DNA of 64,000 nt from Deltaproteobacteria bacterium (GTDB taxonomy: Bacteria; Myxococcota; Kuafuiibacteriia; Kuafuiibacteriales; Kuafuiibacteriaceae). The notes under the pieces are model-generated. The model did no database searches, had not been told where the DNA came from, and worked only from the letters and a program-made list of their open reading frames with translations. The stretch's first letter is position 1; the number at the start of each line of letters is the position of its first letter. Position numbers and translations under genes: made by a program. Below, piece after piece: positions 1 to 64,000 of the stretch. The stretch is taken from NCBI GenBank assembly GCA_040218735.1, contig JAVJQW010000033.1:96001-160000 (forward strand), written 5' to 3'.

Positions 1-194
1 GTGGTCTCGAGGTCGTTCCGCTTGGCGGCGGCGATCGCGGCCTCCAGCTCCGGTTTCCCGGCGGACTTGCTGCCGAACCCGATCGGCCGAGGGCGCCGTT
101 TCTTCGGCGGCGGCTTGGCCGCAGACTCCTCGGGGGGCGGCTGACTCGCGCAGGCGAACCCGGCGACGGCGAACAGAGCGAGCAAGATACGCAT
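1..194 (-). CDS. Lipoprotein of unknown function (partial, runs off the left edge)
   Basis: Manual translation from ATG at 194 gives MRILLALFAVAGFACASQPPPEESAAKPPPKK..., a signal peptide with lipobox-like FAC. The frame stays open to the window edge. Confidence 0.6.
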   Translation of the reverse strand, partial: MRILLALFAVAGFACASQPPPEESAAKPPPKKRRPRPIGFGSKSAGKPELEAAIAAAKRNDLET

Positions 195-255
195 GGCGTG
201 CCGCGGACCCTACCCCGCGCGCGCCAACACGTCACGCCGCGCGCACCACGCTGGC

Positions 256-284
256 TTGACTGCGCTGACGTGACCGACTACCCC
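256..284 (+). promoter_or_regulatory. Possible sigma70-type promoter
   Basis: TTGACT, a 17-bp spacer, then TACCCC, ending 8 nt before the ATG at 293. The -10 match is imperfect. Confidence 0.35.
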
Positions 285-292
285 GAGCGCCG

Positions 293-1075
293 ATGCTGAT
301 GCAGCCGGAGGGGGTACCGGTCGTCTCGCTGTGCGGGGTCCGCATCCTCGCGGTGACCGAAGCAGAGTGTGTCGATCTCATCCTCGACGCCCTCGACGAG
401 GGCCGTGGCGGCTGGGTCGTTACACCCAACCTCGACATCATCCGGCAGAGTGTTCAGCAGCCGGAGCTCGCGGCGATGCTCGCGCGGGCGGAGATCCTCG
501 TCGCGGACGGCATGCCGCTGATCTGGGCGAGCCGACTCCAGGGCACGCCGCTCCCGGAGCGCGTCGCAGGCTCCAACCTGATCTCGAGCCTCTCCGCAAA
601 AGCCGCGCGGCGACGGCGGTCACTGTTCATGCTGGGCGGGGATCCGGGCGTCGCAGAGCAGGCCTCGCAGATCCTCACCGACCGCAACCCCGACCTCGAC
701 ATCCGAGGCACCTACTGCCCCGAGTTCGGCTTCGAGAAGGACCCGGCGCAGATGGACGCGATCGTCGAGGCGGTGAAGGCGTCGGGCGCCGACATCGTGT
801 TCGTCGCGCTCGGCTTCCCGAAGAGCGAGCGCCTCACCGAGAAGATCCGCGGCGCGCTCCCCGACGCCTGGTGGATCGGCGTGGGGATCAGCTTCAGCTT
901 TCTGAGCGGCGACGTGAAGCGCGCGCCGCCCTGGATGCAGCGCGCGGGCCTCGAGTGGGTGCACCGACTTCAGCAAGAGCCGGGGCGCCTCGCGAAGCGC
1001 TACCTCGTACACGATATCCCGTTCGCGGGGCGGCTGTTCGCGAGCGCGGCGCGCGGGCGCTTCAAGAGCGAGTAG
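293..1075 (+). CDS. WecB/TagA/CpsF family glycosyltransferase
   Basis: Motifs VTPNLD, ADGMPLIWAS, PERVAGS, IVFVALGFPKSE, RAPPWMQRAGLEWVHRL and EPGRLAKRYL. Confidence 0.93.
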   Translation: MLMQPEGVPVVSLCGVRILAVTEAECVDLILDALDEGRGGWVVTPNLDIIRQSVQQPELAAMLARAEILVADGMPLIWASRLQGTPLPERVAGSNLISSLSAKAARRRRSLFMLGGDPGVAEQASQILTDRNPDLDIRGTYCPEFGFEKDPAQMDAIVEAVKASGADIVFVALGFPKSERLTEKIRGALPDAWWIGVGISFSFLSGDVKRAPPWMQRAGLEWVHRLQQEPGRLAKRYLVHDIPFAGRLFASAARGRFKSE

Positions 1076-2339
1076 GGAGCTTCTTCGACACCGCGCAACG
1101 GTCGCGCTCGGTCTCGAGTCGCTTCAGTAGATCGTCCTTGTTCACGACTTTGATCTTCCAGGCGGTGACGTCCGGTCGAAGTCCGTCGAGCGCACGGAGC
1201 GCGCACAGGTGATCCTGTCGCTCCTTCTGTGTCTTCGTCTTCATGATCGTCTGCACCCACGCTTCGGTCGCCTCCGCGAGCATCAAATGCGCCGCGCCGT
1301 TGAGACCACCTCGAACCATGCTGATCCTCATGTGCTTGCGGCGCTCCGCGTCCGTCGAGAGCTCCGAGCCGTCGGGCACGGTGATCCACCCCGCGAGGAC
1401 GTCATCCTTGGAGAACACCATCATGAGGCCGCCGCTCGAGAGCGCGTTCGTCGAGGTTGGGACGAGCTCTGGGTTGTTCTCGAGCTCGTCGTACGCGGAG
1501 TGATGAATGAGGAGGGTGAGCTTCGCGGAGAAATCGAGCCTCCGCGCGTAGCGCTGAAGTGCGAGCCAGTGTTGCTCGTCGTTCATCGTGTCGATCGGCG
1601 CGTCCTTGGGGAGCCAACGCAGCGGGACCTTCGAATAGCCGTAGGCGCGCTTCGCGACCTCGTTGGCTTCGGCGGCGAGATCGTTGGCGTACGCTTCGAG
1701 CTCCTCGCTCGCGTGCGGCGTGAACAGCCGCCCGGAGCCCTTCACGACGCCCATGTACTTGCCACCCGAGGAGTGGCCACCGCGCGTGAACTGACGAACG
1801 TGCACCAGCTCGTGCCGCACGACGCGCGGCGAAGGTGTTCCGGTGAGCACCGAGTGATGATCGATCAACATCGCGCCGTCGCGGCACACGGCGACGCGGT
1901 GGCGCAGCGCGGTGGGGGCGTAGACCAACGCGAAGTCGTATTGGGTGCGAAGTTCGTAGGCGAGCCGCCCGAGGGGGTTGTTGGCGGAAGGGAGGATGTA
2001 GAGCTCCTCGTCGTCACGCACGTGTTCGACGCCGAGCGCGCGGAGGTGGTCCGCGCCGCGCTCGACGATGACGGCGCGACGGGACTTTGCCTCGTCCGCC
2101 ATGACCTGGAACGCCGTCAGGACCGCGTCGGCGACCTCGACGTCGTCACCTCTCGCGGCGAGGCGTCGGGTGGTCTCTGCCTTGGCGTCTTCGGCGAGGC
2201 CCGGCAGGGTCGCGCGGTCGAAGCGTGTGATGGCGTCGCGCAGGGCGCGTTCGGTGACTGCGGGGTCCGGCGGGGGCGTGGGCGGGACCGTCGCGCAGGC
2301 GATGAGGAGGGGGAGGCCGAAGAGGGCTGGGATTCTCAA
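1062..2339 (-). CDS. Putative lipoprotein with HExxH zinc-metallopeptidase-like motif
   Basis: Lipobox LLIAC after a probable TTG start (2339; GTG at 2363 is an alternative). HELVH is followed about 30 aa later by EELEAY. Confidence 0.55.
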   Translation of the reverse strand: MRIPALFGLPLLIACATVPPTPPPDPAVTERALRDAITRFDRATLPGLAEDAKAETTRRLAARGDDVEVADAVLTAFQVMADEAKSRRAVIVERGADHLRALGVEHVRDDEELYILPSANNPLGRLAYELRTQYDFALVYAPTALRHRVAVCRDGAMLIDHHSVLTGTPSPRVVRHELVHVRQFTRGGHSSGGKYMGVVKGSGRLFTPHASEELEAYANDLAAEANEVAKRAYGYSKVPLRWLPKDAPIDTMNDEQHWLALQRYARRLDFSAKLTLLIHHSAYDELENNPELVPTSTNALSSGGLMMVFSKDDVLAGWITVPDGSELSTDAERRKHMRISMVRGGLNGAAHLMLAEATEAWVQTIMKTKTQKERQDHLCALRALDGLRPDVTAWKIKVVNKDDLLKRLETERDRCAVSKKLPTRS

Positions 2340-2383
2340 CTGTGTGTCGAAAACCGTAGGCACGCCCCGCGAGGCGACCAGCC

Positions 2384-3985
2384 CTATCGTTCCTTCGAGA
2401 TGGGCGTTTCGTCCGCTTCGACCTCGTCCTTCACGGACGCCGCGGCGGCGTCGAGTGCCTCGTCCATCTCCGAGTCCTCTTCGGGGACGGCGCCGTGCGG
2501 CGCGGGTGGGAGCAGGATCACGAACGACGCGCCGCCGACCGGAGAGCGGCGCAGCGCGATCGAGCCGCCGTGTTGCAGCACGATCTTCTTTACGATCGCG
2601 AGGCCGAGGCCGGTGCCTTCGGTCTTGGTCGTGTAGTACGGCTCGAAGACCTTCTCCGCGACGTCCTGCGGGACGCCCGGACCGTTGTCCTCGACGCGAA
2701 TCTCGACGAGCCCCGTCGCCGGGATGCGCGCGATGCGGATCCACAGCTTGGCGTTCCCCTTGCCGGCCGCCTGGATGCCGTTCATCACGAGGTTCGCGAG
2801 CACGCGCCGCATCAACACGCGGTCCACCGCGATGGTCAGCGGGTCCGCCGGGAGGTCGACCTCCACGGCGGCGTCGGGTTCGAAGCCGTTGTATGCGTTG
2901 AGGAACGCGTGCACGAAGCGCGACGCGTCGACGGGGGACGGCGTGACCTCCGGGAGGCGCGCAAACTGCGAGAACTCACCGACGAGCCGCGTGAGCGCGC
3001 CGATCTCCTCTTCGACGACGTCGCTCGCGTCGTCGACGAGCTTCTTGAAGCGCGGCTCGCTGTCGGGTGCGCGGCGTCGCAGCTCCTGGATGGCGAGGCG
3101 GATGGGCGTGAGTGGGTTCTTGATCTCGTGCGCGAGGCGCCGCGCGAACTCCTGCCAGCCCGAGACCTTCTCCAGATACACGATGCGGTCGCGCGCTTCC
3201 GCGACCTCTTCGATCATCCGGTTGAAGCCGTTCGTGAGCTCGGTGATTTCGTCGTCTCCGCCGAGCGGGACGGTGAAGCCGGACTCCCCCTTCGCGACGC
3301 GCTCCGTGGCGAGCGCGAGCTGCGAGACGCGGCGCGTGACGCTGCGGGCGAGGAGGTAACCCACCGCCAACGAGAGGAAGAGCACGAATGCGGAGATGGC
3401 GATGTACGTCAGATAGAAGGTGCGCGAGCGCTGGTCCTCGGTGCGGAGCGACGCGTCGTACAGGCGCGCGATCTCCTCCGCGTGTGCGCGGTCCGCGAGG
3501 TACTTGCGCGAGAGGATGAAGACGATCTCCAGCTTCGGGGCGTCGCCGAGTCCGAGCGGGAGGACGATCGTCTTGGGGACGAAGCCGTCGCCCATGCGTT
3601 CCTCGGGGCCGTCGAGCGCGACGAGGATCTCTTCGTCGAAGGTGATCACACGCGCCGATCGGATCTCTTCGTTGTCGGTGAGCACCTGCGCGAGCCGCAC
3701 CTTCACGTCGTCGACGCTGCCGTCGCGCGCGGCGCGAATGAGGATGGGGTCACTCGCGATCGACTGCGCGCGCGCGGAGTATTCGCTCTTCTTCGCGTCG
3801 AAGAAGTCCTTGTAGAACAGCGCCGAGTCCTCGAGCTGCTCGCGGACGCCGGTGTGCATCGACAGCGCGAGCCGGGTCTCGATGATCTGTGGGATGAAGA
3901 TCACCGAGATGACGAACGGCACCGTCGCCGCGAGGAAGATCGCGATGATGATCCGCCGCTCGAAGCGTGAGACTTTCGGCATCAT
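2384..3985 (-). CDS. NtrY-like HAMP-domain sensor histidine kinase
   Basis: Two TM segments, HAMP domain (DDEITELTNGFNRM), H-box WQEFARRLAHEIKNPLTPI, N box, G boxes (EDNGPG, GTGLGLAIV). Start overlaps the upstream stop. Confidence 0.92.
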   Translation of the reverse strand: MMPKVSRFERRIIIAIFLAATVPFVISVIFIPQIIETRLALSMHTGVREQLEDSALFYKDFFDAKKSEYSARAQSIASDPILIRAARDGSVDDVKVRLAQVLTDNEEIRSARVITFDEEILVALDGPEERMGDGFVPKTIVLPLGLGDAPKLEIVFILSRKYLADRAHAEEIARLYDASLRTEDQRSRTFYLTYIAISAFVLFLSLAVGYLLARSVTRRVSQLALATERVAKGESGFTVPLGGDDEITELTNGFNRMIEEVAEARDRIVYLEKVSGWQEFARRLAHEIKNPLTPIRLAIQELRRRAPDSEPRFKKLVDDASDVVEEEIGALTRLVGEFSQFARLPEVTPSPVDASRFVHAFLNAYNGFEPDAAVEVDLPADPLTIAVDRVLMRRVLANLVMNGIQAAGKGNAKLWIRIARIPATGLVEIRVEDNGPGVPQDVAEKVFEPYYTTKTEGTGLGLAIVKKIVLQHGGSIALRRSPVGGASFVILLPPAPHGAVPEEDSEMDEALDAAAASVKDEVEADETPISKER

Positions 3986-4644
3986 CACGGCGAGGCCCTC
4001 GCGGGGCGCGAGAGCGGCCCCGATCGGAACACGAACGCGTCCGCCTTCGCACCCGTCTGCGAGCGGAAGAAACGTGCCACCGCGCCGAAGAAGGCCCGAG
4101 GCCGGCCGCTGGAGGTCCCGCGCGGGTTCGACATGAACTCGCGGCTCTTCTCCATCAGCTCCGGCGAAACCGGGTTGAGCGCCACCTGCACCATCACGCG
4201 ATAACCCGAGGACCGGCGCATCAACGCGCTGTCGACCAGCGGCACCTGTTCGACGACACCACACGCCCGCAGCGCATCTTCGATCAACGGGAAGCGCTTG
4301 CGTTGGATGCGAGGGCCGTCACTCGTCCTCAGGTGGACTACCTCGTCCCAGATGTCGAAGCGCATCTCGCAGCGCCGCGTGCGCTTCACGATCGCGTCGC
4401 CGCGCTGGTCGAGGAGCGCGACGTTCATGAGGACGAGGCTGGTGAGGCCCCCGGAGAGGCGCTTGCGGAACTCTTCGGTGAAGGTGCTGGTGACGTCGAA
4501 CGACATCTGCACCACGTTGCGGCGGCGGCTGAGCGCGACGTCGAGGCCGGCGGGCTCGTCGTCGGCGAACGCGGGCGTGGTGCCGCCCAGCAGGGCGAGG
4601 CCCGCCAGGAACGTTCGCACGCGCGCTGTCCGCATCGCGCGCAT
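3985..4644 (-). CDS. DUF4390-like periplasmic protein
   Basis: Signal peptide and RCEMRFDIWDE motif. Its position directly upstream of an NtrY-like kinase is typical for this family. Confidence 0.65.
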   Translation of the reverse strand: MRAMRTARVRTFLAGLALLGGTTPAFADDEPAGLDVALSRRRNVVQMSFDVTSTFTEEFRKRLSGGLTSLVLMNVALLDQRGDAIVKRTRRCEMRFDIWDEVVHLRTSDGPRIQRKRFPLIEDALRACGVVEQVPLVDSALMRRSSGYRVMVQVALNPVSPELMEKSREFMSNPRGTSSGRPRAFFGAVARFFRSQTGAKADAFVFRSGPLSRPARASP

Positions 4645-4648
4645 CGTC

Positions 4649-6067
4649 TCAGAGCACCACGTTCATCATGTAGGCGAGTGACAGGCTGAAGTTGCCGATC
4701 GCGGTGTCGAACTTGAGGCCGGCGTCGAAGGAGAGCGGGATCTGACCGCCGGTGCCGCGTCCGCTGGCGTCCTCTTGCAGCTCGTCGAGTGATGCGGTGG
4801 CGGTGAGCTCGAGGCCGCCGTACAAATACATTCGATAGAGCAGGTCGCCGCCACCGGCGATCGGGACCGCATAGATCGCGCCGGTGCTGACGATCAGATC
4901 GTCGTAGTCGTTGCTCTCGGAGAAGTTGACGTCGACGTTGCGGGGGAGGGCGTCGCGGTTCAGCAGGAAGTAGGCGTAGTCGGCGCCGTAGAACTGGTTG
5001 AAGAACGGCGTCTGCCCCTGAACCATGCCGCCGAAGAGGCGCAGGATCAGGCTGTGGTCCTCGAACACCGTGATCGCGTGTTGCAGCTCTGCGGTGTACT
5101 TCGAGAACTCGTACCCGGAGAGGATCAGCGACGTGCCGACCTCCACGGCGAGCGCGATGCGGGTGCCGACGCGCGGGACGAATGCGTCGTCGCGCGTGTC
5201 GATCTCGTAGGACGCGGTGAGCGTCGACAGGACGGAGTCGTCGAACTGGATCGACGGCGCGCGACGAAGGACGGCGGGGTCGAGGTTGGGGAGGCGGTTC
5301 GCGTGCACGCTCTCGAGTCGGTAGACGAGGGAGATGCGCTGGGCCGGACCGACGCCCAGGCCGAACCCGAGTGAGCCGCCGCGTCGCGCGTAAGTGAGGG
5401 CGGGGCCGGTCGGGTCGTCTTCGTCGAGGATCTCGGCGCCGGAGAGCAGGATGGCGGAGCCGGAGAGCTGAAGCGGTGTGTTGGCGAGGTTCGGAACGAA
5501 CACGCGCATGGTGAGCGCGCGACGATCGCGGCCCAGCACGAAGCTGCCGCCGACGGTGACTCCGCGCCCGAGGAAGTTCGTCTCCGCGACGCCGAAGCCG
5601 CCGAACACCGGTGACACTTGCGAGTAACCGAGGAAGAGCTCGTCGATGAGGATGGTGTTGCGTTCTTCGACCTCCACGACGAGGAGCGCGCGCCCGCGAC
5701 GCGAGCCGCGACGGAGGCTGAACTCGACCGACTTGAAGAACCCGGTGTTGAGGAGACGCAGGCGTGACTGAACGATGCGGTCGTCGTCGACGAGGTCGCC
5801 GACTTCGACGACGAGGCGCGAGCGGATCACCGCGGGGGTGGTCTTCTCGTTACCGATGATCTCGATGCCTTCGATGAAGAGCGCGTTGGGATCCGCGCGC
5901 AGGCCGACGCCGAGGACGTCCGGGCTGGGGTCCTTTCCGGCCTCGAGGAAGGCGTCGAACGCCAGGTCGTCCACGGCGGTGGTCGCGGTCGACGTCGTCT
6001 CGGTCTGCTGAGCCCACGCCGGCGCGGCCACGCACGTCAGGGCGACGGCGAGATTCGCTCGGATCAT
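4649..6067 (-). CDS. BamA/TamA (Omp85) family outer-membrane protein with one POTRA domain
   Basis: Signal peptide [24 protein letters not shown] motif (IEIIGNEKT...LLNTGFF...VEVEER) and barrel motifs ETNFLGRG and [12 protein letters not shown]. Confidence 0.85.
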
Positions 6068-6360
6068 CAATCGATCTCTTCTCGAAGTTCGACGCGCGAG
6101 CCCGTCGGACATTCCTGGCGTATACCCCGAGCGCGGCGATCGCGCCCGGGTTCGGTCGGATTTCGCGCCGACGCGCGGGGCGGGATCGTGAGCGATCGCA
6201 CGTGTGCCAACGCCGCGGATCACGGGGCGATTCCCGCGGCACCGACTCGTATCGAGGCACTCGGGGTGAACGCTCCGGCGGTGCCTCAGGGCTGGCCCCG
6301 TCGAGCCGATCCGACATTGAGGCCGTCGTGTTCGCGCGGGGCCGTTGGGGTGAAGGCTAC

Positions 6361-8237
6361 ATGAGCATTCGAAGCTACGGGGCGGCGCTCGTCGTCGCAC
6401 AGTGCGCGGTCGTCAGCACCGCGTTCGCGCAGGTCGACGAACCAGGGACCTTCTCGGGCGAGCGATTCGAGCTCGCCGTGGATCCGGACGGCGTGCTCAA
6501 CGTGGACGCGGCCGTCGTGCCCGATCACCTCGCGTGGGACCTGAGCTTCTGGCTCGGCGGCGCCCACGACCCGCTCGTGCTCTACGACGAGCGCGACGGC
6601 TTCGAACGACAGCGCGGTGACCTCGTCGGGACGCGCATCGGCGGGAGCATCGGCGGTGCGGTTTCGCTGTTCGGCGTCGTTCAGCTCGGGCTGTCGGTGC
6701 CGCTGGTCGCGTTCCAGAGTCGGAACCCGCAGGCCGACGGTGCGACGGCGCCGCTCCCGGATCTTCAGGTCGTCGGTGTCGGCAACGTTCGGTTGTCGCC
6801 GAAGGTGGCGGTGCTGCGCGACGCGTCGCACGGGTTCGACCTCGCGGTGATCCCGCGGCTCTCGCTGCCGGCGCTCTCGTCCGGCAACTACATCGGCGAC
6901 GACGCGTTTGTGTTCGCGCCGACGGTCGCGGCTTCGAAGGACTTCACCGTCTTCCGCACCGCGTTCAACACCGGTCTGCGGTTCACGAAGACCGACGAGT
7001 GGCTGGGGTTGGTGCGTTCGCACGAGATCACGGCGTCGGCAGCCGTGTCGGTACGCCTCGAGGAGCTCGGCGGGCCTCCGCTGGATCTCGATGCTTCGCT
7101 CGCTGGCGCGACTTCGCTGTCGCGTCCCTTGGCTTCGACGCAGAACTACTTCGAGGGGATCGGCGGCGCGACGTACGACTTCGGCGGCCCGCTCCTCGCG
7201 TTCGCCGCCGCGGGTCTGGGGACGGGTGCGGGGTACGGGACGCCGGACTATCGCGCGTTGGTCGGCGTGCGTCTGAGCTCGCGGGTCGACGACCCCGATC
7301 AGGACGGCATCGAAGGCGAGGACGACGCGTGTCCGAAGGCCGCGGAGGACTACGACGGCTTCGAGGACCTCGACGGTTGTCCGGAGGAGGACAACGACGG
7401 CGACCGGATCGCGGATGCGCTCGACGGTGCGCCGAACCACGCGGAGGACATCGACGGCTTCGAAGACGACGACGGGATTCCGGACCCCGACAACGACCAG
7501 GACTCGGTGGAGGATGCGCGCGACGCGTGTCCGACGGTGGCCGGAGTCGTGGACAACGGCGGCTGCCCCGACGTGGACGGCGACGGTGACGGCGTTTGGG
7601 ATCGACTCGACGCGTGCGTCGACGAGCCGGAGGACGTGGATGGGTTCGAGGACGCCGACGGGTGCCCGGAGGCGGACAACGACGGCGACACGCTGCTCGA
7701 CGCGGCGGATGCATGCCCGGACGAAGCGGGGCCCGTTGCGAACCGGGGCTGCCCGGACGTGGACACCGACGGCGACGGCATCGTCGACCGCCTCGACAAC
7801 TGCCCGAAGGAGGCGGGTGCGGTGGAGAACTACGGGTGCGTGGCGAAGCAGATGGTCCGTCTCACGGACCAGAAGATCGAGATCGCAGACACCGTCTACT
7901 TCGAGTTCGGGAACGCGGCGATTCGTTCGGTGTCGTTCGCGATGCTCGACAACATCGCCAAGGTGCTCATGGAGCACGAGCGAATCTCGCGGCTGCGCAT
8001 CGAAGGTCACACGGACGACGTGGGGCCGCGTGAGCTGAACCTGTCGTTGTCGGCTGCGCGTGCCAAGGCGGTCCTCGACTACCTCGTCGCGGCGGGGGTG
8101 TCGCGTGAGCGACTCGAGAGCGCGGGCTTCGCGTTCGATCAACCCATCGCGGACAACGGCACCGAGGAGGGGCGCGCTGCGAATCGGCGCGTCGAGTTCG
8201 TCATCGTGGAAGCGCCCGTGGGCGCGGAGGTGGTCGA

Positions 8238-8241
<4 letters not shown>
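6361..8241 (+). CDS. TraB-like OmpA family protein (beta-barrel, thrombospondin type-3 repeats, OmpA C-terminal domain)
   Basis: Signal peptide; barrel ending [14 protein letters not shown]; DxDxDG..D..DACP repeats; OmpA motifs [19 protein letters not shown] and [10 protein letters not shown]. Confidence 0.9.
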
Positions 8242-13139
<4,898 letters not shown>

Positions 13140-13183
13140 CGAGCCGGATCCTAGGGCACGGTCGTTGCTCCCCTTCGGCGCCG

Positions 13184-14191
13184 ATGCGCCGCTCCCTCTG
13201 CGCCGGTCTCTTGCTCCTCGGCGCCTGCGAAATCGAGTACGCCGACAAGGACGAGCCCGGATTCTCGCCGCCGATCTGTGGCGTCAACGCCTCCTGCGTC
13301 AGCTGCACCGACCCCAACGGCTGCGACCCGTCGCGCCTCGTGCTGTCGGGCGCCGACACGGCCGACGGCCTGTCCCTCATGCACTTCGCCCTCCCCACCG
13401 CGGTCGGGGGCCTGCAGACGATCGACGTCCAGACGTTCACCACGACGATTCCGCTGTACACGCACCTGTCGAGCGGAGGCGCGGCCGAGGTCGTCGACGT
13501 GGGTACCGACTACGTCGTCGTTCGGGGTGTCCGTCCGGGCCGCATCAACCTCATCGTGCGCAACGGGCTCGACGAGGGGCAGATCGAGCTGGAGGTCGAG
13601 CCGATCGAGCACATCGAGGCCGGCCTCGTCGACCCGACCAGCGGACTGCTCGGAGTCGGCCGTGAGCTCGCGTCGCGCGCGGTGGCTCCGGGCGGCGCGA
13701 CGCCGGTGCACGTCCGCCTCTTCGGGACGAGCGGACGTCGCGTGGTCGACGAGGGCGTCACCTCCGCGACGTCGAGCGTGACTTGGCCGCAGGACGCTCC
13801 GCTCCGCTGGGATACGGTGCTCGCCTCGGTGCGCGAGGCGAGCGAAGGTCCGCAGCTCCTCGTCGTGCTGACCTCCGACGGCCGTCTTTGGCCCAGCACC
13901 GTCGAGCCGGCGGGCGTCGATGAGATCCGCCTCGAACCATCGCAGGAGCGGCAGACCACTCGGGGGGAGCGCCTCGTCACGTTGTGTTTCTCCGCGCGCT
14001 GGCGAGGTCGTGTCGTCTCCGCGCCGAACTGGGGGTTCGAGGTCGCCGGGGAGACGCTGTTCCGGTTCGCCGGCGCCCCCATGCACTTCGGCCACATGAC
14101 CTGCGTGCCCACGCGCACCGCCTCGCTCGGTCCACGCAAGATGCGCGTGACCGCGGGTGGGCACGAACAGGTCGTGGACTTCGTCTACTGA
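13184..14191 (+). CDS. Lipoprotein, probably Ig-like folds
   Basis: Lipobox LLLGAC, Cys-rich N-terminus and beta-rich body. Confidence 0.7.
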   Translation: MRRSLCAGLLLLGACEIEYADKDEPGFSPPICGVNASCVSCTDPNGCDPSRLVLSGADTADGLSLMHFALPTAVGGLQTIDVQTFTTTIPLYTHLSSGGAAEVVDVGTDYVVVRGVRPGRINLIVRNGLDEGQIELEVEPIEHIEAGLVDPTSGLLGVGRELASRAVAPGGATPVHVRLFGTSGRRVVDEGVTSATSSVTWPQDAPLRWDTVLASVREASEGPQLLVVLTSDGRLWPSTVEPAGVDEIRLEPSQERQTTRGERLVTLCFSARWRGRVVSAPNWGFEVAGETLFRFAGAPMHFGHMTCVPTRTASLGPRKMRVTAGGHEQVVDFVY

Positions 14192-14197
14192 ATGGAA

Positions 14198-16255
14198 TCA
14201 GAACCAGACGCGGTAGCCGAGCTCCGCGCGGATCGTGGTGAGGTTACCCTCGAAGCGCGTCCCGCCGGGCGCCGACAACCCGTTGGCGCTCGCACCCAGG
14301 CCGTTGAGCGTCGCGCCGAGGAAGAGCGCGCCATCGCCGAGGCTGATGCCGCCCTCGACCGTCGCGCGGCCGCCGATACCGGTGTTGCTCCCGCCGCCGA
14401 GGTTCGAGCCGGACACCGAGACACCGCCGCGCTCGATGCGAACGGCGACGCCGGCACGCACGAGGAGCTCGAAGTTCTTCGAAGAGACCACCGCGAACCC
14501 GAAGTCGATCGGGAGCAGCAGCCCTGACACCGCGGTGCGGGTCTCGAGGCGCGACTCACCGACGACGAGTCGCCCGCTCGTGCTCCCGTAGACCAGCTCC
14601 AACCCGGCGCGCACCGCGAGGCGGTGGTCGAGGAGAGGCAGGCGCAGCTCGCCCATGAACCCGCCGCCGACCGTGAGGAGTGAGTCGAAGGAGCTGCCGA
14701 TGAGCGCCGCGCCGGACACACCGAACTTCGGCGACAGCCCCGCGCGCCGCCGCGTGCTCGGCAGCTCGACCTTCTTCTTCTCTTCCTTCGTTCGCAGCGC
14801 CGGCGGGGTGCCGGTCAGCTCGACCGACGTCGTCGCGCGCACCAACTCCAGCGCCTCCCCGGCGACCTTCGGCGCGGCCGGGAGCTCGGCGTACACCTCG
14901 ACGGTCGCGCCCGGAGCACCCGGCGTCCCCGGCGGTATCGACGCGCGGTAACGCCCCAGCCCCGTGCGCGTCGGCTCCAGAACGGCGCCGCCTTCGATGC
15001 GCACCTTCGGCACCGGGTGGTTCGTCAGGTTGCCGGAGGCGTCCTGCACCTCGATCGTGATCGCGCCACGTTCGTCGCGGTCGACCGCTGCGCGCTGGAC
15101 GTTCATGCGGCTCCCGAGCGCCGCGCCGAACTCGACTTCGCCGACCGCCTCCTCGTCCATCAGGATGCGCACCGACTTGGCCTCCGTCGGGCGCTCCAAC
15201 ACGAGCACCTTGGCCGTCGGCGAAACGTCGTCGGTCGCGACGAGCTTCGCGCCCTCCACTGCGATCTCCGGCCAGTAGGGGTCCCCGCCGAACGGCGCAG
15301 GCGGAATTGCGACGACGATCGACGGCCCGATACCCCCGTCCGCGACGTTCTGGCCGGGCAGGGCCATCGCGGTGCCGAGCGACACGAGCCCTGTGGGGAG
15401 GATGACGGAGAGCTCGCGGCGCTCGCCGTCGATCTCCTCGTACGCGCGGACGCGTTTGCCGTAGCGGACGATGACGTCCTCCATCACGGTGCGTCCGTCG
15501 GCGAGTGCGGTGACCGGCTCTTGTTCGATCTCCGCTCCCTCCACCGCGAGCTGCGAGCCGGGTTCGATCTCCACGCTCACCCGCACGGGCGCAAGCACAC
15601 TCACGCCAGCCTGCTCGAGCGCGTAACCGGTCGCCGACGACGCCGCGGCGAGGACGATGATGTGGCTCGGTGCGTCCGGCGGAAGGTCCGGCAACGCGAG
15701 GGTGGTCTGGACACTCAGCTGACGATCGCTCCCGTCCGCGAAGGCGGGCGCCAGCTCACCGGCGTCGGCGAAGAGCTCGAGGCGCTCGACGCTCTCGCCG
15801 CGGGTCGTGGCGGCGACGCCGACGTCGGTCGGCTTGGCGACGTTGATCGAGGCCGGCGAAGCCTGCAGCTCCAGGTCCGGCGCACGCGGCGGCGGGATGA
15901 GCAGCGTGAACGCCTCCGAGACCCGGTTGCCGTTCGACATCGTGAGCGAGATGTCGAGGATCTCGTCCACGGCCGCTCCGCGCGCGGGCGGCGTGTAGAA
16001 CATTTCGACCCGGCCGTCGCCGATTACGCGCACGCCCGTGACGCGCCCCTCGCTCGCCACGATGCGCGGGCGTTTCACCGTCGGTCCGCCGGGGCCGGAC
16101 AGCACCACGACGTGCAGCGGGATGCGCGATCGCCCGTCGGCGACGAGGTACCCCGCGCCGGGCCGCACCACGGAGAGCGTGGGCTGCTCGAGCTGCGCGG
16201 CGGCGACGGTCGGGAACGCGAGCGCCGCCGCGACGATGATCGCGGCGCGTCTCAC
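14198..16255 (-). CDS. Exported protein with invasin/Ig-like domains and C-terminal outer-membrane beta-barrel
   Basis: GTG start overlaps the rng stop; signal peptide; LVADG...YTPP Ig-like motifs; C-terminal amphipathic strands ending ELGYRVWF. Confidence 0.7.
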   Translation of the reverse strand: MRRAAIIVAAALAFPTVAAAQLEQPTLSVVRPGAGYLVADGRSRIPLHVVVLSGPGGPTVKRPRIVASEGRVTGVRVIGDGRVEMFYTPPARGAAVDEILDISLTMSNGNRVSEAFTLLIPPPRAPDLELQASPASINVAKPTDVGVAATTRGESVERLELFADAGELAPAFADGSDRQLSVQTTLALPDLPPDAPSHIIVLAAASSATGYALEQAGVSVLAPVRVSVEIEPGSQLAVEGAEIEQEPVTALADGRTVMEDVIVRYGKRVRAYEEIDGERRELSVILPTGLVSLGTAMALPGQNVADGGIGPSIVVAIPPAPFGGDPYWPEIAVEGAKLVATDDVSPTAKVLVLERPTEAKSVRILMDEEAVGEVEFGAALGSRMNVQRAAVDRDERGAITIEVQDASGNLTNHPVPKVRIEGGAVLEPTRTGLGRYRASIPPGTPGAPGATVEVYAELPAAPKVAGEALELVRATTSVELTGTPPALRTKEEKKKVELPSTRRRAGLSPKFGVSGAALIGSSFDSLLTVGGGFMGELRLPLLDHRLAVRAGLELVYGSTSGRLVVGESRLETRTAVSGLLLPIDFGFAVVSSKNFELLVRAGVAVRIERGGVSVSGSNLGGGSNTGIGGRATVEGGISLGDGALFLGATLNGLGASANGLSAPGGTRFEGNLTTIRAELGYRVWF

Positions 16256-17769
16256 GGGATAGTGCTCGTCGTTCGCACCAGGACTTCGTACGACTCCTGA
16301 TGCAGGTCGCGGCGTGCCTCGACCACGATGTTTCGTCCCAGCTGTTCCTCGAGCTTCACGAGTCGCTTCGAAGTATCCTCCCAGAGGCGGGCCGCGACCT
16401 CGGGCATCGCGCTGACCAGGATCTGACCGTCGGGGTGGAGCTGCGCCTGTCGCTTGATCTCGCGCAGGATGTCCTGACACAGCGTCGCCTTCGAGCGGAT
16501 GCGCCCGCGACCGTCGCAGTAGGGGCAGGGCTCGGTGAGCGCCTTGCCGAGCGAGGGCCGCACACGTTTGCGCGTCATCTCGATCAACCCGAAGTCGCTC
16601 ATCGTCGACACGTGGGTCTTGGCGCGGTCCTTCTCGATCTCCTCTACGAAGCAGCTGAAGACCTTCTCGCGGCTCTCGGGGAGCTGCATGTCGATGAAGT
16701 CGACGATGATGATGCCGCCGAGGTTCCTCAGGCGGATCTGCGCGGCGATCGCCTTGGCCGCTTCGAGGTTCGTCTTGAGGAGCGTCGCTTCGAGGTCCTT
16801 CGACCCGACGAAGCTCGCGGTGTTCACGTCGATCGCGGTGAGCGCCTCCGCCTCGTCGACGACGATCGCGGCGCCGCTCGGCAGCGTGATCTCACGGAGC
16901 AGCGCGCGCTCGACCTCCACCTCGAGCCCGAAGCGATCGAAGATCGGCTCCGGCTCCTCGTAGATCTCCACCCGCTCCGACAGGTGGGGCGCCGACCGGT
17001 TCAGGAGGCGCTTGATACGCTCGCCCTGCTCGGCGCTGTCGACGACCAGCGCTTCGACGTCGTCGTTGAAGAGGTCGCGGGTCGCGCGCAGGACGAGGTC
17101 GAGGTCTGCGAGGAGGAGCGCCGGGACGGGCTGCGTACGTGCGGCCTCCTCGACCTCGCGCCACAGCGAGCGAACGAACTCCATGTCCTTCGCGATGGTG
17201 TCGCTGTCGAGGCCCTCGCAGACGGTGCGAACGATGAAGCCGCCGTCCTCCGGTTGCCGGAGGGATTCGACGAGCTCGCGGAGGCGCTTGCGCTCCGCGT
17301 CCTGCGTGATCTTCCGCGACACGCCGACCTTCTGGATCGTCGGCATGTACACCACGTAGCGCCCGGGGATGGTGACGTAGCCGGTGACACGCGCGCCCTT
17401 CGTGCCGAGGGGGGCCTTCGCGACCTGAACGACGATCTGCTGGCCTTCGCTCAGGAGCTTCTCGATCGGCGGGCGCTCGCGCGGCGGGGGGACGTCGACG
17501 CTGTTTTCGATGTCTTCCGCTGCGTCGCGGGCGAGGTCTTCCTCGGTGACGATGTCGTCCACGTAGAGGAACGCTGCGCGCCCGAGCCCGATCTCCACGA
17601 ACGCCGCCTGCATCCCGGGGAGCACGCGGGTGACCTTGCCGCGGTAGACGTTGCCGACGACGCCGAGGTGATGGTCGCGCTCGATGTAGATCTCTTCGAG
17701 CACGCCGTCCCTGAGGAACGCGACGCGGGCTTCGCCGGGGGCGCGGTTGATGACGATCCGTGCGGACAT
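16252..17769 (-). CDS. rng: Ribonuclease G (Rne/Rng family)
   Basis: GNVYRGKVTRVLPGMQAAFVEIG (S1 domain), KGARVT, TAIDVNT, RLRNLGGIIIVDFIDM and CPYCDGRG Zn-link. At 505 aa it lacks the RNase E tail. Confidence 0.93.
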   Translation of the reverse strand: MSARIVINRAPGEARVAFLRDGVLEEIYIERDHHLGVVGNVYRGKVTRVLPGMQAAFVEIGLGRAAFLYVDDIVTEEDLARDAAEDIENSVDVPPPRERPPIEKLLSEGQQIVVQVAKAPLGTKGARVTGYVTIPGRYVVYMPTIQKVGVSRKITQDAERKRLRELVESLRQPEDGGFIVRTVCEGLDSDTIAKDMEFVRSLWREVEEAARTQPVPALLLADLDLVLRATRDLFNDDVEALVVDSAEQGERIKRLLNRSAPHLSERVEIYEEPEPIFDRFGLEVEVERALLREITLPSGAAIVVDEAEALTAIDVNTASFVGSKDLEATLLKTNLEAAKAIAAQIRLRNLGGIIIVDFIDMQLPESREKVFSCFVEEIEKDRAKTHVSTMSDFGLIEMTRKRVRPSLGKALTEPCPYCDGRGRIRSKATLCQDILREIKRQAQLHPDGQILVSAMPEVAARLWEDTSKRLVKLEEQLGRNIVVEARRDLHQESYEVLVRTTSTIP

Positions 17770-17816
17770 CCGCTCTCGGACCGGGACCCTAGCTCACATT
17801 TCGTGCTTCGTCGTCT

Positions 17817-18680
17817 TCACAGCCGAAACAGGGAGACCACGAGGTTCACGATGCCGTTCTCCAGCGAGAGCTCGCCGCGATCGTAGTAGTCGTACCGTCC
17901 GGCACCGGACCGCATGGCCTGTTGCTGGGCCATGGCGGCGTCGATGCGGGCCATGCGCTTCTTGGCCTCCAGATCCTCCAGCTCGCGGCGGCGGGATTCC
18001 TCCAGGCCCCCGCCTCGGATGAACTCCACGATGGCCGGGAGCTCGCCGGCGTCGAACCAGGCGCCGTGGGCCTTGCACAGGTCGATGATCACCCCGGACC
18101 GGCGCGCGTAGTTCTTCGGGGTCATGAGCTTTTCGCACTGGGGGCAGGGGATGTAGCCGTGCTGGGCGACGTCCTGGCTGGGCTTGGGCAGCTCGGCGAG
18201 GGAGAGCATCGCGGGGGCGGAGAGGGACTCGTTCTCCTGCATCCGCTCGAAAACGGTGTGGTCGAGCCACAGCCCGCCGCACTGGGTGCAGTGGTCGATC
18301 AGGACCTCCCCGGCCAGGAGGCTCTCCAGCTCGGAGGTCTTGCAGCGGGGGCAGGGCCACGACTCCTCGCGCTCCGACTTCAGGTGTCGGACCGCGGGCG
18401 CCTCGACGCGGACGCCGCAGTGCTGGCAGTGCCGCGCGCCGGCGAACATGCCGCCGAAGCAGCGCGGGCAGCGGACGACGGCGAGCGGGCTGTCGCAGTG
18501 GGCGCAGGCGCTCTGGGTGCTGTTCGTCGCCGCACCGCACTGGGGGCACTGCATGGTGTCGGCGGCTTCGGGTGGGTGGGGGAGGGTGAAGGTGACGCCG
18601 CAGCGGCAGCGGCCGCTGGTCCCCGGCGGGCGCCCCGAGACATCGTAGCGAGCGGAGCAGCCGGGGCAGTCGACGATCAT
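17817..18680 (-). CDS. Multi-zinc-ribbon protein with two zf-TFIIB-like domains
   Basis: CPGC/CRC, CPQC/CAHC, CPRC/CQHC, CPRC/CTQCGGLWLD and CPQC/CKAHGAWFDAGEL. Confidence 0.8.
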   Translation of the reverse strand: MIVDCPGCSARYDVSGRPPGTSGRCRCGVTFTLPHPPEAADTMQCPQCGAATNSTQSACAHCDSPLAVVRCPRCFGGMFAGARHCQHCGVRVEAPAVRHLKSEREESWPCPRCKTSELESLLAGEVLIDHCTQCGGLWLDHTVFERMQENESLSAPAMLSLAELPKPSQDVAQHGYIPCPQCEKLMTPKNYARRSGVIIDLCKAHGAWFDAGELPAIVEFIRGGGLEESRRRELEDLEAKKRMARIDAAMAQQQAMRSGAGRYDYYDRGELSLENGIVNLVVSLFRL

Positions 18681-18834
18681 GGAGCGAATGATAGGGGCCG
18701 GGGGCGCCCGGTAAAACGTCGCGCGCGCGATCGAAACGTGCGCACCCCATGACGCGCTGTGCAGGGTTCTGTACAACCGAGGGGGGCGTCGGTTGGGGGA
18801 GGCTCCTGGCGCGGCCCCTGCAAAAGGACTCGGC

Positions 18835-19356
18835 ATGACCTTCACGCTGCCCCTCCTCACGCTCTTGTCCGTCGCGGGCCCCGCGCCCGAGGAGGGGCCG
18901 CAAGAGCCGGTCGCGGTCGATGACGCGACGCGGCTCGCCTCGGGGCTCGAGCCGGGCGGCGAGGCGCCCGAGTGGGGCGACAGCCACGGGCTCTCGTTCT
19001 ACCTCGAGTCTGCGGCGGTCTACCTGACGGGCGTGAACGTGGAGTACCGCTACCGCTGGTTCGCGGCGCGCGCGAACGTCACCACCATCGTCGTCGGCCG
19101 GCCCCCCGTCCTCGTCGGCGGCTCGCTGTTCGGCCTCCTCTTCGAGGGCAACCACCACCTCGAGCTGGGCCTGAGCGTCGGCGTCTTCATCACCGACGAG
19201 AACATCGCGATGGTCGCGCCGTCGGTGGGCTACCGCTACCAGGCGCCCGACGGTGGCATCCTCGTGCGCGCCGGATTGTACGCCGCGAACGTCCCGTTCT
19301 TCGAGGAGCGCCGGTTCTTCCCCATCCCTCAGGCTTCGATCGGCTACGCGTTCTGA
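18835..19356 (+). CDS. Small exported beta-barrel-like protein
   Basis: Signal peptide, alternating hydrophobic strands and terminal SIGYAF. Confidence 0.65.
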   Translation: MTFTLPLLTLLSVAGPAPEEGPQEPVAVDDATRLASGLEPGGEAPEWGDSHGLSFYLESAAVYLTGVNVEYRYRWFAARANVTTIVVGRPPVLVGGSLFGLLFEGNHHLELGLSVGVFITDENIAMVAPSVGYRYQAPDGGILVRAGLYAANVPFFEERRFFPIPQASIGYAF

Positions 19357-19443
19357 GCTGGTCTCGGGGCCCGGTGCGATTTTTCTCGCCGCCCGGGGAT
19401 CATTTCTCGACGACGCCGGTCTGTCTGGGCAACGGGGACGACC

Positions 19444-19989
19444 ATGGACCGGCGTCAGGCGATCGCGAAGGCCCGTAGGGGGCGACAGAAGGGCTTTTCG
19501 TGGCTCTTCACCGCCTACCGCGGGCGGATCTTCGCGTTTGTGCGCCGGACCTACGGGCTGGACGACGCACGCGCGAGTGACGTCCTGCAGAACACCTTCG
19601 TGCGCGCGTTCAACGCGCTCGACCAGCTCGAAGACCCGGACGCTTTCGAGCCGTGGCTCCTCAAGATTGCGCGCCGCGAAGCGCTCCGCGTGATCACCGC
19701 GGCGTCGGGCCGACGTGAGACGGCCGTCGAGATCGAGGTGGAGTGCACGCGGCAGGAAGAGCTCGCGGAGCAAGCCGAGCTCGAACGGCTGCGTCGCCTG
19801 ATCCGCGAGGTCGCCGACTCGATCGAGCCGCCCGAGATCCGCGAGACGGCGCTCGCCTACTACTTCGGCGAACGCAAGACGACGGAGGCGCTCGCCGCCG
19901 AGCTCGGCGTTCCACACCCCACGGTGCGCAAGCGGCTGCACTCGTTTCGCAACAAACTCAAACGACGCCTCGCGGAGGAGACGACATGA
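19444..19989 (+). CDS. ECF RNA polymerase sigma factor
   Basis: Region 2 (ASDVLQNTFVRAF...FEPWLLKIARR) and region 4 HTH (ALAAELGVPHPTVRKRL). Confidence 0.9.
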   Translation: MDRRQAIAKARRGRQKGFSWLFTAYRGRIFAFVRRTYGLDDARASDVLQNTFVRAFNALDQLEDPDAFEPWLLKIARREALRVITAASGRRETAVEIEVECTRQEELAEQAELERLRRLIREVADSIEPPEIRETALAYYFGERKTTEALAAELGVPHPTVRKRLHSFRNKLKRRLAEETT

Positions 19990-20558
19990 ACGACCTCGAT
20001 CAGCGAATCGACCGCGCTTTGGAAGACGGCGAGACGGAGCGCGCCGCCGAGCTCCTCGCGGCGCAGCGGGCGCTCGCGGAGGATGTGACCCCGAACCTCG
20101 CGTTCGAGGACTTCGCCGGGCAGCTCCCTATCGAGCGCCGGCGCGCGTGGTGGTGGCCGGCCGCCGGGCTCCTCGCGGCTGCCGCAGCCGCGTTCCTCCT
20201 CGTGCCGCGCGGCGACGGTGTGAAGGGCCCAGGCGACGCGTGCACGCCGGTCGAGCTGCGCGTCGCGCACGAGGGCACGCAGCTCGCCCTGCACCCGACC
20301 GTGGACGATCGGTGCAGCTTCACCGTGCACGCGTTCGAGCTCGACGCCGCGCGCTGGCGGCCCGTCGGCGCAGGAGAAGCCGACGCGCTCCAGCTCGGGC
20401 CGGGGCGGTGGGTCCTCGTCGTGATCGCGTCGCGCGACGCGATCGAGCCCGAGCGCGCCGACGTCGTCGGGGTGCTCAACGCGGTCGGGCGGGGCGCCCC
20501 ACCCACGATTCGGGGCGAACCGGTGTTCGCGGACGTATACGATCTGGGGTCCCGTTGA
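19986..20558 (+). CDS. Putative membrane anti-sigma factor
   Basis: ATG overlaps the sigma stop (ATGA). Short cytoplasmic N-terminus, Ala-rich TM helix (WWWPAAGLLAAAAAAFLLV), then VKG and a small periplasmic domain. Confidence 0.7.
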   Translation: MNDLDQRIDRALEDGETERAAELLAAQRALAEDVTPNLAFEDFAGQLPIERRRAWWWPAAGLLAAAAAAFLLVPRGDGVKGPGDACTPVELRVAHEGTQLALHPTVDDRCSFTVHAFELDAARWRPVGAGEADALQLGPGRWVLVVIASRDAIEPERADVVGVLNAVGRGAPPTIRGEPVFADVYDLGSR

Positions 20559-22108
20559 AGCTGCTCCTCGCGATGTTGCTGGCCGCCCAGGCGAGCCAGG
20601 GCAAGAAGATCGCGCTCGTCGCGGGCATCGACACGTTCGCGGACGACGCGTGGCCCGCGCTGCGCTACGCCGAGAAGGACGCTCGCGATGTCGCGACCGC
20701 GCTCGCCGACGACTTCGACGAGGTGCGAACGATCGACGGCATCGTCACACGCGGTCGGCTCGAAGCTGAGCTCGCCGACCTCGAAGCGACCAGCGACTAC
20801 GACACCGTCGTCGTCTACCTCTCTACCCACGGCACCCTCGCCTACGACGACGCCGGGCAGCTCGACCGCGTGCTCGTCCTGCACGACACGACGAAGAGCG
20901 ACCCGCGGCGGACGGGCCTCGCCTACGGCGCGCTCACCGCGAGGCTCGAACGCATCCGCGCGCGCCAGAAGCTCGTCATCCTCGCGGCGTGTCACTCCGG
21001 CGCCGGGAAGTCGAAGCTCGACCCCGGCTTGGCCGCCGAGCTGTCGACGCTCAAGGACGGGTTCTTCTCCGAGCCGCACCTCGTGACCGGTGAAGGTCAG
21101 ATCATCCTCGCCGCGAGTGCGTTCGGCGAGACCGCGCGCGAAGACGACAAGCTCGAGAACGACATCTACACGCACTTCTTCCTGAAGGCGCTCGACGACG
21201 CCTTCGACCTCGACGAGGACGGCGCGATCACCGCCCTCGAAGCGCACCACTACGCGCGCCGCGAGACGATCGCCTACACCGGCGGCAAACAACGGCCGAC
21301 GCTGACCGCCGAGGTCGTCGGTGTGGATCCGATCGTCCTGCGCGGCCGACGTGTCCGCCTCGGCCGCCCGATGATCGCCGGCTTCAGCGGCCCCTTCGTC
21401 GGCGCGCGCTTGGAGGTCGACGGGCGCGAGAAGGGCGTCTTGCCGGGGACGTTCGTCGTCGAAGATGGCGCGCGTCGTGTGCGGGTCTTCAGGCCGGGCG
21501 CCGCGGAGCCCATGTTCGACGAGCTCGTCGACGCTGACGCGGGCGCGGTGGTGGTGCTCGACGATCGCGTTCGTCGCGAGGCAACGCCGTGGCGCGTGTA
21601 CGCGGGGGGCGGCTACGCCGCGGTCCGAGGTGAAGTGGGCCGGCGACACCTCCCGGGGTACTTCGTGGTCGGCGCCGGCGCGCGGTACGCGCTCCAGGAG
21701 CGCGTCGGGGTCGGCGCGTCGGTCTACGGTACGCAGATGGGGCAGAACATCCGTTTGCTCTCCGGCGACGGCGTCGAGGTCACGGCCCCGCAGACGATCG
21801 GGCTCGTCCAGGTCAGCGCCGACGTCGCGGTTCAGTTCTACTCAGTGGAGTGGGCCGATGTCGCGGCTCGAGTCCACGCCGGGTGGATCGCAGGGCGTCG
21901 ACGCGTGGAGGTTTCGACGGTGTCCGATCCCGATCGGCTCGTCTCTCACCCGTTCTTCGGAGCGGCGATCGAGGGCACCGCGTGGCCGCACCCGATGTTC
22001 GGCGTTCGCGCCGAGATCGCCGTCGATCTGTCGCTCCCGCAGGTCGACGGCGAGTTGCGCCCGACGTTCGGCGATCGCTACGGTCTGGGGGCCGTCGCGC
22101 GGTTTTGA
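20555..22108 (+). CDS. Exported caspase-family (peptidase C14) protein with PEGA-like domain and C-terminal beta-barrel
   Basis: TTG start overlaps the upstream stop; signal peptide; KIALVAGID, LRYAEKDA, YLSTHG (His), AACHSG (Cys), YTHFFLKAL and QRPT; ends YGLGAVARF. Confidence 0.85.
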   Translation: MKLLLAMLLAAQASQGKKIALVAGIDTFADDAWPALRYAEKDARDVATALADDFDEVRTIDGIVTRGRLEAELADLEATSDYDTVVVYLSTHGTLAYDDAGQLDRVLVLHDTTKSDPRRTGLAYGALTARLERIRARQKLVILAACHSGAGKSKLDPGLAAELSTLKDGFFSEPHLVTGEGQIILAASAFGETAREDDKLENDIYTHFFLKALDDAFDLDEDGAITALEAHHYARRETIAYTGGKQRPTLTAEVVGVDPIVLRGRRVRLGRPMIAGFSGPFVGARLEVDGREKGVLPGTFVVEDGARRVRVFRPGAAEPMFDELVDADAGAVVVLDDRVRREATPWRVYAGGGYAAVRGEVGRRHLPGYFVVGAGARYALQERVGVGASVYGTQMGQNIRLLSGDGVEVTAPQTIGLVQVSADVAVQFYSVEWADVAARVHAGWIAGRRRVEVSTVSDPDRLVSHPFFGAAIEGTAWPHPMFGVRAEIAVDLSLPQVDGELRPTFGDRYGLGAVARF

Positions 22109-22151
22109 TCCGCGCGCGGGATCATTTTCGATGGAGCTGGGTCTTCAGGGC

Positions 22152-23666
22152 ATGAGACGAAACCAAACCCTCCTCACCCTCACCTCCCTCCTCGCGCTCG
22201 CCTGTGGAGACCTCGGAAACGGCGGCGAACGTGAGCGTCCGCTCCATGACCTGAGCCGCTTCGCGCTCACGCAGGTCCCGGCCCCGTCGGTGGGCAACTA
22301 TCGACTCGCGGAAGCGTCGAACCCCCGAACCATCCTCACCGTCGACCAGCTCTTCGAGAAGGACGGCGACCTGTGGTCCTTCACGCGACGCTGGCAGCAG
22401 GACGAGCTCATCTTCGCGCGTCACGACGCGAGCGGCGCCGTGATCGACGAACACCGCTTCACCGAGTCCGCCTACGGGCTCGTCGTGAGCGCCACCGCCG
22501 ACGCCAACGGGAACATCTGGATCGCGGGCGGCGGTGTGGTGCAGGAGCTGAACCTCGCGACGGGGGTCGTCGGGCGGAGCTACACGACCGTGCACGCTCC
22601 GGTCGTGGTGAGCGACGGGACGAACCTCTTCCTCGGTGCGCCCGGGCTGCTCCGTTCGATCGATCCGGCGACGGGCGTGGTCGTGCGGGACTTCCAGTCG
22701 ACGATTGACGAGATCGTCGAACGACACGACTGGCAGATCAACACGATCGCGTTCACGACCAACCTCATGTTGATCGGGCTGCGCTGGCAGTTCTCGGACA
22801 TCATCGCGATCGACCGGAGCACCGGCCGCTTCGTGGGCTTCGTCGGCAACGTGCCGCGCGGTGGAAGTGAGCGGGGCGTGTTGCTGGGGCGAGGCGGGAG
22901 CCTCCTGGGGATGTTGGACGACGTCACGCTCGTCGACGTCGCGCTCGGGGCGCCGCTCCCGGAGGTGTCGGTGGACAACGCGATCGCCTTCGAACACTCC
23001 GGCGCGCGGGCGATCACGGCCGTGGGTAACGAGCTCTGGGTGCTCTACGCGGACAACGCCGGAGCGAACCTCGTCGGCTACGACGCCGCGACGCGCGTGC
23101 CGCTGTCGGGGTACGCGCTCGACCCTGCGCTCGCGCAGGAGTTGTACGACGAGGACGACGACGTCTCGCCCTTCGGGCTCACTTACGCGAACAGCGAGAT
23201 GTACGTCGTCGCGATGTCCCCAGGCCTGGACTATCTGGGGAGCCGCGTCCGCGTCATCGATCACACGACGGGCAACCTGGCGCGTTCGTTCGACGTGCCG
23301 CAGATGATGACGGGGCTGTGCCACGACGGCACCACGTTGCACGCGATCGAGACCCCCGGCGGTTTCTTGAACCCGGGCATCGCGCCGCCCGAGCTTCACG
23401 AGCTCGACGACTCGAACGGCCTGTCGCAAACGTCGCGCACCGTGGACCTCGACACGCAGGCGCTGCCTTCGCTCGTGTGTGAGACGAACGCGGTCACGGT
23501 CGGCGCTTCGGACACGCGGCTGCAGGTCCGGCTCGCGACGACGTCGACGGCCGTCGACCACGCGTCGTTCCCGCTCCTCGAGGCCGGCTCCGGCGTCGAG
23601 ATCGGAGCGAGCCTGTTCATGATCGCGCCGTCGCGGAACGTCCTGTTCGATGCGAGTCGGCCGTAG
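22152..23666 (+). CDS. Lipoprotein, probable beta-propeller domains
   Basis: Lipobox LLALAC and repeated blades (DANGNIWIAG, SDGTNLFLG, IDPATGVVVR, IDRSTG, IDHTTG). Confidence 0.75.
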   Translation: MRRNQTLLTLTSLLALACGDLGNGGERERPLHDLSRFALTQVPAPSVGNYRLAEASNPRTILTVDQLFEKDGDLWSFTRRWQQDELIFARHDASGAVIDEHRFTESAYGLVVSATADANGNIWIAGGGVVQELNLATGVVGRSYTTVHAPVVVSDGTNLFLGAPGLLRSIDPATGVVVRDFQSTIDEIVERHDWQINTIAFTTNLMLIGLRWQFSDIIAIDRSTGRFVGFVGNVPRGGSERGVLLGRGGSLLGMLDDVTLVDVALGAPLPEVSVDNAIAFEHSGARAITAVGNELWVLYADNAGANLVGYDAATRVPLSGYALDPALAQELYDEDDDVSPFGLTYANSEMYVVAMSPGLDYLGSRVRVIDHTTGNLARSFDVPQMMTGLCHDGTTLHAIETPGGFLNPGIAPPELHELDDSNGLSQTSRTVDLDTQALPSLVCETNAVTVGASDTRLQVRLATTSTAVDHASFPLLEAGSGVEIGASLFMIAPSRNVLFDASRP

Positions 23667-23669
23667 GCC

Positions 23670-24944
23670 TCAAGGGCACGCCGACGCGTCCACCACGATC
23701 TCGCCGAACAGACGAATGCTGTTGTTCGGGATGTCGACGTCGAACGGGAGCAGGTCGACCCCCGAGCCCGTCATCGGCTTCACGCGCGCGTAGACGTTGT
23801 ACGTCCCGTCCGGGGTCCCCGCCGGGACGCGGAAGACGCGCCCGATGATCTTGCTGCTCATGGGCGGAACGTCGAACGTGCGTGTGTCCGGTGATTGAAG
23901 ATCGGCGGCGGCGCCGTTCACCTCGAAGACCTGGTCCTCGGAGAACCACAGCTGCTCTTCGGTGATCAGGTTGATCGTCGAGCGGTTGTTCAGCGTGTAG
24001 CGAACCTGGACGTAGTCACCCGCGCAGACCTCGTAGCCGCCGATCGGAAAGGCGCCCGCCGGGAGGCTGGGATCCACGCCGCAGTACACCGCGCCCGCGT
24101 GAATGTCGGCGTAGGTGTCGAAGCGCGGCGACACCTTGCAGTTGTAGACCTGCTTCGCTTTGTTCGTGCCTGCTTCGGCCGCCGTCTCGAACCAGGTGTT
24201 CGACACCGTCAGATCGATCGCGCTCGTCGGGTTCGCCGCCTCGTACGTCACCTGGAGCCCGAGGAGGTCGTCCGGGAACAGCTCGGCGCGCGGCACTTCG
24301 TTCGCGCCGCGCGTCCACGCGTCGACGCCGTACGCCATCACCGAGAGGTTCTCCTTCGCGTGCGCGAGCCCGAGTGTGTGTCCGATCTCGTGCAGGAGGA
24401 TCGCGCGGAACGAGGACCCGCCGGGGAACCCGATCGCCGACAGCCCGAGGTCGTCCGGCGGCCCGAAGATCCAGTTGAAGGACTTGTTGAAGCGTGCGTG
24501 CGCCTCGACGTAGGTGCAGCCACCGAGGTCCGGGTCCGTACCGCCGACCGCGGCCTTGTTGATGTTGCTCGTGAAGCCGACGACGATCGAGTGGTCCGGA
24601 TAGCTGTCGTCCTTCTTGACCGAAGCGAGGTCGATGTCGCCCGTCATGAGGTCACCCGCCTCGAGCCGGATGAAGGTGTTGTTCGCGGTGTTGTACTCCT
24701 CGATCACCGCGTCGATGTCCGCCATCAGGTAGAGGAGGTACACAAGCGACTCGACGCCCGTGATGCCCACGCCGTCGAGGTAGTCGAAGAAGCTGTCCGT
24801 CGCGACGTGGACCTGCACCGGCGTGGAGAAGTCCCAGCTCGCGCCGCCCTGCGGGCAGTCGGACTGAAGGCGGCGGAACGCGTGGGCGGGGGTCGCCGCG
24901 AGCGACGCGGCGATGAGGAGTGCGCAGGAGATGGTTCGCGTCAT
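23670..24944 (-). CDS. Secreted matrixin-like (M10, metzincin) metalloprotease
   Basis: Signal peptide, HEIGHTLGLAH, Met-turn SVMAY and a C-terminal CARDB/Ig-like domain. Confidence 0.88.
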   Translation of the reverse strand: MTRTISCALLIAASLAATPAHAFRRLQSDCPQGGASWDFSTPVQVHVATDSFFDYLDGVGITGVESLVYLLYLMADIDAVIEEYNTANNTFIRLEAGDLMTGDIDLASVKKDDSYPDHSIVVGFTSNINKAAVGGTDPDLGGCTYVEAHARFNKSFNWIFGPPDDLGLSAIGFPGGSSFRAILLHEIGHTLGLAHAKENLSVMAYGVDAWTRGANEVPRAELFPDDLLGLQVTYEAANPTSAIDLTVSNTWFETAAEAGTNKAKQVYNCKVSPRFDTYADIHAGAVYCGVDPSLPAGAFPIGGYEVCAGDYVQVRYTLNNRSTINLITEEQLWFSEDQVFEVNGAAADLQSPDTRTFDVPPMSSKIIGRVFRVPAGTPDGTYNVYARVKPMTGSGVDLLPFDVDIPNNSIRLFGEIVVDASACP

Positions 24945-25152
24945 GTGATGATCTATGCGCCGACGGCGCGAGACCTCACGCGACGGCTCGATCCTCGTCG
25001 TATTCGACGAGCCTGCCGCCTCCAGGTATTCAAGGGAGTCGCGATGTCCATTCCCGACTAGGGAAGGAACCTGACGGGGTACGCGTACCCGGCGGCTGAA
25101 CAGTTTCAACTTCGGTCGTCGGCCGAGCTCCAGTGATACGCGGCAACGAGAC

Positions 25153-25587
25153 ATGCATCAGTGCGATGAACTACTTCGTGCGTGCGGCGTTGTCGGCGTC
25201 GGGGCGCGCCGGTTGACGGACACGGAGGCGAGCGCGTTCGTGGCGCGCGTTGTCGAGCGCTTTAGGCCGACGAAGATGTCGGGGCACCTGGCGATCGGTG
25301 ACGACTCGGCCTTGCTGGCTACCGATGCGTTCGAGTTCAGACTGGGGGCCGCGCTGACCGAGGAGCCTGTTCGGGTGTTCTTCGATCAGGAAGGTCCGAA
25401 TCGGCGATCCGTCGTGGAGCTCGACGATGGACGTCGACTGGGGGAGGTCATGGAGGAGAGCTTCGGGATGGAGTACTTCGTCGCGGACGTGTCCGCGTCG
25501 TTCCTCATCTCGGTGAATTGGTATGCGATCGAGTTTGCCGGAGCAGCGCTCGAGTTGCGGGCGAGGCTCCTTCGGGAGGGCAGGTAG
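25153..25587 (+). CDS. Hypothetical protein, possibly toxin-immunity-like (DUF6756-like)
   Basis: 144-aa standalone ORF with EESFGMEYFVAD...LISVNWY. Family resemblance is from memory only. Confidence 0.55.
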   Translation: MHQCDELLRACGVVGVGARRLTDTEASAFVARVVERFRPTKMSGHLAIGDDSALLATDAFEFRLGAALTEEPVRVFFDQEGPNRRSVVELDDGRRLGEVMEESFGMEYFVADVSASFLISVNWYAIEFAGAALELRARLLREGR

Positions 25588-25627
25588 TCGGGGCACGATC
25601 TTCGAGGCGCGTAACGCCCGAGCACGA

Positions 25628-25651
25628 AGCCGGACGCCACCGCGTCCGGCT
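25628..25651. terminator. Hairpin between convergent genes
   Basis: AGCCGGACGC-CACC-GCGTCCGGCT, a perfect 10-bp stem just past the etfA stop. No U-tract. Confidence 0.55.
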
Positions 25652-25662
25652 CCACACGTCCG

Positions 25663-26613
25663 CTACAGCTTCTCGATCAGCTCCGGCACGACCTTGAACA
25701 GGTCGGCCACGAGCCCGTAGTCGGCGATCTGGAAGATCGGCGCGTCCGGGTCCTTGTTGATCGCGACGATCGTCTTCGAACCCTTCATGCCCGCGACGTG
25801 CTGGATCGCGCCGGAGATTCCGATCGCGAAGTACAGCTCCGGCGCGACGACCTTGCCGGTCTGGCCGACCTGCATGTCGTTGGGCACCCAGCCCGCGTCG
25901 ACGACGGCGCGGCTGGCGCCGATGCCGGCGTTGAGCTTGTCGGCGAGGGGCTCGATCAGCGCCGGGAAGTTGCCGGCCTCCTTGAGGCCGCGACCGCCCG
26001 AGATGACGACGCGCGCTTCGGTGAGCTCCGGACGCTCCGACTCGATCTTGTCGAACTTCACGTACTCCGTCTTGAGCCCGCCGAGGTCGACGGAGAGCGC
26101 CTTCACCTCACCCGCGTCGCCCGGCTGGGCGGCGTCGAACTCGGTGGGGCGCGTCGTGATCACCTTCGTGTCCGTGGTGATCTCGACCGTCGCGATGACG
26201 TTACCCGCCTGCACCGGACGGCGCACCGCGAAGCCTTCGTCGCCCGCGAAGCCGAGGATGTCCGAAGCCATCCCCGCGCCGAGGAGCGCCGCCGCGCGCG
26301 GCATGACGTCCTTGCCGTGCGACGTCGCCGCCATTACGACCACCGTCGCGCCCGCGGCCTCCGCGCCGGCCTTGATGACCTTCGCGTACGCCTCGGCGAG
26401 CGGGTTCGCGAGCGCCGCGTCGTCCGCCACGTGGACGGCCGCGCCGTACTTCGCGAGCTCACCTGCGGCTTCGCCGATGCCCGAGCCGATCGCGAGCAGC
26501 TGCACGTTGCCGCCGCTGCGCTTCGCCGCCTCGTTCGCAAACGTGACCGCGGTGAATGTGGCGCCCTTGATCGCGCCTTCCGAGATTTCGCTGACGACCA
26601 GTACGTTCGACAT
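25663..26613 (-). CDS. etfA: Electron transfer flavoprotein subunit alpha
   Basis: RPELTEARVVISGGRG, GASRAVVDAGW, QVGQTGKVVAPELYFAIGISGAIQH and AINKDPDAPIF. Confidence 0.97.
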   Translation of the reverse strand: MSNVLVVSEISEGAIKGATFTAVTFANEAAKRSGGNVQLLAIGSGIGEAAGELAKYGAAVHVADDAALANPLAEAYAKVIKAGAEAAGATVVVMAATSHGKDVMPRAAALLGAGMASDILGFAGDEGFAVRRPVQAGNVIATVEITTDTKVITTRPTEFDAAQPGDAGEVKALSVDLGGLKTEYVKFDKIESERPELTEARVVISGGRGLKEAGNFPALIEPLADKLNAGIGASRAVVDAGWVPNDMQVGQTGKVVAPELYFAIGISGAIQHVAGMKGSKTIVAINKDPDAPIFQIADYGLVADLFKVVPELIEKL

Positions 26614-27401
26614 CACAGCACCTTCGCTTCGTTCTTGAGCTTACCGAGCAGCTCGTCCACGTCCTCGACCTTCACGCCCGCCTGCCGCTCGGGCGGCTCG
26701 GCGTACTTCACGGTGCGGACCTTCGCGGAGACGTCGACGCCGAGGCTGTCGACCGCGATCTCCTTCACCTCCTTCTTCTTCGCCTTCATGATGCCGGGCA
26801 GCGAGGCGAAGCGGGGGTGGTTGAGGCGAAGGTCGGTCGTGACGATCGCCGGGAGCTTCAGCTTGAGCGTCTCGAGGCCGCCGTCGACCTCACGCAGCAC
26901 GGTCGCGTGACCGTCCGCGACTTCGACGCCGGGCTTTTGCGCCTTCTCCTCGTCGGAGTCGAGCGCGGCCGTCTTCGACGCAAACGTCGCCTGCGGCCAG
27001 TCGAGGTACCCCGCGAGGAGCTGACCCGCCTGGTTGGCGTCGTCGTCGGTGGCCTGCTTGCCCATGATCACCAGATCGGGCTGCTCGTCTTCGACGATCT
27101 TCTGCAGCAGGCGCGCGACGGCGTCGGGGTCGAGCTCGTCGCTGAGCACGAGGATGCCGCGGTTGGCACCCATCGCCAGACCCTGTCGGATCTGCTGCGT
27201 GGCGTCTTTGCTACCAATGCTCGCGACGACGACTTCGCCGCCGTGGGCCTTGGCCAGGCGCAGCGCTTCTTCGACGGCGATTTCGTCGAAGGGGTTGGCT
27301 ACGAAGTTCATGCCGTCGGTCACCAGGCCGGACCCGTCGGGCGCGATCTTGACCTTGCGCTCGTAGTCCGTGACCCGCTTGACGGTGACGAGGATCTTCA
27401 T
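26613..27401 (-). CDS. etfB: Electron transfer flavoprotein subunit beta
   Basis: MKILVTVKRV, NPFDEIAVEEA, GKQATDDD, REVDGG and PRFASLPGIMKAKKK. Confidence 0.97.
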   Translation of the reverse strand: MKILVTVKRVTDYERKVKIAPDGSGLVTDGMNFVANPFDEIAVEEALRLAKAHGGEVVVASIGSKDATQQIRQGLAMGANRGILVLSDELDPDAVARLLQKIVEDEQPDLVIMGKQATDDDANQAGQLLAGYLDWPQATFASKTAALDSDEEKAQKPGVEVADGHATVLREVDGGLETLKLKLPAIVTTDLRLNHPRFASLPGIMKAKKKEVKEIAVDSLGVDVSAKVRTVKYAEPPERQAGVKVEDVDELLGKLKNEAKVL

Positions 27402-27474
27402 GGACGTCTCCTATCGGTTGAGACCGGCTGCACCCCCGCTCGGAATTGATGCGGTGTGTCAGTCGGTGGTCCGC

Positions 27475-27505
27475 GGTTTAGTGTTCCGTTGACTCGCGTG
27501 TCAAC
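27475..27505 (-). promoter_or_regulatory. Putative etfBA promoter overlapping a palindromic operator
   Basis: Minus strand TTGACA (27504-27499), 18 nt, TAAACC. The -35 lies inside the palindrome GTTGACTCGCGTGTCAAC (27488-27505). Confidence 0.45.
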
Positions 27506-27553
27506 CGTTGCGAGGTCGGGTCCCGCGTGCTACCCGCCAACGCCAACGGACTC

Positions 27554-28330
27554 GTGGCCCGCATCATCGCCATTGCCAACCAAAAAGGTGGCGTCGGAAA
27601 GACCACCACCGCGGTGAACCTCGGGGCGTCCCTAGCTGCGGACGGCCGGAAGGTCCTCGTGGTGGACATCGATCCCCAAGGGAACGCCTCCAGCGGCGTG
27701 GGCGTGCCCATGGCCGAGCTGGAGCAGGGGGTCTACGACATCCTCATCAACGGGGTGGCCGCCGAACAGATCGTGCGGTCGACCGACATCGAGACGCTCT
27801 GGGTCGCCCCCGCGAACCGCGACCTCGCGGGCGCCTCCCTCGAGCTCGCGAGCCTCGAAGCCGCGCACACGCGCCTGCGAGAACAGCTCGCCCCGATCCG
27901 CGACCGCTACGACTACATCGTCATCGACTGCCCGCCGTCGCTCGACCTCCTCACGATCAACGGCCTCACCGCCGCCGACTCCGTGCTCATCCCGGTGCAG
28001 TGCGAGTACTACGCGATGGAGGGGCTCTCGAAGCTCGTCGAGACCATCGAGATGGTGCGCGACAGCTTGAACGAGCAGCTCACGATCGAAGGCATCCTCT
28101 TCACGATGTACGACCCGCGGAACAACCTCTCGGGCCAGGTCGTCAACGAGGTCCGCGGCTACTTCACCGACAAGGTCTTCGAGACGATGATCCCGCGGAA
28201 CATCCGCCTCTCCGAGGCGCCGTCGTTCGGGCAGCCCTGCATCCTCTACGACATCGCGAGCCGCGGCTCGCAGTGTTACCTGCAGCTCGCCCGCGAGCTC
28301 GAGTCCCGGCACCCCGCCGAAGCCGCCTAG
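27554..28330 (+). CDS. parA: ParA/Soj family ATPase
   Basis: IANQKGGVGKTTT, DIDPQGNAS, IDCPPSL, PVQCEYYAMEGL and IPRNIRLSEAPSFG. Confidence 0.92.
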   Translation: MARIIAIANQKGGVGKTTTAVNLGASLAADGRKVLVVDIDPQGNASSGVGVPMAELEQGVYDILINGVAAEQIVRSTDIETLWVAPANRDLAGASLELASLEAAHTRLREQLAPIRDRYDYIVIDCPPSLDLLTINGLTAADSVLIPVQCEYYAMEGLSKLVETIEMVRDSLNEQLTIEGILFTMYDPRNNLSGQVVNEVRGYFTDKVFETMIPRNIRLSEAPSFGQPCILYDIASRGSQCYLQLARELESRHPAEAA

Positions 28331-30226
28331 TCACTTTCTCAGCGCACGCCGCAAGAGGCTCCGGCAACGTCGGACCGTTGGTCCGCGCGCGCCGAACGCT
28401 TCTCCGTTGTCGATACACGCGTTGACGGCCGTACGCTCTCCGGTCCCCGCGGCGAGCCGTGCTTCACAGAGGCGTCGCATCGTCCGCAGCGCGTCGAGCG
28501 CGGCCTCCAGGCGCTGCTGCTCCGACTGGAACGGGTCCTCCGCCTTACGGATGCTCGCGTCGATCCGCTCCCAGGCCTTGGCGTCTTCTCGTGACGACGC
28601 GAGGTCGCGGCGCGTGTTCGCGACCATCGCGCGGACCTTTTCGGCGTCCTTCGCGTTGGGTCGCAGCTGGAGGTAGCGCTCGTAGTGCTCGATGGCCTTC
28701 TCGTGGTCGTCGTTTCGTGCGTGCAGCACGCCGAGTGATCGGTGGCTCGGGGCGTGGTTCGGGTTCGCGCGCACCGCGGCCTCCAGTGCTTCCTCCGCGC
28801 GTCGGAGCTCGCCGAGCAGGAGATACCGATTCCCCGCGGTGTAGAGCTGCGCATCCGAGGGGCGCGATGGTTGCGGTGCTCCCGAGGCCTCGGGCGCCGC
28901 GCCACCGTCCCGTACGATGCGCTCCGCCTCGGCGCGGGGGGCTGCGCCCGGGCGCTGGATGACGCCGGGGCTTCGGGCGGGCCGACGCTCCGGCTCGGCG
29001 CGAGGCTGCTCCCGCACGGCGACGCGTGTCGCCATCGCGACCAACAAACCCATCGCAAGAGCGATCAAGACGTAGAGCCCGACCTTTCGACGTCGGCGCG
29101 GAGGCGCGCGGCGGACCGCAGGCCTTCGGGGCGGCTTGGGCTTGGCGTTACGGACGTCGGTGCGCGTCGGCTCGGCGGGACGTGCGACCGGGTCCGTGCG
29201 CGTCGCGTCGACCTCGAACAGGTCTGCGTTCACCTGCCCGGTGGTTTCGAGCGCTCCTTCGGACGCGGCCGTCATCGCGTCGATCCACGACCGCACTGCG
29301 GCGCGGGAGACCTCCAGACGGACGGACTCGACGGCGGAGGTGAGGTCGAGGCGAAACGCCTCCGCGCTCGCGTGGCGGTCGCCCGGCGCGGGGGAGAGGG
29401 CTCGCTCCACTACGCGGGCAACGAGGGGCGGCACGCCGTGTGAAGTCGGCTTCGGGTAGGCGCGCTGGGACTGGGCTTCGATCAGCTCGTCCACCGGGGA
29501 GCGGCGAAACGCGCGCTGCCCGGTCATCGCCTCGAGCGCTACGACACCCATCGCGAACACGTCGGACGCGACGGTCGCTTCCGCGCCGCGGAGCCGCTCC
29601 GGCGCCAGGTAGCGAAGCGTACCCACGAACTTCTGGTTGACGGTCAGGCGCGTGTGTACGGCGCGGCGAGCGAGGCCGAAGTCGATGAGCTTCGTCGAGC
29701 CGTTGGTCAGCACCATCAAGTTCGACGGTTTGAGATCACGGTGCAGGAGGCCGAGCGCGTGCGCGGCCTCCAACCCCGCGCACGTATCGGTGACGATCTG
29801 CAGGACCGCGGGCAGATCGACGCGGCCCCGCGCCTGCTGGATCAGCGCGCCGAGCGCGACGCCGTCGAGGAACTCCATCACGATGTAGGGCGGGCTCTCG
29901 GAGAGGTCGAGATCGAAGAGCTGCACCACGTTGGGGTGACGGAGGCGGTGGAGCGCCTCCGCTTCGTGTCGAAAGCGGACCAGCGCGGTCTCCTCGGTGC
30001 TCGGGAGGATCGTCTTGAGGACACAGACGCGGTCGAGCGCTCGGTGCGTCGCGAGGTGCACCGCGCCCATCCCGCCGCGCGCTACCTCGCGCAGGATGAC
30101 GTACGGACCGATCGAACCCGGCTTCACTTGGATCCCGAGGCCCACGTCGACGAGCGGCTCGATCCCCACGGACAGGTCGTCATGTTGGACGCCGATTCGG
30201 CTGCGGAGCCCGGGTGCGACGTGCAC
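28331..30226 (-). CDS. Membrane Ser/Thr protein kinase with extracytoplasmic TPR domain
   Basis: GGMGAV, HRDLKPSN, DFG and APE motifs, a TM helix and TPR-like repeats (AEEALEAAVRANPNHA...YERYLQLRP). Start uncertain. Confidence 0.9.
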   Translation of the reverse strand: MHVAPGLRSRIGVQHDDLSVGIEPLVDVGLGIQVKPGSIGPYVILREVARGGMGAVHLATHRALDRVCVLKTILPSTEETALVRFRHEAEALHRLRHPNVVQLFDLDLSESPPYIVMEFLDGVALGALIQQARGRVDLPAVLQIVTDTCAGLEAAHALGLLHRDLKPSNLMVLTNGSTKLIDFGLARRAVHTRLTVNQKFVGTLRYLAPERLRGAEATVASDVFAMGVVALEAMTGQRAFRRSPVDELIEAQSQRAYPKPTSHGVPPLVARVVERALSPAPGDRHASAEAFRLDLTSAVESVRLEVSRAAVRSWIDAMTAASEGALETTGQVNADLFEVDATRTDPVARPAEPTRTDVRNAKPKPPRRPAVRRAPPRRRRKVGLYVLIALAMGLLVAMATRVAVREQPRAEPERRPARSPGVIQRPGAAPRAEAERIVRDGGAAPEASGAPQPSRPSDAQLYTAGNRYLLLGELRRAEEALEAAVRANPNHAPSHRSLGVLHARNDDHEKAIEHYERYLQLRPNAKDAEKVRAMVANTRRDLASSREDAKAWERIDASIRKAEDPFQSEQQRLEAALDALRTMRRLCEARLAAGTGERTAVNACIDNGEAFGARGPTVRRCRSLLRRALRK

Positions 30227-30260
30227 ATGCTCCGCGGGATCATAGCCGAGGATGCGTCGG

Positions 30261-30896
30261 CTACCGCACGACCACGGGCACCGAGGTCGCGGCGCCCCCG
30301 TAGCGCACCCGCACCGTCGTCTCGCCGGGGGCGAGCGCTCGCAGCGTCCCGGGGGTCGCGCAGGGATCGCGCTCCACGACCTCGAGTACGTCGGGATCGT
30401 CGACGGCGACTTCGCGCTTGCCGTACACGACGCGCTCGTCGGCGTTCGTCGCCGACAGGCTCAGGATCGCGTTCGTCCCGCGCGTCAGGAGGACCGTGCC
30501 ATCGCGGGTCTGTCCGCCGTCGATCGCGACGTCGATCGCCGTGACCGCCACCGACTCGAGCTCGATGCTCCCGAAGTAGCCGACTCCGCTCATCTCGACG
30601 ATCGAGACGCCGCTGCGTTCGGCGCGCAGGGTCGTGCCAGCGAGGAGCTCCCACGCCTCTCCCGAGACCACGTTCACTTCGAGCGTGGCCGGCGTGGGCT
30701 CACGACACGTGGACTGGCCGAAGGACTCGCAGCGGACGTGGCTCTGGAGATCCACGGTCGTCCCGACCGCGTACGCCTGACGGGGCGCAAAGTCGCGCCC
30801 CTGTTGGCACCCGCGCGCTCGCGCCGAGACCTCCACGTTCTGTTGGCCCAAGGAACACGCGGGCAGCAGCGCGACGAAGACGAACCTGTGCACCAT
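30261..30896 (-). CDS. Lipoprotein with Ig-like (Big_2-like) domains
   Basis: Lipobox LLPAC and the motif VDDPDVLEV...GTLRALAPGETTVRVRYGG. Confidence 0.7.
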   Translation of the reverse strand: MVHRFVFVALLPACSLGQQNVEVSARARGCQQGRDFAPRQAYAVGTTVDLQSHVRCESFGQSTCREPTPATLEVNVVSGEAWELLAGTTLRAERSGVSIVEMSGVGYFGSIELESVAVTAIDVAIDGGQTRDGTVLLTRGTNAILSLSATNADERVVYGKREVAVDDPDVLEVVERDPCATPGTLRALAPGETTVRVRYGGAATSVPVVVR

Positions 30897-31004
30897 GCAG
30901 CGTGAAGAGACCAAGGTTCGTGCCACGGCGACCACGCCGCGCGAGCGCGCGTCGCGTGTGCCGCCGCCTGCACACTGTGCAACCCGGCGTACACGGCTGC
31001 CGCG

Positions 31005-32300
31005 TCAGAGCGATAGGCCCGCGCCGATCGCCACCTCGATCCCGAGCGCCACGCGATCGTTCACCACCGGACCGACGCGCCCGCGCACGCCACCGAGGAC
31101 GTGCACGACCTCGGTGACGTCGAGGAGCCCGAACAGCTCCGCGAACAGGCCGTAGCGGGTGATGGCGTCGCCCTCGATCGTGCCCCTCGGATCCGCGCCG
31201 ATGCGCCAGCCGTCGATGAACAGGCCGCCGCCGGGGCGGATGTGGAAGTCCGACGACGAGTAGCGGTCGTAGCGTACGCCGAGCTGCACGCCGAGGTACT
31301 CCGGGGAGCTGAACGCCACTTCGACGGCGCGGTCCCCGTTCACGAACACCTCGGAGTAAGAGCCCGGCGCGAACCCGATCGGCACGCCGACGCCGATGGT
31401 CACGCCGCCCGGGAAGCGGGCGTCGAGGTGCGGCGTGAACCGAAACGTCCCCGACGGCGCGAGCGCGTTGGTGTCGATGCGGACACCTTCGCCCGCGCCC
31501 TCCACGCGGGCGCCGATTCCGTCGAAGCCCCAGCTCGCATCGACGCCGACCAGCACCTTGGTGCGATCCACCGCCGCGAGCATCTTTTCATCTTGCTCGA
31601 CGTCGATCGCGTCGAGCTTCGCGCGGGTCGAGGCGTCGCCCTCGGTTGCGCCGGGGAACTTCGCGAAGGTCTTCGCCGTGAACGCCGCGGCCGACGCGTT
31701 CGCGAGATCGTCGTGCGGCCCCACGACGCCGTACTCGAGGAGCGCGGAGTCCGGGTTGAGCCAGGCCTCGGAAGGGAAGTCGACCGCGTCGCGCGACCAC
31801 AGCCGCAAGCCGGTCTTTGCGTCGAAGACGTACGCTTGGCCCACGAGGAGCCGCCCTTGGCGCGGCTCGAGGGGAGGCTTCTTCGACGTGGCGCCCTGTC
31901 GCGCAGCTTGCAGATCGTAGACCGTCTGCTTGGAGACGTAGAAGCGATCGACCGGCTGCACCCGGACCACGATCACGAGGTCGGCCTCGGCGCCTGCGAT
32001 CGTCGGGCCCTCGAACGGGGTGACGGCGTAGCCCTTCGCTTCGAGCTGCTTCACCACGGCCGACGCGAGCGCCGCGGTCATGGCCGGGTCGGTCGCGTCG
32101 AGCGCGAGTGTCGTTTCACGCTCCACCGGTCCGGGGCTCTCGACACGAAAGTGCTCGCCGCTCTCGGTGGCCGGCGCCGCGGCGACGAACAGGGCGACGC
32201 TCTGCTTGGGGAGCTTGGCGAGGCCCTTCCGCTGGTACGCACGCCCCTGCGTCGATGCGCAGCCGAAACAGAGCAATCCAAGGGTTAGGGCCGCCCGCAT
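31005..32300 (-). CDS. Lipoprotein with C-terminal beta-barrel-like domain
   Basis: Lipobox LCFGC, an alpha/beta N-terminal domain and amphipathic strands at the C-terminus. Confidence 0.65.
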   Translation of the reverse strand: MRAALTLGLLCFGCASTQGRAYQRKGLAKLPKQSVALFVAAAPATESGEHFRVESPGPVERETTLALDATDPAMTAALASAVVKQLEAKGYAVTPFEGPTIAGAEADLVIVVRVQPVDRFYVSKQTVYDLQAARQGATSKKPPLEPRQGRLLVGQAYVFDAKTGLRLWSRDAVDFPSEAWLNPDSALLEYGVVGPHDDLANASAAAFTAKTFAKFPGATEGDASTRAKLDAIDVEQDEKMLAAVDRTKVLVGVDASWGFDGIGARVEGAGEGVRIDTNALAPSGTFRFTPHLDARFPGGVTIGVGVPIGFAPGSYSEVFVNGDRAVEVAFSSPEYLGVQLGVRYDRYSSSDFHIRPGGGLFIDGWRIGADPRGTIEGDAITRYGLFAELFGLLDVTEVVHVLGGVRGRVGPVVNDRVALGIEVAIGAGLSL

Positions 32301-32530
32301 AGAAAGACCACGCCCTCCACCTGCACTTCCTTCGGCCGGTACTCGATGCACGCGCCCCCGTCCGAGCACGTCATGTCTTCGTCGCAGCGCTCCAAGCACG
32401 CGCGTCGACCGGTGATCACGTTGACCGCGCAGGCCTCGCCCGCGCCGCAGTCCGTGCCCTCGCTGCATACGTCTTCGCCTCCGCCGCAGCCGAGTGCGAA
32501 CACAAACACGATCGTGATCGCTCGCTGCAC
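32285..32530 (-). CDS. Small Cys-rich lipoprotein
   Basis: Lipobox ALGC plus 8 further Cys in C..DC...C patterns. Overlaps the start of the next gene. Confidence 0.7.
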   Translation of the reverse strand: MQRAITIVFVFALGCGGGEDVCSEGTDCGAGEACAVNVITGRRACLERCDEDMTCSDGGACIEYRPKEVQVEGVVFLCGRP

Positions 32531-32578
32531 GTCGGATCGATAGCGCACTCCGTCGCAGCGCGCATCCTGGACGGTGGC

Positions 32579-33337
32579 TCAGGTCGCGCCGCGCCAGGCG
32601 TCGCGATCCGCGAGGACGACGATCGCGAAGACACACCACATCAACGTGTGGGCGAGCGCGGGTGTCACATCATCGGGGAGGGCGCGGTGTGAGTTGAACA
32701 GGTGCATGCCAGCATGCACGAGCACCATCGGGAGGAGGTGTTGGTCGGTGCGGTTGTAGAGCCAACTCATCCCCACGCTCCCCGCCAGGATCATCAGGAA
32801 GCCGAGGCCCATCGCGCCCACCGACAACCCGGCGAGGTAGAACATGAGTACGTGCCACACGGCCCAGACCGCGCCGAGGATCAGCGCGGCGGTGAGGCGC
32901 GAGTAGCGGCGCTGCAGGCGAGGGAGCGCGAAGCCGCGCCACCCGATCTCCTCGACGATCGGCACGAGCGCCAACGCGACGAAGTGCTGCGGCAGCGTGG
33001 GGAGGTGAAGATACGAACGGTCGCCCCAGGCGCCGAACGCTGCGAACGCGGCGCCCCCGATCACGAGCAGCGCGCCCGGCAAGACCAACGCTCCGGCGTA
33101 CCACGCGAGCCAGCGCGACCGAGGTCGCAGTCCGCCGAACAGCGCGCGCAGCGACGCATCGCGGTCGCGGACCGTGAAGACGATCGCGGCGACGAGCGGG
33201 CCGAAGCCCCCGAGCCCCGCCAGTGGCACGAGCGACTCGAACGGCGTCGCGATGATCCCGGCCTTCGCGAGCGCGGCCGGGAGCTGGAGCCCGAGCGTGA
33301 ATACGAGCGTGAGGGCGAAGAACGGGGCGACATTCAT
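32579..33337 (-). CDS. CPBP (CAAX/Abi) family intramembrane endopeptidase
   Basis: EEIGWRG, WAVWH and HAGMH motifs with multiple TM helices. Confidence 0.9.
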   Translation of the reverse strand: MNVAPFFALTLVFTLGLQLPAALAKAGIIATPFESLVPLAGLGGFGPLVAAIVFTVRDRDASLRALFGGLRPRSRWLAWYAGALVLPGALLVIGGAAFAAFGAWGDRSYLHLPTLPQHFVALALVPIVEEIGWRGFALPRLQRRYSRLTAALILGAVWAVWHVLMFYLAGLSVGAMGLGFLMILAGSVGMSWLYNRTDQHLLPMVLVHAGMHLFNSHRALPDDVTPALAHTLMWCVFAIVVLADRDAWRGAT

Positions 33338-33438
33338 CCGCGGGCTTCGACACTCCAGCCACGCGTCGGGTTCCCACATCGGACGGACGACGTACACCTT
33401 CCACCGAACCAAAAGTTCCTGAACCCGATAACCGTCGA

Positions 33439-35253
33439 GTGCCCACGCGTGTGAATCGGCCGCGGGTCCCGACGGGGCTCGTCGGCCTGGACGCCGTGGA
33501 GCGCGACGCGAAGCTGCGCGCGAAGAACCCGTCCGCGCCGACGCTGAACATCCCCCTTCAGTTCGGTGAGAACGTCCTCAACTTCGGCCGTGCGCTGGTC
33601 GTCTCCGACCCGGAGCCGGTGGACGGGCGCCCGGGCTTCTTTGCCCGCACCACCGAGTTCGCGATGTCCGGCTCCGCGGGGACCTTCGTGCCGGTGCCGG
33701 TCGCCGGCTACCTCTACGGCGGCGGCCGGCGGGACACGTCGGCGAAGGTCGAGACGATCCTGGCCTCGTCCGCGCCGCTCGCGAAGGTGCCCGCGTCGGC
33801 GGAGGCCGTGTTGGCGATGAAACCTCACGAGTCGGTGGCGATCGAGCGCACCGGGCTCACGAAGCTCTTCGGCGGCAACATGAAGTGCACGCTCGACGAG
33901 TCGACACCCGACGGATCGTGGATCGCGGGCGGCCCGATCGCCGCGGACCTCACCGTGACGATCGAAGGGGAGACGCGCACGGAGATCGAACGCGGCGAAG
34001 GCCGCGAAGTCACGGTGCGCGTGCTCGCCGACACCGAGAAGTCCGTGGACGGCACCGTCGGTGCGCACGTCGGTTTCTACCTGTCGTGGCCGGGGCGCGT
34101 GGCGTGGGAGGTCGTGCGCCGCTTCCGCGACGCGGAGAAGACGGCGACGGAGATGGCCGCGATGCCGACCTGGCGTGAGCACACGTCGGGTGCGTTCGTC
34201 GGGGTGTCGCGCGGTCGCGGTCGCTCGGTGATGGCGGAGCTGAAGCTCGATCTGTCGAAGGCGTCCGCGCGCGAGGCGTACGTCGCGGCGGTGCGCGGGG
34301 ATCTCGAAGCGGGCCGACGCCTCGCGGAGGTGCCGGGCTCAGGAGTGGTCGTCGACGACGCGTACACCACGGATATCCAGCGTCGCGCGGTGCCCGTGAG
34401 CTTCGGTCTGTTCGGTCTCGGCGTGAGCTGGGATCACGTGAAGGAGCGCCACGAGACCGTCGGGTGGATGGAGGGCCAGCCGTACGATCAGACGCGGGAC
34501 GTCGACACCAAGGAGAAGTCGACGACCGGGCTCGACCTGTCGACGCACCACCGCACCGCGACGCTCGACGCGATCACCACGCGCATCGCGGGCGCCGCGC
34601 CGCGGCTCGACGCGCGCGTGGGGTTCACTTCGACGACGTCGGATCCGCTGACGAGCAAGGAGGAGCTCCTCGAAGAGATCGACTTCGTGCGTGCGATGCT
34701 CGACGACGACCGCGAGCCGCCCGAGCTCGCCGAATACCGCGCGCAGATCGACGCGCTGGATCCGTCGCGGTTCATGTGGCTCGGTCCGCGCGACGAAGGC
34801 GGCAAGACGTCCGCGACGATCGACGTGAAGCTCCCGCGCGGCGCCGCGCAGACCCTCGCCGCGATGCCGGAGCAGACGCTCTACGCGACGTGGGCGGAGG
34901 TGTTGGGTGGTCGTCCTGACTGGATCGATCCGGACGTCCGCGCGCGCTACGACCGAGAGTCGACGGACGGGCGCCTCGATGCGCACGAGCTTTCGCCGCA
35001 GTACCTCGATCGTCGCGCGGACTACTTCGCGGCGCGGCAGGTCGTGCGTTCGCTCAAGGCGCTCGGCAAGGGCACGGCGCACCAGCGCAACCGTGCGTTA
35101 CGCGACTTCGTCGGGACGGGATCGAACCGACGACCGCGCCTCGCGCTCGTGGGGCGGCTGTTGGACCCGGACGTTTCGCTCTCGGTCGACAGCAACCGCG
35201 GACCCGCGGGGCGGCTGCTCGACTTTACGTTCACGGCGAAGGCTCGCGCCTGA
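33439..35253 (+). CDS. Hypothetical protein (604 aa, no signal peptide)
   Basis: Long ORF with host-like codon usage and no recognised family. Confidence 0.75.
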   Translation: MPTRVNRPRVPTGLVGLDAVERDAKLRAKNPSAPTLNIPLQFGENVLNFGRALVVSDPEPVDGRPGFFARTTEFAMSGSAGTFVPVPVAGYLYGGGRRDTSAKVETILASSAPLAKVPASAEAVLAMKPHESVAIERTGLTKLFGGNMKCTLDESTPDGSWIAGGPIAADLTVTIEGETRTEIERGEGREVTVRVLADTEKSVDGTVGAHVGFYLSWPGRVAWEVVRRFRDAEKTATEMAAMPTWREHTSGAFVGVSRGRGRSVMAELKLDLSKASAREAYVAAVRGDLEAGRRLAEVPGSGVVVDDAYTTDIQRRAVPVSFGLFGLGVSWDHVKERHETVGWMEGQPYDQTRDVDTKEKSTTGLDLSTHHRTATLDAITTRIAGAAPRLDARVGFTSTTSDPLTSKEELLEEIDFVRAMLDDDREPPELAEYRAQIDALDPSRFMWLGPRDEGGKTSATIDVKLPRGAAQTLAAMPEQTLYATWAEVLGGRPDWIDPDVRARYDRESTDGRLDAHELSPQYLDRRADYFAARQVVRSLKALGKGTAHQRNRALRDFVGTGSNRRPRLALVGRLLDPDVSLSVDSNRGPAGRLLDFTFTAKARA

Positions 35254-35264
35254 CCTCGCTCGTC

Positions 35265-35446
35265 GAGAGCTGACCCGGTGACGAGACGGCCGCTCGCCGG
35301 CCCTCGACGCGCCTGCTCGAACCGCGGCCTTCGGCCGCCCTTTCGGGCCGCTCGGTCCCTGGGACCCACCCAACTCCCTCCGCGGCGGCTCGACCGTGCG
35401 CGCCGATGACTCGACGAGCGCCTCCCTCGTCACCGGATCAGCTCTC
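35265..35446. repeat. MITE/REP-like long inverted repeat element
   Basis: GAGAGCTGACCCGGTGACGAG (35265-35285) and CTCGTCACCGGATCAGCTCTC (35426-35446) are complementary at 20 of 21 positions, with internal hairpins. Confidence 0.7.
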
Positions 35447-37023
35447 TAGCGCCGCTCCTGCGCGGCGACCTCGCGTTCGAGGCGGTCGAGCTCCCGCGCC
35501 CACACGTCCTGCTGACCTTGGTACGTGAACAGGTTGTTGATCTCCGCGACGAGCGCGTCCGCGCCGGCCGTCTGCAGACCTCGCGCGCGCGTGAGCAGGC
35601 GCTTCGTCGCGGTGGGGAGGGCGACGCGCTGAGCCTTCGGAGGAGCCGGCGGCGGCTCCGCCGGGGCCGGTGCAGGGCGCGGACGCGCGCGGGTGCGCTT
35701 CGGCTCCGGCCTGGGTTCGCGCGCCGGCTCCGCTCTGGATTCCGGAGGGGGCTCGGGCTCGGGCGCGACGGCGGCGACCGGGGTCGGCCGCGGGGTGATG
35801 CCGGGCGCCGCGGTCGGCTGCGGGCTCACGGCGACGGGCGGGGCTTCGACCGGTGCGGGCTGTGTCAACTCGTCTTGCAAGACCATCCCGCCACCGACGG
35901 CGCCGGCGAGCAGCGCGATCTGCAGCGCGATGCGCCCCGCGCGAGACTTCTCACGGCGCTCCGGGAGCGGGGTCTGCAGGAGCGCAGGGGTGTTCTCGAA
36001 CGTCGGGTCCGCGGGGACTTCGACCGGAACCTTGGGCTGCGAGAGCTTGGTGTGCCCGAGATCGAGCCGGCCCAGATCGGTGACTTCACTCTTGGAGGCG
36101 GCGAGCTCCTCCCACAGAAGCTGCCCGGCGAGGAACCACGCGGCGCCGGGTGCTTTGCGTTCCCCCGCGATGCGCTCGAGCGCGCGCTCGAACTCGGCCG
36201 CGTTGGCGAAGCGCTGTGCGGCGTCGTGCGCGAGCGCCTTCGCGAGGACGGTGTCGAGCGCGGAGGGGAGCTCGGAACGAACGCTCGACGGCGCGCGCCA
36301 CGGCGGCGCCGCGCACGCGAGGACACGATTGCCGCTCGCCTCCGTCTTCACGAACGGCTCCTGCGTCGCGAGCTCCCACAGGATCAACCCCGCGAGGTAC
36401 ACGTCCGTGCGCTGGTCGGTCGCCTCGCCGAACACCTGCTCCGGCGCCATGTACCCCGGCGACCCCATCACGACGCCGGGCGCGGTGCGCCACTGCTGCA
36501 TCACCGAGCGACCGAGGCCGAGGTCGATGATGCGCGCGTGGGCGTCCTCGCCGAGCACGATGTTGCGCGGGGAGAGATCGCGGTGGACCGCGAGGAGCGG
36601 CGTGCCGTCGTCGAGCGCCGCGGTGTGGATCGCCGCGAGGCCCGCGAGGACGTCGAGCCCGATCTCCGCGGCGGCCTGGAAGGTCATCCGGATGTCGGCC
36701 TTCGCGAGCTCCTCGAAGAGCCGCGCGAGGGTCCACCCCGCGACGTACTCCATCGCGATGTACGGCGTGCCGTCGACGAGGCCGGCGTCGTAGACCCGCG
36801 CGACGTGGGCGCAGTCGATCTTCAGCGCGAGCCGCGCCTCGTGCGCGAAGCGTTGGCGGACCCGCTCCTGGTCCACGAGGTCGGCGTGCATCCGCTTTAC
36901 GACGACGACGCTCGGCCAGCCTGGCTCCGGCTCCAGCACGCGCGCGATGTGGACGTCCCCGGTGGCACCGAGCCCGATGCGCTTCAGGAGGGCGTAGCGC
37001 CCGAAGTACTCGACGTCGTGCAC
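35446..37023 (-). CDS. Membrane Ser/Thr protein kinase with Pro-rich extracytoplasmic tail
   Basis: FGRY, GLGATGDV, HRDLSPRN, DLG and GSPGYMAPEQ motifs, a TM helix and a Pro-rich linker. Confidence 0.9.
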   Translation of the reverse strand: MHDVEYFGRYALLKRIGLGATGDVHIARVLEPEPGWPSVVVVKRMHADLVDQERVRQRFAHEARLALKIDCAHVARVYDAGLVDGTPYIAMEYVAGWTLARLFEELAKADIRMTFQAAAEIGLDVLAGLAAIHTAALDDGTPLLAVHRDLSPRNIVLGEDAHARIIDLGLGRSVMQQWRTAPGVVMGSPGYMAPEQVFGEATDQRTDVYLAGLILWELATQEPFVKTEASGNRVLACAAPPWRAPSSVRSELPSALDTVLAKALAHDAAQRFANAAEFERALERIAGERKAPGAAWFLAGQLLWEELAASKSEVTDLGRLDLGHTKLSQPKVPVEVPADPTFENTPALLQTPLPERREKSRAGRIALQIALLAGAVGGGMVLQDELTQPAPVEAPPVAVSPQPTAAPGITPRPTPVAAVAPEPEPPPESRAEPAREPRPEPKRTRARPRPAPAPAEPPPAPPKAQRVALPTATKRLLTRARGLQTAGADALVAEINNLFTYQGQQDVWARELDRLEREVAAQERR

Positions 37024-37073
37024 GCGAAGGACCGCCCCCTCCAAGGTACAACAAAACCCATTAGACTACGGGG

Positions 37074-39434
37074 GTGCGGTCCCTGGCCCCCGTGTTCGTC
37101 GCCTTGTGCGCGTGTTCGTCGAATCCGCGACTCTCGGTGCCCCCGGAGCTGTCGGACGGCGACGCGGTGGTCTTCTACATCGCGGTCGAGGACGAGGATC
37201 CGGTGCTCTACGCGGCCGACGTCGCGGGGGAGGACATCGTCGTCCCGATCGACCTCGAGCCCGGCCAACGCGTCGAGACGGAGCTCGCGATCTACGACGA
37301 CCGCGCGCTCACCGAGCTGCAGCTCCCCCCGGGGCTCGTCACGTTCGAGACCGAGGGCGCGCCGCTCCCGGAGCCGAGCGCGCACTATGCGCTCACCACC
37401 GACGGCCCGCCCGCGGGGGCGCCGTTTTCACCCCTGGCGTGGTCGAGCTCGCGTCTCGCCGAGGCGCGTCTGTCGCGGTCGTTGCTCGCGTGCCTCGAGG
37501 CGCGCCGCTGCCTCACGGCGGAGGGGCTGTGTGTGGCGTGCGCGGGGCCCGAGCAGATCGATCCGCCGATGTCGCCGAGCCCGGTCGAGGTGACGTGCCC
37601 CACCGGGTGGACGGTGAACACGATCGCCAATCAGGACCCGCCGATTCAGATCTGTGACCCACGCATCGCGCAGGACCGGTTCGACTGCCCGCTCGGCGAG
37701 GCACGCAAGCTCGGCGACGACGCATGTACGCGCGTGGGCCGAGCCTGTCCTGCGGCGGGCCGATTTGCGGAGGGGGTCACGGGTTTGTTCGTCGATCCCA
37801 CCGCGGCCGCGGGCGGTGACGGCACGTTGGCGGCCCCCTACCGGACCCTCGACGAGGCACTCGACGTCGCGGACGGGAGCGCGCCGATCCTCCTCTCCGT
37901 CGGCCGCCACACCTCCGCGACGCGCAACGCGCTCTTGGACGCGGGCACCGCCGAAGCGCCGATCACGATCCGCGGCGCGTGCGCGACCGAGACGACGCTC
38001 GCGGGTGGCTTCGACGGGATGCGTTCGCACCTCCGCCTCGAGGATCTCGCGGTCGACGCGAGCGGCGCGTTCTACGTCGGTGCGGGCGGGAGCGTCGCGC
38101 TGGAGGGCGTGGCGCTCGAGTCCACCGTCGCGCCGATCCCGATCTACCAATCCAACGGGGCGCTGCTGCTGCGTGACGTCGTCGCGGACTCGAGCGGTGG
38201 CTTTGTGCATGCGGTCGAGTCGTCCGTAGTCGTCGACGGCGTCGTCGCGCGCGCGGTCGACGGGCACATCGTCGAGGTGACCGGCGGTCCGTCGGCGACG
38301 GTGCGCGACGCGGTGTTCGTCTCGGGGCGCCGCGAGCGACCGCTGTTGCGGATCGACGAGGCGACGCTCGTTCAGCTCCAGCGCGTCGCGTTCGAGGAGG
38401 CGGTCTGGACCGCCGTGCACATCGACGGCGGCGAGAGCGCATCGATCGAGGACCTGTTCTTCCGCACCGAGTCCGGTGTGCGCTTCCCGACGGTGTTCGC
38501 GGTCGTCGCGCACCGCATCAGCGCGAGCCTGCGACGCGTCTGGGTGCAGGGGGCGCTGGGGTTGTTCCACCTCGAAGCGCAGCTCGACGTCAGCGACGTC
38601 GTCGTGAACCCGGACAGCCCCGGCACGACGCAGGGGAGGCCGGCGGCGATCTGGATGGCCAATGCGTCGAGCGGCGCGCTGCGGCGCGCGGTGGTCTACG
38701 ACGCGCGCCGCCGCGGCATTCAGCTCGAGGCGTCGAACGTGGTGCTCACCGATATTCGCGTGCAGGGCGTGACGCCGGAGGAGGGCGCCGACCCGCCGGA
38801 CTTCCGCGAGGGGACCATCGGCATCTACATCACCGGTGAGCCGGCGACGGAGCTGTCGCGCGTCGTCATCCAGGACGTGGAGGGCGTCGCGCTCGCGCAG
38901 GCCACGGGCATCGCGTCGATCGGGCGCGAGCTGCGGATCAACGACCTCAACGTCAGCGCGTCGGGACCGACCAGCTGCTACGCGCGCGTCGGAGGATTCA
39001 TCGCGGGCGCGACCAACTACGTGATGACGCGCGCGCGGCTCGCGGACCTGCGTGGTCCCGCGATCGGCATGGACCTCGTCTCGGTCGGCGGTGTGCCCGC
39101 GCTCGCGGCGATGGTCGCGGACCACATCACGGTGTCGGGCGTGACGCGCATCCCGGAGTGCCCCGATCTGCCCGGCGCGATCGTCATCGCGGAGGGCGCG
39201 CAACTCGACTTGCGGAACTTCGAGGTCGGGTCGGCCGCCGCGCCGGGGATCGTGGTGCGCCCGAACACGGTGAACGCGGTGGACTACACGCTACTGGACG
39301 GGCGGTCGGGGCGGATCCACGACGTGTCCGTGGGGATTCGGTACGAGGTCGCAGACCCGCGCCTGGACGCGCTGGTGGACGTGAAGATCGAGCCGAGCGA
39401 CGGCGGCGCGGTGATCGAACACATCGCGCCCTAG
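37074..39434 (+). CDS. Cys-rich lipoprotein with DUF1565-like/right-handed beta-helix domain
   Basis: Lipobox LCAC, a Cys-rich segment, FVDPTAAAGGDGTLAAPYRTLDEAL, IRGACATET and beta-helix-like repeats. Confidence 0.8.
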   Translation: MRSLAPVFVALCACSSNPRLSVPPELSDGDAVVFYIAVEDEDPVLYAADVAGEDIVVPIDLEPGQRVETELAIYDDRALTELQLPPGLVTFETEGAPLPEPSAHYALTTDGPPAGAPFSPLAWSSSRLAEARLSRSLLACLEARRCLTAEGLCVACAGPEQIDPPMSPSPVEVTCPTGWTVNTIANQDPPIQICDPRIAQDRFDCPLGEARKLGDDACTRVGRACPAAGRFAEGVTGLFVDPTAAAGGDGTLAAPYRTLDEALDVADGSAPILLSVGRHTSATRNALLDAGTAEAPITIRGACATETTLAGGFDGMRSHLRLEDLAVDASGAFYVGAGGSVALEGVALESTVAPIPIYQSNGALLLRDVVADSSGGFVHAVESSVVVDGVVARAVDGHIVEVTGGPSATVRDAVFVSGRRERPLLRIDEATLVQLQRVAFEEAVWTAVHIDGGESASIEDLFFRTESGVRFPTVFAVVAHRISASLRRVWVQGALGLFHLEAQLDVSDVVVNPDSPGTTQGRPAAIWMANASSGALRRAVVYDARRRGIQLEASNVVLTDIRVQGVTPEEGADPPDFREGTIGIYITGEPATELSRVVIQDVEGVALAQATGIASIGRELRINDLNVSASGPTSCYARVGGFIAGATNYVMTRARLADLRGPAIGMDLVSVGGVPALAAMVADHITVSGVTRIPECPDLPGAIVIAEGAQLDLRNFEVGSAAAPGIVVRPNTVNAVDYTLLDGRSGRIHDVSVGIRYEVADPRLDALVDVKIEPSDGGAVIEHIAP

Positions 39435-39441
39435 AGCCTCG

Positions 39442-40236
39442 TCAGCGCTCACACGCGCCGGTGCCGACGGGGAGGCAGAACCGGTAGCTGTCGTCCCGGT
39501 TCGCCACCAGCACCCCCGCGGCGACGCCCACGACCGCGACGCCCACGCCGATCCCCACCCACGGCCAGGGGGACGACCACACCGATGTCGTCTCCAGCGC
39601 GACGTCGACGATCAGCGTCTGTCGCGCTTCGACGATCACCTCGCGTTCGAGCGGCGCGTAGCTCTCGGCCGTCGCGGTGATGACGTAGCGCCCGGCGGGG
39701 ACGACGACGCCGTCCGGGGGCACGACCTGTGCGCCGAGGGTCACGACGGCGGTCGGGGGTTGGACCTGTGCGCGAAGCACGCCGCCGCGCGGGTGGCCGG
39801 CGCCGTCGAAGATCTCCGCGAAGCGATCGGCGAGGCCTTCGACCGTGGGGCCGCGCGCTTCGAACGCGGTTTGCACCGTGGGTTTCGCGACGCCGGCACG
39901 CACCATCGTAATCGAGACGAGCGGTGGGGCGACTTCGAGGTTGGCGACGACGAGCACCGCGTGGGCGACGCCCGCGGTGCGCAGGCGCGATGCGATGCAT
40001 CGCGTGTCGGCGCGGCACGCGCGCAGCTCACGTCCGAGGGGGCGACCGATGCCGCCCGCGAGATCCTCCGGGCTGAGCGCGCGCAGCGACGGGACGAGTT
40101 GGATGGCGTCGCGCATCGCGCGGTCGAGCGAGGGCTCGTCGAGCGCGCGCGCCTGCGAGCTCACGACGCGGACCACCGTCGCCACCGGCTCGGGGGTCGG
40201 GAGCGCCGCGGCGAGGAGGAGAGCCGGCAGCACCAT
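39442..40236 (-). CDS. PEGA domain-containing exported protein
   Basis: Signal peptide, C..DTRC pair, PEGA-like VQPPTAVVTL...VPAGRYVITATAESY and a WSSPWPW TM tail. Confidence 0.75.
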   Translation of the reverse strand: MVLPALLLAAALPTPEPVATVVRVVSSQARALDEPSLDRAMRDAIQLVPSLRALSPEDLAGGIGRPLGRELRACRADTRCIASRLRTAGVAHAVLVVANLEVAPPLVSITMVRAGVAKPTVQTAFEARGPTVEGLADRFAEIFDGAGHPRGGVLRAQVQPPTAVVTLGAQVVPPDGVVVPAGRYVITATAESYAPLEREVIVEARQTLIVDVALETTSVWSSPWPWVGIGVGVAVVGVAAGVLVANRDDSYRFCLPVGTGACER

Positions 40237-41135
40237 CACGCGTCGTACTGGTCCGGTCGTTGGTCCTCGACGAGCTTCCAGCCCGAGGGGTCGGGGCGAC
40301 GGAGCAGCTCGAGATCGACGTCCGCCAACACGAGCCCCTCGTGGCTGCGGTCGTTCTCGATCGGGCCGTTCGGGCCGGCGACGTAGCTCTCCCCGAAGTA
40401 GTGCACGGCGAACGGCGGCTCGACGCCGTAGCGGTTCGAGCCGGCGATGAAGAGCCGGTGGCGCGCGGCGTCGACGAGGAACTCCATCATCCACATCCGC
40501 TCGGACTTCTCGCCGAACGTGACGGCCGGCGAGAACACGAGCTCGGCGCCGCGCCGTTTGAGCGTCCGCATCACGCCTTCGAAGTGACGGTCGTAGCAGA
40601 TGGCTACGCCGATCGTCGCGTAGCGCGTCGCGAAGACCGGGAAGAGGTCGCCGTCGGCCTCGTCGGCGCGGCCGTAGTAGAAGCCTTCGAAGAAGGTGCC
40701 CTTCTCGTTCGAGCCGTGCGGGATGTGCGTCTTGCGGTAGCGGCCGAGGTTCTTGCCGTCGGCGTCGAGCACGACCGCGGCGTTGAAGCGCCGGCCGTCC
40801 GGCGCGAGCTCGTAGATCGGCGCGACGATGACGATCTGAAGCTCCTCGGCGAGCGCCGACATGCGTCGCACCGTCGGCCCGTCTTCGGCGGATTCGGCGA
40901 GCGCCTTCCACATCTCGATCTTCGTCGCGGCGAAGTACGGCGCGGCGAACAGCTCGCCGAGGCCGATCATCTGCACGCCGGCCGCGACCGCTTCGCGAAT
41001 CAGGCGTTCGTGGTGGTCGAGGTTGGCCTCACGGAGCACCTCGAGGTGGGGAGCGAGTGACTCCAGGTCCTCGATACGCGCGGGCATCGGCGCGTACGCG
41101 TTCCGGGTCTCGGTCATGGCGATGCGTAGGTTCAT
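40236..41135 (-). CDS. Nitrilase/carbon-nitrogen hydrolase (beta-ureidopropionase / N-carbamoyl amidase-like)
   Basis: Catalytic triad E (GELF), K (YRKTHIP) and C (ICYDRHF). Confidence 0.9.
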   Translation of the reverse strand: MNLRIAMTETRNAYAPMPARIEDLESLAPHLEVLREANLDHHERLIREAVAAGVQMIGLGELFAAPYFAATKIEMWKALAESAEDGPTVRRMSALAEELQIVIVAPIYELAPDGRRFNAAVVLDADGKNLGRYRKTHIPHGSNEKGTFFEGFYYGRADEADGDLFPVFATRYATIGVAICYDRHFEGVMRTLKRRGAELVFSPAVTFGEKSERMWMMEFLVDAARHRLFIAGSNRYGVEPPFAVHYFGESYVAGPNGPIENDRSHEGLVLADVDLELLRRPDPSGWKLVEDQRPDQYDA

Positions 41136-41199
41136 CTCGGGTGCGGTCCGCGGACGCTACCTCGGGATCGTCCCTGGATCTACGCGGTCGGCGTCCGCT

Positions 41200-42909
41200 A
41201 TGAGCGAGGTGATGAAGGCTCTACGCCGCGCCGCGTTGGCGTCGATGGTCGCGCTCGGATGCGCCTCGAACGGGAAGGGGAAGGACGTCGTGGCGACCTC
41301 CGCGGCCGGGCTCGACCCGGCGCAGGTCGTCGCGATGTACATCGAGCGGTCCTTCGAGGAGCACCCGGACGTCGCGCGCGGCGCCGGTCTGCACGACTAC
41401 GACGGGCGCGTCGAGGAGGTCTCGAAGGCGGCCGTCGAGCGGCGGCTGGCGCGGGCGAAGGTCTACGTGGAGACCGTGAACGCGATCGATCCGGCGTCCG
41501 TCGAGGATCCGGTCCGCCTCGATCTCGAGCTGACACGGCTCGACGCGCTGCAGACGATCTTCGGAATCGAGCAGACGGAGGAGCACAGGAAGGTGCTGAG
41601 CTACGCCGGGCTCTTCGATACCAGCGGGTACCTCTCGCGCGACTACGCGCCGCTCGAGGTCCGCGTCGGCAAGTTGCTCGACCACGCGGCAGCCGCGACC
41701 GTGCGCGTCGACGACGTGCTCGCGATCCTGGATCCGAAGCAGCCGCGGACGCACCTCGCGACCGCCAAGGGGATGCTCGGGGGCTATCGATCGTTCTACG
41801 AAGGTGACGTCGCGACGCAGTCGAAGCCGGCGCTCGACGCGGAACCCGCGTTGGCGAAGCGCTTCGCGGAGGTGGTGCCGGCGCTCCTCGCGGCCGTGGA
41901 CCGGCTCATCGCGTGGATCGATGCGCACGAGGCCGAGGCGACCGATGACTTCGCGCTCGGCGAGGCGAAGTTCCTCGAGATGCTGCGCGTGAACGAGGAC
42001 CTCGAGATCACGCTGCCCGAGCTCCAACGAATGGCCGATGCGAACTACCGAGCGAACTACGACGCCTACGTAGCGACGGCGAAGCGGATCGATCCGAACA
42101 AGTCGGTGCAGGAGGTCGCCGCGATGGTCGCGGCGGAGCGGCTCCCCGCCGACCAGGTGATCACCACCGCGGCCCAGCAGCTCGACACGCTGCGAGAATA
42201 TATCGAAGCGAATGACATCATCACCATCGGGAGCGACGAGCGCGCGACGGTGAAGGTCACGCCGCCGTTCCTCCGCTTCAACTCCGCGTTCCTCGACATG
42301 GCGGGCCCGTTCGAGAAGGCGAAGGGCAGCTTCTATTACATCTCGCCGCCGGACCCGTCGTGGCCGAAGGCCACGCAGGAGGCGTACATCCCGTGGGCCG
42401 GTGATCTGCTCGGCACTTCGATTCACGAGGTCTACCCGGGTCACTTCGTGCACGGGCTGCAGTTCAGGCGCGCACCGACGAAGGCGCAGAAGATCTACGG
42501 CTCGTACGCGTTCATCGAGGGTTGGGCGCACTACACGGAGCAGATGATGCTCGACGCCGGGTACGGCGACGACGACCCGCGTCTGCGCCTCGGCCAGCTC
42601 TCGAACGCGCTGCTCCGCAACTGTCGTTTCCTCGCGGCGCTCGGGTTGCATACCCAAGGCATGACGGTCGAAGCGGCGGAGACGATGTTCCAGGAGAAGT
42701 GCTTCGTCGATCCCGGCAACGCGCGGCAGCAGGCGTTCCGTGGGACCTTCGATCCGGGGTACCTCAGCTACACCCTCGGCAAGCTCGCGATCCTCGACCT
42801 GCGCGAGAAGTTCTTCGCCGCGAAGAAGACGAAGAGCCTGCGCGCGTTCCACGACTGGCTGCTTTCGTACGGCGGCGCGCCGGTCGCGCTGATCGCGAAG
42901 CGGATGTGA
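41200..42909 (+). CDS. DUF885 family lipoprotein
   Basis: Lipobox ALGC, HEVYPGHF, FIEGWAHYTEQMM, YLSYTLGK and AFHDWLL. Confidence 0.9.
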   Translation: MSEVMKALRRAALASMVALGCASNGKGKDVVATSAAGLDPAQVVAMYIERSFEEHPDVARGAGLHDYDGRVEEVSKAAVERRLARAKVYVETVNAIDPASVEDPVRLDLELTRLDALQTIFGIEQTEEHRKVLSYAGLFDTSGYLSRDYAPLEVRVGKLLDHAAAATVRVDDVLAILDPKQPRTHLATAKGMLGGYRSFYEGDVATQSKPALDAEPALAKRFAEVVPALLAAVDRLIAWIDAHEAEATDDFALGEAKFLEMLRVNEDLEITLPELQRMADANYRANYDAYVATAKRIDPNKSVQEVAAMVAAERLPADQVITTAAQQLDTLREYIEANDIITIGSDERATVKVTPPFLRFNSAFLDMAGPFEKAKGSFYYISPPDPSWPKATQEAYIPWAGDLLGTSIHEVYPGHFVHGLQFRRAPTKAQKIYGSYAFIEGWAHYTEQMMLDAGYGDDDPRLRLGQLSNALLRNCRFLAALGLHTQGMTVEAAETMFQEKCFVDPGNARQQAFRGTFDPGYLSYTLGKLAILDLREKFFAAKKTKSLRAFHDWLLSYGGAPVALIAKRM

Positions 42910-44019
42910 TCAGCGCTGGCGTAGGAAGGTGATCAGCGCGTCGCGATCCGCCGGCGAAAGCTCCAACCCGAACCGGTGACCCGGCACCGAACGCTCCGGA
43001 TCCAAGAGATCCTCGAGCCCCTCGACGCGCCCCATCGACAGGAGCCGCTCGCGCTGACCGACGCCGAGCAAGGAAGGCACACGCCACGTCCCGGTCGTGC
43101 GCGCCGGGGACCGCGCGACGGCGTCCGGCGTTCCGATCTCCTCGATGGCGCGGGGCGCGTTCGGCCGACCGTCCGCGCCGTGGCAAGTCGCGCACTCCGC
43201 ATCGAACGTCGCGTTCGAGGTCCACGCGGGGAGGGTGTCGGCCATGCGCCACAGGTACAGCGCGAGTGCAAACGCGACGACGCGCGGCGGGCGGCGCGCC
43301 TCCGACACCGAGGTGAGGAGGAGCGTCTCGAGGCGCACGGCGAGCGCGATGGGATCGTTCTTCAGCGTCGCCGCGCGGTGCAGGTGCGTCTGGTGTTGGA
43401 TCGGTCGGAGGTCGGGGATCGCGGTCGGGTTGTCGACGCCGTCCGCGGTGACGTCGAGCGCGCCGAGGCCCCACGCGCTCTGTTCGGTCTGCGTGCCGTA
43501 GAAGTCGTCGTAGAGGCGCCCGAGATCGAGCCGGTGGTTCGGGACGCCCACGGCGTCGGGGCGCGCGTGACACGTCGCGCAGGTGAAGGCGGGGAACACG
43601 CCGTCGCCGAGGTCGACTTCGACGTACGAACCCGGCCACACGCCGTAGTCCTCGACGTCCGCTTTACCGAGCGCGTCCGCGAGCTGCACCGGGTACGCGA
43701 AGAACGCGCGCTCCCCGAGCGCGAGCAGCGAGGCTTCGTCGAGCGCGGCGTCCCAGGTGTCTTCGTCCCAGGTCGCGGCGCCCGGCGTACGCACGCGCGG
43801 CCGCCACTCGTCGAGCGCACCCCACACATCCTCGCGGTATCGCTCCAACCGGCGCGCGCTGTAGCCGTTCGTCGGGTCGACGATCGACGCCTCCAGCGCT
43901 TGCCGACCCGCGCTCATCGACGCGACGTAGGCGCTCCCGCGCTCCATCAACGACGGCGTCGCGTCGCTGCGCTCGCCGCCGCAACCGGCGACGAGCACGA
44001 GGCAGATCAGCCGGCGCAT
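42910..44019 (-). CDS. Di-heme c-type cytochrome lipoprotein
   Basis: Lipobox LVAGC, two CATCH heme-binding motifs and peroxidase/RoxA-like WRVPSLLGV...GHRFG. Confidence 0.8.
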   Translation of the reverse strand: MRRLICLVLVAGCGGERSDATPSLMERGSAYVASMSAGRQALEASIVDPTNGYSARRLERYREDVWGALDEWRPRVRTPGAATWDEDTWDAALDEASLLALGERAFFAYPVQLADALGKADVEDYGVWPGSYVEVDLGDGVFPAFTCATCHARPDAVGVPNHRLDLGRLYDDFYGTQTEQSAWGLGALDVTADGVDNPTAIPDLRPIQHQTHLHRAATLKNDPIALAVRLETLLLTSVSEARRPPRVVAFALALYLWRMADTLPAWTSNATFDAECATCHGADGRPNAPRAIEEIGTPDAVARSPARTTGTWRVPSLLGVGQRERLLSMGRVEGLEDLLDPERSVPGHRFGLELSPADRDALITFLRQR

Positions 44020-44642
44020 TGCGCGTCCGAGCACGACCAGCGCTCGCCCACGCGATCGTAGCGGCAGTACCAGCCCGCCCCCGGGCAGTCGCTGTCGTTC
44101 ACGCACTCGTCCTGCTCCGTATGGCAATAGTACCCGACGGTGCCGAGGTAGCTGCCGCAGTCGCCGAACGTCGGCGAGCAGAAGTTGCCGGTGCCGCAGT
44201 CTGCGTCGACGAGGCAGTTGCCCTGGCGCATGCAAATGTTCGCGTCGGAGCCGAACCCGCCGTTGCACTGGCAGACGTTGGACTCGCAGTCGCTGTCGAC
44301 GAAGCACTCGTCGTACGTGCAGACGTAGCCGAAGCGCATCTGCAGGCAGCGCCCGTTGTCACCGTCGGTGCAGTCGTCGTGCGCGGCGCACTGGTCTTCC
44401 GGGTTGCCGCTCGGGACGACCTGTGGGCTCGGCCGCGTCATGTCGCAGTCGATGCGTTCGGGGCGGTGTTTCTCGGGGGCTTCGACGCCCGCGTCGGGGA
44501 GCGTCCCGCCGTCGCGTACGAACCCGGCGTCGCGCGGCGGCGTCGTGGATCCGCCGTCGCGGTCGAGGCCGACCGTGGTGCGCGCACCGCAGCCTGCGGC
44601 GGCAAGTATCAGAAATCCGAGGGTGATTTTGCCCGTCCACAT
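44007..44642 (-). CDS. Cys-rich lipoprotein
   Basis: Lipobox AAGC, RDAG/PDAG linker and repeated DEC..DSDC units. Confidence 0.8.
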   Translation of the reverse strand: MWTGKITLGFLILAAAGCGARTTVGLDRDGGSTTPPRDAGFVRDGGTLPDAGVEAPEKHRPERIDCDMTRPSPQVVPSGNPEDQCAAHDDCTDGDNGRCLQMRFGYVCTYDECFVDSDCESNVCQCNGGFGSDANICMRQGNCLVDADCGTGNFCSPTFGDCGSYLGTVGYYCHTEQDECVNDSDCPGAGWYCRYDRVGERWSCSDAQCAG

Positions 44643-44672
44643 GTCCAACGGGCTATAGCGGATGAGGCGGGA

Positions 44673-44701
44673 CCTCGGCGCGTGAAATCCACGCGCCGAG
44701 G
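44673..44701 (-). terminator. Hairpin downstream of the subtilase gene
   Basis: CCTCGGCGCGTG-AAATC-CACGCGCCGAGG, a perfect 12-bp stem 11 nt past the stop. Confidence 0.65.
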
Positions 44702-44712
44702 GACATCTGTCG

Positions 44713-46458
44713 TTATCGGCAGGTCTTCGAGCCGTTGCGGCCGCGGCACTTGTTCGAGCAGCAGTCGCTGTTGCTCGTGCAGGCGTCGCCGGGCTGACCG
44801 AGGTTGCAGCCGCCGCCGGTGTTGCAGTCGGAGTCGGCGGCGTCGATCGCGCCGTCGCAGTCGTTGTCGAGGCCGTCGTTGCAGCTCGACTCCGTCGTCT
44901 CGGTCGGCGTGCAGCCGCTGCCGCCGGCGAGGATGGCTTCCGCGGCCGAGGCCTGCACGAGGCCGAAGCCGTACGCGTTGTCGCGGCCGGCCGGGCCGAG
45001 GTCGAGCGCGGACTGCGTCAGCGCGTTGCGCACGTCCGTGTTGGTGCGCGACGGGTAGTGGCTCCAGATCAGCGCCGCGACGCCCGCGACGTGCGGGGTG
45101 GCCATCGAGGTGCCGTCATAGAAGTCGTAGCCGCTTCCGGTCGTCGAGAGGTTCACGACGTTGCCGCTCTGCCCGAGGTTGTTGTTCACGATCGCCTGGC
45201 CGTCCGCCTGCGAGAGGCTGATGGCCGGGATCGAGCTGGTGTTCCCCGCGCCGAGCGTGCCGGAGAAGGGACCCGCGACGTTGTTGTAGATGATCGCCGC
45301 GGCGGCGCCGCCGGCCTGGGCGTTCTGCACCTTGTCGTTGAACGCGATGCTGCCGCGCTCGCACATCACGACCGCGCCGGACCACGAACCCACGCTGTCA
45401 CAGAGGCCGCCGTCGACGACGGGGCCGCTCGCGCCGGAGCTCTGCGCCGCGAACTCGATCGCGCCACCGGAGTACGTGTTCCCGCCGACCGTGATCGTGT
45501 GATTGCCGATGTACGGGACCGTGCTCTCGACGCCGACGCCCGGGGCGGCCAGCTCGACCTGGTTCGTCTGCTGCGAGAAGCTCGCGACCTGCATGTTGGA
45601 GTCGATCGCGGCGACCGACACGACCGAGTCGTAGGACGCGGGGTACGAGTGGCGCGTGTTGCCGTCGTTACCGGCGGCGGCGATCGAGAGGATGCCGGCG
45701 TTGTTCGCGTCGCGGAAGGCGCGGTTCTCGAAGTTGCTCTTCTGCGCGCCGCCGAGGCTCATGTTGACGACGATGTTGCCGCCCTGCTGCGCGCACTGGT
45801 CGAGCGCCGCGACGAGCGAGGACGAGTACGCCCACGCGCAGTCGTTACCGAACACCTTCACGATGTGGAGGTTCACGTTGCCGTTGCGGTTCACGCCGAC
45901 GACACCCGTGGAGTTGTTGAGCGCCGCGACGGTCCCCGCGACGTGTGTGCCGTGTCCGCAGCCGTCGACGTACGGGTTGCCGCTGCCCGAGTCGGGCGAC
46001 GCCGTGACGTTTGCGCTCTGAAGATCTTCGTGCGCGCTGTAGTAGCCCGAGTCGATGATGCAGACCGTCGTGTTGCCCGCGGCGGTGTCGGCGACCTGAA
46101 GCGCCTGCACCATCGTGATGCCGTAGGGCGTCGTTTGGGCCATCGGCCATCGCGGTGCGTCGGCTTCGATCGACGCGACCCACTTGTTGTGCCGGAGGCC
46201 TTCGATCGCGCGCTCCGGGATGTACGCCGCGACGGTGTCGTACTTGGGGAAGGCGTGCACGACGTGGGCGCCGATCTCTTGGAGCGCGGCCGAGCCTTGT
46301 TTCATGTCCTTGAAGGTGACGATGAAACGCGCGCCGCGTTTGTCGGTGAGGTTGGCCGGGCTGTTGAAGCGCTTGCCGGGCGCGGCGATGGCGACGGTGG
46401 ACGTCAGCAAGGTCGCCGCTGTCGCGACACCGAGCCAGGTTCGAATCTTCGGCTGCAT
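44713..46458 (-). CDS. Secreted S8 subtilase with PA domain and Cys-rich C-terminus
   Basis: Catalytic IIDSG, HGTHVAGT and GTSMATPHVAG motifs, AAAGND, propeptide and PA insert (CERGSIAFNDKVQNAQAGGA). Confidence 0.95.
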   Translation of the reverse strand: MQPKIRTWLGVATAATLLTSTVAIAAPGKRFNSPANLTDKRGARFIVTFKDMKQGSAALQEIGAHVVHAFPKYDTVAAYIPERAIEGLRHNKWVASIEADAPRWPMAQTTPYGITMVQALQVADTAAGNTTVCIIDSGYYSAHEDLQSANVTASPDSGSGNPYVDGCGHGTHVAGTVAALNNSTGVVGVNRNGNVNLHIVKVFGNDCAWAYSSSLVAALDQCAQQGGNIVVNMSLGGAQKSNFENRAFRDANNAGILSIAAAGNDGNTRHSYPASYDSVVSVAAIDSNMQVASFSQQTNQVELAAPGVGVESTVPYIGNHTITVGGNTYSGGAIEFAAQSSGASGPVVDGGLCDSVGSWSGAVVMCERGSIAFNDKVQNAQAGGAAAAIIYNNVAGPFSGTLGAGNTSSIPAISLSQADGQAIVNNNLGQSGNVVNLSTTGSGYDFYDGTSMATPHVAGVAALIWSHYPSRTNTDVRNALTQSALDLGPAGRDNAYGFGLVQASAAEAILAGGSGCTPTETTESSCNDGLDNDCDGAIDAADSDCNTGGGCNLGQPGDACTSNSDCCSNKCRGRNGSKTCR

Positions 46459-46609
46459 GGGTTCTTCGAGCTCCTTGTTGCACCGCGCGGCAGAAGTGCC
46501 GAACGGTTGGGGCAACACTGTGCGGATACGTGCAGCTTCTTGAAGACTCGAACGCACCGACGGACGCATGTCGCCGTATGCGTCGAGATTGCGTCAGACC
46601 GGTTGGTAC

Positions 46610-49015
46610 TCAGTCGAGCGCGACGCGGTAGACGTCGGCCTGGCTGTTGTCGCGGAACACGACGTCCTCGCGGACGATCGGCTCACCGAAGCGGAGGTAG
46701 TTCAGGCCGCGGAGGTTGTTCGTGATTGCGCCGTCCGTCGCGGTGAACATCCCGTCGACGCCCATCGAGATTCCGGCACACCCGTTGTTCGTGAACGTGA
46801 AGCGTTCGATGAACGCCTCCGTCTCCGAGAGCGCGAGCTGAGAGCTCCACGCCTCCGCGAAGAACGCGGAGCCCGGGCCGCGGAGGTTGCCGCCGCCGCG
46901 GTTCTCCGAGCAGTAGATGTCGCGCTCGAGCGCGTCGTCCGGGACGTTGGCGCCCGTGCCGTCGACCGTCAGGTCTTCGACGTTCGCCAGGGCGCCCCAC
47001 ACGTACAGACCGTACAGCTCGACGTCCGCGATCGCGGCGCGTCTCAACGTCAACGTGCCGCTGCGGATGATGACGCCGATGCGGCCGGACGACTCGCCTT
47101 CGACCGTGAGCCCGTCGATGTCCACCGCTGGCACGAGCGCGTCCTCGGCGCAGTTGCCGCGGCAGTCCGCGCCGATCGCCGTCATGGCGTCGCGCACGAC
47201 GACGTTGCGGATCGTCGCCGTGGTTCCTGCGCACGGTGCGATGCCGGTCGTGAGCGGGCCGAGCAGGGTCAGGTCGTCGATCGTCATCGTCACGCGGCTC
47301 GGCGTCTCGGGGGCGAAGCCTTCCAGGCACACGTTCGAGACGCCGGGGAGCGGCGCGACCTCGGTGGAGCGCGCGGCCCCGGCGCGGACGCGGCCCGAGC
47401 TCGCGACCCGGTCGAGATCCAACGTCGAGGTTCCGAAGAGATCCACCAGCGACTCGACGCCGGCCGCGTCGACGTCCCGGAGGACGACCTGGGCGGCGCC
47501 TTCGGCTTCGACGACATCCCCCGCTGCGCCCTCGACGCTCACGCGATCCAACGTCAGCGAAGCGCTCCCCTCCGCAGAGAACAGCGTGCCGCGCGACGTG
47601 TGACGGATGCGGGCGCGCACGAACGTGAGGGTCCCCGCGACGGACGACGCGACGGGCCCGTTCACGACGTCGACGTCGGTGGCGCTCAGCTCGGCGCCGG
47701 CGTTCACCGCAGCGAACGAGTGCGTCACGAACGCGGAGTCGCTCACTTCGACACGGCCTCCTTCGACGACGAAAGCGGGCGGCGTGTTGGCGGCGTCGAG
47801 CCACACGCGGGACACGTCGGCCTCGCCGCCCGTGACGCGCAGCGCGGGTGCGTCGAAGAACACGGCGCGCGAAACGTTCGACGTCCCGCCCGTCACGGTG
47901 ATCGCCGCCGCGATGGTGGCTTCGAAGACGACGTCGTCGACCGTGGCCGCGCCAGCGCTTTGCAACGCGCCGGCGACGAAGTGCGTGCGCTCGACGACGA
48001 GCGCACCCGTCGACGTGATCTGTGGGCCATCCACGACGGTGTCCACGACGCGAACGTCCCCGGAGGTCGTGAGGTTGTTCGTGGAGAGCAGGACACCATC
48101 GAACGTGACGTCCGCGCCCGCGCCGATCGTCGGCGCGCCGACCAGCGTCGTCTCCGCTGGGCACGTCCCGCGGAGCACGATGGTGCCGTCGATCGCGGGG
48201 ACGGAGTGCTGGCCCGCGGAGAGGAACAGCGTCGCGGGGCCGGTCGTCGCGGCGAGCGCGGCGGCGATCGAGTCGTAGGGCGAGCCGGTCGTGCCGTTCC
48301 CATTCGGCGCCGCGGCGAGGTCGACGTAGACCTCCGCCCCCACCGGGTTCGCGGTGCCGCGCCACGGCGTGCCGGGGCAGGCGACGAGCGGTGCGCACTG
48401 CGCGTCTTCGAGGCGCTGGACTTGGCCGGCGGGGCACGTGCGGCGGGACGCGGGCCGGCAGCGGCCGGAGCCGTCGAGCGCGAAGCCTTCGGCGCAGGCG
48501 TAATTCCACGCGGTCGGGCCCGCGACGGCGGGGGGCGGTGCGACGTCGGTTGGCGTTGGGCAGGGCTGCCCGCAGACGAGCCGGTCGTCGAAGAAGTGCC
48601 AGCACGCGTTGGCGGCGTCGCAGGTCGACGGTTCCTCGAGCCGCAGGTCGTCGATGAAATCGGGCCGCGGAACGATCTCGTTCCACTGTCGCTCCACGCT
48701 CTGCCAAACGTAGGTGAGCGCACCCGCCGGAACGGGGCGCCCCGCCTCGGGGTCGACCTCCGCCGTCACCCGCCCGGGTTCGAGTCCGTAGTCTGCGAGC
48801 GCGCCCGGGTAGGCGATCAGCACGACGTCCGCGCCGGAGCCGATCCCGAGAGGCGGCGGTCGTTGTCCGGGTTCGAGTGCGAAGAGGATCGGGAAACCCG
48901 TGCCCTCACGCACGATGAGGAGCGACGCGTGGTCGGGTTCCACCGGGAGCTGCACGGGGATCGACTCCGTGCAGGCCATCGCGAGCGCGACGGTGATGTA
49001 GGCGAAGCGCCGCAT
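46610..49015 (-). CDS. Cys-rich lipoprotein with DUF1565-like/beta-helix domain (paralog of 37074..39434)
   Basis: Lipobox AMAC, YVDLAAAPNGNGTTGSPYDSIAAAL and LRGTCPAETTL. Confidence 0.8.
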   Translation of the reverse strand: MRRFAYITVALAMACTESIPVQLPVEPDHASLLIVREGTGFPILFALEPGQRPPPLGIGSGADVVLIAYPGALADYGLEPGRVTAEVDPEAGRPVPAGALTYVWQSVERQWNEIVPRPDFIDDLRLEEPSTCDAANACWHFFDDRLVCGQPCPTPTDVAPPPAVAGPTAWNYACAEGFALDGSGRCRPASRRTCPAGQVQRLEDAQCAPLVACPGTPWRGTANPVGAEVYVDLAAAPNGNGTTGSPYDSIAAALAATTGPATLFLSAGQHSVPAIDGTIVLRGTCPAETTLVGAPTIGAGADVTFDGVLLSTNNLTTSGDVRVVDTVVDGPQITSTGALVVERTHFVAGALQSAGAATVDDVVFEATIAAAITVTGGTSNVSRAVFFDAPALRVTGGEADVSRVWLDAANTPPAFVVEGGRVEVSDSAFVTHSFAAVNAGAELSATDVDVVNGPVASSVAGTLTFVRARIRHTSRGTLFSAEGSASLTLDRVSVEGAAGDVVEAEGAAQVVLRDVDAAGVESLVDLFGTSTLDLDRVASSGRVRAGAARSTEVAPLPGVSNVCLEGFAPETPSRVTMTIDDLTLLGPLTTGIAPCAGTTATIRNVVVRDAMTAIGADCRGNCAEDALVPAVDIDGLTVEGESSGRIGVIIRSGTLTLRRAAIADVELYGLYVWGALANVEDLTVDGTGANVPDDALERDIYCSENRGGGNLRGPGSAFFAEAWSSQLALSETEAFIERFTFTNNGCAGISMGVDGMFTATDGAITNNLRGLNYLRFGEPIVREDVVFRDNSQADVYRVALD

Positions 49016-49083
49016 GCGTCGAAACGATCCGACAGTACTCGAACCTCGATTTTCTCGCGATCCGGGGTGCGCCTGCGCACGTA

Positions 49084-50880
49084 TTGGATTCGGAGGACTA
49101 CACGATCACCGCCCCCACTCCACCCGTCATCGCCGGTCGCTACCGGTGTGGCCGCGTCCTCGGTACCGGCGCGACGAGCACCGTGTACGAGGGCCGAGAC
49201 GCGTCGACGGGCGCGGCCGTCGCGATCAAACGCATCTTCGCCGAAGTCTCCGCGTACCGAGACGGCGGGGACCTCCTTCGACGCGAGGTCGGCGTGGCGG
49301 ACCGTGTGCGCCACGAAGGCCTCGTGCAGGTGTACGACGCAGGTCAGGATTCGGACGGCACGTTTTTCATCGTGATGGAGCTTTTGTCCGGTCGCACCTT
49401 CGAGGAGCAGCTGGAGAGCGGGAGCGCTTCGGTCGCGACCTCGCTGGACGTGGTCGAGGCGGTCCTCGAGCCGCTCGCCGCGCTGCACGCCCACGGGGTG
49501 GTCCACCGGGATCTGAAACCCTCGAACATCTTCCTGACCGACGACGGGCGCGTGAAGCTCCTCGACCTCGGCATCGCCAAACACGCGCAGGACGCGTCCG
49601 TCACCAAGACCGGCGCGGGCGTGGGGACCCCGAACTACATGGCGCCCGAGCAGGCGGTGAGCGCGCGCGACGTGACCCCCGCCGCCGACGTGTGGAGCGT
49701 CGGCGCGTTGCTCTACCGCGTCCTGACCGGGCGCCTCCCGTTCGAAGGTGAAAACGCGTACGAGGTGGTCCTCAAGGCGTGCACCGAGGTGCACGCGCCG
49801 GCGACGCGGTGGACGCCCGACGCCGACCCGTCGTTGGTTGCGCTGATCGATCGGTGCCTCGTGAAGGCGCCGGAGCACCGCATCTCTCAGGCCTCGGAAG
49901 TCGCGGTCGCGCTGCGCGAGGTGCGGGCCGGGACGTACGTGCCGATAGAGGCCGCCGCGTTCGTGGATCCCGCGCTGGCCGCCCTCGCGCGCGCCGCGAC
50001 CGAACCCGGCGACGGCGCAACCGCGGACGCTCCGACGCAGCGCGCGTATCGCGACGTCTCGATCGAGCTGCCGCGCTCGAGGCGCACGAAGTACGCCGCG
50101 ATGTTGTTCGTCGTCTTCGGCCTCGGGGCCGCTGCGGGGGTGGGGTGGTGGTGGTCGGCGCCGATGCGGCGAGCGCCGGTGCGATCTGTTGCCCCGGAGC
50201 GTGGCGGTTACGGCGAAACAGCGGGGGGTACGCGAGCGCTGATCGGTTCGGACGCGGACACGGGTTCGGACTCGGTGACGGGTTCGGATTCGGTTGCGGG
50301 TTCGGATTCGGTTGCGGGTTCGGACTCGGTGACGGGTTCGGACTCGGACACGGGTTCGGACTCGGACACGGGCCCGGATCCGGTCACGGGCTCGGACTCG
50401 GTGACGGGTTCGGGTTCGGTTGCGGGTTCGGACTCGGTGACGGGTTCGGATTCGGATACGCGTTCGGGTGCTGCGTCGGGTTCGCGTACCGCGCGGCGTC
50501 CTCGTCGGGCGCCGAAGCGCGCCTCCGCGCTGGGCGCTGCGTCTGATTCCGTCACCGAGCCCGACTCTGCATTCGCGTCCGACTCCGAATCCGCATCCGA
50601 TCCCGATTCCGATTCCGATCCCGGGTCCGACTCCGAATCCGCATCCGATCCCGATTCTGATCCCGTGACCGAGTCCGAGTCCGAGTCGGACTCCGAGACC
50701 GAGTCGGACTCCGACACCGCGTCCGACTCCGCCGCGGCCGACGCCCCGGACACCACGCCGCCCATCCGCACCAACGACGCCGGCGTCCGCGCCGCGCCGC
50801 CGACCACAGTGGCGCCGCCGCCGCCCCCGCCGCCCAAGAAGAAGAAGGAGAAGAAGTCGGCCCCGTTCCTCACGTTCTGA
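49084..50880 (+). CDS. Membrane Ser/Thr protein kinase with Ser-Asp repeat extracytoplasmic region
   Basis: GTGATSTV, AIK, HRDLKPSN, DLG and GTPNYMAPEQ motifs, a TM helix and GSDSVT repeats. Confidence 0.92.
   Translation: MDSEDYTITAPTPPVIAGRYRCGRVLGTGATSTVYEGRDASTGAAVAIKRIFAEVSAYRDGGDLLRREVGVADRVRHEGLVQVYDAGQDSDGTFFIVMELLSGRTFEEQLESGSASVATSLDVVEAVLEPLAALHAHGVVHRDLKPSNIFLTDDGRVKLLDLGIAKHAQDASVTKTGAGVGTPNYMAPEQAVSARDVTPAADVWSVGALLYRVLTGRLPFEGENAYEVVLKACTEVHAPATRWTPDADPSLVALIDRCLVKAPEHRISQASEVAVALREVRAGTYVPIEAAAFVDPALAALARAATEPGDGATADAPTQRAYRDVSIELPRSRRTKYAAMLFVVFGLGAAAGVGWWWSAPMRRAPVRSVAPERGGYGETAGGTRALIGSDADTGSDSVTGSDSVAGSDSVAGSDSVTGSDSDTGSDSDTGPDPVTGSDSVTGSGSVAGSDSVTGSDSDTRSGAASGSRTARRPRRAPKRASALGAASDSVTEPDSAFASDSESASDPDSDSDPGSDSESASDPDSDPVTESESESDSETESDSDTASDSAAADAPDTTPPIRTNDAGVRAAPPTTVAPPPPPPPKKKKEKKSAPFLTF
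50245..50730 (+). repeat. 18-bp tandem repeats (about 12 units) plus a second, roughly reverse-complementary repeat block
   Basis: GGTTCGGACTCGGTGACG-type units at 50245-50460 and a C-rich block at about 50541-50730. Confidence 0.85.
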
Positions 50881-50908
50881 CCTCGGCCTCAGGAGAGCCC
50901 CCGCCCCC

Positions 50909-51961
50909 ATGACCCGCACCGTCGCCCCCCTCGCCCTGTTCATCCTCCTCGCCCCCAACCTCGCCGTCGCGTCCCCGTGGACTCTGCCCGCGGATCGCAT
51001 CGCGGTGATCGGCGGCTTCGACTACGGCTTCGCGAACCAAGAGTGGCTCGACGAAGGCGGCGTGCGCGGGTTCCCGCTGCGCGGCAACTTCACGTCGTCG
51101 ACCTTCTCGATCGGGACGCGCTTCGGCTTCACCGATCGCCTCGAGTTCTCGGCGCAGCTCCCGATCACGCTCGTGTCCTACGACGCCGACGCCGTGATCC
51201 TCTTGCCGGCCCCCGGCGCCGACCCCGGCGCCGACTTCGACTACTACCAACAGAACATCATCGAGCTGACGCAGACCGCGCGCGGCGTCGGCGACCTCCG
51301 CGTCGCCGGCCGCTACCGGTGGTTCCTGCAGCCGTTCGCGCTCGCGACGGAAGTCGAAGTGAAGGCACCGACGGGTTACCGCGGCCCCTCCGGGACGTTC
51401 GGCGACCGGCCCCAGACCGCGGAGGAGTTCCTCGCCGATCCCGGTCGGTTCGTTCGGCCCGAGAACATCCAGGACGACGTGACCCTCGGCGACGGCCAGC
51501 TCGACGTCGCGGTCTCGATGTTGTTCGGCTACGTGTTCCCGACGAACACGTTCGTGCGCCTCGACGCGGGTTACAACTTGCGCCTCAGCGGCGCCGCGGA
51601 CCAGGTCGTGGGTTCGGTGCGCCTCGGTCAGGTCATCGCGCCGGGGCTCCTCGCGTTCGTCGGCGCGCGCGGCGCCTACTCGATCGAGGACGGTCGTGTC
51701 ATCGGTATCAGCGTCACCGCCGAGGATCCGGAGCTCCCCGCCGCCGAGTACGCGGGCCTGAACAACCTCGGCTTGCGCGAGGTTCGCCTCTACCGCGACC
51801 GCCTCGCGGTCGACGGCGGTGTCATCATTCGCCTCGCCCCGGGCGTGGAGCTGAACCTCGGCTACGGACAGACGGTGTGGGGCCGTAATACGGCCCTGGT
51901 GCGGCGGTTCTCGGCGAGCATCGCGATGTCGACCTCGATCGCCGAAGAAGACGACGAGTAA
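50909..51961 (+). CDS. Outer-membrane beta-barrel protein (transporter-like)
   Basis: Signal peptide and motifs GVGDLRVAGRY, EVKAPTGY and LGDGQLD. Confidence 0.75.
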   Translation: MTRTVAPLALFILLAPNLAVASPWTLPADRIAVIGGFDYGFANQEWLDEGGVRGFPLRGNFTSSTFSIGTRFGFTDRLEFSAQLPITLVSYDADAVILLPAPGADPGADFDYYQQNIIELTQTARGVGDLRVAGRYRWFLQPFALATEVEVKAPTGYRGPSGTFGDRPQTAEEFLADPGRFVRPENIQDDVTLGDGQLDVAVSMLFGYVFPTNTFVRLDAGYNLRLSGAADQVVGSVRLGQVIAPGLLAFVGARGAYSIEDGRVIGISVTAEDPELPAAEYAGLNNLGLREVRLYRDRLAVDGGVIIRLAPGVELNLGYGQTVWGRNTALVRRFSASIAMSTSIAEEDDE

Positions 51962-51962
51962 C

Positions 51963-52649
51963 TCACCAGCGAAGCTGCACGCCGAAGCCCGCGGGCTCGA
52001 TCGCGATCCGGCTCGTCTCTTCGCTCCGCTTCACGGGCTCCCCGCACCCCTCGAGGAACTCACTTCGGTACTCATCCCAAGCGCCGACGACGCCGGTGGG
52101 TTGGATGAGTATCCGCCCCTGCCCGATGAGTTGGCCACCGATGAGTTGGGTGATCGCCGCGCGCTTGCGGTCGAACGCGAGCCACAGCACGAGTGAGGCG
52201 CCGACGCTGTACAGGAACGATGCGGTGTGCGCGATCCACGACTGCGCGAATCTCACCTTCTTCGAGCTCTTCTCCAGGAGGTACTCCAGCACCGCGAGCC
52301 GCTCCCCCTTCGTGCTCGCGCCCGCGAGGTGATGCGCGCTGTCGATGATCGGCGGTCGCCCCGTCTGAAGTGTGATGATCCCGAGCGCCGATCCGATCGC
52401 CGCGACGTACATCTCTTTCCGCACGCCGTCGTCGTCCGACACGTTGGCGATCGTCACGGCTCCGGCCATGACCGCGGAGTGCACGCCCCAGATGCTCGAG
52501 AACCACAGATCGAGCGCGCCCTCGTGCCGATCGATCATCGCCTCGGCCGCCTCGATGCGCCGGTCCATCGCCTCCGGCGATAGCTCGCCCGAGCGACAGG
52601 GGTTCGGGTTCATCACGACACTGAGCGCAGCGAGGACGGCGACGTTCAC
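51963..52649 (-). CDS. Hypothetical membrane protein
   Basis: Several hydrophobic helices and a terminal beta-strand GFGVQLRW. Confidence 0.65.
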   Translation of the reverse strand: MNVAVLAALSVVMNPNPCRSGELSPEAMDRRIEAAEAMIDRHEGALDLWFSSIWGVHSAVMAGAVTIANVSDDDGVRKEMYVAAIGSALGIITLQTGRPPIIDSAHHLAGASTKGERLAVLEYLLEKSSKKVRFAQSWIAHTASFLYSVGASLVLWLAFDRKRAAITQLIGGQLIGQGRILIQPTGVVGAWDEYRSEFLEGCGEPVKRSEETSRIAIEPAGFGVQLRW

Positions 52650-52691
52650 GTGGCGCGCACGCTACCAGCCCCCGCGCCGACGCGCGACGCG

Positions 52692-53477
52692 TTACACCGG
52701 ATCGACGAAGAAGGTCGCGACGAGGATCAACCTCAGCGAGACGTCGCCGCGCGGTTTCTGCTTCTGGTCCGCCGTGTCCAACGACAGGCGCGTGCGGACG
52801 CGCAGCGCCATCTCCTTGCACTTGAGCGGATCCGCGACGCCGCCGTCGATCATCTGGTTCTCGAGGCACCGCTCGTCCGCGAGCTGCGCGTTGAGGAAGC
52901 TCTCGCCGCCGCGCGCCCACTCGAACTCGAGGTCCGCGACCTCGCCGGGTTCGACGGCCGGTGCCCCCGCGGCGCCGCCGTTCCGTTGGGCGCAGGTCGG
53001 TGACAGCTCCGTGCCGCCGACGGTGCCGACGGTCCGCCACGCGCGGCGGTCCTCGGTCTGCGCGTCGATCTGGTCCGCGGCCTGGACCTCGATCGGCGGC
53101 AGCCCGACATTGAGTGTATTCGTCTCGACGCGCACGACGAGGCGGTCGATCTCGATGCGGCTGATCAGCCCGTCGTTGATCGGTTGGAACAGCTCCGCTT
53201 GCTCCGGATCCTCGGCGGGGTCGGGCGTCAGATCGATCTGGCCGCCGTCCTCGGGGTCGGTCGCGATGAGCGCGTCGTAGCAGACGTCCGGGAACCCGTC
53301 CGGCCACACCTCCGGTAGCCCCGGAGAGCCGGGCGGGAGGAGCTGCGTGGAGACGCCGTCGATCGCGTCGTCGAGCGTGAGGTCGATGACGAACTCGTCG
53401 AGCCGGAGCTGAATCGGCACACCCGCGCCGCACGCGGTGGTCAGGCAGAGCAGAGGAAGGTACGCGAGCTTCTTCAC
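52692..53477 (-). CDS. Lipoprotein of unknown function
   Basis: Lipobox LTTAC and start overlapping the upstream stop (GTGA). Confidence 0.75.
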   Translation of the reverse strand: MKKLAYLPLLCLTTACGAGVPIQLRLDEFVIDLTLDDAIDGVSTQLLPPGSPGLPEVWPDGFPDVCYDALIATDPEDGGQIDLTPDPAEDPEQAELFQPINDGLISRIEIDRLVVRVETNTLNVGLPPIEVQAADQIDAQTEDRRAWRTVGTVGGTELSPTCAQRNGGAAGAPAVEPGEVADLEFEWARGGESFLNAQLADERCLENQMIDGGVADPLKCKEMALRVRTRLSLDTADQKQKPRGDVSLRLILVATFFVDPV

Positions 53478-55885
53478 GGTTCGATCCTCCCGGGGCCGCC
53501 CATCGCCGCGGTCGACAGGAACCGCAGGATGGCGTTCACCGCCTGCGGGTTGCGGGTGCCGACGAAGTGGCCGTCGTAGTCGAGCTGGCCCATCGTCATC
53601 GATGGCGTATATTGAAGCGAACCAACGGAGGCGCCGCCGATGTTGCCCACGGCGGAGGGCACCGTCGGCACCCCCTCGACCGGCGCGAGCGCCGTGCCGA
53701 CGATCGGATACATGCCCGCGCGGATGAGCGCGGCCTGGGTGACCTCGGGCGTGAATCCGTCTTCGAGGCCGTAGACGTGCAGGAAGTCGACCGCGCCGCG
53801 CGCCGAGGGCGGGTCGATCGCGATATTCGCCGCGTACGGGGTCGCGTCGGAGGGCCCGAAGAACATCGACATCAACCCGATCATCGGGTGCATCCGCGAC
53901 ACCGTCTGGTCGCCGAACAGCGAGCGCGTCAGCGCGGCGATGTCGTTCGGGCGGCGTTTGTTCACGAGCGTCAGCCCGATCTCCGCGCCGGCGCCCGTGA
54001 ACACCGCGGCGTGGAGGTTCGGTTCGGCGGCGACGAACGAAGCGCCGACCACCGTGCCCTGCGAGTGGCCGTAGTACATGACGCGCTCGGGGTCGAAGCG
54101 CCCGGTCAGTCCGACGACGCCGATCGAAGCGAGGTCGACGTTGCGCGCGAGCTTCACGAGGTTGTGCACGTCGCCGCCGCCCTGCAGCACGTTGTCGCGC
54201 GCGGCGCGAGGGTTGGCGGCGTTGAAGAACGCGCGCCCGGCGTCGAGGCGCGCCGCGGGCGGGAGGCCCTGGCGCGGGCCGTGTTGTGAGCCGTCGAAGG
54301 TGATGACCGCGATGCCGCGCCCCGCGAGGGACTCGGCGACCTGGAGCAGGCCGCTCGTGAAGTCACCGCCGGTGCCGTGCCCGTAGATGACGACCGGGTA
54401 GCCGTTCGCGGGCATCGGCGAGGTCGGGACCGCGATGCCCACGCACACGTCCTCGCTCCCCTGCACGACGATGTTGCCCTGCACGTCGATCTCGAAGGCG
54501 CCGTCGAAGGGATCGTTCTGCGGGTTCAGGTACGGACGCGTCCCGCGCTGGAGGACGGGGTTCGAGACCCGCGCGTGGATCTCCTCGAACGCCGGGTTCG
54601 GCGCGCCGGGGCAGTTGCGGAGGCCGTCCTCGGCGCACGGCGACATCGTCGCCGCGAGGCAACGCACCGCGTTCGAGACGACCGGCGCCGGTGCGGTCTC
54701 GATCGCAGCTTGCACCGCGAAGCCCACCGACGACGGGTCGCCGGTCGTGAACACCGCGGCGACCGCGATGTCCTCCGCCGCCATCGCGCCGGATCCGATG
54801 TACGCGCGCAGCGGTTCGTACGCCTCGTGCGCCGCCGCAACGTCCGGGTCGCTCGGCGTGGCGTCCTCGAGCATCGCCCTGAAGTCCGCGTCGTGGATCG
54901 GCGCCTCGCCGCGGATGTTCCGCACCGAGGACTTCACGATCACCGCGTAGGTCCGGAGCGGATCCAGCGCGACGCCGTCGATCGGCGCGACCGCCAACGC
55001 GCTGTGGCAGATGAACTGCCCGGCGTCGCGGTTGTAGAGCGTCTGGATCGGGACGCGGCTGCCGTCGTCGAGCGCGACCAGCTCCACGCCCGGGGGCGTC
55101 GCGGTCGCGGTGACGGTGGATGCGTCGAGCGGGTCCGAGAAACGAATGAACACCGGCTGCGTGAGGCCCCACCCGTTGCGATCCTCTTCGAGCGCGCGGA
55201 GGTAGAGCTGGTCGAAGTCGATGCCCGAGATGTCGCCGGGTGACGGGTGACCGGCGAGCACCGGGCGGCCGTCCACGAGGCGGACGTCGCTCGGGAAGGG
55301 CTGTCGATAGAACTCGTCGAGCGGTGCGCCGCCGCGGGGGACTTCGAAGTAGGCGCGGAACGCGGCGAGGTCTTCTTCGGAGCGAACGCAGGACACGCCG
55401 GCGAAGAACGGCGGCGACTCACACGTGTTCTGCGCGCTGCAGATCAGCGGTCGCACGCAGTCTTTGATCTCCCCGCACTCCTGTCCGAGGCCGGCTTGGC
55501 CCTCGGCGTTCGGATCCGGAACTGCGCAGACGCCGGAGCCGTCGCAGACCAGGCCGACGTCGCAGTCGGGGCTCAGCCCGCACTGTTCGCCGGCCGCGGC
55601 GCCGCACGCGCCGCCGCCGAAGGGCGCGCGGCACACACTCTGGTTCCCGCAGCACAGGTCGGCCATACAGTCGCCGGATCCGGTGCACGGATCACCCGCG
55701 CGTCCCGCGGTGTCCGGAACCGGGAGAGCCACGCAGACGCCGTCTTCGCAGCCGAGGCCGGCCATGCAGTCGGCGATTTGGCGGCAGACGTCACCCTCGG
55801 CCTGGGTGCCGATCGAGATCGGATCCGCTTCGGTGCATCCGGCGAGCAGGGCGACGCCGGCGATGATTCGCGTCAGGTGTCGCAT
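53474..55885 (-). CDS. Lipoprotein with Cys-rich repeats, Ig-like region and alpha/beta hydrolase (lipase-like) domain
   Basis: Lipobox LAGC, G..C....DC..GL.C repeats, PFPSD, VIYGHGTGG, nucleophile GHSQG, DGF and GHF. Confidence 0.85.
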   Translation of the reverse strand: MRHLTRIIAGVALLAGCTEADPISIGTQAEGDVCRQIADCMAGLGCEDGVCVALPVPDTAGRAGDPCTGSGDCMADLCCGNQSVCRAPFGGGACGAAAGEQCGLSPDCDVGLVCDGSGVCAVPDPNAEGQAGLGQECGEIKDCVRPLICSAQNTCESPPFFAGVSCVRSEEDLAAFRAYFEVPRGGAPLDEFYRQPFPSDVRLVDGRPVLAGHPSPGDISGIDFDQLYLRALEEDRNGWGLTQPVFIRFSDPLDASTVTATATPPGVELVALDDGSRVPIQTLYNRDAGQFICHSALAVAPIDGVALDPLRTYAVIVKSSVRNIRGEAPIHDADFRAMLEDATPSDPDVAAAHEAYEPLRAYIGSGAMAAEDIAVAAVFTTGDPSSVGFAVQAAIETAPAPVVSNAVRCLAATMSPCAEDGLRNCPGAPNPAFEEIHARVSNPVLQRGTRPYLNPQNDPFDGAFEIDVQGNIVVQGSEDVCVGIAVPTSPMPANGYPVVIYGHGTGGDFTSGLLQVAESLAGRGIAVITFDGSQHGPRQGLPPAARLDAGRAFFNAANPRAARDNVLQGGGDVHNLVKLARNVDLASIGVVGLTGRFDPERVMYYGHSQGTVVGASFVAAEPNLHAAVFTGAGAEIGLTLVNKRRPNDIAALTRSLFGDQTVSRMHPMIGLMSMFFGPSDATPYAANIAIDPPSARGAVDFLHVYGLEDGFTPEVTQAALIRAGMYPIVGTALAPVEGVPTVPSAVGNIGGASVGSLQYTPSMTMGQLDYDGHFVGTRNPQAVNAILRFLSTAAMGGPGRIEP

Positions 55886-57570
55886 CAGTCCTTGAACTCC
55901 CATCCGAGCTCCACGTCGACGAACAGCGTGTCGACCGACTCGAAGATGCGGTCGTTGGTGAAGAAGGGCGAGACGTTCTCCGCGTCGTCGACGATGTTCT
56001 CGTTACCGAGGTGGAACTCACGACCACCGCCGCGAACGATCCTGTAGATGCGTGAGTACGTCGCGTTGATGAAGAGGATGGGGAGGAGCTGCACTCGCGC
56101 GCCGCCCAGCAGGACGAGGTTGTCGACATTCGACGACCACACCGTCGAGATGTCCGCGCCGTTCGTGCGCATGTACGTCGCGAAGAGCTGCACGTATTTG
56201 ATGAACGGGACCTCGGCGTGAACGTAGAAGTTCGTGTCGTCGGCCTTCGTCGAGTCCTGAAGGCCGAGCGCGACGGCGACCTGTTTGCCGCTCCGTGAGT
56301 CCACGAACCAGGCGTACTGGAACTCGAGGTTGTAGCCATACTGCTGGCCGTCGTCCGGCGGCGCGAAGCCATTCTCCGGGTCGCCGAACACGGACTGATA
56401 TTTCGTCGGGCCGATCTGGTACCGCGGGTTCGTGCTGCGAATGGTCTGGTACTTCGTGATCTCGTAGAGCGTGTCGAAGTACGCCGGCTGGTAACGCGAG
56501 GAGAACGTGCGCCCCTCGGCGCGGATGCGGAACGCTTGCGTGGAGAGATCACCGCGCAGGTTGAAGCGCCCGAGCGCGCCGCCGGCGATGCCGGAGCCCG
56601 CGTCGATGAAGTTGTGGAACGTGCCGTAGACCTTGATGTCCGACGCGTCCGACTTCATCACTTTCAGCTCCGCGGACGCACCGAGCGCGTGCACGGTCGT
56701 CTCTTCCACGTAAGGCCGGCGGAGATCCGCGTCGGTGCGAATGAAGGTGTCGTCGCGGCTCTGACCGGTGAGCGGATCGAACCCAGCCGCGTGCCCCGAA
56801 CCCTGCACGCAGCGCTGCTCGGCCTCGGAGATCTGCACGCAGCGCGGCGCTGCGAAGTCCGCGGCGTACTCCACGCCGAACGACAGCGACGACAAGATCG
56901 GGTTGTCGAGGAAACCGAGCGGCTTCACGAACGCGAGCGCGCCGACCAGGCGATTCGAGAACGTCACGTCGTTGAGTTGCAGCTGGAACCCACCCCATCG
57001 GTTGTACGCCTCGAAGACCGCGCCGGTGATCGTGCGGTCGAGGTCGATCGAGGGTTGGTAGTTCTGAATGAGCTCGCCGTGCCCGAGTGAGTACGGACGC
57101 AGCGAAGTGATCGTGAAGTAGAGCGGCGACTCCTTGCGCCCGTAGGTGATGAAGCGAATGACCTTCGCGAAGTCCGAGACCTCGTCCCAGTCCTCGCGGC
57201 GGATCTTCAGACCACCGAACTCATTCGTACCGGCCTCCAGCGCGAGGAGGTTCAGCGGCACGTGGAAGGAGAACGCCCAGGGCTTCGGATAGAACGCGAC
57301 GCCCGGCGCCACGCCGAGGAAGATCTCCTCGGCGATGATCCTCGGGCCCGCGCGCACGCCCACGTGGTCGAACCGCGAGACGAGCTCGCGCGTACCGACG
57401 TGGGCGAGGTCGCCCTTGATGAACGGGATGTACTCGTCCTCGTCGTACTCTCCGTCCAGATCTCCTGCGACGACCGTGGACGTGGCGACGGTGCTCGAAT
57501 CCACCTGCCCCCACGCCGTCGTGGGCCCCACAGCGAAGACCACCGCGACCCACCCCACCCAACAACGCAC
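55885..57570 (-). CDS. Outer-membrane beta-barrel protein of unknown function
   Basis: Signal peptide, IRREDWDE...FAKVIRFITYG, YFDTLYE and terminal VELGWEF. Start uncertain (57570 or 57600). Confidence 0.75.
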   Translation of the reverse strand: MRCWVGWVAVVFAVGPTTAWGQVDSSTVATSTVVAGDLDGEYDEDEYIPFIKGDLAHVGTRELVSRFDHVGVRAGPRIIAEEIFLGVAPGVAFYPKPWAFSFHVPLNLLALEAGTNEFGGLKIRREDWDEVSDFAKVIRFITYGRKESPLYFTITSLRPYSLGHGELIQNYQPSIDLDRTITGAVFEAYNRWGGFQLQLNDVTFSNRLVGALAFVKPLGFLDNPILSSLSFGVEYAADFAAPRCVQISEAEQRCVQGSGHAAGFDPLTGQSRDDTFIRTDADLRRPYVEETTVHALGASAELKVMKSDASDIKVYGTFHNFIDAGSGIAGGALGRFNLRGDLSTQAFRIRAEGRTFSSRYQPAYFDTLYEITKYQTIRSTNPRYQIGPTKYQSVFGDPENGFAPPDDGQQYGYNLEFQYAWFVDSRSGKQVAVALGLQDSTKADDTNFYVHAEVPFIKYVQLFATYMRTNGADISTVWSSNVDNLVLLGGARVQLLPILFINATYSRIYRIVRGGGREFHLGNENIVDDAENVSPFFTNDRIFESVDTLFVDVELGWEFKD

Positions 57571-57737
57571 CCTTCGTTGGTCTGCGAAACCCGACTTCAC
57601 GTCAATGTCGCCTCCGAGAGCCTGTTCGGCCCAACCGGCGGAAGTTGAAGTCGCACCCGACTCGCGTTCCAGGGGGTTGATGACGAACAAGTGCCCGGAT
57701 TGACAGGCGTTCGGGAGATCTCGAACCTCACGAGAGG

Positions 57738-58856
57738 ATGCGCAAATTCTCGTTCGTCGTGCTGTGGACCCTCGTTGCGTGCACGCCCGACCCGCTGACG
57801 ATGGTCGACGCGCCTCCGCGCGACGCGGGATCGGAGGTCGTCGAACCCGAGCGCGACGCCGGTTCCTCCGCGCGCGACGCGGGCGAGAGCGAGATGAATC
57901 CCCCCGACGCCGGCTTCGTCGACGCGGGGATGACGGAGCCGCCGCGCGACGCCGGCCCGCGCGACGGCGGACCCGACGTCCCGCCGATGCCGGGGGACCC
58001 GCCACCGTTCCCGACCTACTCGGGCGGCGCGTGCCCCACGCTGACCGGCGGTCCGACGTCCGCCTCCGCGGTGAACTCGGGCTTCCCCACCGGCACCGAC
58101 GAACGTTCGTTCCGGCTGATCGTCCCGATGAACTACGACCCGTCGACGCCGACCCCGGTGGTGTTCGCGTGGCACTGGTTGAACGCGTCGAGCAACTCGT
58201 TCGTCCGGGAGGGTGAGCTCGAGACCGCGACGGAGCAGATGGGTTTCATCGCGGTGCTCCCCGACAAGAAGCTGAAGCCCGACGGCGACAAGGCGTATCT
58301 CTTCGACTGGCCCTTCGTCGAAGTCAGCAACGCGCCGAGTGAGCTGCTCTTCGTCGACGACCTCCTCGCGTGTGTCTCCGAGCAGTTCAACGTCGACCGC
58401 CACGGCGTCTACGGCATCGGCGTCAGCGCGGGCGCGCTGTGGCTCACGTACATGTCCTCGCAGCCGCAGATCGATCACTTCGCGGCGGTCGAGAGCCTCT
58501 CCGGCGGCATGGGCGAGGTCGCGGGCGTGTGGGGCATCGGCTTCACGCCGCGCCCGCACAAGTTCCCGGCGCTCGTCCTGTGGGGCGGCTCGCGCGACTG
58601 GCTCGGCCTCAACTTCCACGAGGCGTCGCTGCGCTACCGCGACGCGCTCGTCGACGACGGCCACTTCGTCGTCGCCTGCACCCACGACTCGGGCCACTCG
58701 ATGCCGCCCATCGAACCTCCGAACCCCGGCCAGACCCGCTTCGTCTCGCTATGGCGCTTCATGCTCGACCACCCCTACGGGATGGCGCCGGGTGACTCGC
58801 CGTACCTGACGAGCGGCCTGCCGCCGGAGTTCCCGACGTGGTGTGAGATCCCGTAG
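57738..58856 (+). CDS. Lipoprotein esterase (PHB-depolymerase/LpqC-like alpha/beta hydrolase)
   Basis: Lipobox LVAC, RDAG linker, VPMNYDPSTPTPVVFAWH, nucleophile GVSAG and HDSGH. Confidence 0.8.
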   Translation: MRKFSFVVLWTLVACTPDPLTMVDAPPRDAGSEVVEPERDAGSSARDAGESEMNPPDAGFVDAGMTEPPRDAGPRDGGPDVPPMPGDPPPFPTYSGGACPTLTGGPTSASAVNSGFPTGTDERSFRLIVPMNYDPSTPTPVVFAWHWLNASSNSFVREGELETATEQMGFIAVLPDKKLKPDGDKAYLFDWPFVEVSNAPSELLFVDDLLACVSEQFNVDRHGVYGIGVSAGALWLTYMSSQPQIDHFAAVESLSGGMGEVAGVWGIGFTPRPHKFPALVLWGGSRDWLGLNFHEASLRYRDALVDDGHFVVACTHDSGHSMPPIEPPNPGQTRFVSLWRFMLDHPYGMAPGDSPYLTSGLPPEFPTWCEIP

Positions 58857-58897
58857 CGGTTGCGACGGTCGGATCGAACCGCTACGAACGCACCGCC

Positions 58898-60763
58898 TTG
58901 CGCCGATCGGTCCTCGCCCTCGTCTTCGCGCTCCCGACCTCCGCCGTGGCGGCGCCCGAGGTGCACGTCTATCCCGACACGATTCGCTTCGACCTCGCGA
59001 GCGGCGCGCTGTTGATGGATCCGGACACCGCGCGGCGGGACGATCCCTCGGCGTGGCGGTTCGGGCAGGCGCCCCTGCGGATCGCGGGGGCGCGTGACGA
59101 GGTCGTGGCCGTGCAACTCGTCTGTCGGGGCGCAGGGACGTTCGACGTTCGTGTCGAGGGGTTGGAGCAGGTCCGGACCGAGGTGTTCGCGGAGCTCGGC
59201 ATTCGGATCGACTCACCGTCCGAGAGCGGCGCCGTCACTTCGCTCGGGCCGGGGCTCTACCCGGATCCGCTCGTGCCCACGTCGACGATCACCGTCCCCG
59301 CGGCGCCGGGCGTCGGCGTGGTGTGGATCGACATGCACATCGACCGCGACGCGAAGGCCGGTGGTCACACGGGGACGTTCATCGTTGGCGAGACCCAGGT
59401 CGACATCGAGCTCACCGTCCTCGACGTGACGCTGCCGGTCGCGGACCGCGCGAAGCTCGGGACCGTGAACTTCGGCTCGCTCCTCGAGAAGGAGCGCGCG
59501 GGTGCGCTGTTGCCGTGGATGCAGATGGCGCACGCGCACCGCGTCGACGTCGAGGTGATGCGGATGACGCCGAAGATCGAGGACGGCGAAGTCGATTGGC
59601 AGGGGTGGATCGATCGCGTCGCGCCGTACATCGAAGGCACGGCGTTCACCGCGGAGGCCGGCTACCGAGGCCCGCGCGCCGGGACGCCGGTCGCGCGGTG
59701 GATCATCCCGCACACGGACTGGTGGCCGACGAAGCCGACGAAGGACAACCGCCCCGCGGATCCCGACGCCTGGTCGAAGTCGCTCGCCGAGTGGGAGCGG
59801 CGCGTGGAGGCGATGGGGTGGTTCGGGCGCCCGAACGGCACGGAGTGGATCCTGTTCGTGAACGGGCTCGACGAGCCGAAGACCGTGGAGGAGCTCGACG
59901 CGCTCGCCTCCTACGAAGCGCTGCTCGACGCTGCGAACCTGAAGGACCGCGCGCGGGTGTGGTTCCGCGCCGACGGTAACTTCGGTCCGGACTTCGGCGG
60001 GCTCTCGGACGAGCAGATCGCCGAGCGCATCGGCGGCGCCGTGGATCTCTGGAACATGCACGGCGCGTCGAACACCGCGCCCATCGCGCTGCTGGATCGG
60101 CGCCGCGCGCAACACGGCGAGCGCGCGATGTTCTACGCGTCGAACTCCGGCGGTGAGCCGTCGATCCCGCCGCTCGTCGTCGACGCCGACATCGTCGGCG
60201 CGCGCGCCTGGGCGTGGTTGGTGTACCGCTACGATCTGTTCGGCGCGCTCAACTGGGAGATCGACTACCACCAGCCCGGCTGCGTGAAGAACCCGAAGTG
60301 CTCCGACGGCAACGCGATGAATCTGGACGCGACGCTGATCTACCGCGGCGAAGAGCTCGGTCGTCGGGAGCACGAGCCGATCGCGTCGATGCGCTTGAAG
60401 GTGCTTCGACGCGGCGCGCAGGACGTGGCGATCGCGTCGCTCATCGCGCGCAAGAAGCCGTCGGTCGCCAAGGGGATCGCGCGCATCCTCGTGCCCCACG
60501 CGCTCGGGGACGAGGTCCCCGACCACGGCCGCGGGATCTGGTCGCTCGACGCGAAGGCCTACGACCGCGCGCGGGCGTCGATGCTGACCCGACTTGGCGG
60601 GGGCACGGACATCCCGACGAGCACCATCCGTACCGACGGCAAGGCGACGCTGCGGCCCGAGTGGTGGTCCTATCTAGGCGGAATCGGGGTGGTGATCGTG
60701 GTCGCGCTCCTGTGGTGGCGGTTCTCCCCGGGCGCTCGCCCATCCCCCCGAGATCGGGAATAA
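58898..60763 (+). CDS. DUF4091/GH123-like glycoside hydrolase-related protein with C-terminal TM anchor
   Basis: Signal peptide, GARDEVVAVQL, YPDPLVP, DEP motif, ARAWAWLVYRY, TLIYRG and SMRLKVLRRGAQD. Confidence 0.7.
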   Translation: MRRSVLALVFALPTSAVAAPEVHVYPDTIRFDLASGALLMDPDTARRDDPSAWRFGQAPLRIAGARDEVVAVQLVCRGAGTFDVRVEGLEQVRTEVFAELGIRIDSPSESGAVTSLGPGLYPDPLVPTSTITVPAAPGVGVVWIDMHIDRDAKAGGHTGTFIVGETQVDIELTVLDVTLPVADRAKLGTVNFGSLLEKERAGALLPWMQMAHAHRVDVEVMRMTPKIEDGEVDWQGWIDRVAPYIEGTAFTAEAGYRGPRAGTPVARWIIPHTDWWPTKPTKDNRPADPDAWSKSLAEWERRVEAMGWFGRPNGTEWILFVNGLDEPKTVEELDALASYEALLDAANLKDRARVWFRADGNFGPDFGGLSDEQIAERIGGAVDLWNMHGASNTAPIALLDRRRAQHGERAMFYASNSGGEPSIPPLVVDADIVGARAWAWLVYRYDLFGALNWEIDYHQPGCVKNPKCSDGNAMNLDATLIYRGEELGRREHEPIASMRLKVLRRGAQDVAIASLIARKKPSVAKGIARILVPHALGDEVPDHGRGIWSLDAKAYDRARASMLTRLGGGTDIPTSTIRTDGKATLRPEWWSYLGGIGVVIVVALLWWRFSPGARPSPRDRE

Positions 60764-60775
60764 TGTTCGGCAGCC

Positions 60776-62677
60776 GTGTGGCTGGGCATCTTCTTCATCG
60801 GCCTCATCGCCGTCGTCATCTTTGCGCTGCGCGACTCCATCTGGTGGACGATGGCGGCCTGCTACGTCTACTTTGCGATCCCGATCGTGGAGTTCAAGGC
60901 GCCCGGCGCGCCGTACCAGGCCGGCTTCTTCGGGCTGGGGATGCTGTTTGCGTTCCTCTACTACTGGAAGTTTCCGAAGTGGTCCGAGGAGGAGATCTAC
61001 GACGTCGGCTTGAAGGTCGCGCGTGAGGCGATCGAGAAGACCCGCGAACCCGCGGGCGAGGCGATGGTCACCGCCGTCCTCCAGGACCGGATGCCCGGCG
61101 AGATCCGCGGCGCGATGTCGGAGGCGAGCGAGCCGAAGGCGGTCGAGCACGTCGATGCGCATTGCCCGCAGCCGATCGCCGTCGTCGTCCGGCGCGCGGT
61201 GCAGAGCACGCTGAACCAGGCGATCTTCGACGCGGAGGCGGAGGTCGTGAAGATCCTCGACCGCGTCGACGTCCGCACGAAGGGCAACCTGCGCGTCATC
61301 CTCGAGCAGCGCGCGCTGCCGGTGCTGAACGAGGGGCTCGACAAGAAGCTCGACGATCAGGTGCGCGAGAACATTCGCGAGCTGTTGGAGATCGACAAGA
61401 AGGAGAATCCGGACCGGCCGACGAGCCTCGGTCCGCTCGACTTCCCGATCCCCCGCGGCGCGATTGGCGGCGTGCTCGTCAACATCGGCATCTGGGCGCA
61501 CGTCGCGTTCACGCTGATGACGTACGTGTTCGGCAAGAACGCGCTCTACGACAAGCAGCTCGCGCTCTCGAAGGTCGCGACGTGCATCCTGCTGTTCATC
61601 CCGCTGATCGGCATCGTCACCGCGGTGCGGACGGTGCGGCACTTCTGGATGGTGGCGCTCGCGTGGATGTTCGGCACTTGGCACATCTGCATGAACGGCG
61701 TGTCGTGGTGGTTGCAGTACGGCGGCCGCGCGGACAACGCGGGCGGGCAGGGCGGTGAGTCGAACTTCCTGGCCGGGATCATCTGCATGGTGGCGCCGAT
61801 CGCGTTCGGGCTGGCGTTGAACGCGAAGGAGAAGTGGCACCGCATCCTGGCGCTCGGTGTAGCCGGGATGTACGCGCTCGGCGTGCTGGCGTCCGGCTCG
61901 CGCGCCGGGCTCCTCGCGCTGGTCGGGGGCATGGGTTACTGGATGATGGAGACCAACCGTCGGTTCCTCGCGGTGGGGCTCATCATGTTCGCGGCGATGG
62001 GTTTCGGTATCGCGGCGCCCAAGTCGTTCTGGAAGAAGATGGCGACGATCGTCGAGCCGTCGGGCGCCAACCCATGGGTTCGGCACATGGTCGAGCCCTC
62101 CAAACACGAGCGCCAGGTGCTGTGGGCGCTCGGGCTGAAGATCTGGAAGGAGCATCCGATCACGGGCATCGGCCCGCTCAACTACGTCCGAGTCTCCGCG
62201 GAGGAGACGGACTTCACCGACGCGTACAAGGGGCAGCGCGGTCTGCAGGCGCACAATACCTGGGTTCAGCTGCTCTCCGAGTATGGGTTGGCGGGGGCGT
62301 TCGTCTGGGGCGGAATGTATTTCTTCTCCATCTTTTGTTACCGGCGGGCGAGAAAGAAGATGGCCCCCTACCAAGGGTATGAATGGTTCGGGGCGTTATG
62401 CCTCGGCTTCGAGGCCGGGGCGCTCGCGCACGCCGTCACGCTCGTCTTCAATTCGTTCCAGTGGTACGACTACATCTACTGGCACTTCGTTTTCGGGCCG
62501 GTCGCTCTCGAGGTGGCCACCCACACCGTCGCGAAGCTCGAGTGGCTCAAGCCGGGTGACTTCGTCGAGGCGCGTCCGCCGCCACGCTACGGCCCTCCGA
62601 AGTCCGACGGCCTGGACCTCGACCGCATCGACCTCATCGAGGTCTCCCCGCTCGAAGCCGGCTCCCGTACGGGTTGA
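60776..62677 (+). CDS. O-antigen ligase / Wzy-like polysaccharide polymerase
   Basis: Multiple TM helices, SGSRAGLLAL, HPITGIGPLNY and AHNTWVQLLSEYGLAG. Confidence 0.88.
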   Translation: MWLGIFFIGLIAVVIFALRDSIWWTMAACYVYFAIPIVEFKAPGAPYQAGFFGLGMLFAFLYYWKFPKWSEEEIYDVGLKVAREAIEKTREPAGEAMVTAVLQDRMPGEIRGAMSEASEPKAVEHVDAHCPQPIAVVVRRAVQSTLNQAIFDAEAEVVKILDRVDVRTKGNLRVILEQRALPVLNEGLDKKLDDQVRENIRELLEIDKKENPDRPTSLGPLDFPIPRGAIGGVLVNIGIWAHVAFTLMTYVFGKNALYDKQLALSKVATCILLFIPLIGIVTAVRTVRHFWMVALAWMFGTWHICMNGVSWWLQYGGRADNAGGQGGESNFLAGIICMVAPIAFGLALNAKEKWHRILALGVAGMYALGVLASGSRAGLLALVGGMGYWMMETNRRFLAVGLIMFAAMGFGIAAPKSFWKKMATIVEPSGANPWVRHMVEPSKHERQVLWALGLKIWKEHPITGIGPLNYVRVSAEETDFTDAYKGQRGLQAHNTWVQLLSEYGLAGAFVWGGMYFFSIFCYRRARKKMAPYQGYEWFGALCLGFEAGALAHAVTLVFNSFQWYDYIYWHFVFGPVALEVATHTVAKLEWLKPGDFVEARPPPRYGPPKSDGLDLDRIDLIEVSPLEAGSRTG

Positions 62678-62695
62678 GACCGAGAAGTTCGGCTG

Positions 62696-64000
62696 ATGCT
62701 CAAGAAACTCGCAGGCTACACGGCCTACATGTTCGTCGCGACGAGCGCGATCCGTTTGATCACGTTCGCGGTGAGTATGTTGGGCGCGAAGATTCGCACG
62801 AAGGAAGACTTCGGTGACTACGGGACGTACGTCCTCCTCTATGGGTTGATCCTCAGCGCGACGACGATGGGTCTGAATCAGACGATTCAGAAATATTCGG
62901 CCGACGACGAGGAGAACCGCCGCAAGTTCACGGTGCTCCTCTACCGTGGGTTTGTGATTTTGCTCGTGCTGGGGAGCGCGGCGGCGATCCCGGTGGGGAT
63001 GTTCTGGAAGTGGTCGATGTCGCTCGCCCTGGTCGGGGCGCCGTGGGTCGTGATGTCGACGCTGGGGCGATTCATCGTGCGCACGAAGCTCGACGCGAAG
63101 ATCGAGTCCAAGCTCGTGATCGTGGGGAGCCTGACCAACTCCGGGTTCATCTTCGCGTTCCTGGTCTTCTCCGACTACAAGGACGCGCTGATCTACGGTG
63201 ACTTCGCGGCGCTGGTGGTCACGGGGCTCGTGACGATGTTCGTGCTACCGAGGATCACCGAGCTGAAAGCGGCGGCGATCTTCACGATGAAGATCCCGGG
63301 CAAGTTCCTGCGCGAGTGTGCTCGCTTCACGGCGCCGGTGTGGGGGGCGGGTGCCGTCGGAACGGGCGGTCACTACGCGACGGGCGGTTACACCCGCGCG
63401 GCGCTCGGCACCGGGCCGATGGGCGTGTTCAACCTCGCGGAGCAGCTCTGGCAGTTTGCGTTCGTGCCGATGGACCTCGTGGGTCAGGCGGCGCTGCCCG
63501 GGCTCGTGAAGGAGAAGGAGGACCGCCCGCGTCTGTTCCGCGAGCTGGTTCGCCTGTGCCTGATCGCGTTCCCGTTCATCGCGATCTGCGTGGCGGGCGG
63601 GATGCCTTTGCTCCTGCAGGTGCTCGACCTCGACGAGAAGTGGTTCGAGGTCCCGAACGTGTTGCTCATGCTGGTGATGAGTGTGCCGCTGCGCTCGTTC
63701 CAGATCGTCGCGAACCACTACACGATTGCGGAGGGCCACTCGCGGCTCGCGTTCTACACGGCGGTGGTCTACCTCGTCGCGGTCGCGATCTTCTTGTACC
63801 CACTCACCGAGATGTACGGCCTTTACGGCGTCGTCGCGGCGGACATCTTGGCGTCGGGCTACAACTCCGTCTCCTTCGCTGTGTTCATGTGGCGGGGCTA
63901 CAAGAACGACATGAAGACCGGGATGATCTGGTCCTTCGCCTCGCTCGCGGTGTGCTTCGTGTCGGTGCTCCCGCTGTACATCTACAAGGACTGGACCTGG
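62696..64000 (+). CDS. Wzx-like oligosaccharide flippase (partial, runs off the right edge)
   Basis: Manual translation MLKKLAGYTAYMFVATSAIRLITFAVSMLGAKIRTKEDFGDY... shows many TM helices and a later ALGTGPMGVFNLA. It is absent from the ORF track because there is no stop in the window. Confidence 0.8.
   Translation, partial: MLKKLAGYTAYMFVATSAIRLITFAVSMLGAKIRTKEDFGDYGTYVLLYGLILSATTMGLNQTIQKYSADDEENRRKFTVLLYRGFVILLVLGSAAAIPVGMFWKWSMSLALVGAPWVVMSTLGRFIVRTKLDAKIESKLVIVGSLTNSGFIFAFLVFSDYKDALIYGDFAALVVTGLVTMFVLPRITELKAAAIFTMKIPGKFLRECARFTAPVWGAGAVGTGGHYATGGYTRAALGTGPMGVFNLAEQLWQFAFVPMDLVGQAALPGLVKEKEDRPRLFRELVRLCLIAFPFIAICVAGGMPLLLQVLDLDEKWFEVPNVLLMLVMSVPLRSFQIVANHYTIAEGHSRLAFYTAVVYLVAVAIFLYPLTEMYGLYGVVAADILASGYNSVSFAVFMWRGYKNDMKTGMIWSFASLAVCFVSVLPLYIYKDWTW

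Follow-up and report, generated by a model that had tools for sequence, protein, structure and literature searches.

The window, by which we mean the whole stretch of 64,000 nucleotides analysed here, contains two loci at which a gene for a Hanks-type kinase lies head to head with a gene for a large lipoprotein (Table 1). Inspection of the ORFs confirmed the original prediction that two such divergent pairs, here called A and B, are present with only short gaps between the genes. We found no sigma-70-like site in positions 35000 to 51500, a range that covers both divergent intergenic regions. A subtilase and a DUF885 protein are encoded between the two pairs. At locus A, a third gene lies immediately beyond the lipoprotein gene, the two ORF ends being 7 bp apart (stop codons counted). 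Its GC3 profile indicates that the coding part is the last ~262 codons of a 489-codon ORF.

Table 1 Genes and intergenic regions at the two loci of the window
Feature	Position	Strand	Remark
Kinase A	35446..37044	(-)	Longest ORF, TTG start; alternative in-frame start at 37023
Divergent intergenic region, pair A	37045..37073	.	29 bp (longest ORFs) or 50 bp (kinase start at 37023)
Lipoprotein A, 786 aa	37074..39434	(+)	Beta-helix family member
Putative PEGA-domain single-pass membrane protein, 262 aa	39442..40230	(-)	Convergent with lipoprotein A
Lipoprotein B, 801 aa	46610..49015	(-)	Same family as lipoprotein A
Divergent intergenic region, pair B	49016..49083	.	68 bp
Kinase B	49084..50880	(+)	Single-pass Hanks-type kinase
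350-aa protein with signal peptide	50909..51961	(+)	28 bp downstream of kinase B

Myxobacteria possess hundreds of Hanks-type kinases, many of them without a recognisable sensor domain, and the signal input to these enzymes is largely unknown. Both kinases of the window passed the Pfam Pkinase model (PF00069, cut-off 31.7 bits), kinase A with 95.9 bits and kinase B with 173.3 bits. The motifs of kinase A (GLGATG, VVVK, HRDLSPRN and DLG) retain the beta-3 Lys, the HRD Asp, the catalytic-loop Asn and the DFG Asp; the Lys usually found two residues after HRD is absent, and an Arg lies two positions further on. Those of kinase B (GTGATS, VAIK, HRDLKPSN and DLG) include a canonical catalytic loop, and its catalytic residues are all present. 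In both proteins the Phe-to-Leu change from DFG to DLG leaves the Asp in place. A kinase alignment bore out the earlier observation that the paired kinases carry GxGAT together with DLG, while the unpaired kinase at 28331 has ARGGMG and DFG; among 270 aligned kinases of this genome, DLG occurs in 18 and GxGAT in 6, and only kinases A and B combine the two. In kinase A, the kinase domain spans residues ~15-290 and the membrane helix ~369-389, after which a Pro-rich periplasmic spacer leads to a helical segment, about 50 residues long, at the C-terminus. Kinase B has its membrane helix at ~335-357, followed by a disordered, Ser/Asp-rich periplasmic tail with the C-terminal end KKKKEKKSAPFLTF. 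Because both are single-pass membrane proteins without a folded sensor domain, it is plausible that their sensor is provided by a separate protein.

The two lipoproteins are paralogues, as had been proposed (BLASTP E = 1e-12, 26% identity over 333 residues that take in the Cys-rich region and the first part of the helix), and both were recovered in a jackhmmer search for the family. This genome holds 20 full-length paralogues, and each of the 19 further genomes that represent the taxonomic family gave a match; when 1.84 billion proteins were searched for the family, 4975 cluster representatives matched at E <= 1e-30. An alignment of the 20 paralogues revealed that the motifs quoted in the original prediction correspond to conserved columns, together with 10 conserved Cys positions. 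In all 20, a short hydrophobic stretch precedes an invariant lipobox Cys, Cys14, and the residue before it, as read from this alignment, is small (G, A or S). Lipoproteins A and B thus carry what is expected of bacterial lipoproteins, namely a predicted signal peptide with a lipobox and its invariant Cys. Neither matched a Pfam or NCBIfam model at E <= 0.01, and an orthologue gave a weak match to DUF1565 (E = 0.077).

Lipoprotein A has an N-terminal beta-sandwich (~30-120), which a Cys/Pro-rich linker (~135-235) connects to a right-handed parallel beta-helix (~240-786); its AlphaFold2 model (pLDDT 82, pTM 0.77) has regular short strands over residues 240-786. In Foldseek its best matches were PL6 alginate lyases (E = 2e-4, at about 10% identity and a TM of about 0.2), and other top structural matches included a fucoidan lyase, glucanases and phage tailspikes. 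A structural search of the Atlas gave a TM of 0.88 (target-normalised) to a Beta_helix cluster, the nearest clusters being Myxococcota proteins annotated as 'Right handed beta helix region'. Taken together, these models point to a right-handed parallel beta-helix fold for the family, as the original prediction had it. Such a fold is commonly seen in polysaccharide lyases, in hydrolases and in proteins that bind glycans. The family evolves quickly: lipoprotein A is 52% identical to its same-genus orthologue, and 32-50% across much of the helix, against 92% for the adjacent kinase; the lipoprotein B orthologue is 56% identical. The lipoprotein tree is star-like, with 2 of 18 inner branches supported. 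Judged from sequence, lipoproteins A and B are members of a large, fast-evolving family of putatively lipid-anchored envelope proteins that is specific to this taxonomic family and whose members combine the N-terminal sandwich with a stalk predicted to be disulfide-rich and a fast-diverging helix.

The third gene of locus A codes for a protein that begins with a signal peptide and an alpha/beta domain in which a Cys pair is conserved. A putative PEGA beta-sandwich and a membrane helix follow, and the short tail contains two Cys residues invariant in the family alignment. It scored 20.2 bits (E = 5.6e-4) against Pfam PEGA (PF08308), just under the cut-off of 20.8, and among its paralogues the L082 copy scored 27.4 bits and two others 15-17 bits. 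The AlphaFold2 model (pLDDT 82) places the beta-sandwich at residues 150-211. Foldseek matched the protein to TolB (E = 2e-6), LpoB and PelC and, separately, to transthyretin-like domains; in our reading of a match table that carries no aligned ranges, the former probably correspond to the N-terminal domain and the latter to the sandwich.

Seven other kinases of this genome form a clade with kinase A (FastTree support 0.98), and IQ-TREE places it inside an 11-row set with a support of 97. The eight share one architecture, that of sensor-less membrane kinases with a Pro-rich spacer in the periplasm and a helical segment at the end, and they have a catalytic loop of the form HRD-x-(S/A)-P-(K/R)-N and, in most, DLG. 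PEGA-like genes adjoin six of the eight. In five other genera they adjoin 21 of the 39 clade-like kinases, defined as those scoring at least 299 bits, a cut-off picked by eye (11 of 22 in G006, G011, G004 and G012 and 10 of 17 in G010). In addition, one ORF, C41:79874-82069, is matched by both profiles, strongly enough by that of the kinases and weakly by that of the PEGA-like proteins, which suggests that a fused kinase-PEGA form may exist. At three PEGA-like loci examined outside the taxonomic family, no kinase was found within 1.5 kb (3/3).

Full-length family lipoproteins adjoin three of the eight clade kinases (those in the window, C54 and C9), where about 0.04 would be expected (binomial p = 8e-6, a value that would overstate independence if the three trios stem from one duplication event, as they may). 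The gene content of the trios is kept and their gene order varies. Grouping the three trio lipoproteins as a single clade was not rejected (AU p = 0.52), a result compatible with duplication of a whole trio. In the relatives, a full-length family lipoprotein lies beside 2 of the 39 clade-like kinases, one of them, G006 L048, being a same-strand lipoprotein-kinase-PEGA run in another genus; 32 of the 39 have no family lipoprotein beside them at all. In G011, which has 24 family members among the matches listed and seven clade-like kinases, none of the seven lies beside a full-length family lipoprotein, which implies that the lipoprotein can be no more than an optional component. The steadier partner of the kinase A clade is therefore the PEGA protein, not the lipoprotein. 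The two-part set of lipoprotein and kinase originally proposed stands in so far as adjacency is enriched in this genome and the kinases lack sensors of their own; it had missed the PEGA gene.

Locus B has a different composition. Kinase B has no PEGA partner, and the 350-aa protein encoded downstream of it has no Pfam match. Its sister paralogue, C55:251981 (SH-aLRT support 99), is followed after 8 bp by a gene for a 355-aa protein whose N-terminus resembles, in a by-eye comparison, that of kinase B's 350-aa neighbour; the two kinases thus have a downstream gene of ~350 aa in common, and C55:251981 has no lipoprotein. The arrangement at locus B is kept in the same-genus genome G001. In a same-genus sister species, about 145 residues of the catalytic core are missing from the kinase B orthologue, and in another genus the homologues closest to lipoprotein B have no kinase within about 1.4 kb upstream. 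Locus B looks like a local, genus-level neighbourhood, in which an unrelated kinase and a family lipoprotein are found together only within this genus; any functional tie between the two would be putative.

We also asked how often family lipoproteins lie beside kinases in general. Genes were called with a home-made GC3 filter, and ORF distances were used for the lower-GC genomes, where the filter failed. By gene rank, a kinase is the immediate neighbour of 5 of 19 family lipoproteins in this genome, against a background of 480 of 7449 non-kinase genes adjoining a kinase (6.4%; binomial p = 0.006). By base distance, a kinase lies within 500 bp of 6 of the 20, in three orientations. For six relatives, in which lipoprotein loci were drawn from the 150 of 261 matches listed, a kinase adjoins 5 of 62 family members (1/24 in G011, 4/15 in G006, 0/5 in G012, 0/6 in G010, 0/10 in G004 and 0/2 in G008). 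Pooling the seven genomes, with the relatives again represented by the matches listed, gives 11 of 82 against 6.4% (p = 0.016), although related genomes are not independent samples. On the same set of matches, kinases 0.5-6 kb from the lipoproteins occur at background density (28 in about 980 kb), so that the excess is confined to directly adjacent genes. Both unusual motifs are concentrated there: GxGAT is present in 3 of 6 lipoprotein-adjacent kinases and 3 of 264 others (Fisher p = 1e-4), and DLG in 3 of 6 and 15 of 264 (p = 0.004). The expectation that kinase adjacency would exceed chance therefore holds in this genome but does not amount to a rule for the family, since 14 of the 20 members here, and 57 of the 62 in relatives among the matches listed, have no adjacent kinase.

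The original prediction read the two loci as one module present twice, that is, as a duplicated two-gene receptor in which a lipoprotein sensor and its cognate kinase are co-regulated from short divergent promoters. The divergent layout of both pairs with gaps of 29-68 bp, the confinement of the GxGAT and DLG combination to these two kinases, the enrichment of both motifs beside lipoproteins and the retention of both arrangements in the same-genus genome (where the kinase A orthologue, 92% identical over 198 residues, is likewise divergent from the lipoprotein A orthologue) are all in keeping with such a module, but the kinase phylogeny largely refutes it. An AU test rejected placement of kinase B within the kinase A clade (p = 0.004, log-likelihood difference 91), an outcome named beforehand as one that would tell against the module; kinases A and B are unrelated and not sister copies. 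The absence of a PEGA partner from kinase B and of a lipoprotein from its paralogue, and the loss of the catalytic core from its sister-species orthologue, argue in the same direction, as does the finding that, among the 82 family members examined (for relatives, those in the matches listed), the divergent orientation occurs only at the two window loci. We now regard a duplicated module as very improbable. The record is corrected accordingly: the two loci are not a duplicated pair, and the lipoprotein family is, with relatives judged from the matches listed, mostly unlinked to kinases. That very sparseness, together with unconserved orientation, the modest pooled excess across related genomes and lipoproteins that evolve far faster than the kinases, could also mean that there is no functional link, the pairs being by-products of gene shuffling among about 270-280 kinases and at least 20 lipoproteins and their conservation in the genus being synteny. 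We consider this unlikely, given that three of eight kinases of one clade adjoin family lipoproteins, that the same clade recurs beside a family lipoprotein in the three-gene run of another genus, and that the excess, for the matches listed, is limited to the immediate neighbour.

It is also rather unlikely, in our view, that the lipoproteins are enzymes degrading envelope or surface polysaccharides, or adhesins for prey or matrix, with the kinases regulating from the cytoplasmic side and the lipoproteins having no sensor role. The lyases, glucanases and tailspikes among the best structural matches, the large and fast-diverging expansion expected of substrate-facing proteins and the subtilase and DUF885 protein between the pairs would accord with such a role; the fold matches themselves are weak, however, and it is left unexplained why kinases of one sensor-less clade, together with a membrane protein of the PEGA type, keep recurring beside the lipoproteins. 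At the other extreme, the set could be a combinatorial three-part envelope receptor, made up of a sensor-less Hanks kinase with the basic residue of its catalytic loop moved by two positions, an obligate TolB-N-like/PEGA co-receptor and exchangeable, rapidly diversifying lipoproteins conferring ligand (glycan) specificity. If so, the 20-30 lipoprotein paralogues per genome would be interchangeable sensor heads, some encoded beside their kinase and most elsewhere, but we hold this to be quite improbable.

The reading that we prefer, and to which we give an even chance, is that the window holds two independent juxtapositions, locus A being a recurrent three-gene envelope set and locus B a separate case. 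It is built on what was observed of gene content and homology, of the folds, of the statistics of adjacency and of the phylogeny of the kinases. The set at locus A would comprise a sensor-less single-pass Hanks kinase, a TolB-N-like/PEGA single-pass protein and, optionally, a beta-helix lipoprotein. The PEGA protein would supply the ectodomain that the kinase is missing, and the lipoprotein, where present, would feed it a ligand-dependent signal, probably derived from a glycan, by a logic like that of TagQ/TagR or RtkS acting on PpkA. In this scheme every physical contact is inferred, as are the place of the lipoproteins in the cell, the ligand and the direction of signalling. A recurrent linked partner with an optional beta-helix lipoprotein offers a concrete hypothesis of trans-acting ectodomains for sensor-less kinases.

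Several known families share the predicted fold of the lipoproteins, including Beta_helix (PF13229), DUF1565 (PF07602), NosD and the PL6 lyases (PDB 5gkd), the last at fold level only given the low identity, and their N-terminal cap motif, YV..GA..GDGT..PY.TL..AL, is similar to the beginning of DUF1565. Unlike these families, the window lipoproteins have a lipobox and a Cys-rich stalk as well as a sandwich at the N-terminus. As for signalling, in RcsF-IgaA-RcsC and NlpE-CpxA the condition of the envelope or surface is relayed by a lipoprotein to a histidine kinase of the inner membrane that is unable to sense it alone; these systems have histidine kinases and small lipoproteins, and their likeness to the window set would be one of analogy only.

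The original prediction knew of no description of such a module, yet comparable logic is already known from TagQ/TagR-PpkA (PMC13713981). There, the Hanks kinase PpkA is controlled from the periplasmic side by the lipoprotein TagQ and the periplasmic TagR, and in the H1-T6SS of Pseudomonas aeruginosa, where the system is TagQ/TagR(-TagST)-PpkA, they are thought to dimerise it (PMC13713981, PMC6082577). Of the systems known, this one comes nearest in proposed function, in the sense of working alike rather than of membership. As in the window set, a single-pass Hanks-type kinase is accompanied by a membrane lipoprotein and a second periplasmic protein encoded near the kinase. PpkA has a folded periplasmic domain of its own, whereas kinase A has only its Pro-rich spacer and short helical end, and the window set differs further in a partner that is predicted to be membrane-anchored (TolB-N-like plus PEGA) and a lipoprotein that is an 800-aa beta-helix. 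The likeness lies at the level of logic, the window set being known from genes alone. In Serratia marcescens, a secreted protein, RtkS, is reported to bind the periplasmic part of PpkA and to be needed for the stability and activity of the kinase (PMC6082577). In Foldseek, the PEGA-like model matched chain B of the RtkS-PpkA structure (PDB 9k1u) in one part, with E = 1.9e-3 over 78 columns, a match that we take to cover the predicted beta-sandwich; it concerns a small, generic sandwich fold, and the context of RtkS-PpkA is a T6SS. Trans-acting ectodomains of the kind proposed for locus A would carry the logic of TagQR-PpkA beyond type VI secretion.

Open reading frame calls and translations placed all four genes of the two kinase/lipoprotein pairs at the positions originally predicted, in a genome of 11.6 Mb and ~70% G+C. 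The divergent genes are separated, start to start, by 29-50 bp in pair A and by 68 bp in pair B. A scan of 35000..51500 gave no sigma-70-like site, and no promoter motif shared between the two intergenic regions was seen by eye. Both kinases pass the Pfam Pkinase model (A, 95.9 bits; B, 173.3 bits). In each, the kinase domain is followed by a single predicted membrane helix and a low-complexity tail; this tail is rich in Pro and helical at its end in kinase A, and Ser/Asp-rich, ending in KKKKEKKSAPFLTF, in kinase B. The motifs previously noted in these kinases were read correctly: in an alignment of 270 kinases from this genome, where DLG occurs in 18 and GxGAT in six, the two are found together only in A and B, and the unpaired kinase has GGMG and DFG as described. 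Long GSDS/DSDS Ser/Asp dipeptide-like repeats are present in the periplasmic tails of both kinase B (window 50200-50800) and an unrelated kinase, C21:33339. That such Ser/Asp tails match staphylococcal SD-repeat adhesins in NCBIfam is probably an effect of composition alone.

Coordinates of the features discussed (window positions unless a genome or fetched locus, L.., is named; G000 is the window's own genome)
Feature	Position	Strand	Remark
Unpaired kinase	28331
Kinase A	35446..37044	-	pair A
Lipoprotein A	37074..39434	+	pair A
PEGA-like window copy	39442..40230	-	convergent with lipoprotein A; inside a 489-codon ORF
Lipoprotein B	46610..49015	-	pair B
Kinase B	49084..50880	+	pair B
Secreted 350-aa protein	50909..51961	+	after kinase B
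Predicted lipoprotein, 809 aa	53474-55903	-	N-terminal Cys-rich repeat run; without Pfam match
Secreted 355-aa protein	L084 7971-9035	+	after kinase C55:251981
Lipoprotein, 849 aa	L080 8472-11018 (G000:C67:60472-63018)	+	divergent from kinase C67:58883 (45 bp)
Kinase B orthologue	L106 (G001:C52) 225-1367	-	same-genus genome
Region with two clade kinases	L081 (G000:C23:4001-24000)		10 kb apart; a further kinase present
Tandem lipoprotein genes	L071 (G004:C88) 6321-13318		three genes, same strand; kinase ~0.5 kb after
Short weak-match protein	G000:C60:12692-14065	-	abuts a kinase
Short weak-match protein	G000:C66:264832-266235	-	abuts a kinase

The original prediction had treated the two pairs as one module present twice, a reading that the kinase phylogeny contradicts. 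In a FastTree analysis of 270 kinases, kinase A falls within a clade of eight (support 0.98) and kinase B elsewhere; with IQ-TREE on 47 kinases, forcing kinase B into the kinase A clade costs 91 log-likelihood units and is rejected (AU p = 0.004), and kinase B is placed as sister to C55:251981 with support of 99. The lipoproteins, as claimed, are homologous (BLASTP E = 1e-12, 26% identity over 333 residues). Their IQ-TREE phylogeny is a star in which 2 of 18 inner branches are supported, and a pairing of lipoprotein B with the lipoprotein on contig C54, seen with FastTree, is absent from it; this tree therefore speaks neither for nor against co-divergence. A clade of the three lipoproteins that lie beside kinase A clade members is not rejected (AU p = 0.52).

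Lipoproteins A and B have no match in Pfam or NCBIfam. A jackhmmer search of six-frame open reading frames of the same genome recovered 20 full-length paralogues of 700-1080 aa, together with some shorter partial matches. In their alignment the lipobox Cys is invariant and is followed by an N-terminal domain of ~100 residues, by a stalk rich in Cys and Pro in which ten Cys are conserved, and by a cap motif, YV..GA..GDGT..PY.TL..AL, that leads into a long repetitive region. The AlphaFold2 model of lipoprotein A built on this alignment (pLDDT 82, pTM 0.77) folds residues 30-120 into a beta-sandwich and residues 240-786 into a right-handed beta-helix. Its best PDB matches in Foldseek are PL6 alginate lyases (E = 2e-4), with a fucoidan lyase, glucanases and phage tailspikes among the others, each at ~10% identity, and its closest ESM Atlas neighbours are Myxococcota clusters named 'Right handed beta helix region'. 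Matches to the family were found in all 19 of the other genomes from this taxonomic family and in 30 of 41 genomes of a wider sample, with up to ~30 per genome, and 4975 cluster representatives in a library of 1.84 billion proteins match at E <= 1e-30; a word-indexed search returned only five close relatives of lipoprotein A. The helix is fast-evolving: between lipoprotein A and its same-genus orthologue, identity is 52% in all, 62-74% in the first 150 residues and 32-50% across much of the helix. Kinase A and its orthologue in the same genus are 92% identical over 198 residues. The tandem array in a relative (L071) shows local tandem expansion of the lipoprotein family.

Kinases are over-represented beside this family, in line with the original prediction. 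By base distance, a kinase lies within 500 bp of 6 of the 20 family lipoproteins in a genome with 279 kinase ORFs; two of these adjacencies are divergent (both window pairs), two convergent and two same-strand. By gene rank, 5 of 19 family lipoproteins have a kinase neighbour, compared with 480 of 7449 non-kinase genes (6.4%; binomial p = 0.006), as counted with a home-made GC3 gene caller that missed one paralogue and put a small ORF inside the pair on contig C38. For relatives, the loci considered were those of the matches listed (150 of 261), with a kinase threshold of 600 bp; ORF and HMM distances were used instead for G012, G010 and G008, whose lower GC makes the GC3 caller unsuitable. 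Among these listed matches a kinase was found beside 1 of 24 in G011, 4 of 15 in G006, 0 of 5 in G012, 0 of 6 in G010, 0 of 10 in G004 and 0 of 2 in G008, a count that includes genes split into two ORFs and one locus of three tandem copies. Pooling the listed matches with the window's own genome gives 11 of 82 (p = 0.016 against the own-genome 6.4%), which overstates the evidence because related genomes are not independent. At 0.5-6 kb from family lipoproteins, kinases occur at background density (28 in ~980 kb, among the matches listed), so the excess is specific to the immediate neighbour. The association is thus real, concerns a minority of genes and has no fixed orientation; the beta-helix lipoprotein family is large and mostly unlinked to kinases. 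Kinases also lie directly beside two of 13 shorter proteins that match the family weakly; one of these two kinases, C66:260980, counts among the nearest relatives of kinase B in the tree.

All eight kinases of the kinase A clade are built alike: the kinase domain is followed by a membrane helix, then by a spacer rich either in Pro or in Ser/Asp, and last by a conserved helical segment of ~50 residues at the C-terminus. Seven of the eight have the catalytic loop HRD(I/L/V)(A/S)P(K/R)N, and DLG is present in six. In the alignment of kinase A with its seven paralogues, the usual Lys of HRDLKxxN is replaced by Ser or Ala, with Lys or Arg two positions further on (HRDLSPRN, HRDIAPKN). Tyrosine kinases have an HRDLAARN loop, which the placement of the basic residue in this clade resembles. 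Two clade kinases lie together in region L081, where the first residues of neighbouring genes suggest a polyprenyl glycosyl-phosphotransferase-like gene and two FHA-containing regulators, one of the sigma-54-activator type; this may be an exopolysaccharide-linked signalling island.

A full-length family lipoprotein adjoins three of the eight clade kinases (the window copy, divergent; C9:245535 and C54:77726, both convergent), compared with ~0.04 expected by chance (binomial p = 8e-6). By HMM, the 849-aa lipoprotein beside a fourth, C67:58883, falls outside the family, and it has no Pfam match; it looks non-helical by eye and may represent another type of lipoprotein in that place.

Among the clade kinases' other neighbours we found a family of ~260-aa PEGA-like proteins. 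Their alignment shows that members start with a signal peptide, share the conserved Cys pair CGxDxxC and a PEGA domain, and end in a WxW-membrane helix followed by a tail with two Cys; one member scores 27.4 bits against Pfam PEGA and the window copy 20.2, the cut-off being 20.8. The ORF surrounding the window copy has coding-type GC3 in its 3' part only. An AlphaFold2 model (pLDDT 82) comprises an alpha/beta domain, a beta-sandwich and the membrane helix, with Foldseek matches to TolB (best E = 2e-6), LpoB and PelC and to transthyretin-like domains; on our reading of a match table without aligned ranges, the former would correspond to the alpha/beta domain and the latter to the sandwich.

A PEGA-like gene adjoins six of the eight clade kinases in the own genome and, taking clade-like to mean at least 299 bits against the clade profile (a cut-off set by eye), 11 of 22 such kinases in four relatives (G006, G011, G004 and G012) and 10 of 17 in a fifth (G010). 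Genome-wide, PEGA-like matches of at least 27 bits lie within 300 bp of 14 kinases, nine of which have Ser or Ala for the usual Lys after HRD; three PEGA-adjacent kinases outside the clade of eight carry both HRD-L-(S/A)-P-(K/R)-N and DLG. The family was present in 66 of 81 genomes sampled across the phylum; a kinase stands beside the PEGA-like gene at six of nine best-match loci inside this taxonomic family and, within flanks of 1.5 kb, at none of three outside it. Kinase, PEGA-like gene and full-length family lipoprotein occur together at five loci (the window, C54, C9, and L048 and L054 in G006). At L048 all three lie on the same strand, in the order lipoprotein, kinase, PEGA-like gene, and the kinase's best matches are clade members. 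Weaker beta-helix matches of 29-55 bits were identified at five more loci (L088, L089, L094, L117 and L118), adjacent or with only the PEGA-like gene between. Across trio loci, gene content is kept and gene order varies. The pairs themselves are real, and the proposed two-part receptor module is supported in part: kinase adjacency is enriched, A and B are not copies of each other, and locus A is a trio of genes. We reframe locus A as an example of a hitherto undescribed three-gene set built around the kinase clade and its PEGA partner, and locus B as a genus-level neighbourhood of uncertain meaning.

No PEGA-like gene was found near kinase B. Its sister, C55:251981, has an ABC permease upstream and no lipoprotein there. 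Both kinases are followed, after 8-28 bp, by a secreted protein of ~350 aa without Pfam match, the two being alike by eye; this may be a partner kept by the kinase B lineage. Genome G001, of the same genus, conserves the divergent arrangement, with lipoprotein B at 56% identity; there the Gly-rich loop of the kinase B orthologue runs straight into the activation segment. The loss of ~145 residues, among them the catalytic Lys, HRD and DLG, is in frame and spares the membrane helix and the conserved C-terminal ...APFLTF. The orthologue is a pseudokinase or else the product of an assembly error, which a fragmented, metagenome-derived and 75%-complete assembly makes possible. In another genus, no kinase was found in ~1.4 kb upstream of the closest lipoprotein B homologues (33% identity). 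A link from lipoprotein to kinase at locus B seems improbable.

The linkage statistics, folds and topology-relevant features established here allow a mechanism to be proposed for locus A. Clade A kinases would be unable to sense anything alone, and the PEGA/TolB-N-like protein in the same membrane would be the most likely direct partner, a proposal that fits with a kinase-PEGA fusion ORF in the own genome (C41:79874), itself a weak match. Where encoded alongside, the lipoprotein would add a ligand-binding head, probably for a glycan, and the terminal helices of the kinase could extend across the periplasm by means of the Pro-rich spacer. A complex prediction for lipoprotein A (residues 17-786) and the periplasmic tail of kinase A (390-532), using the two family alignments and run without controls, gave no verdict, with a score of 0.00, and argues neither for nor against binding. 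Overall, that locus A encodes a trio linked physically or functionally seems possible to us, with the balance tilted somewhat against it.

In open-access full text, no account of kinase-PEGA or kinase-beta-helix-lipoprotein sets from myxobacteria came to light. The Pseudomonas aeruginosa complex of TagQ, a lipoprotein, and TagR, a periplasmic protein, acts on the Hanks kinase PpkA (PMC13713981), and RtkS binds the periplasmic domain of Serratia PpkA (PMC6082577). The components in the window differ from TagQ, TagR, RtkS and PpkA in fold and architecture, and the T6SS context belongs to the PpkA systems. TagQ/TagR-PpkA is the nearest described logic to the trio, a likeness that lies in a possible way of working and not in membership.
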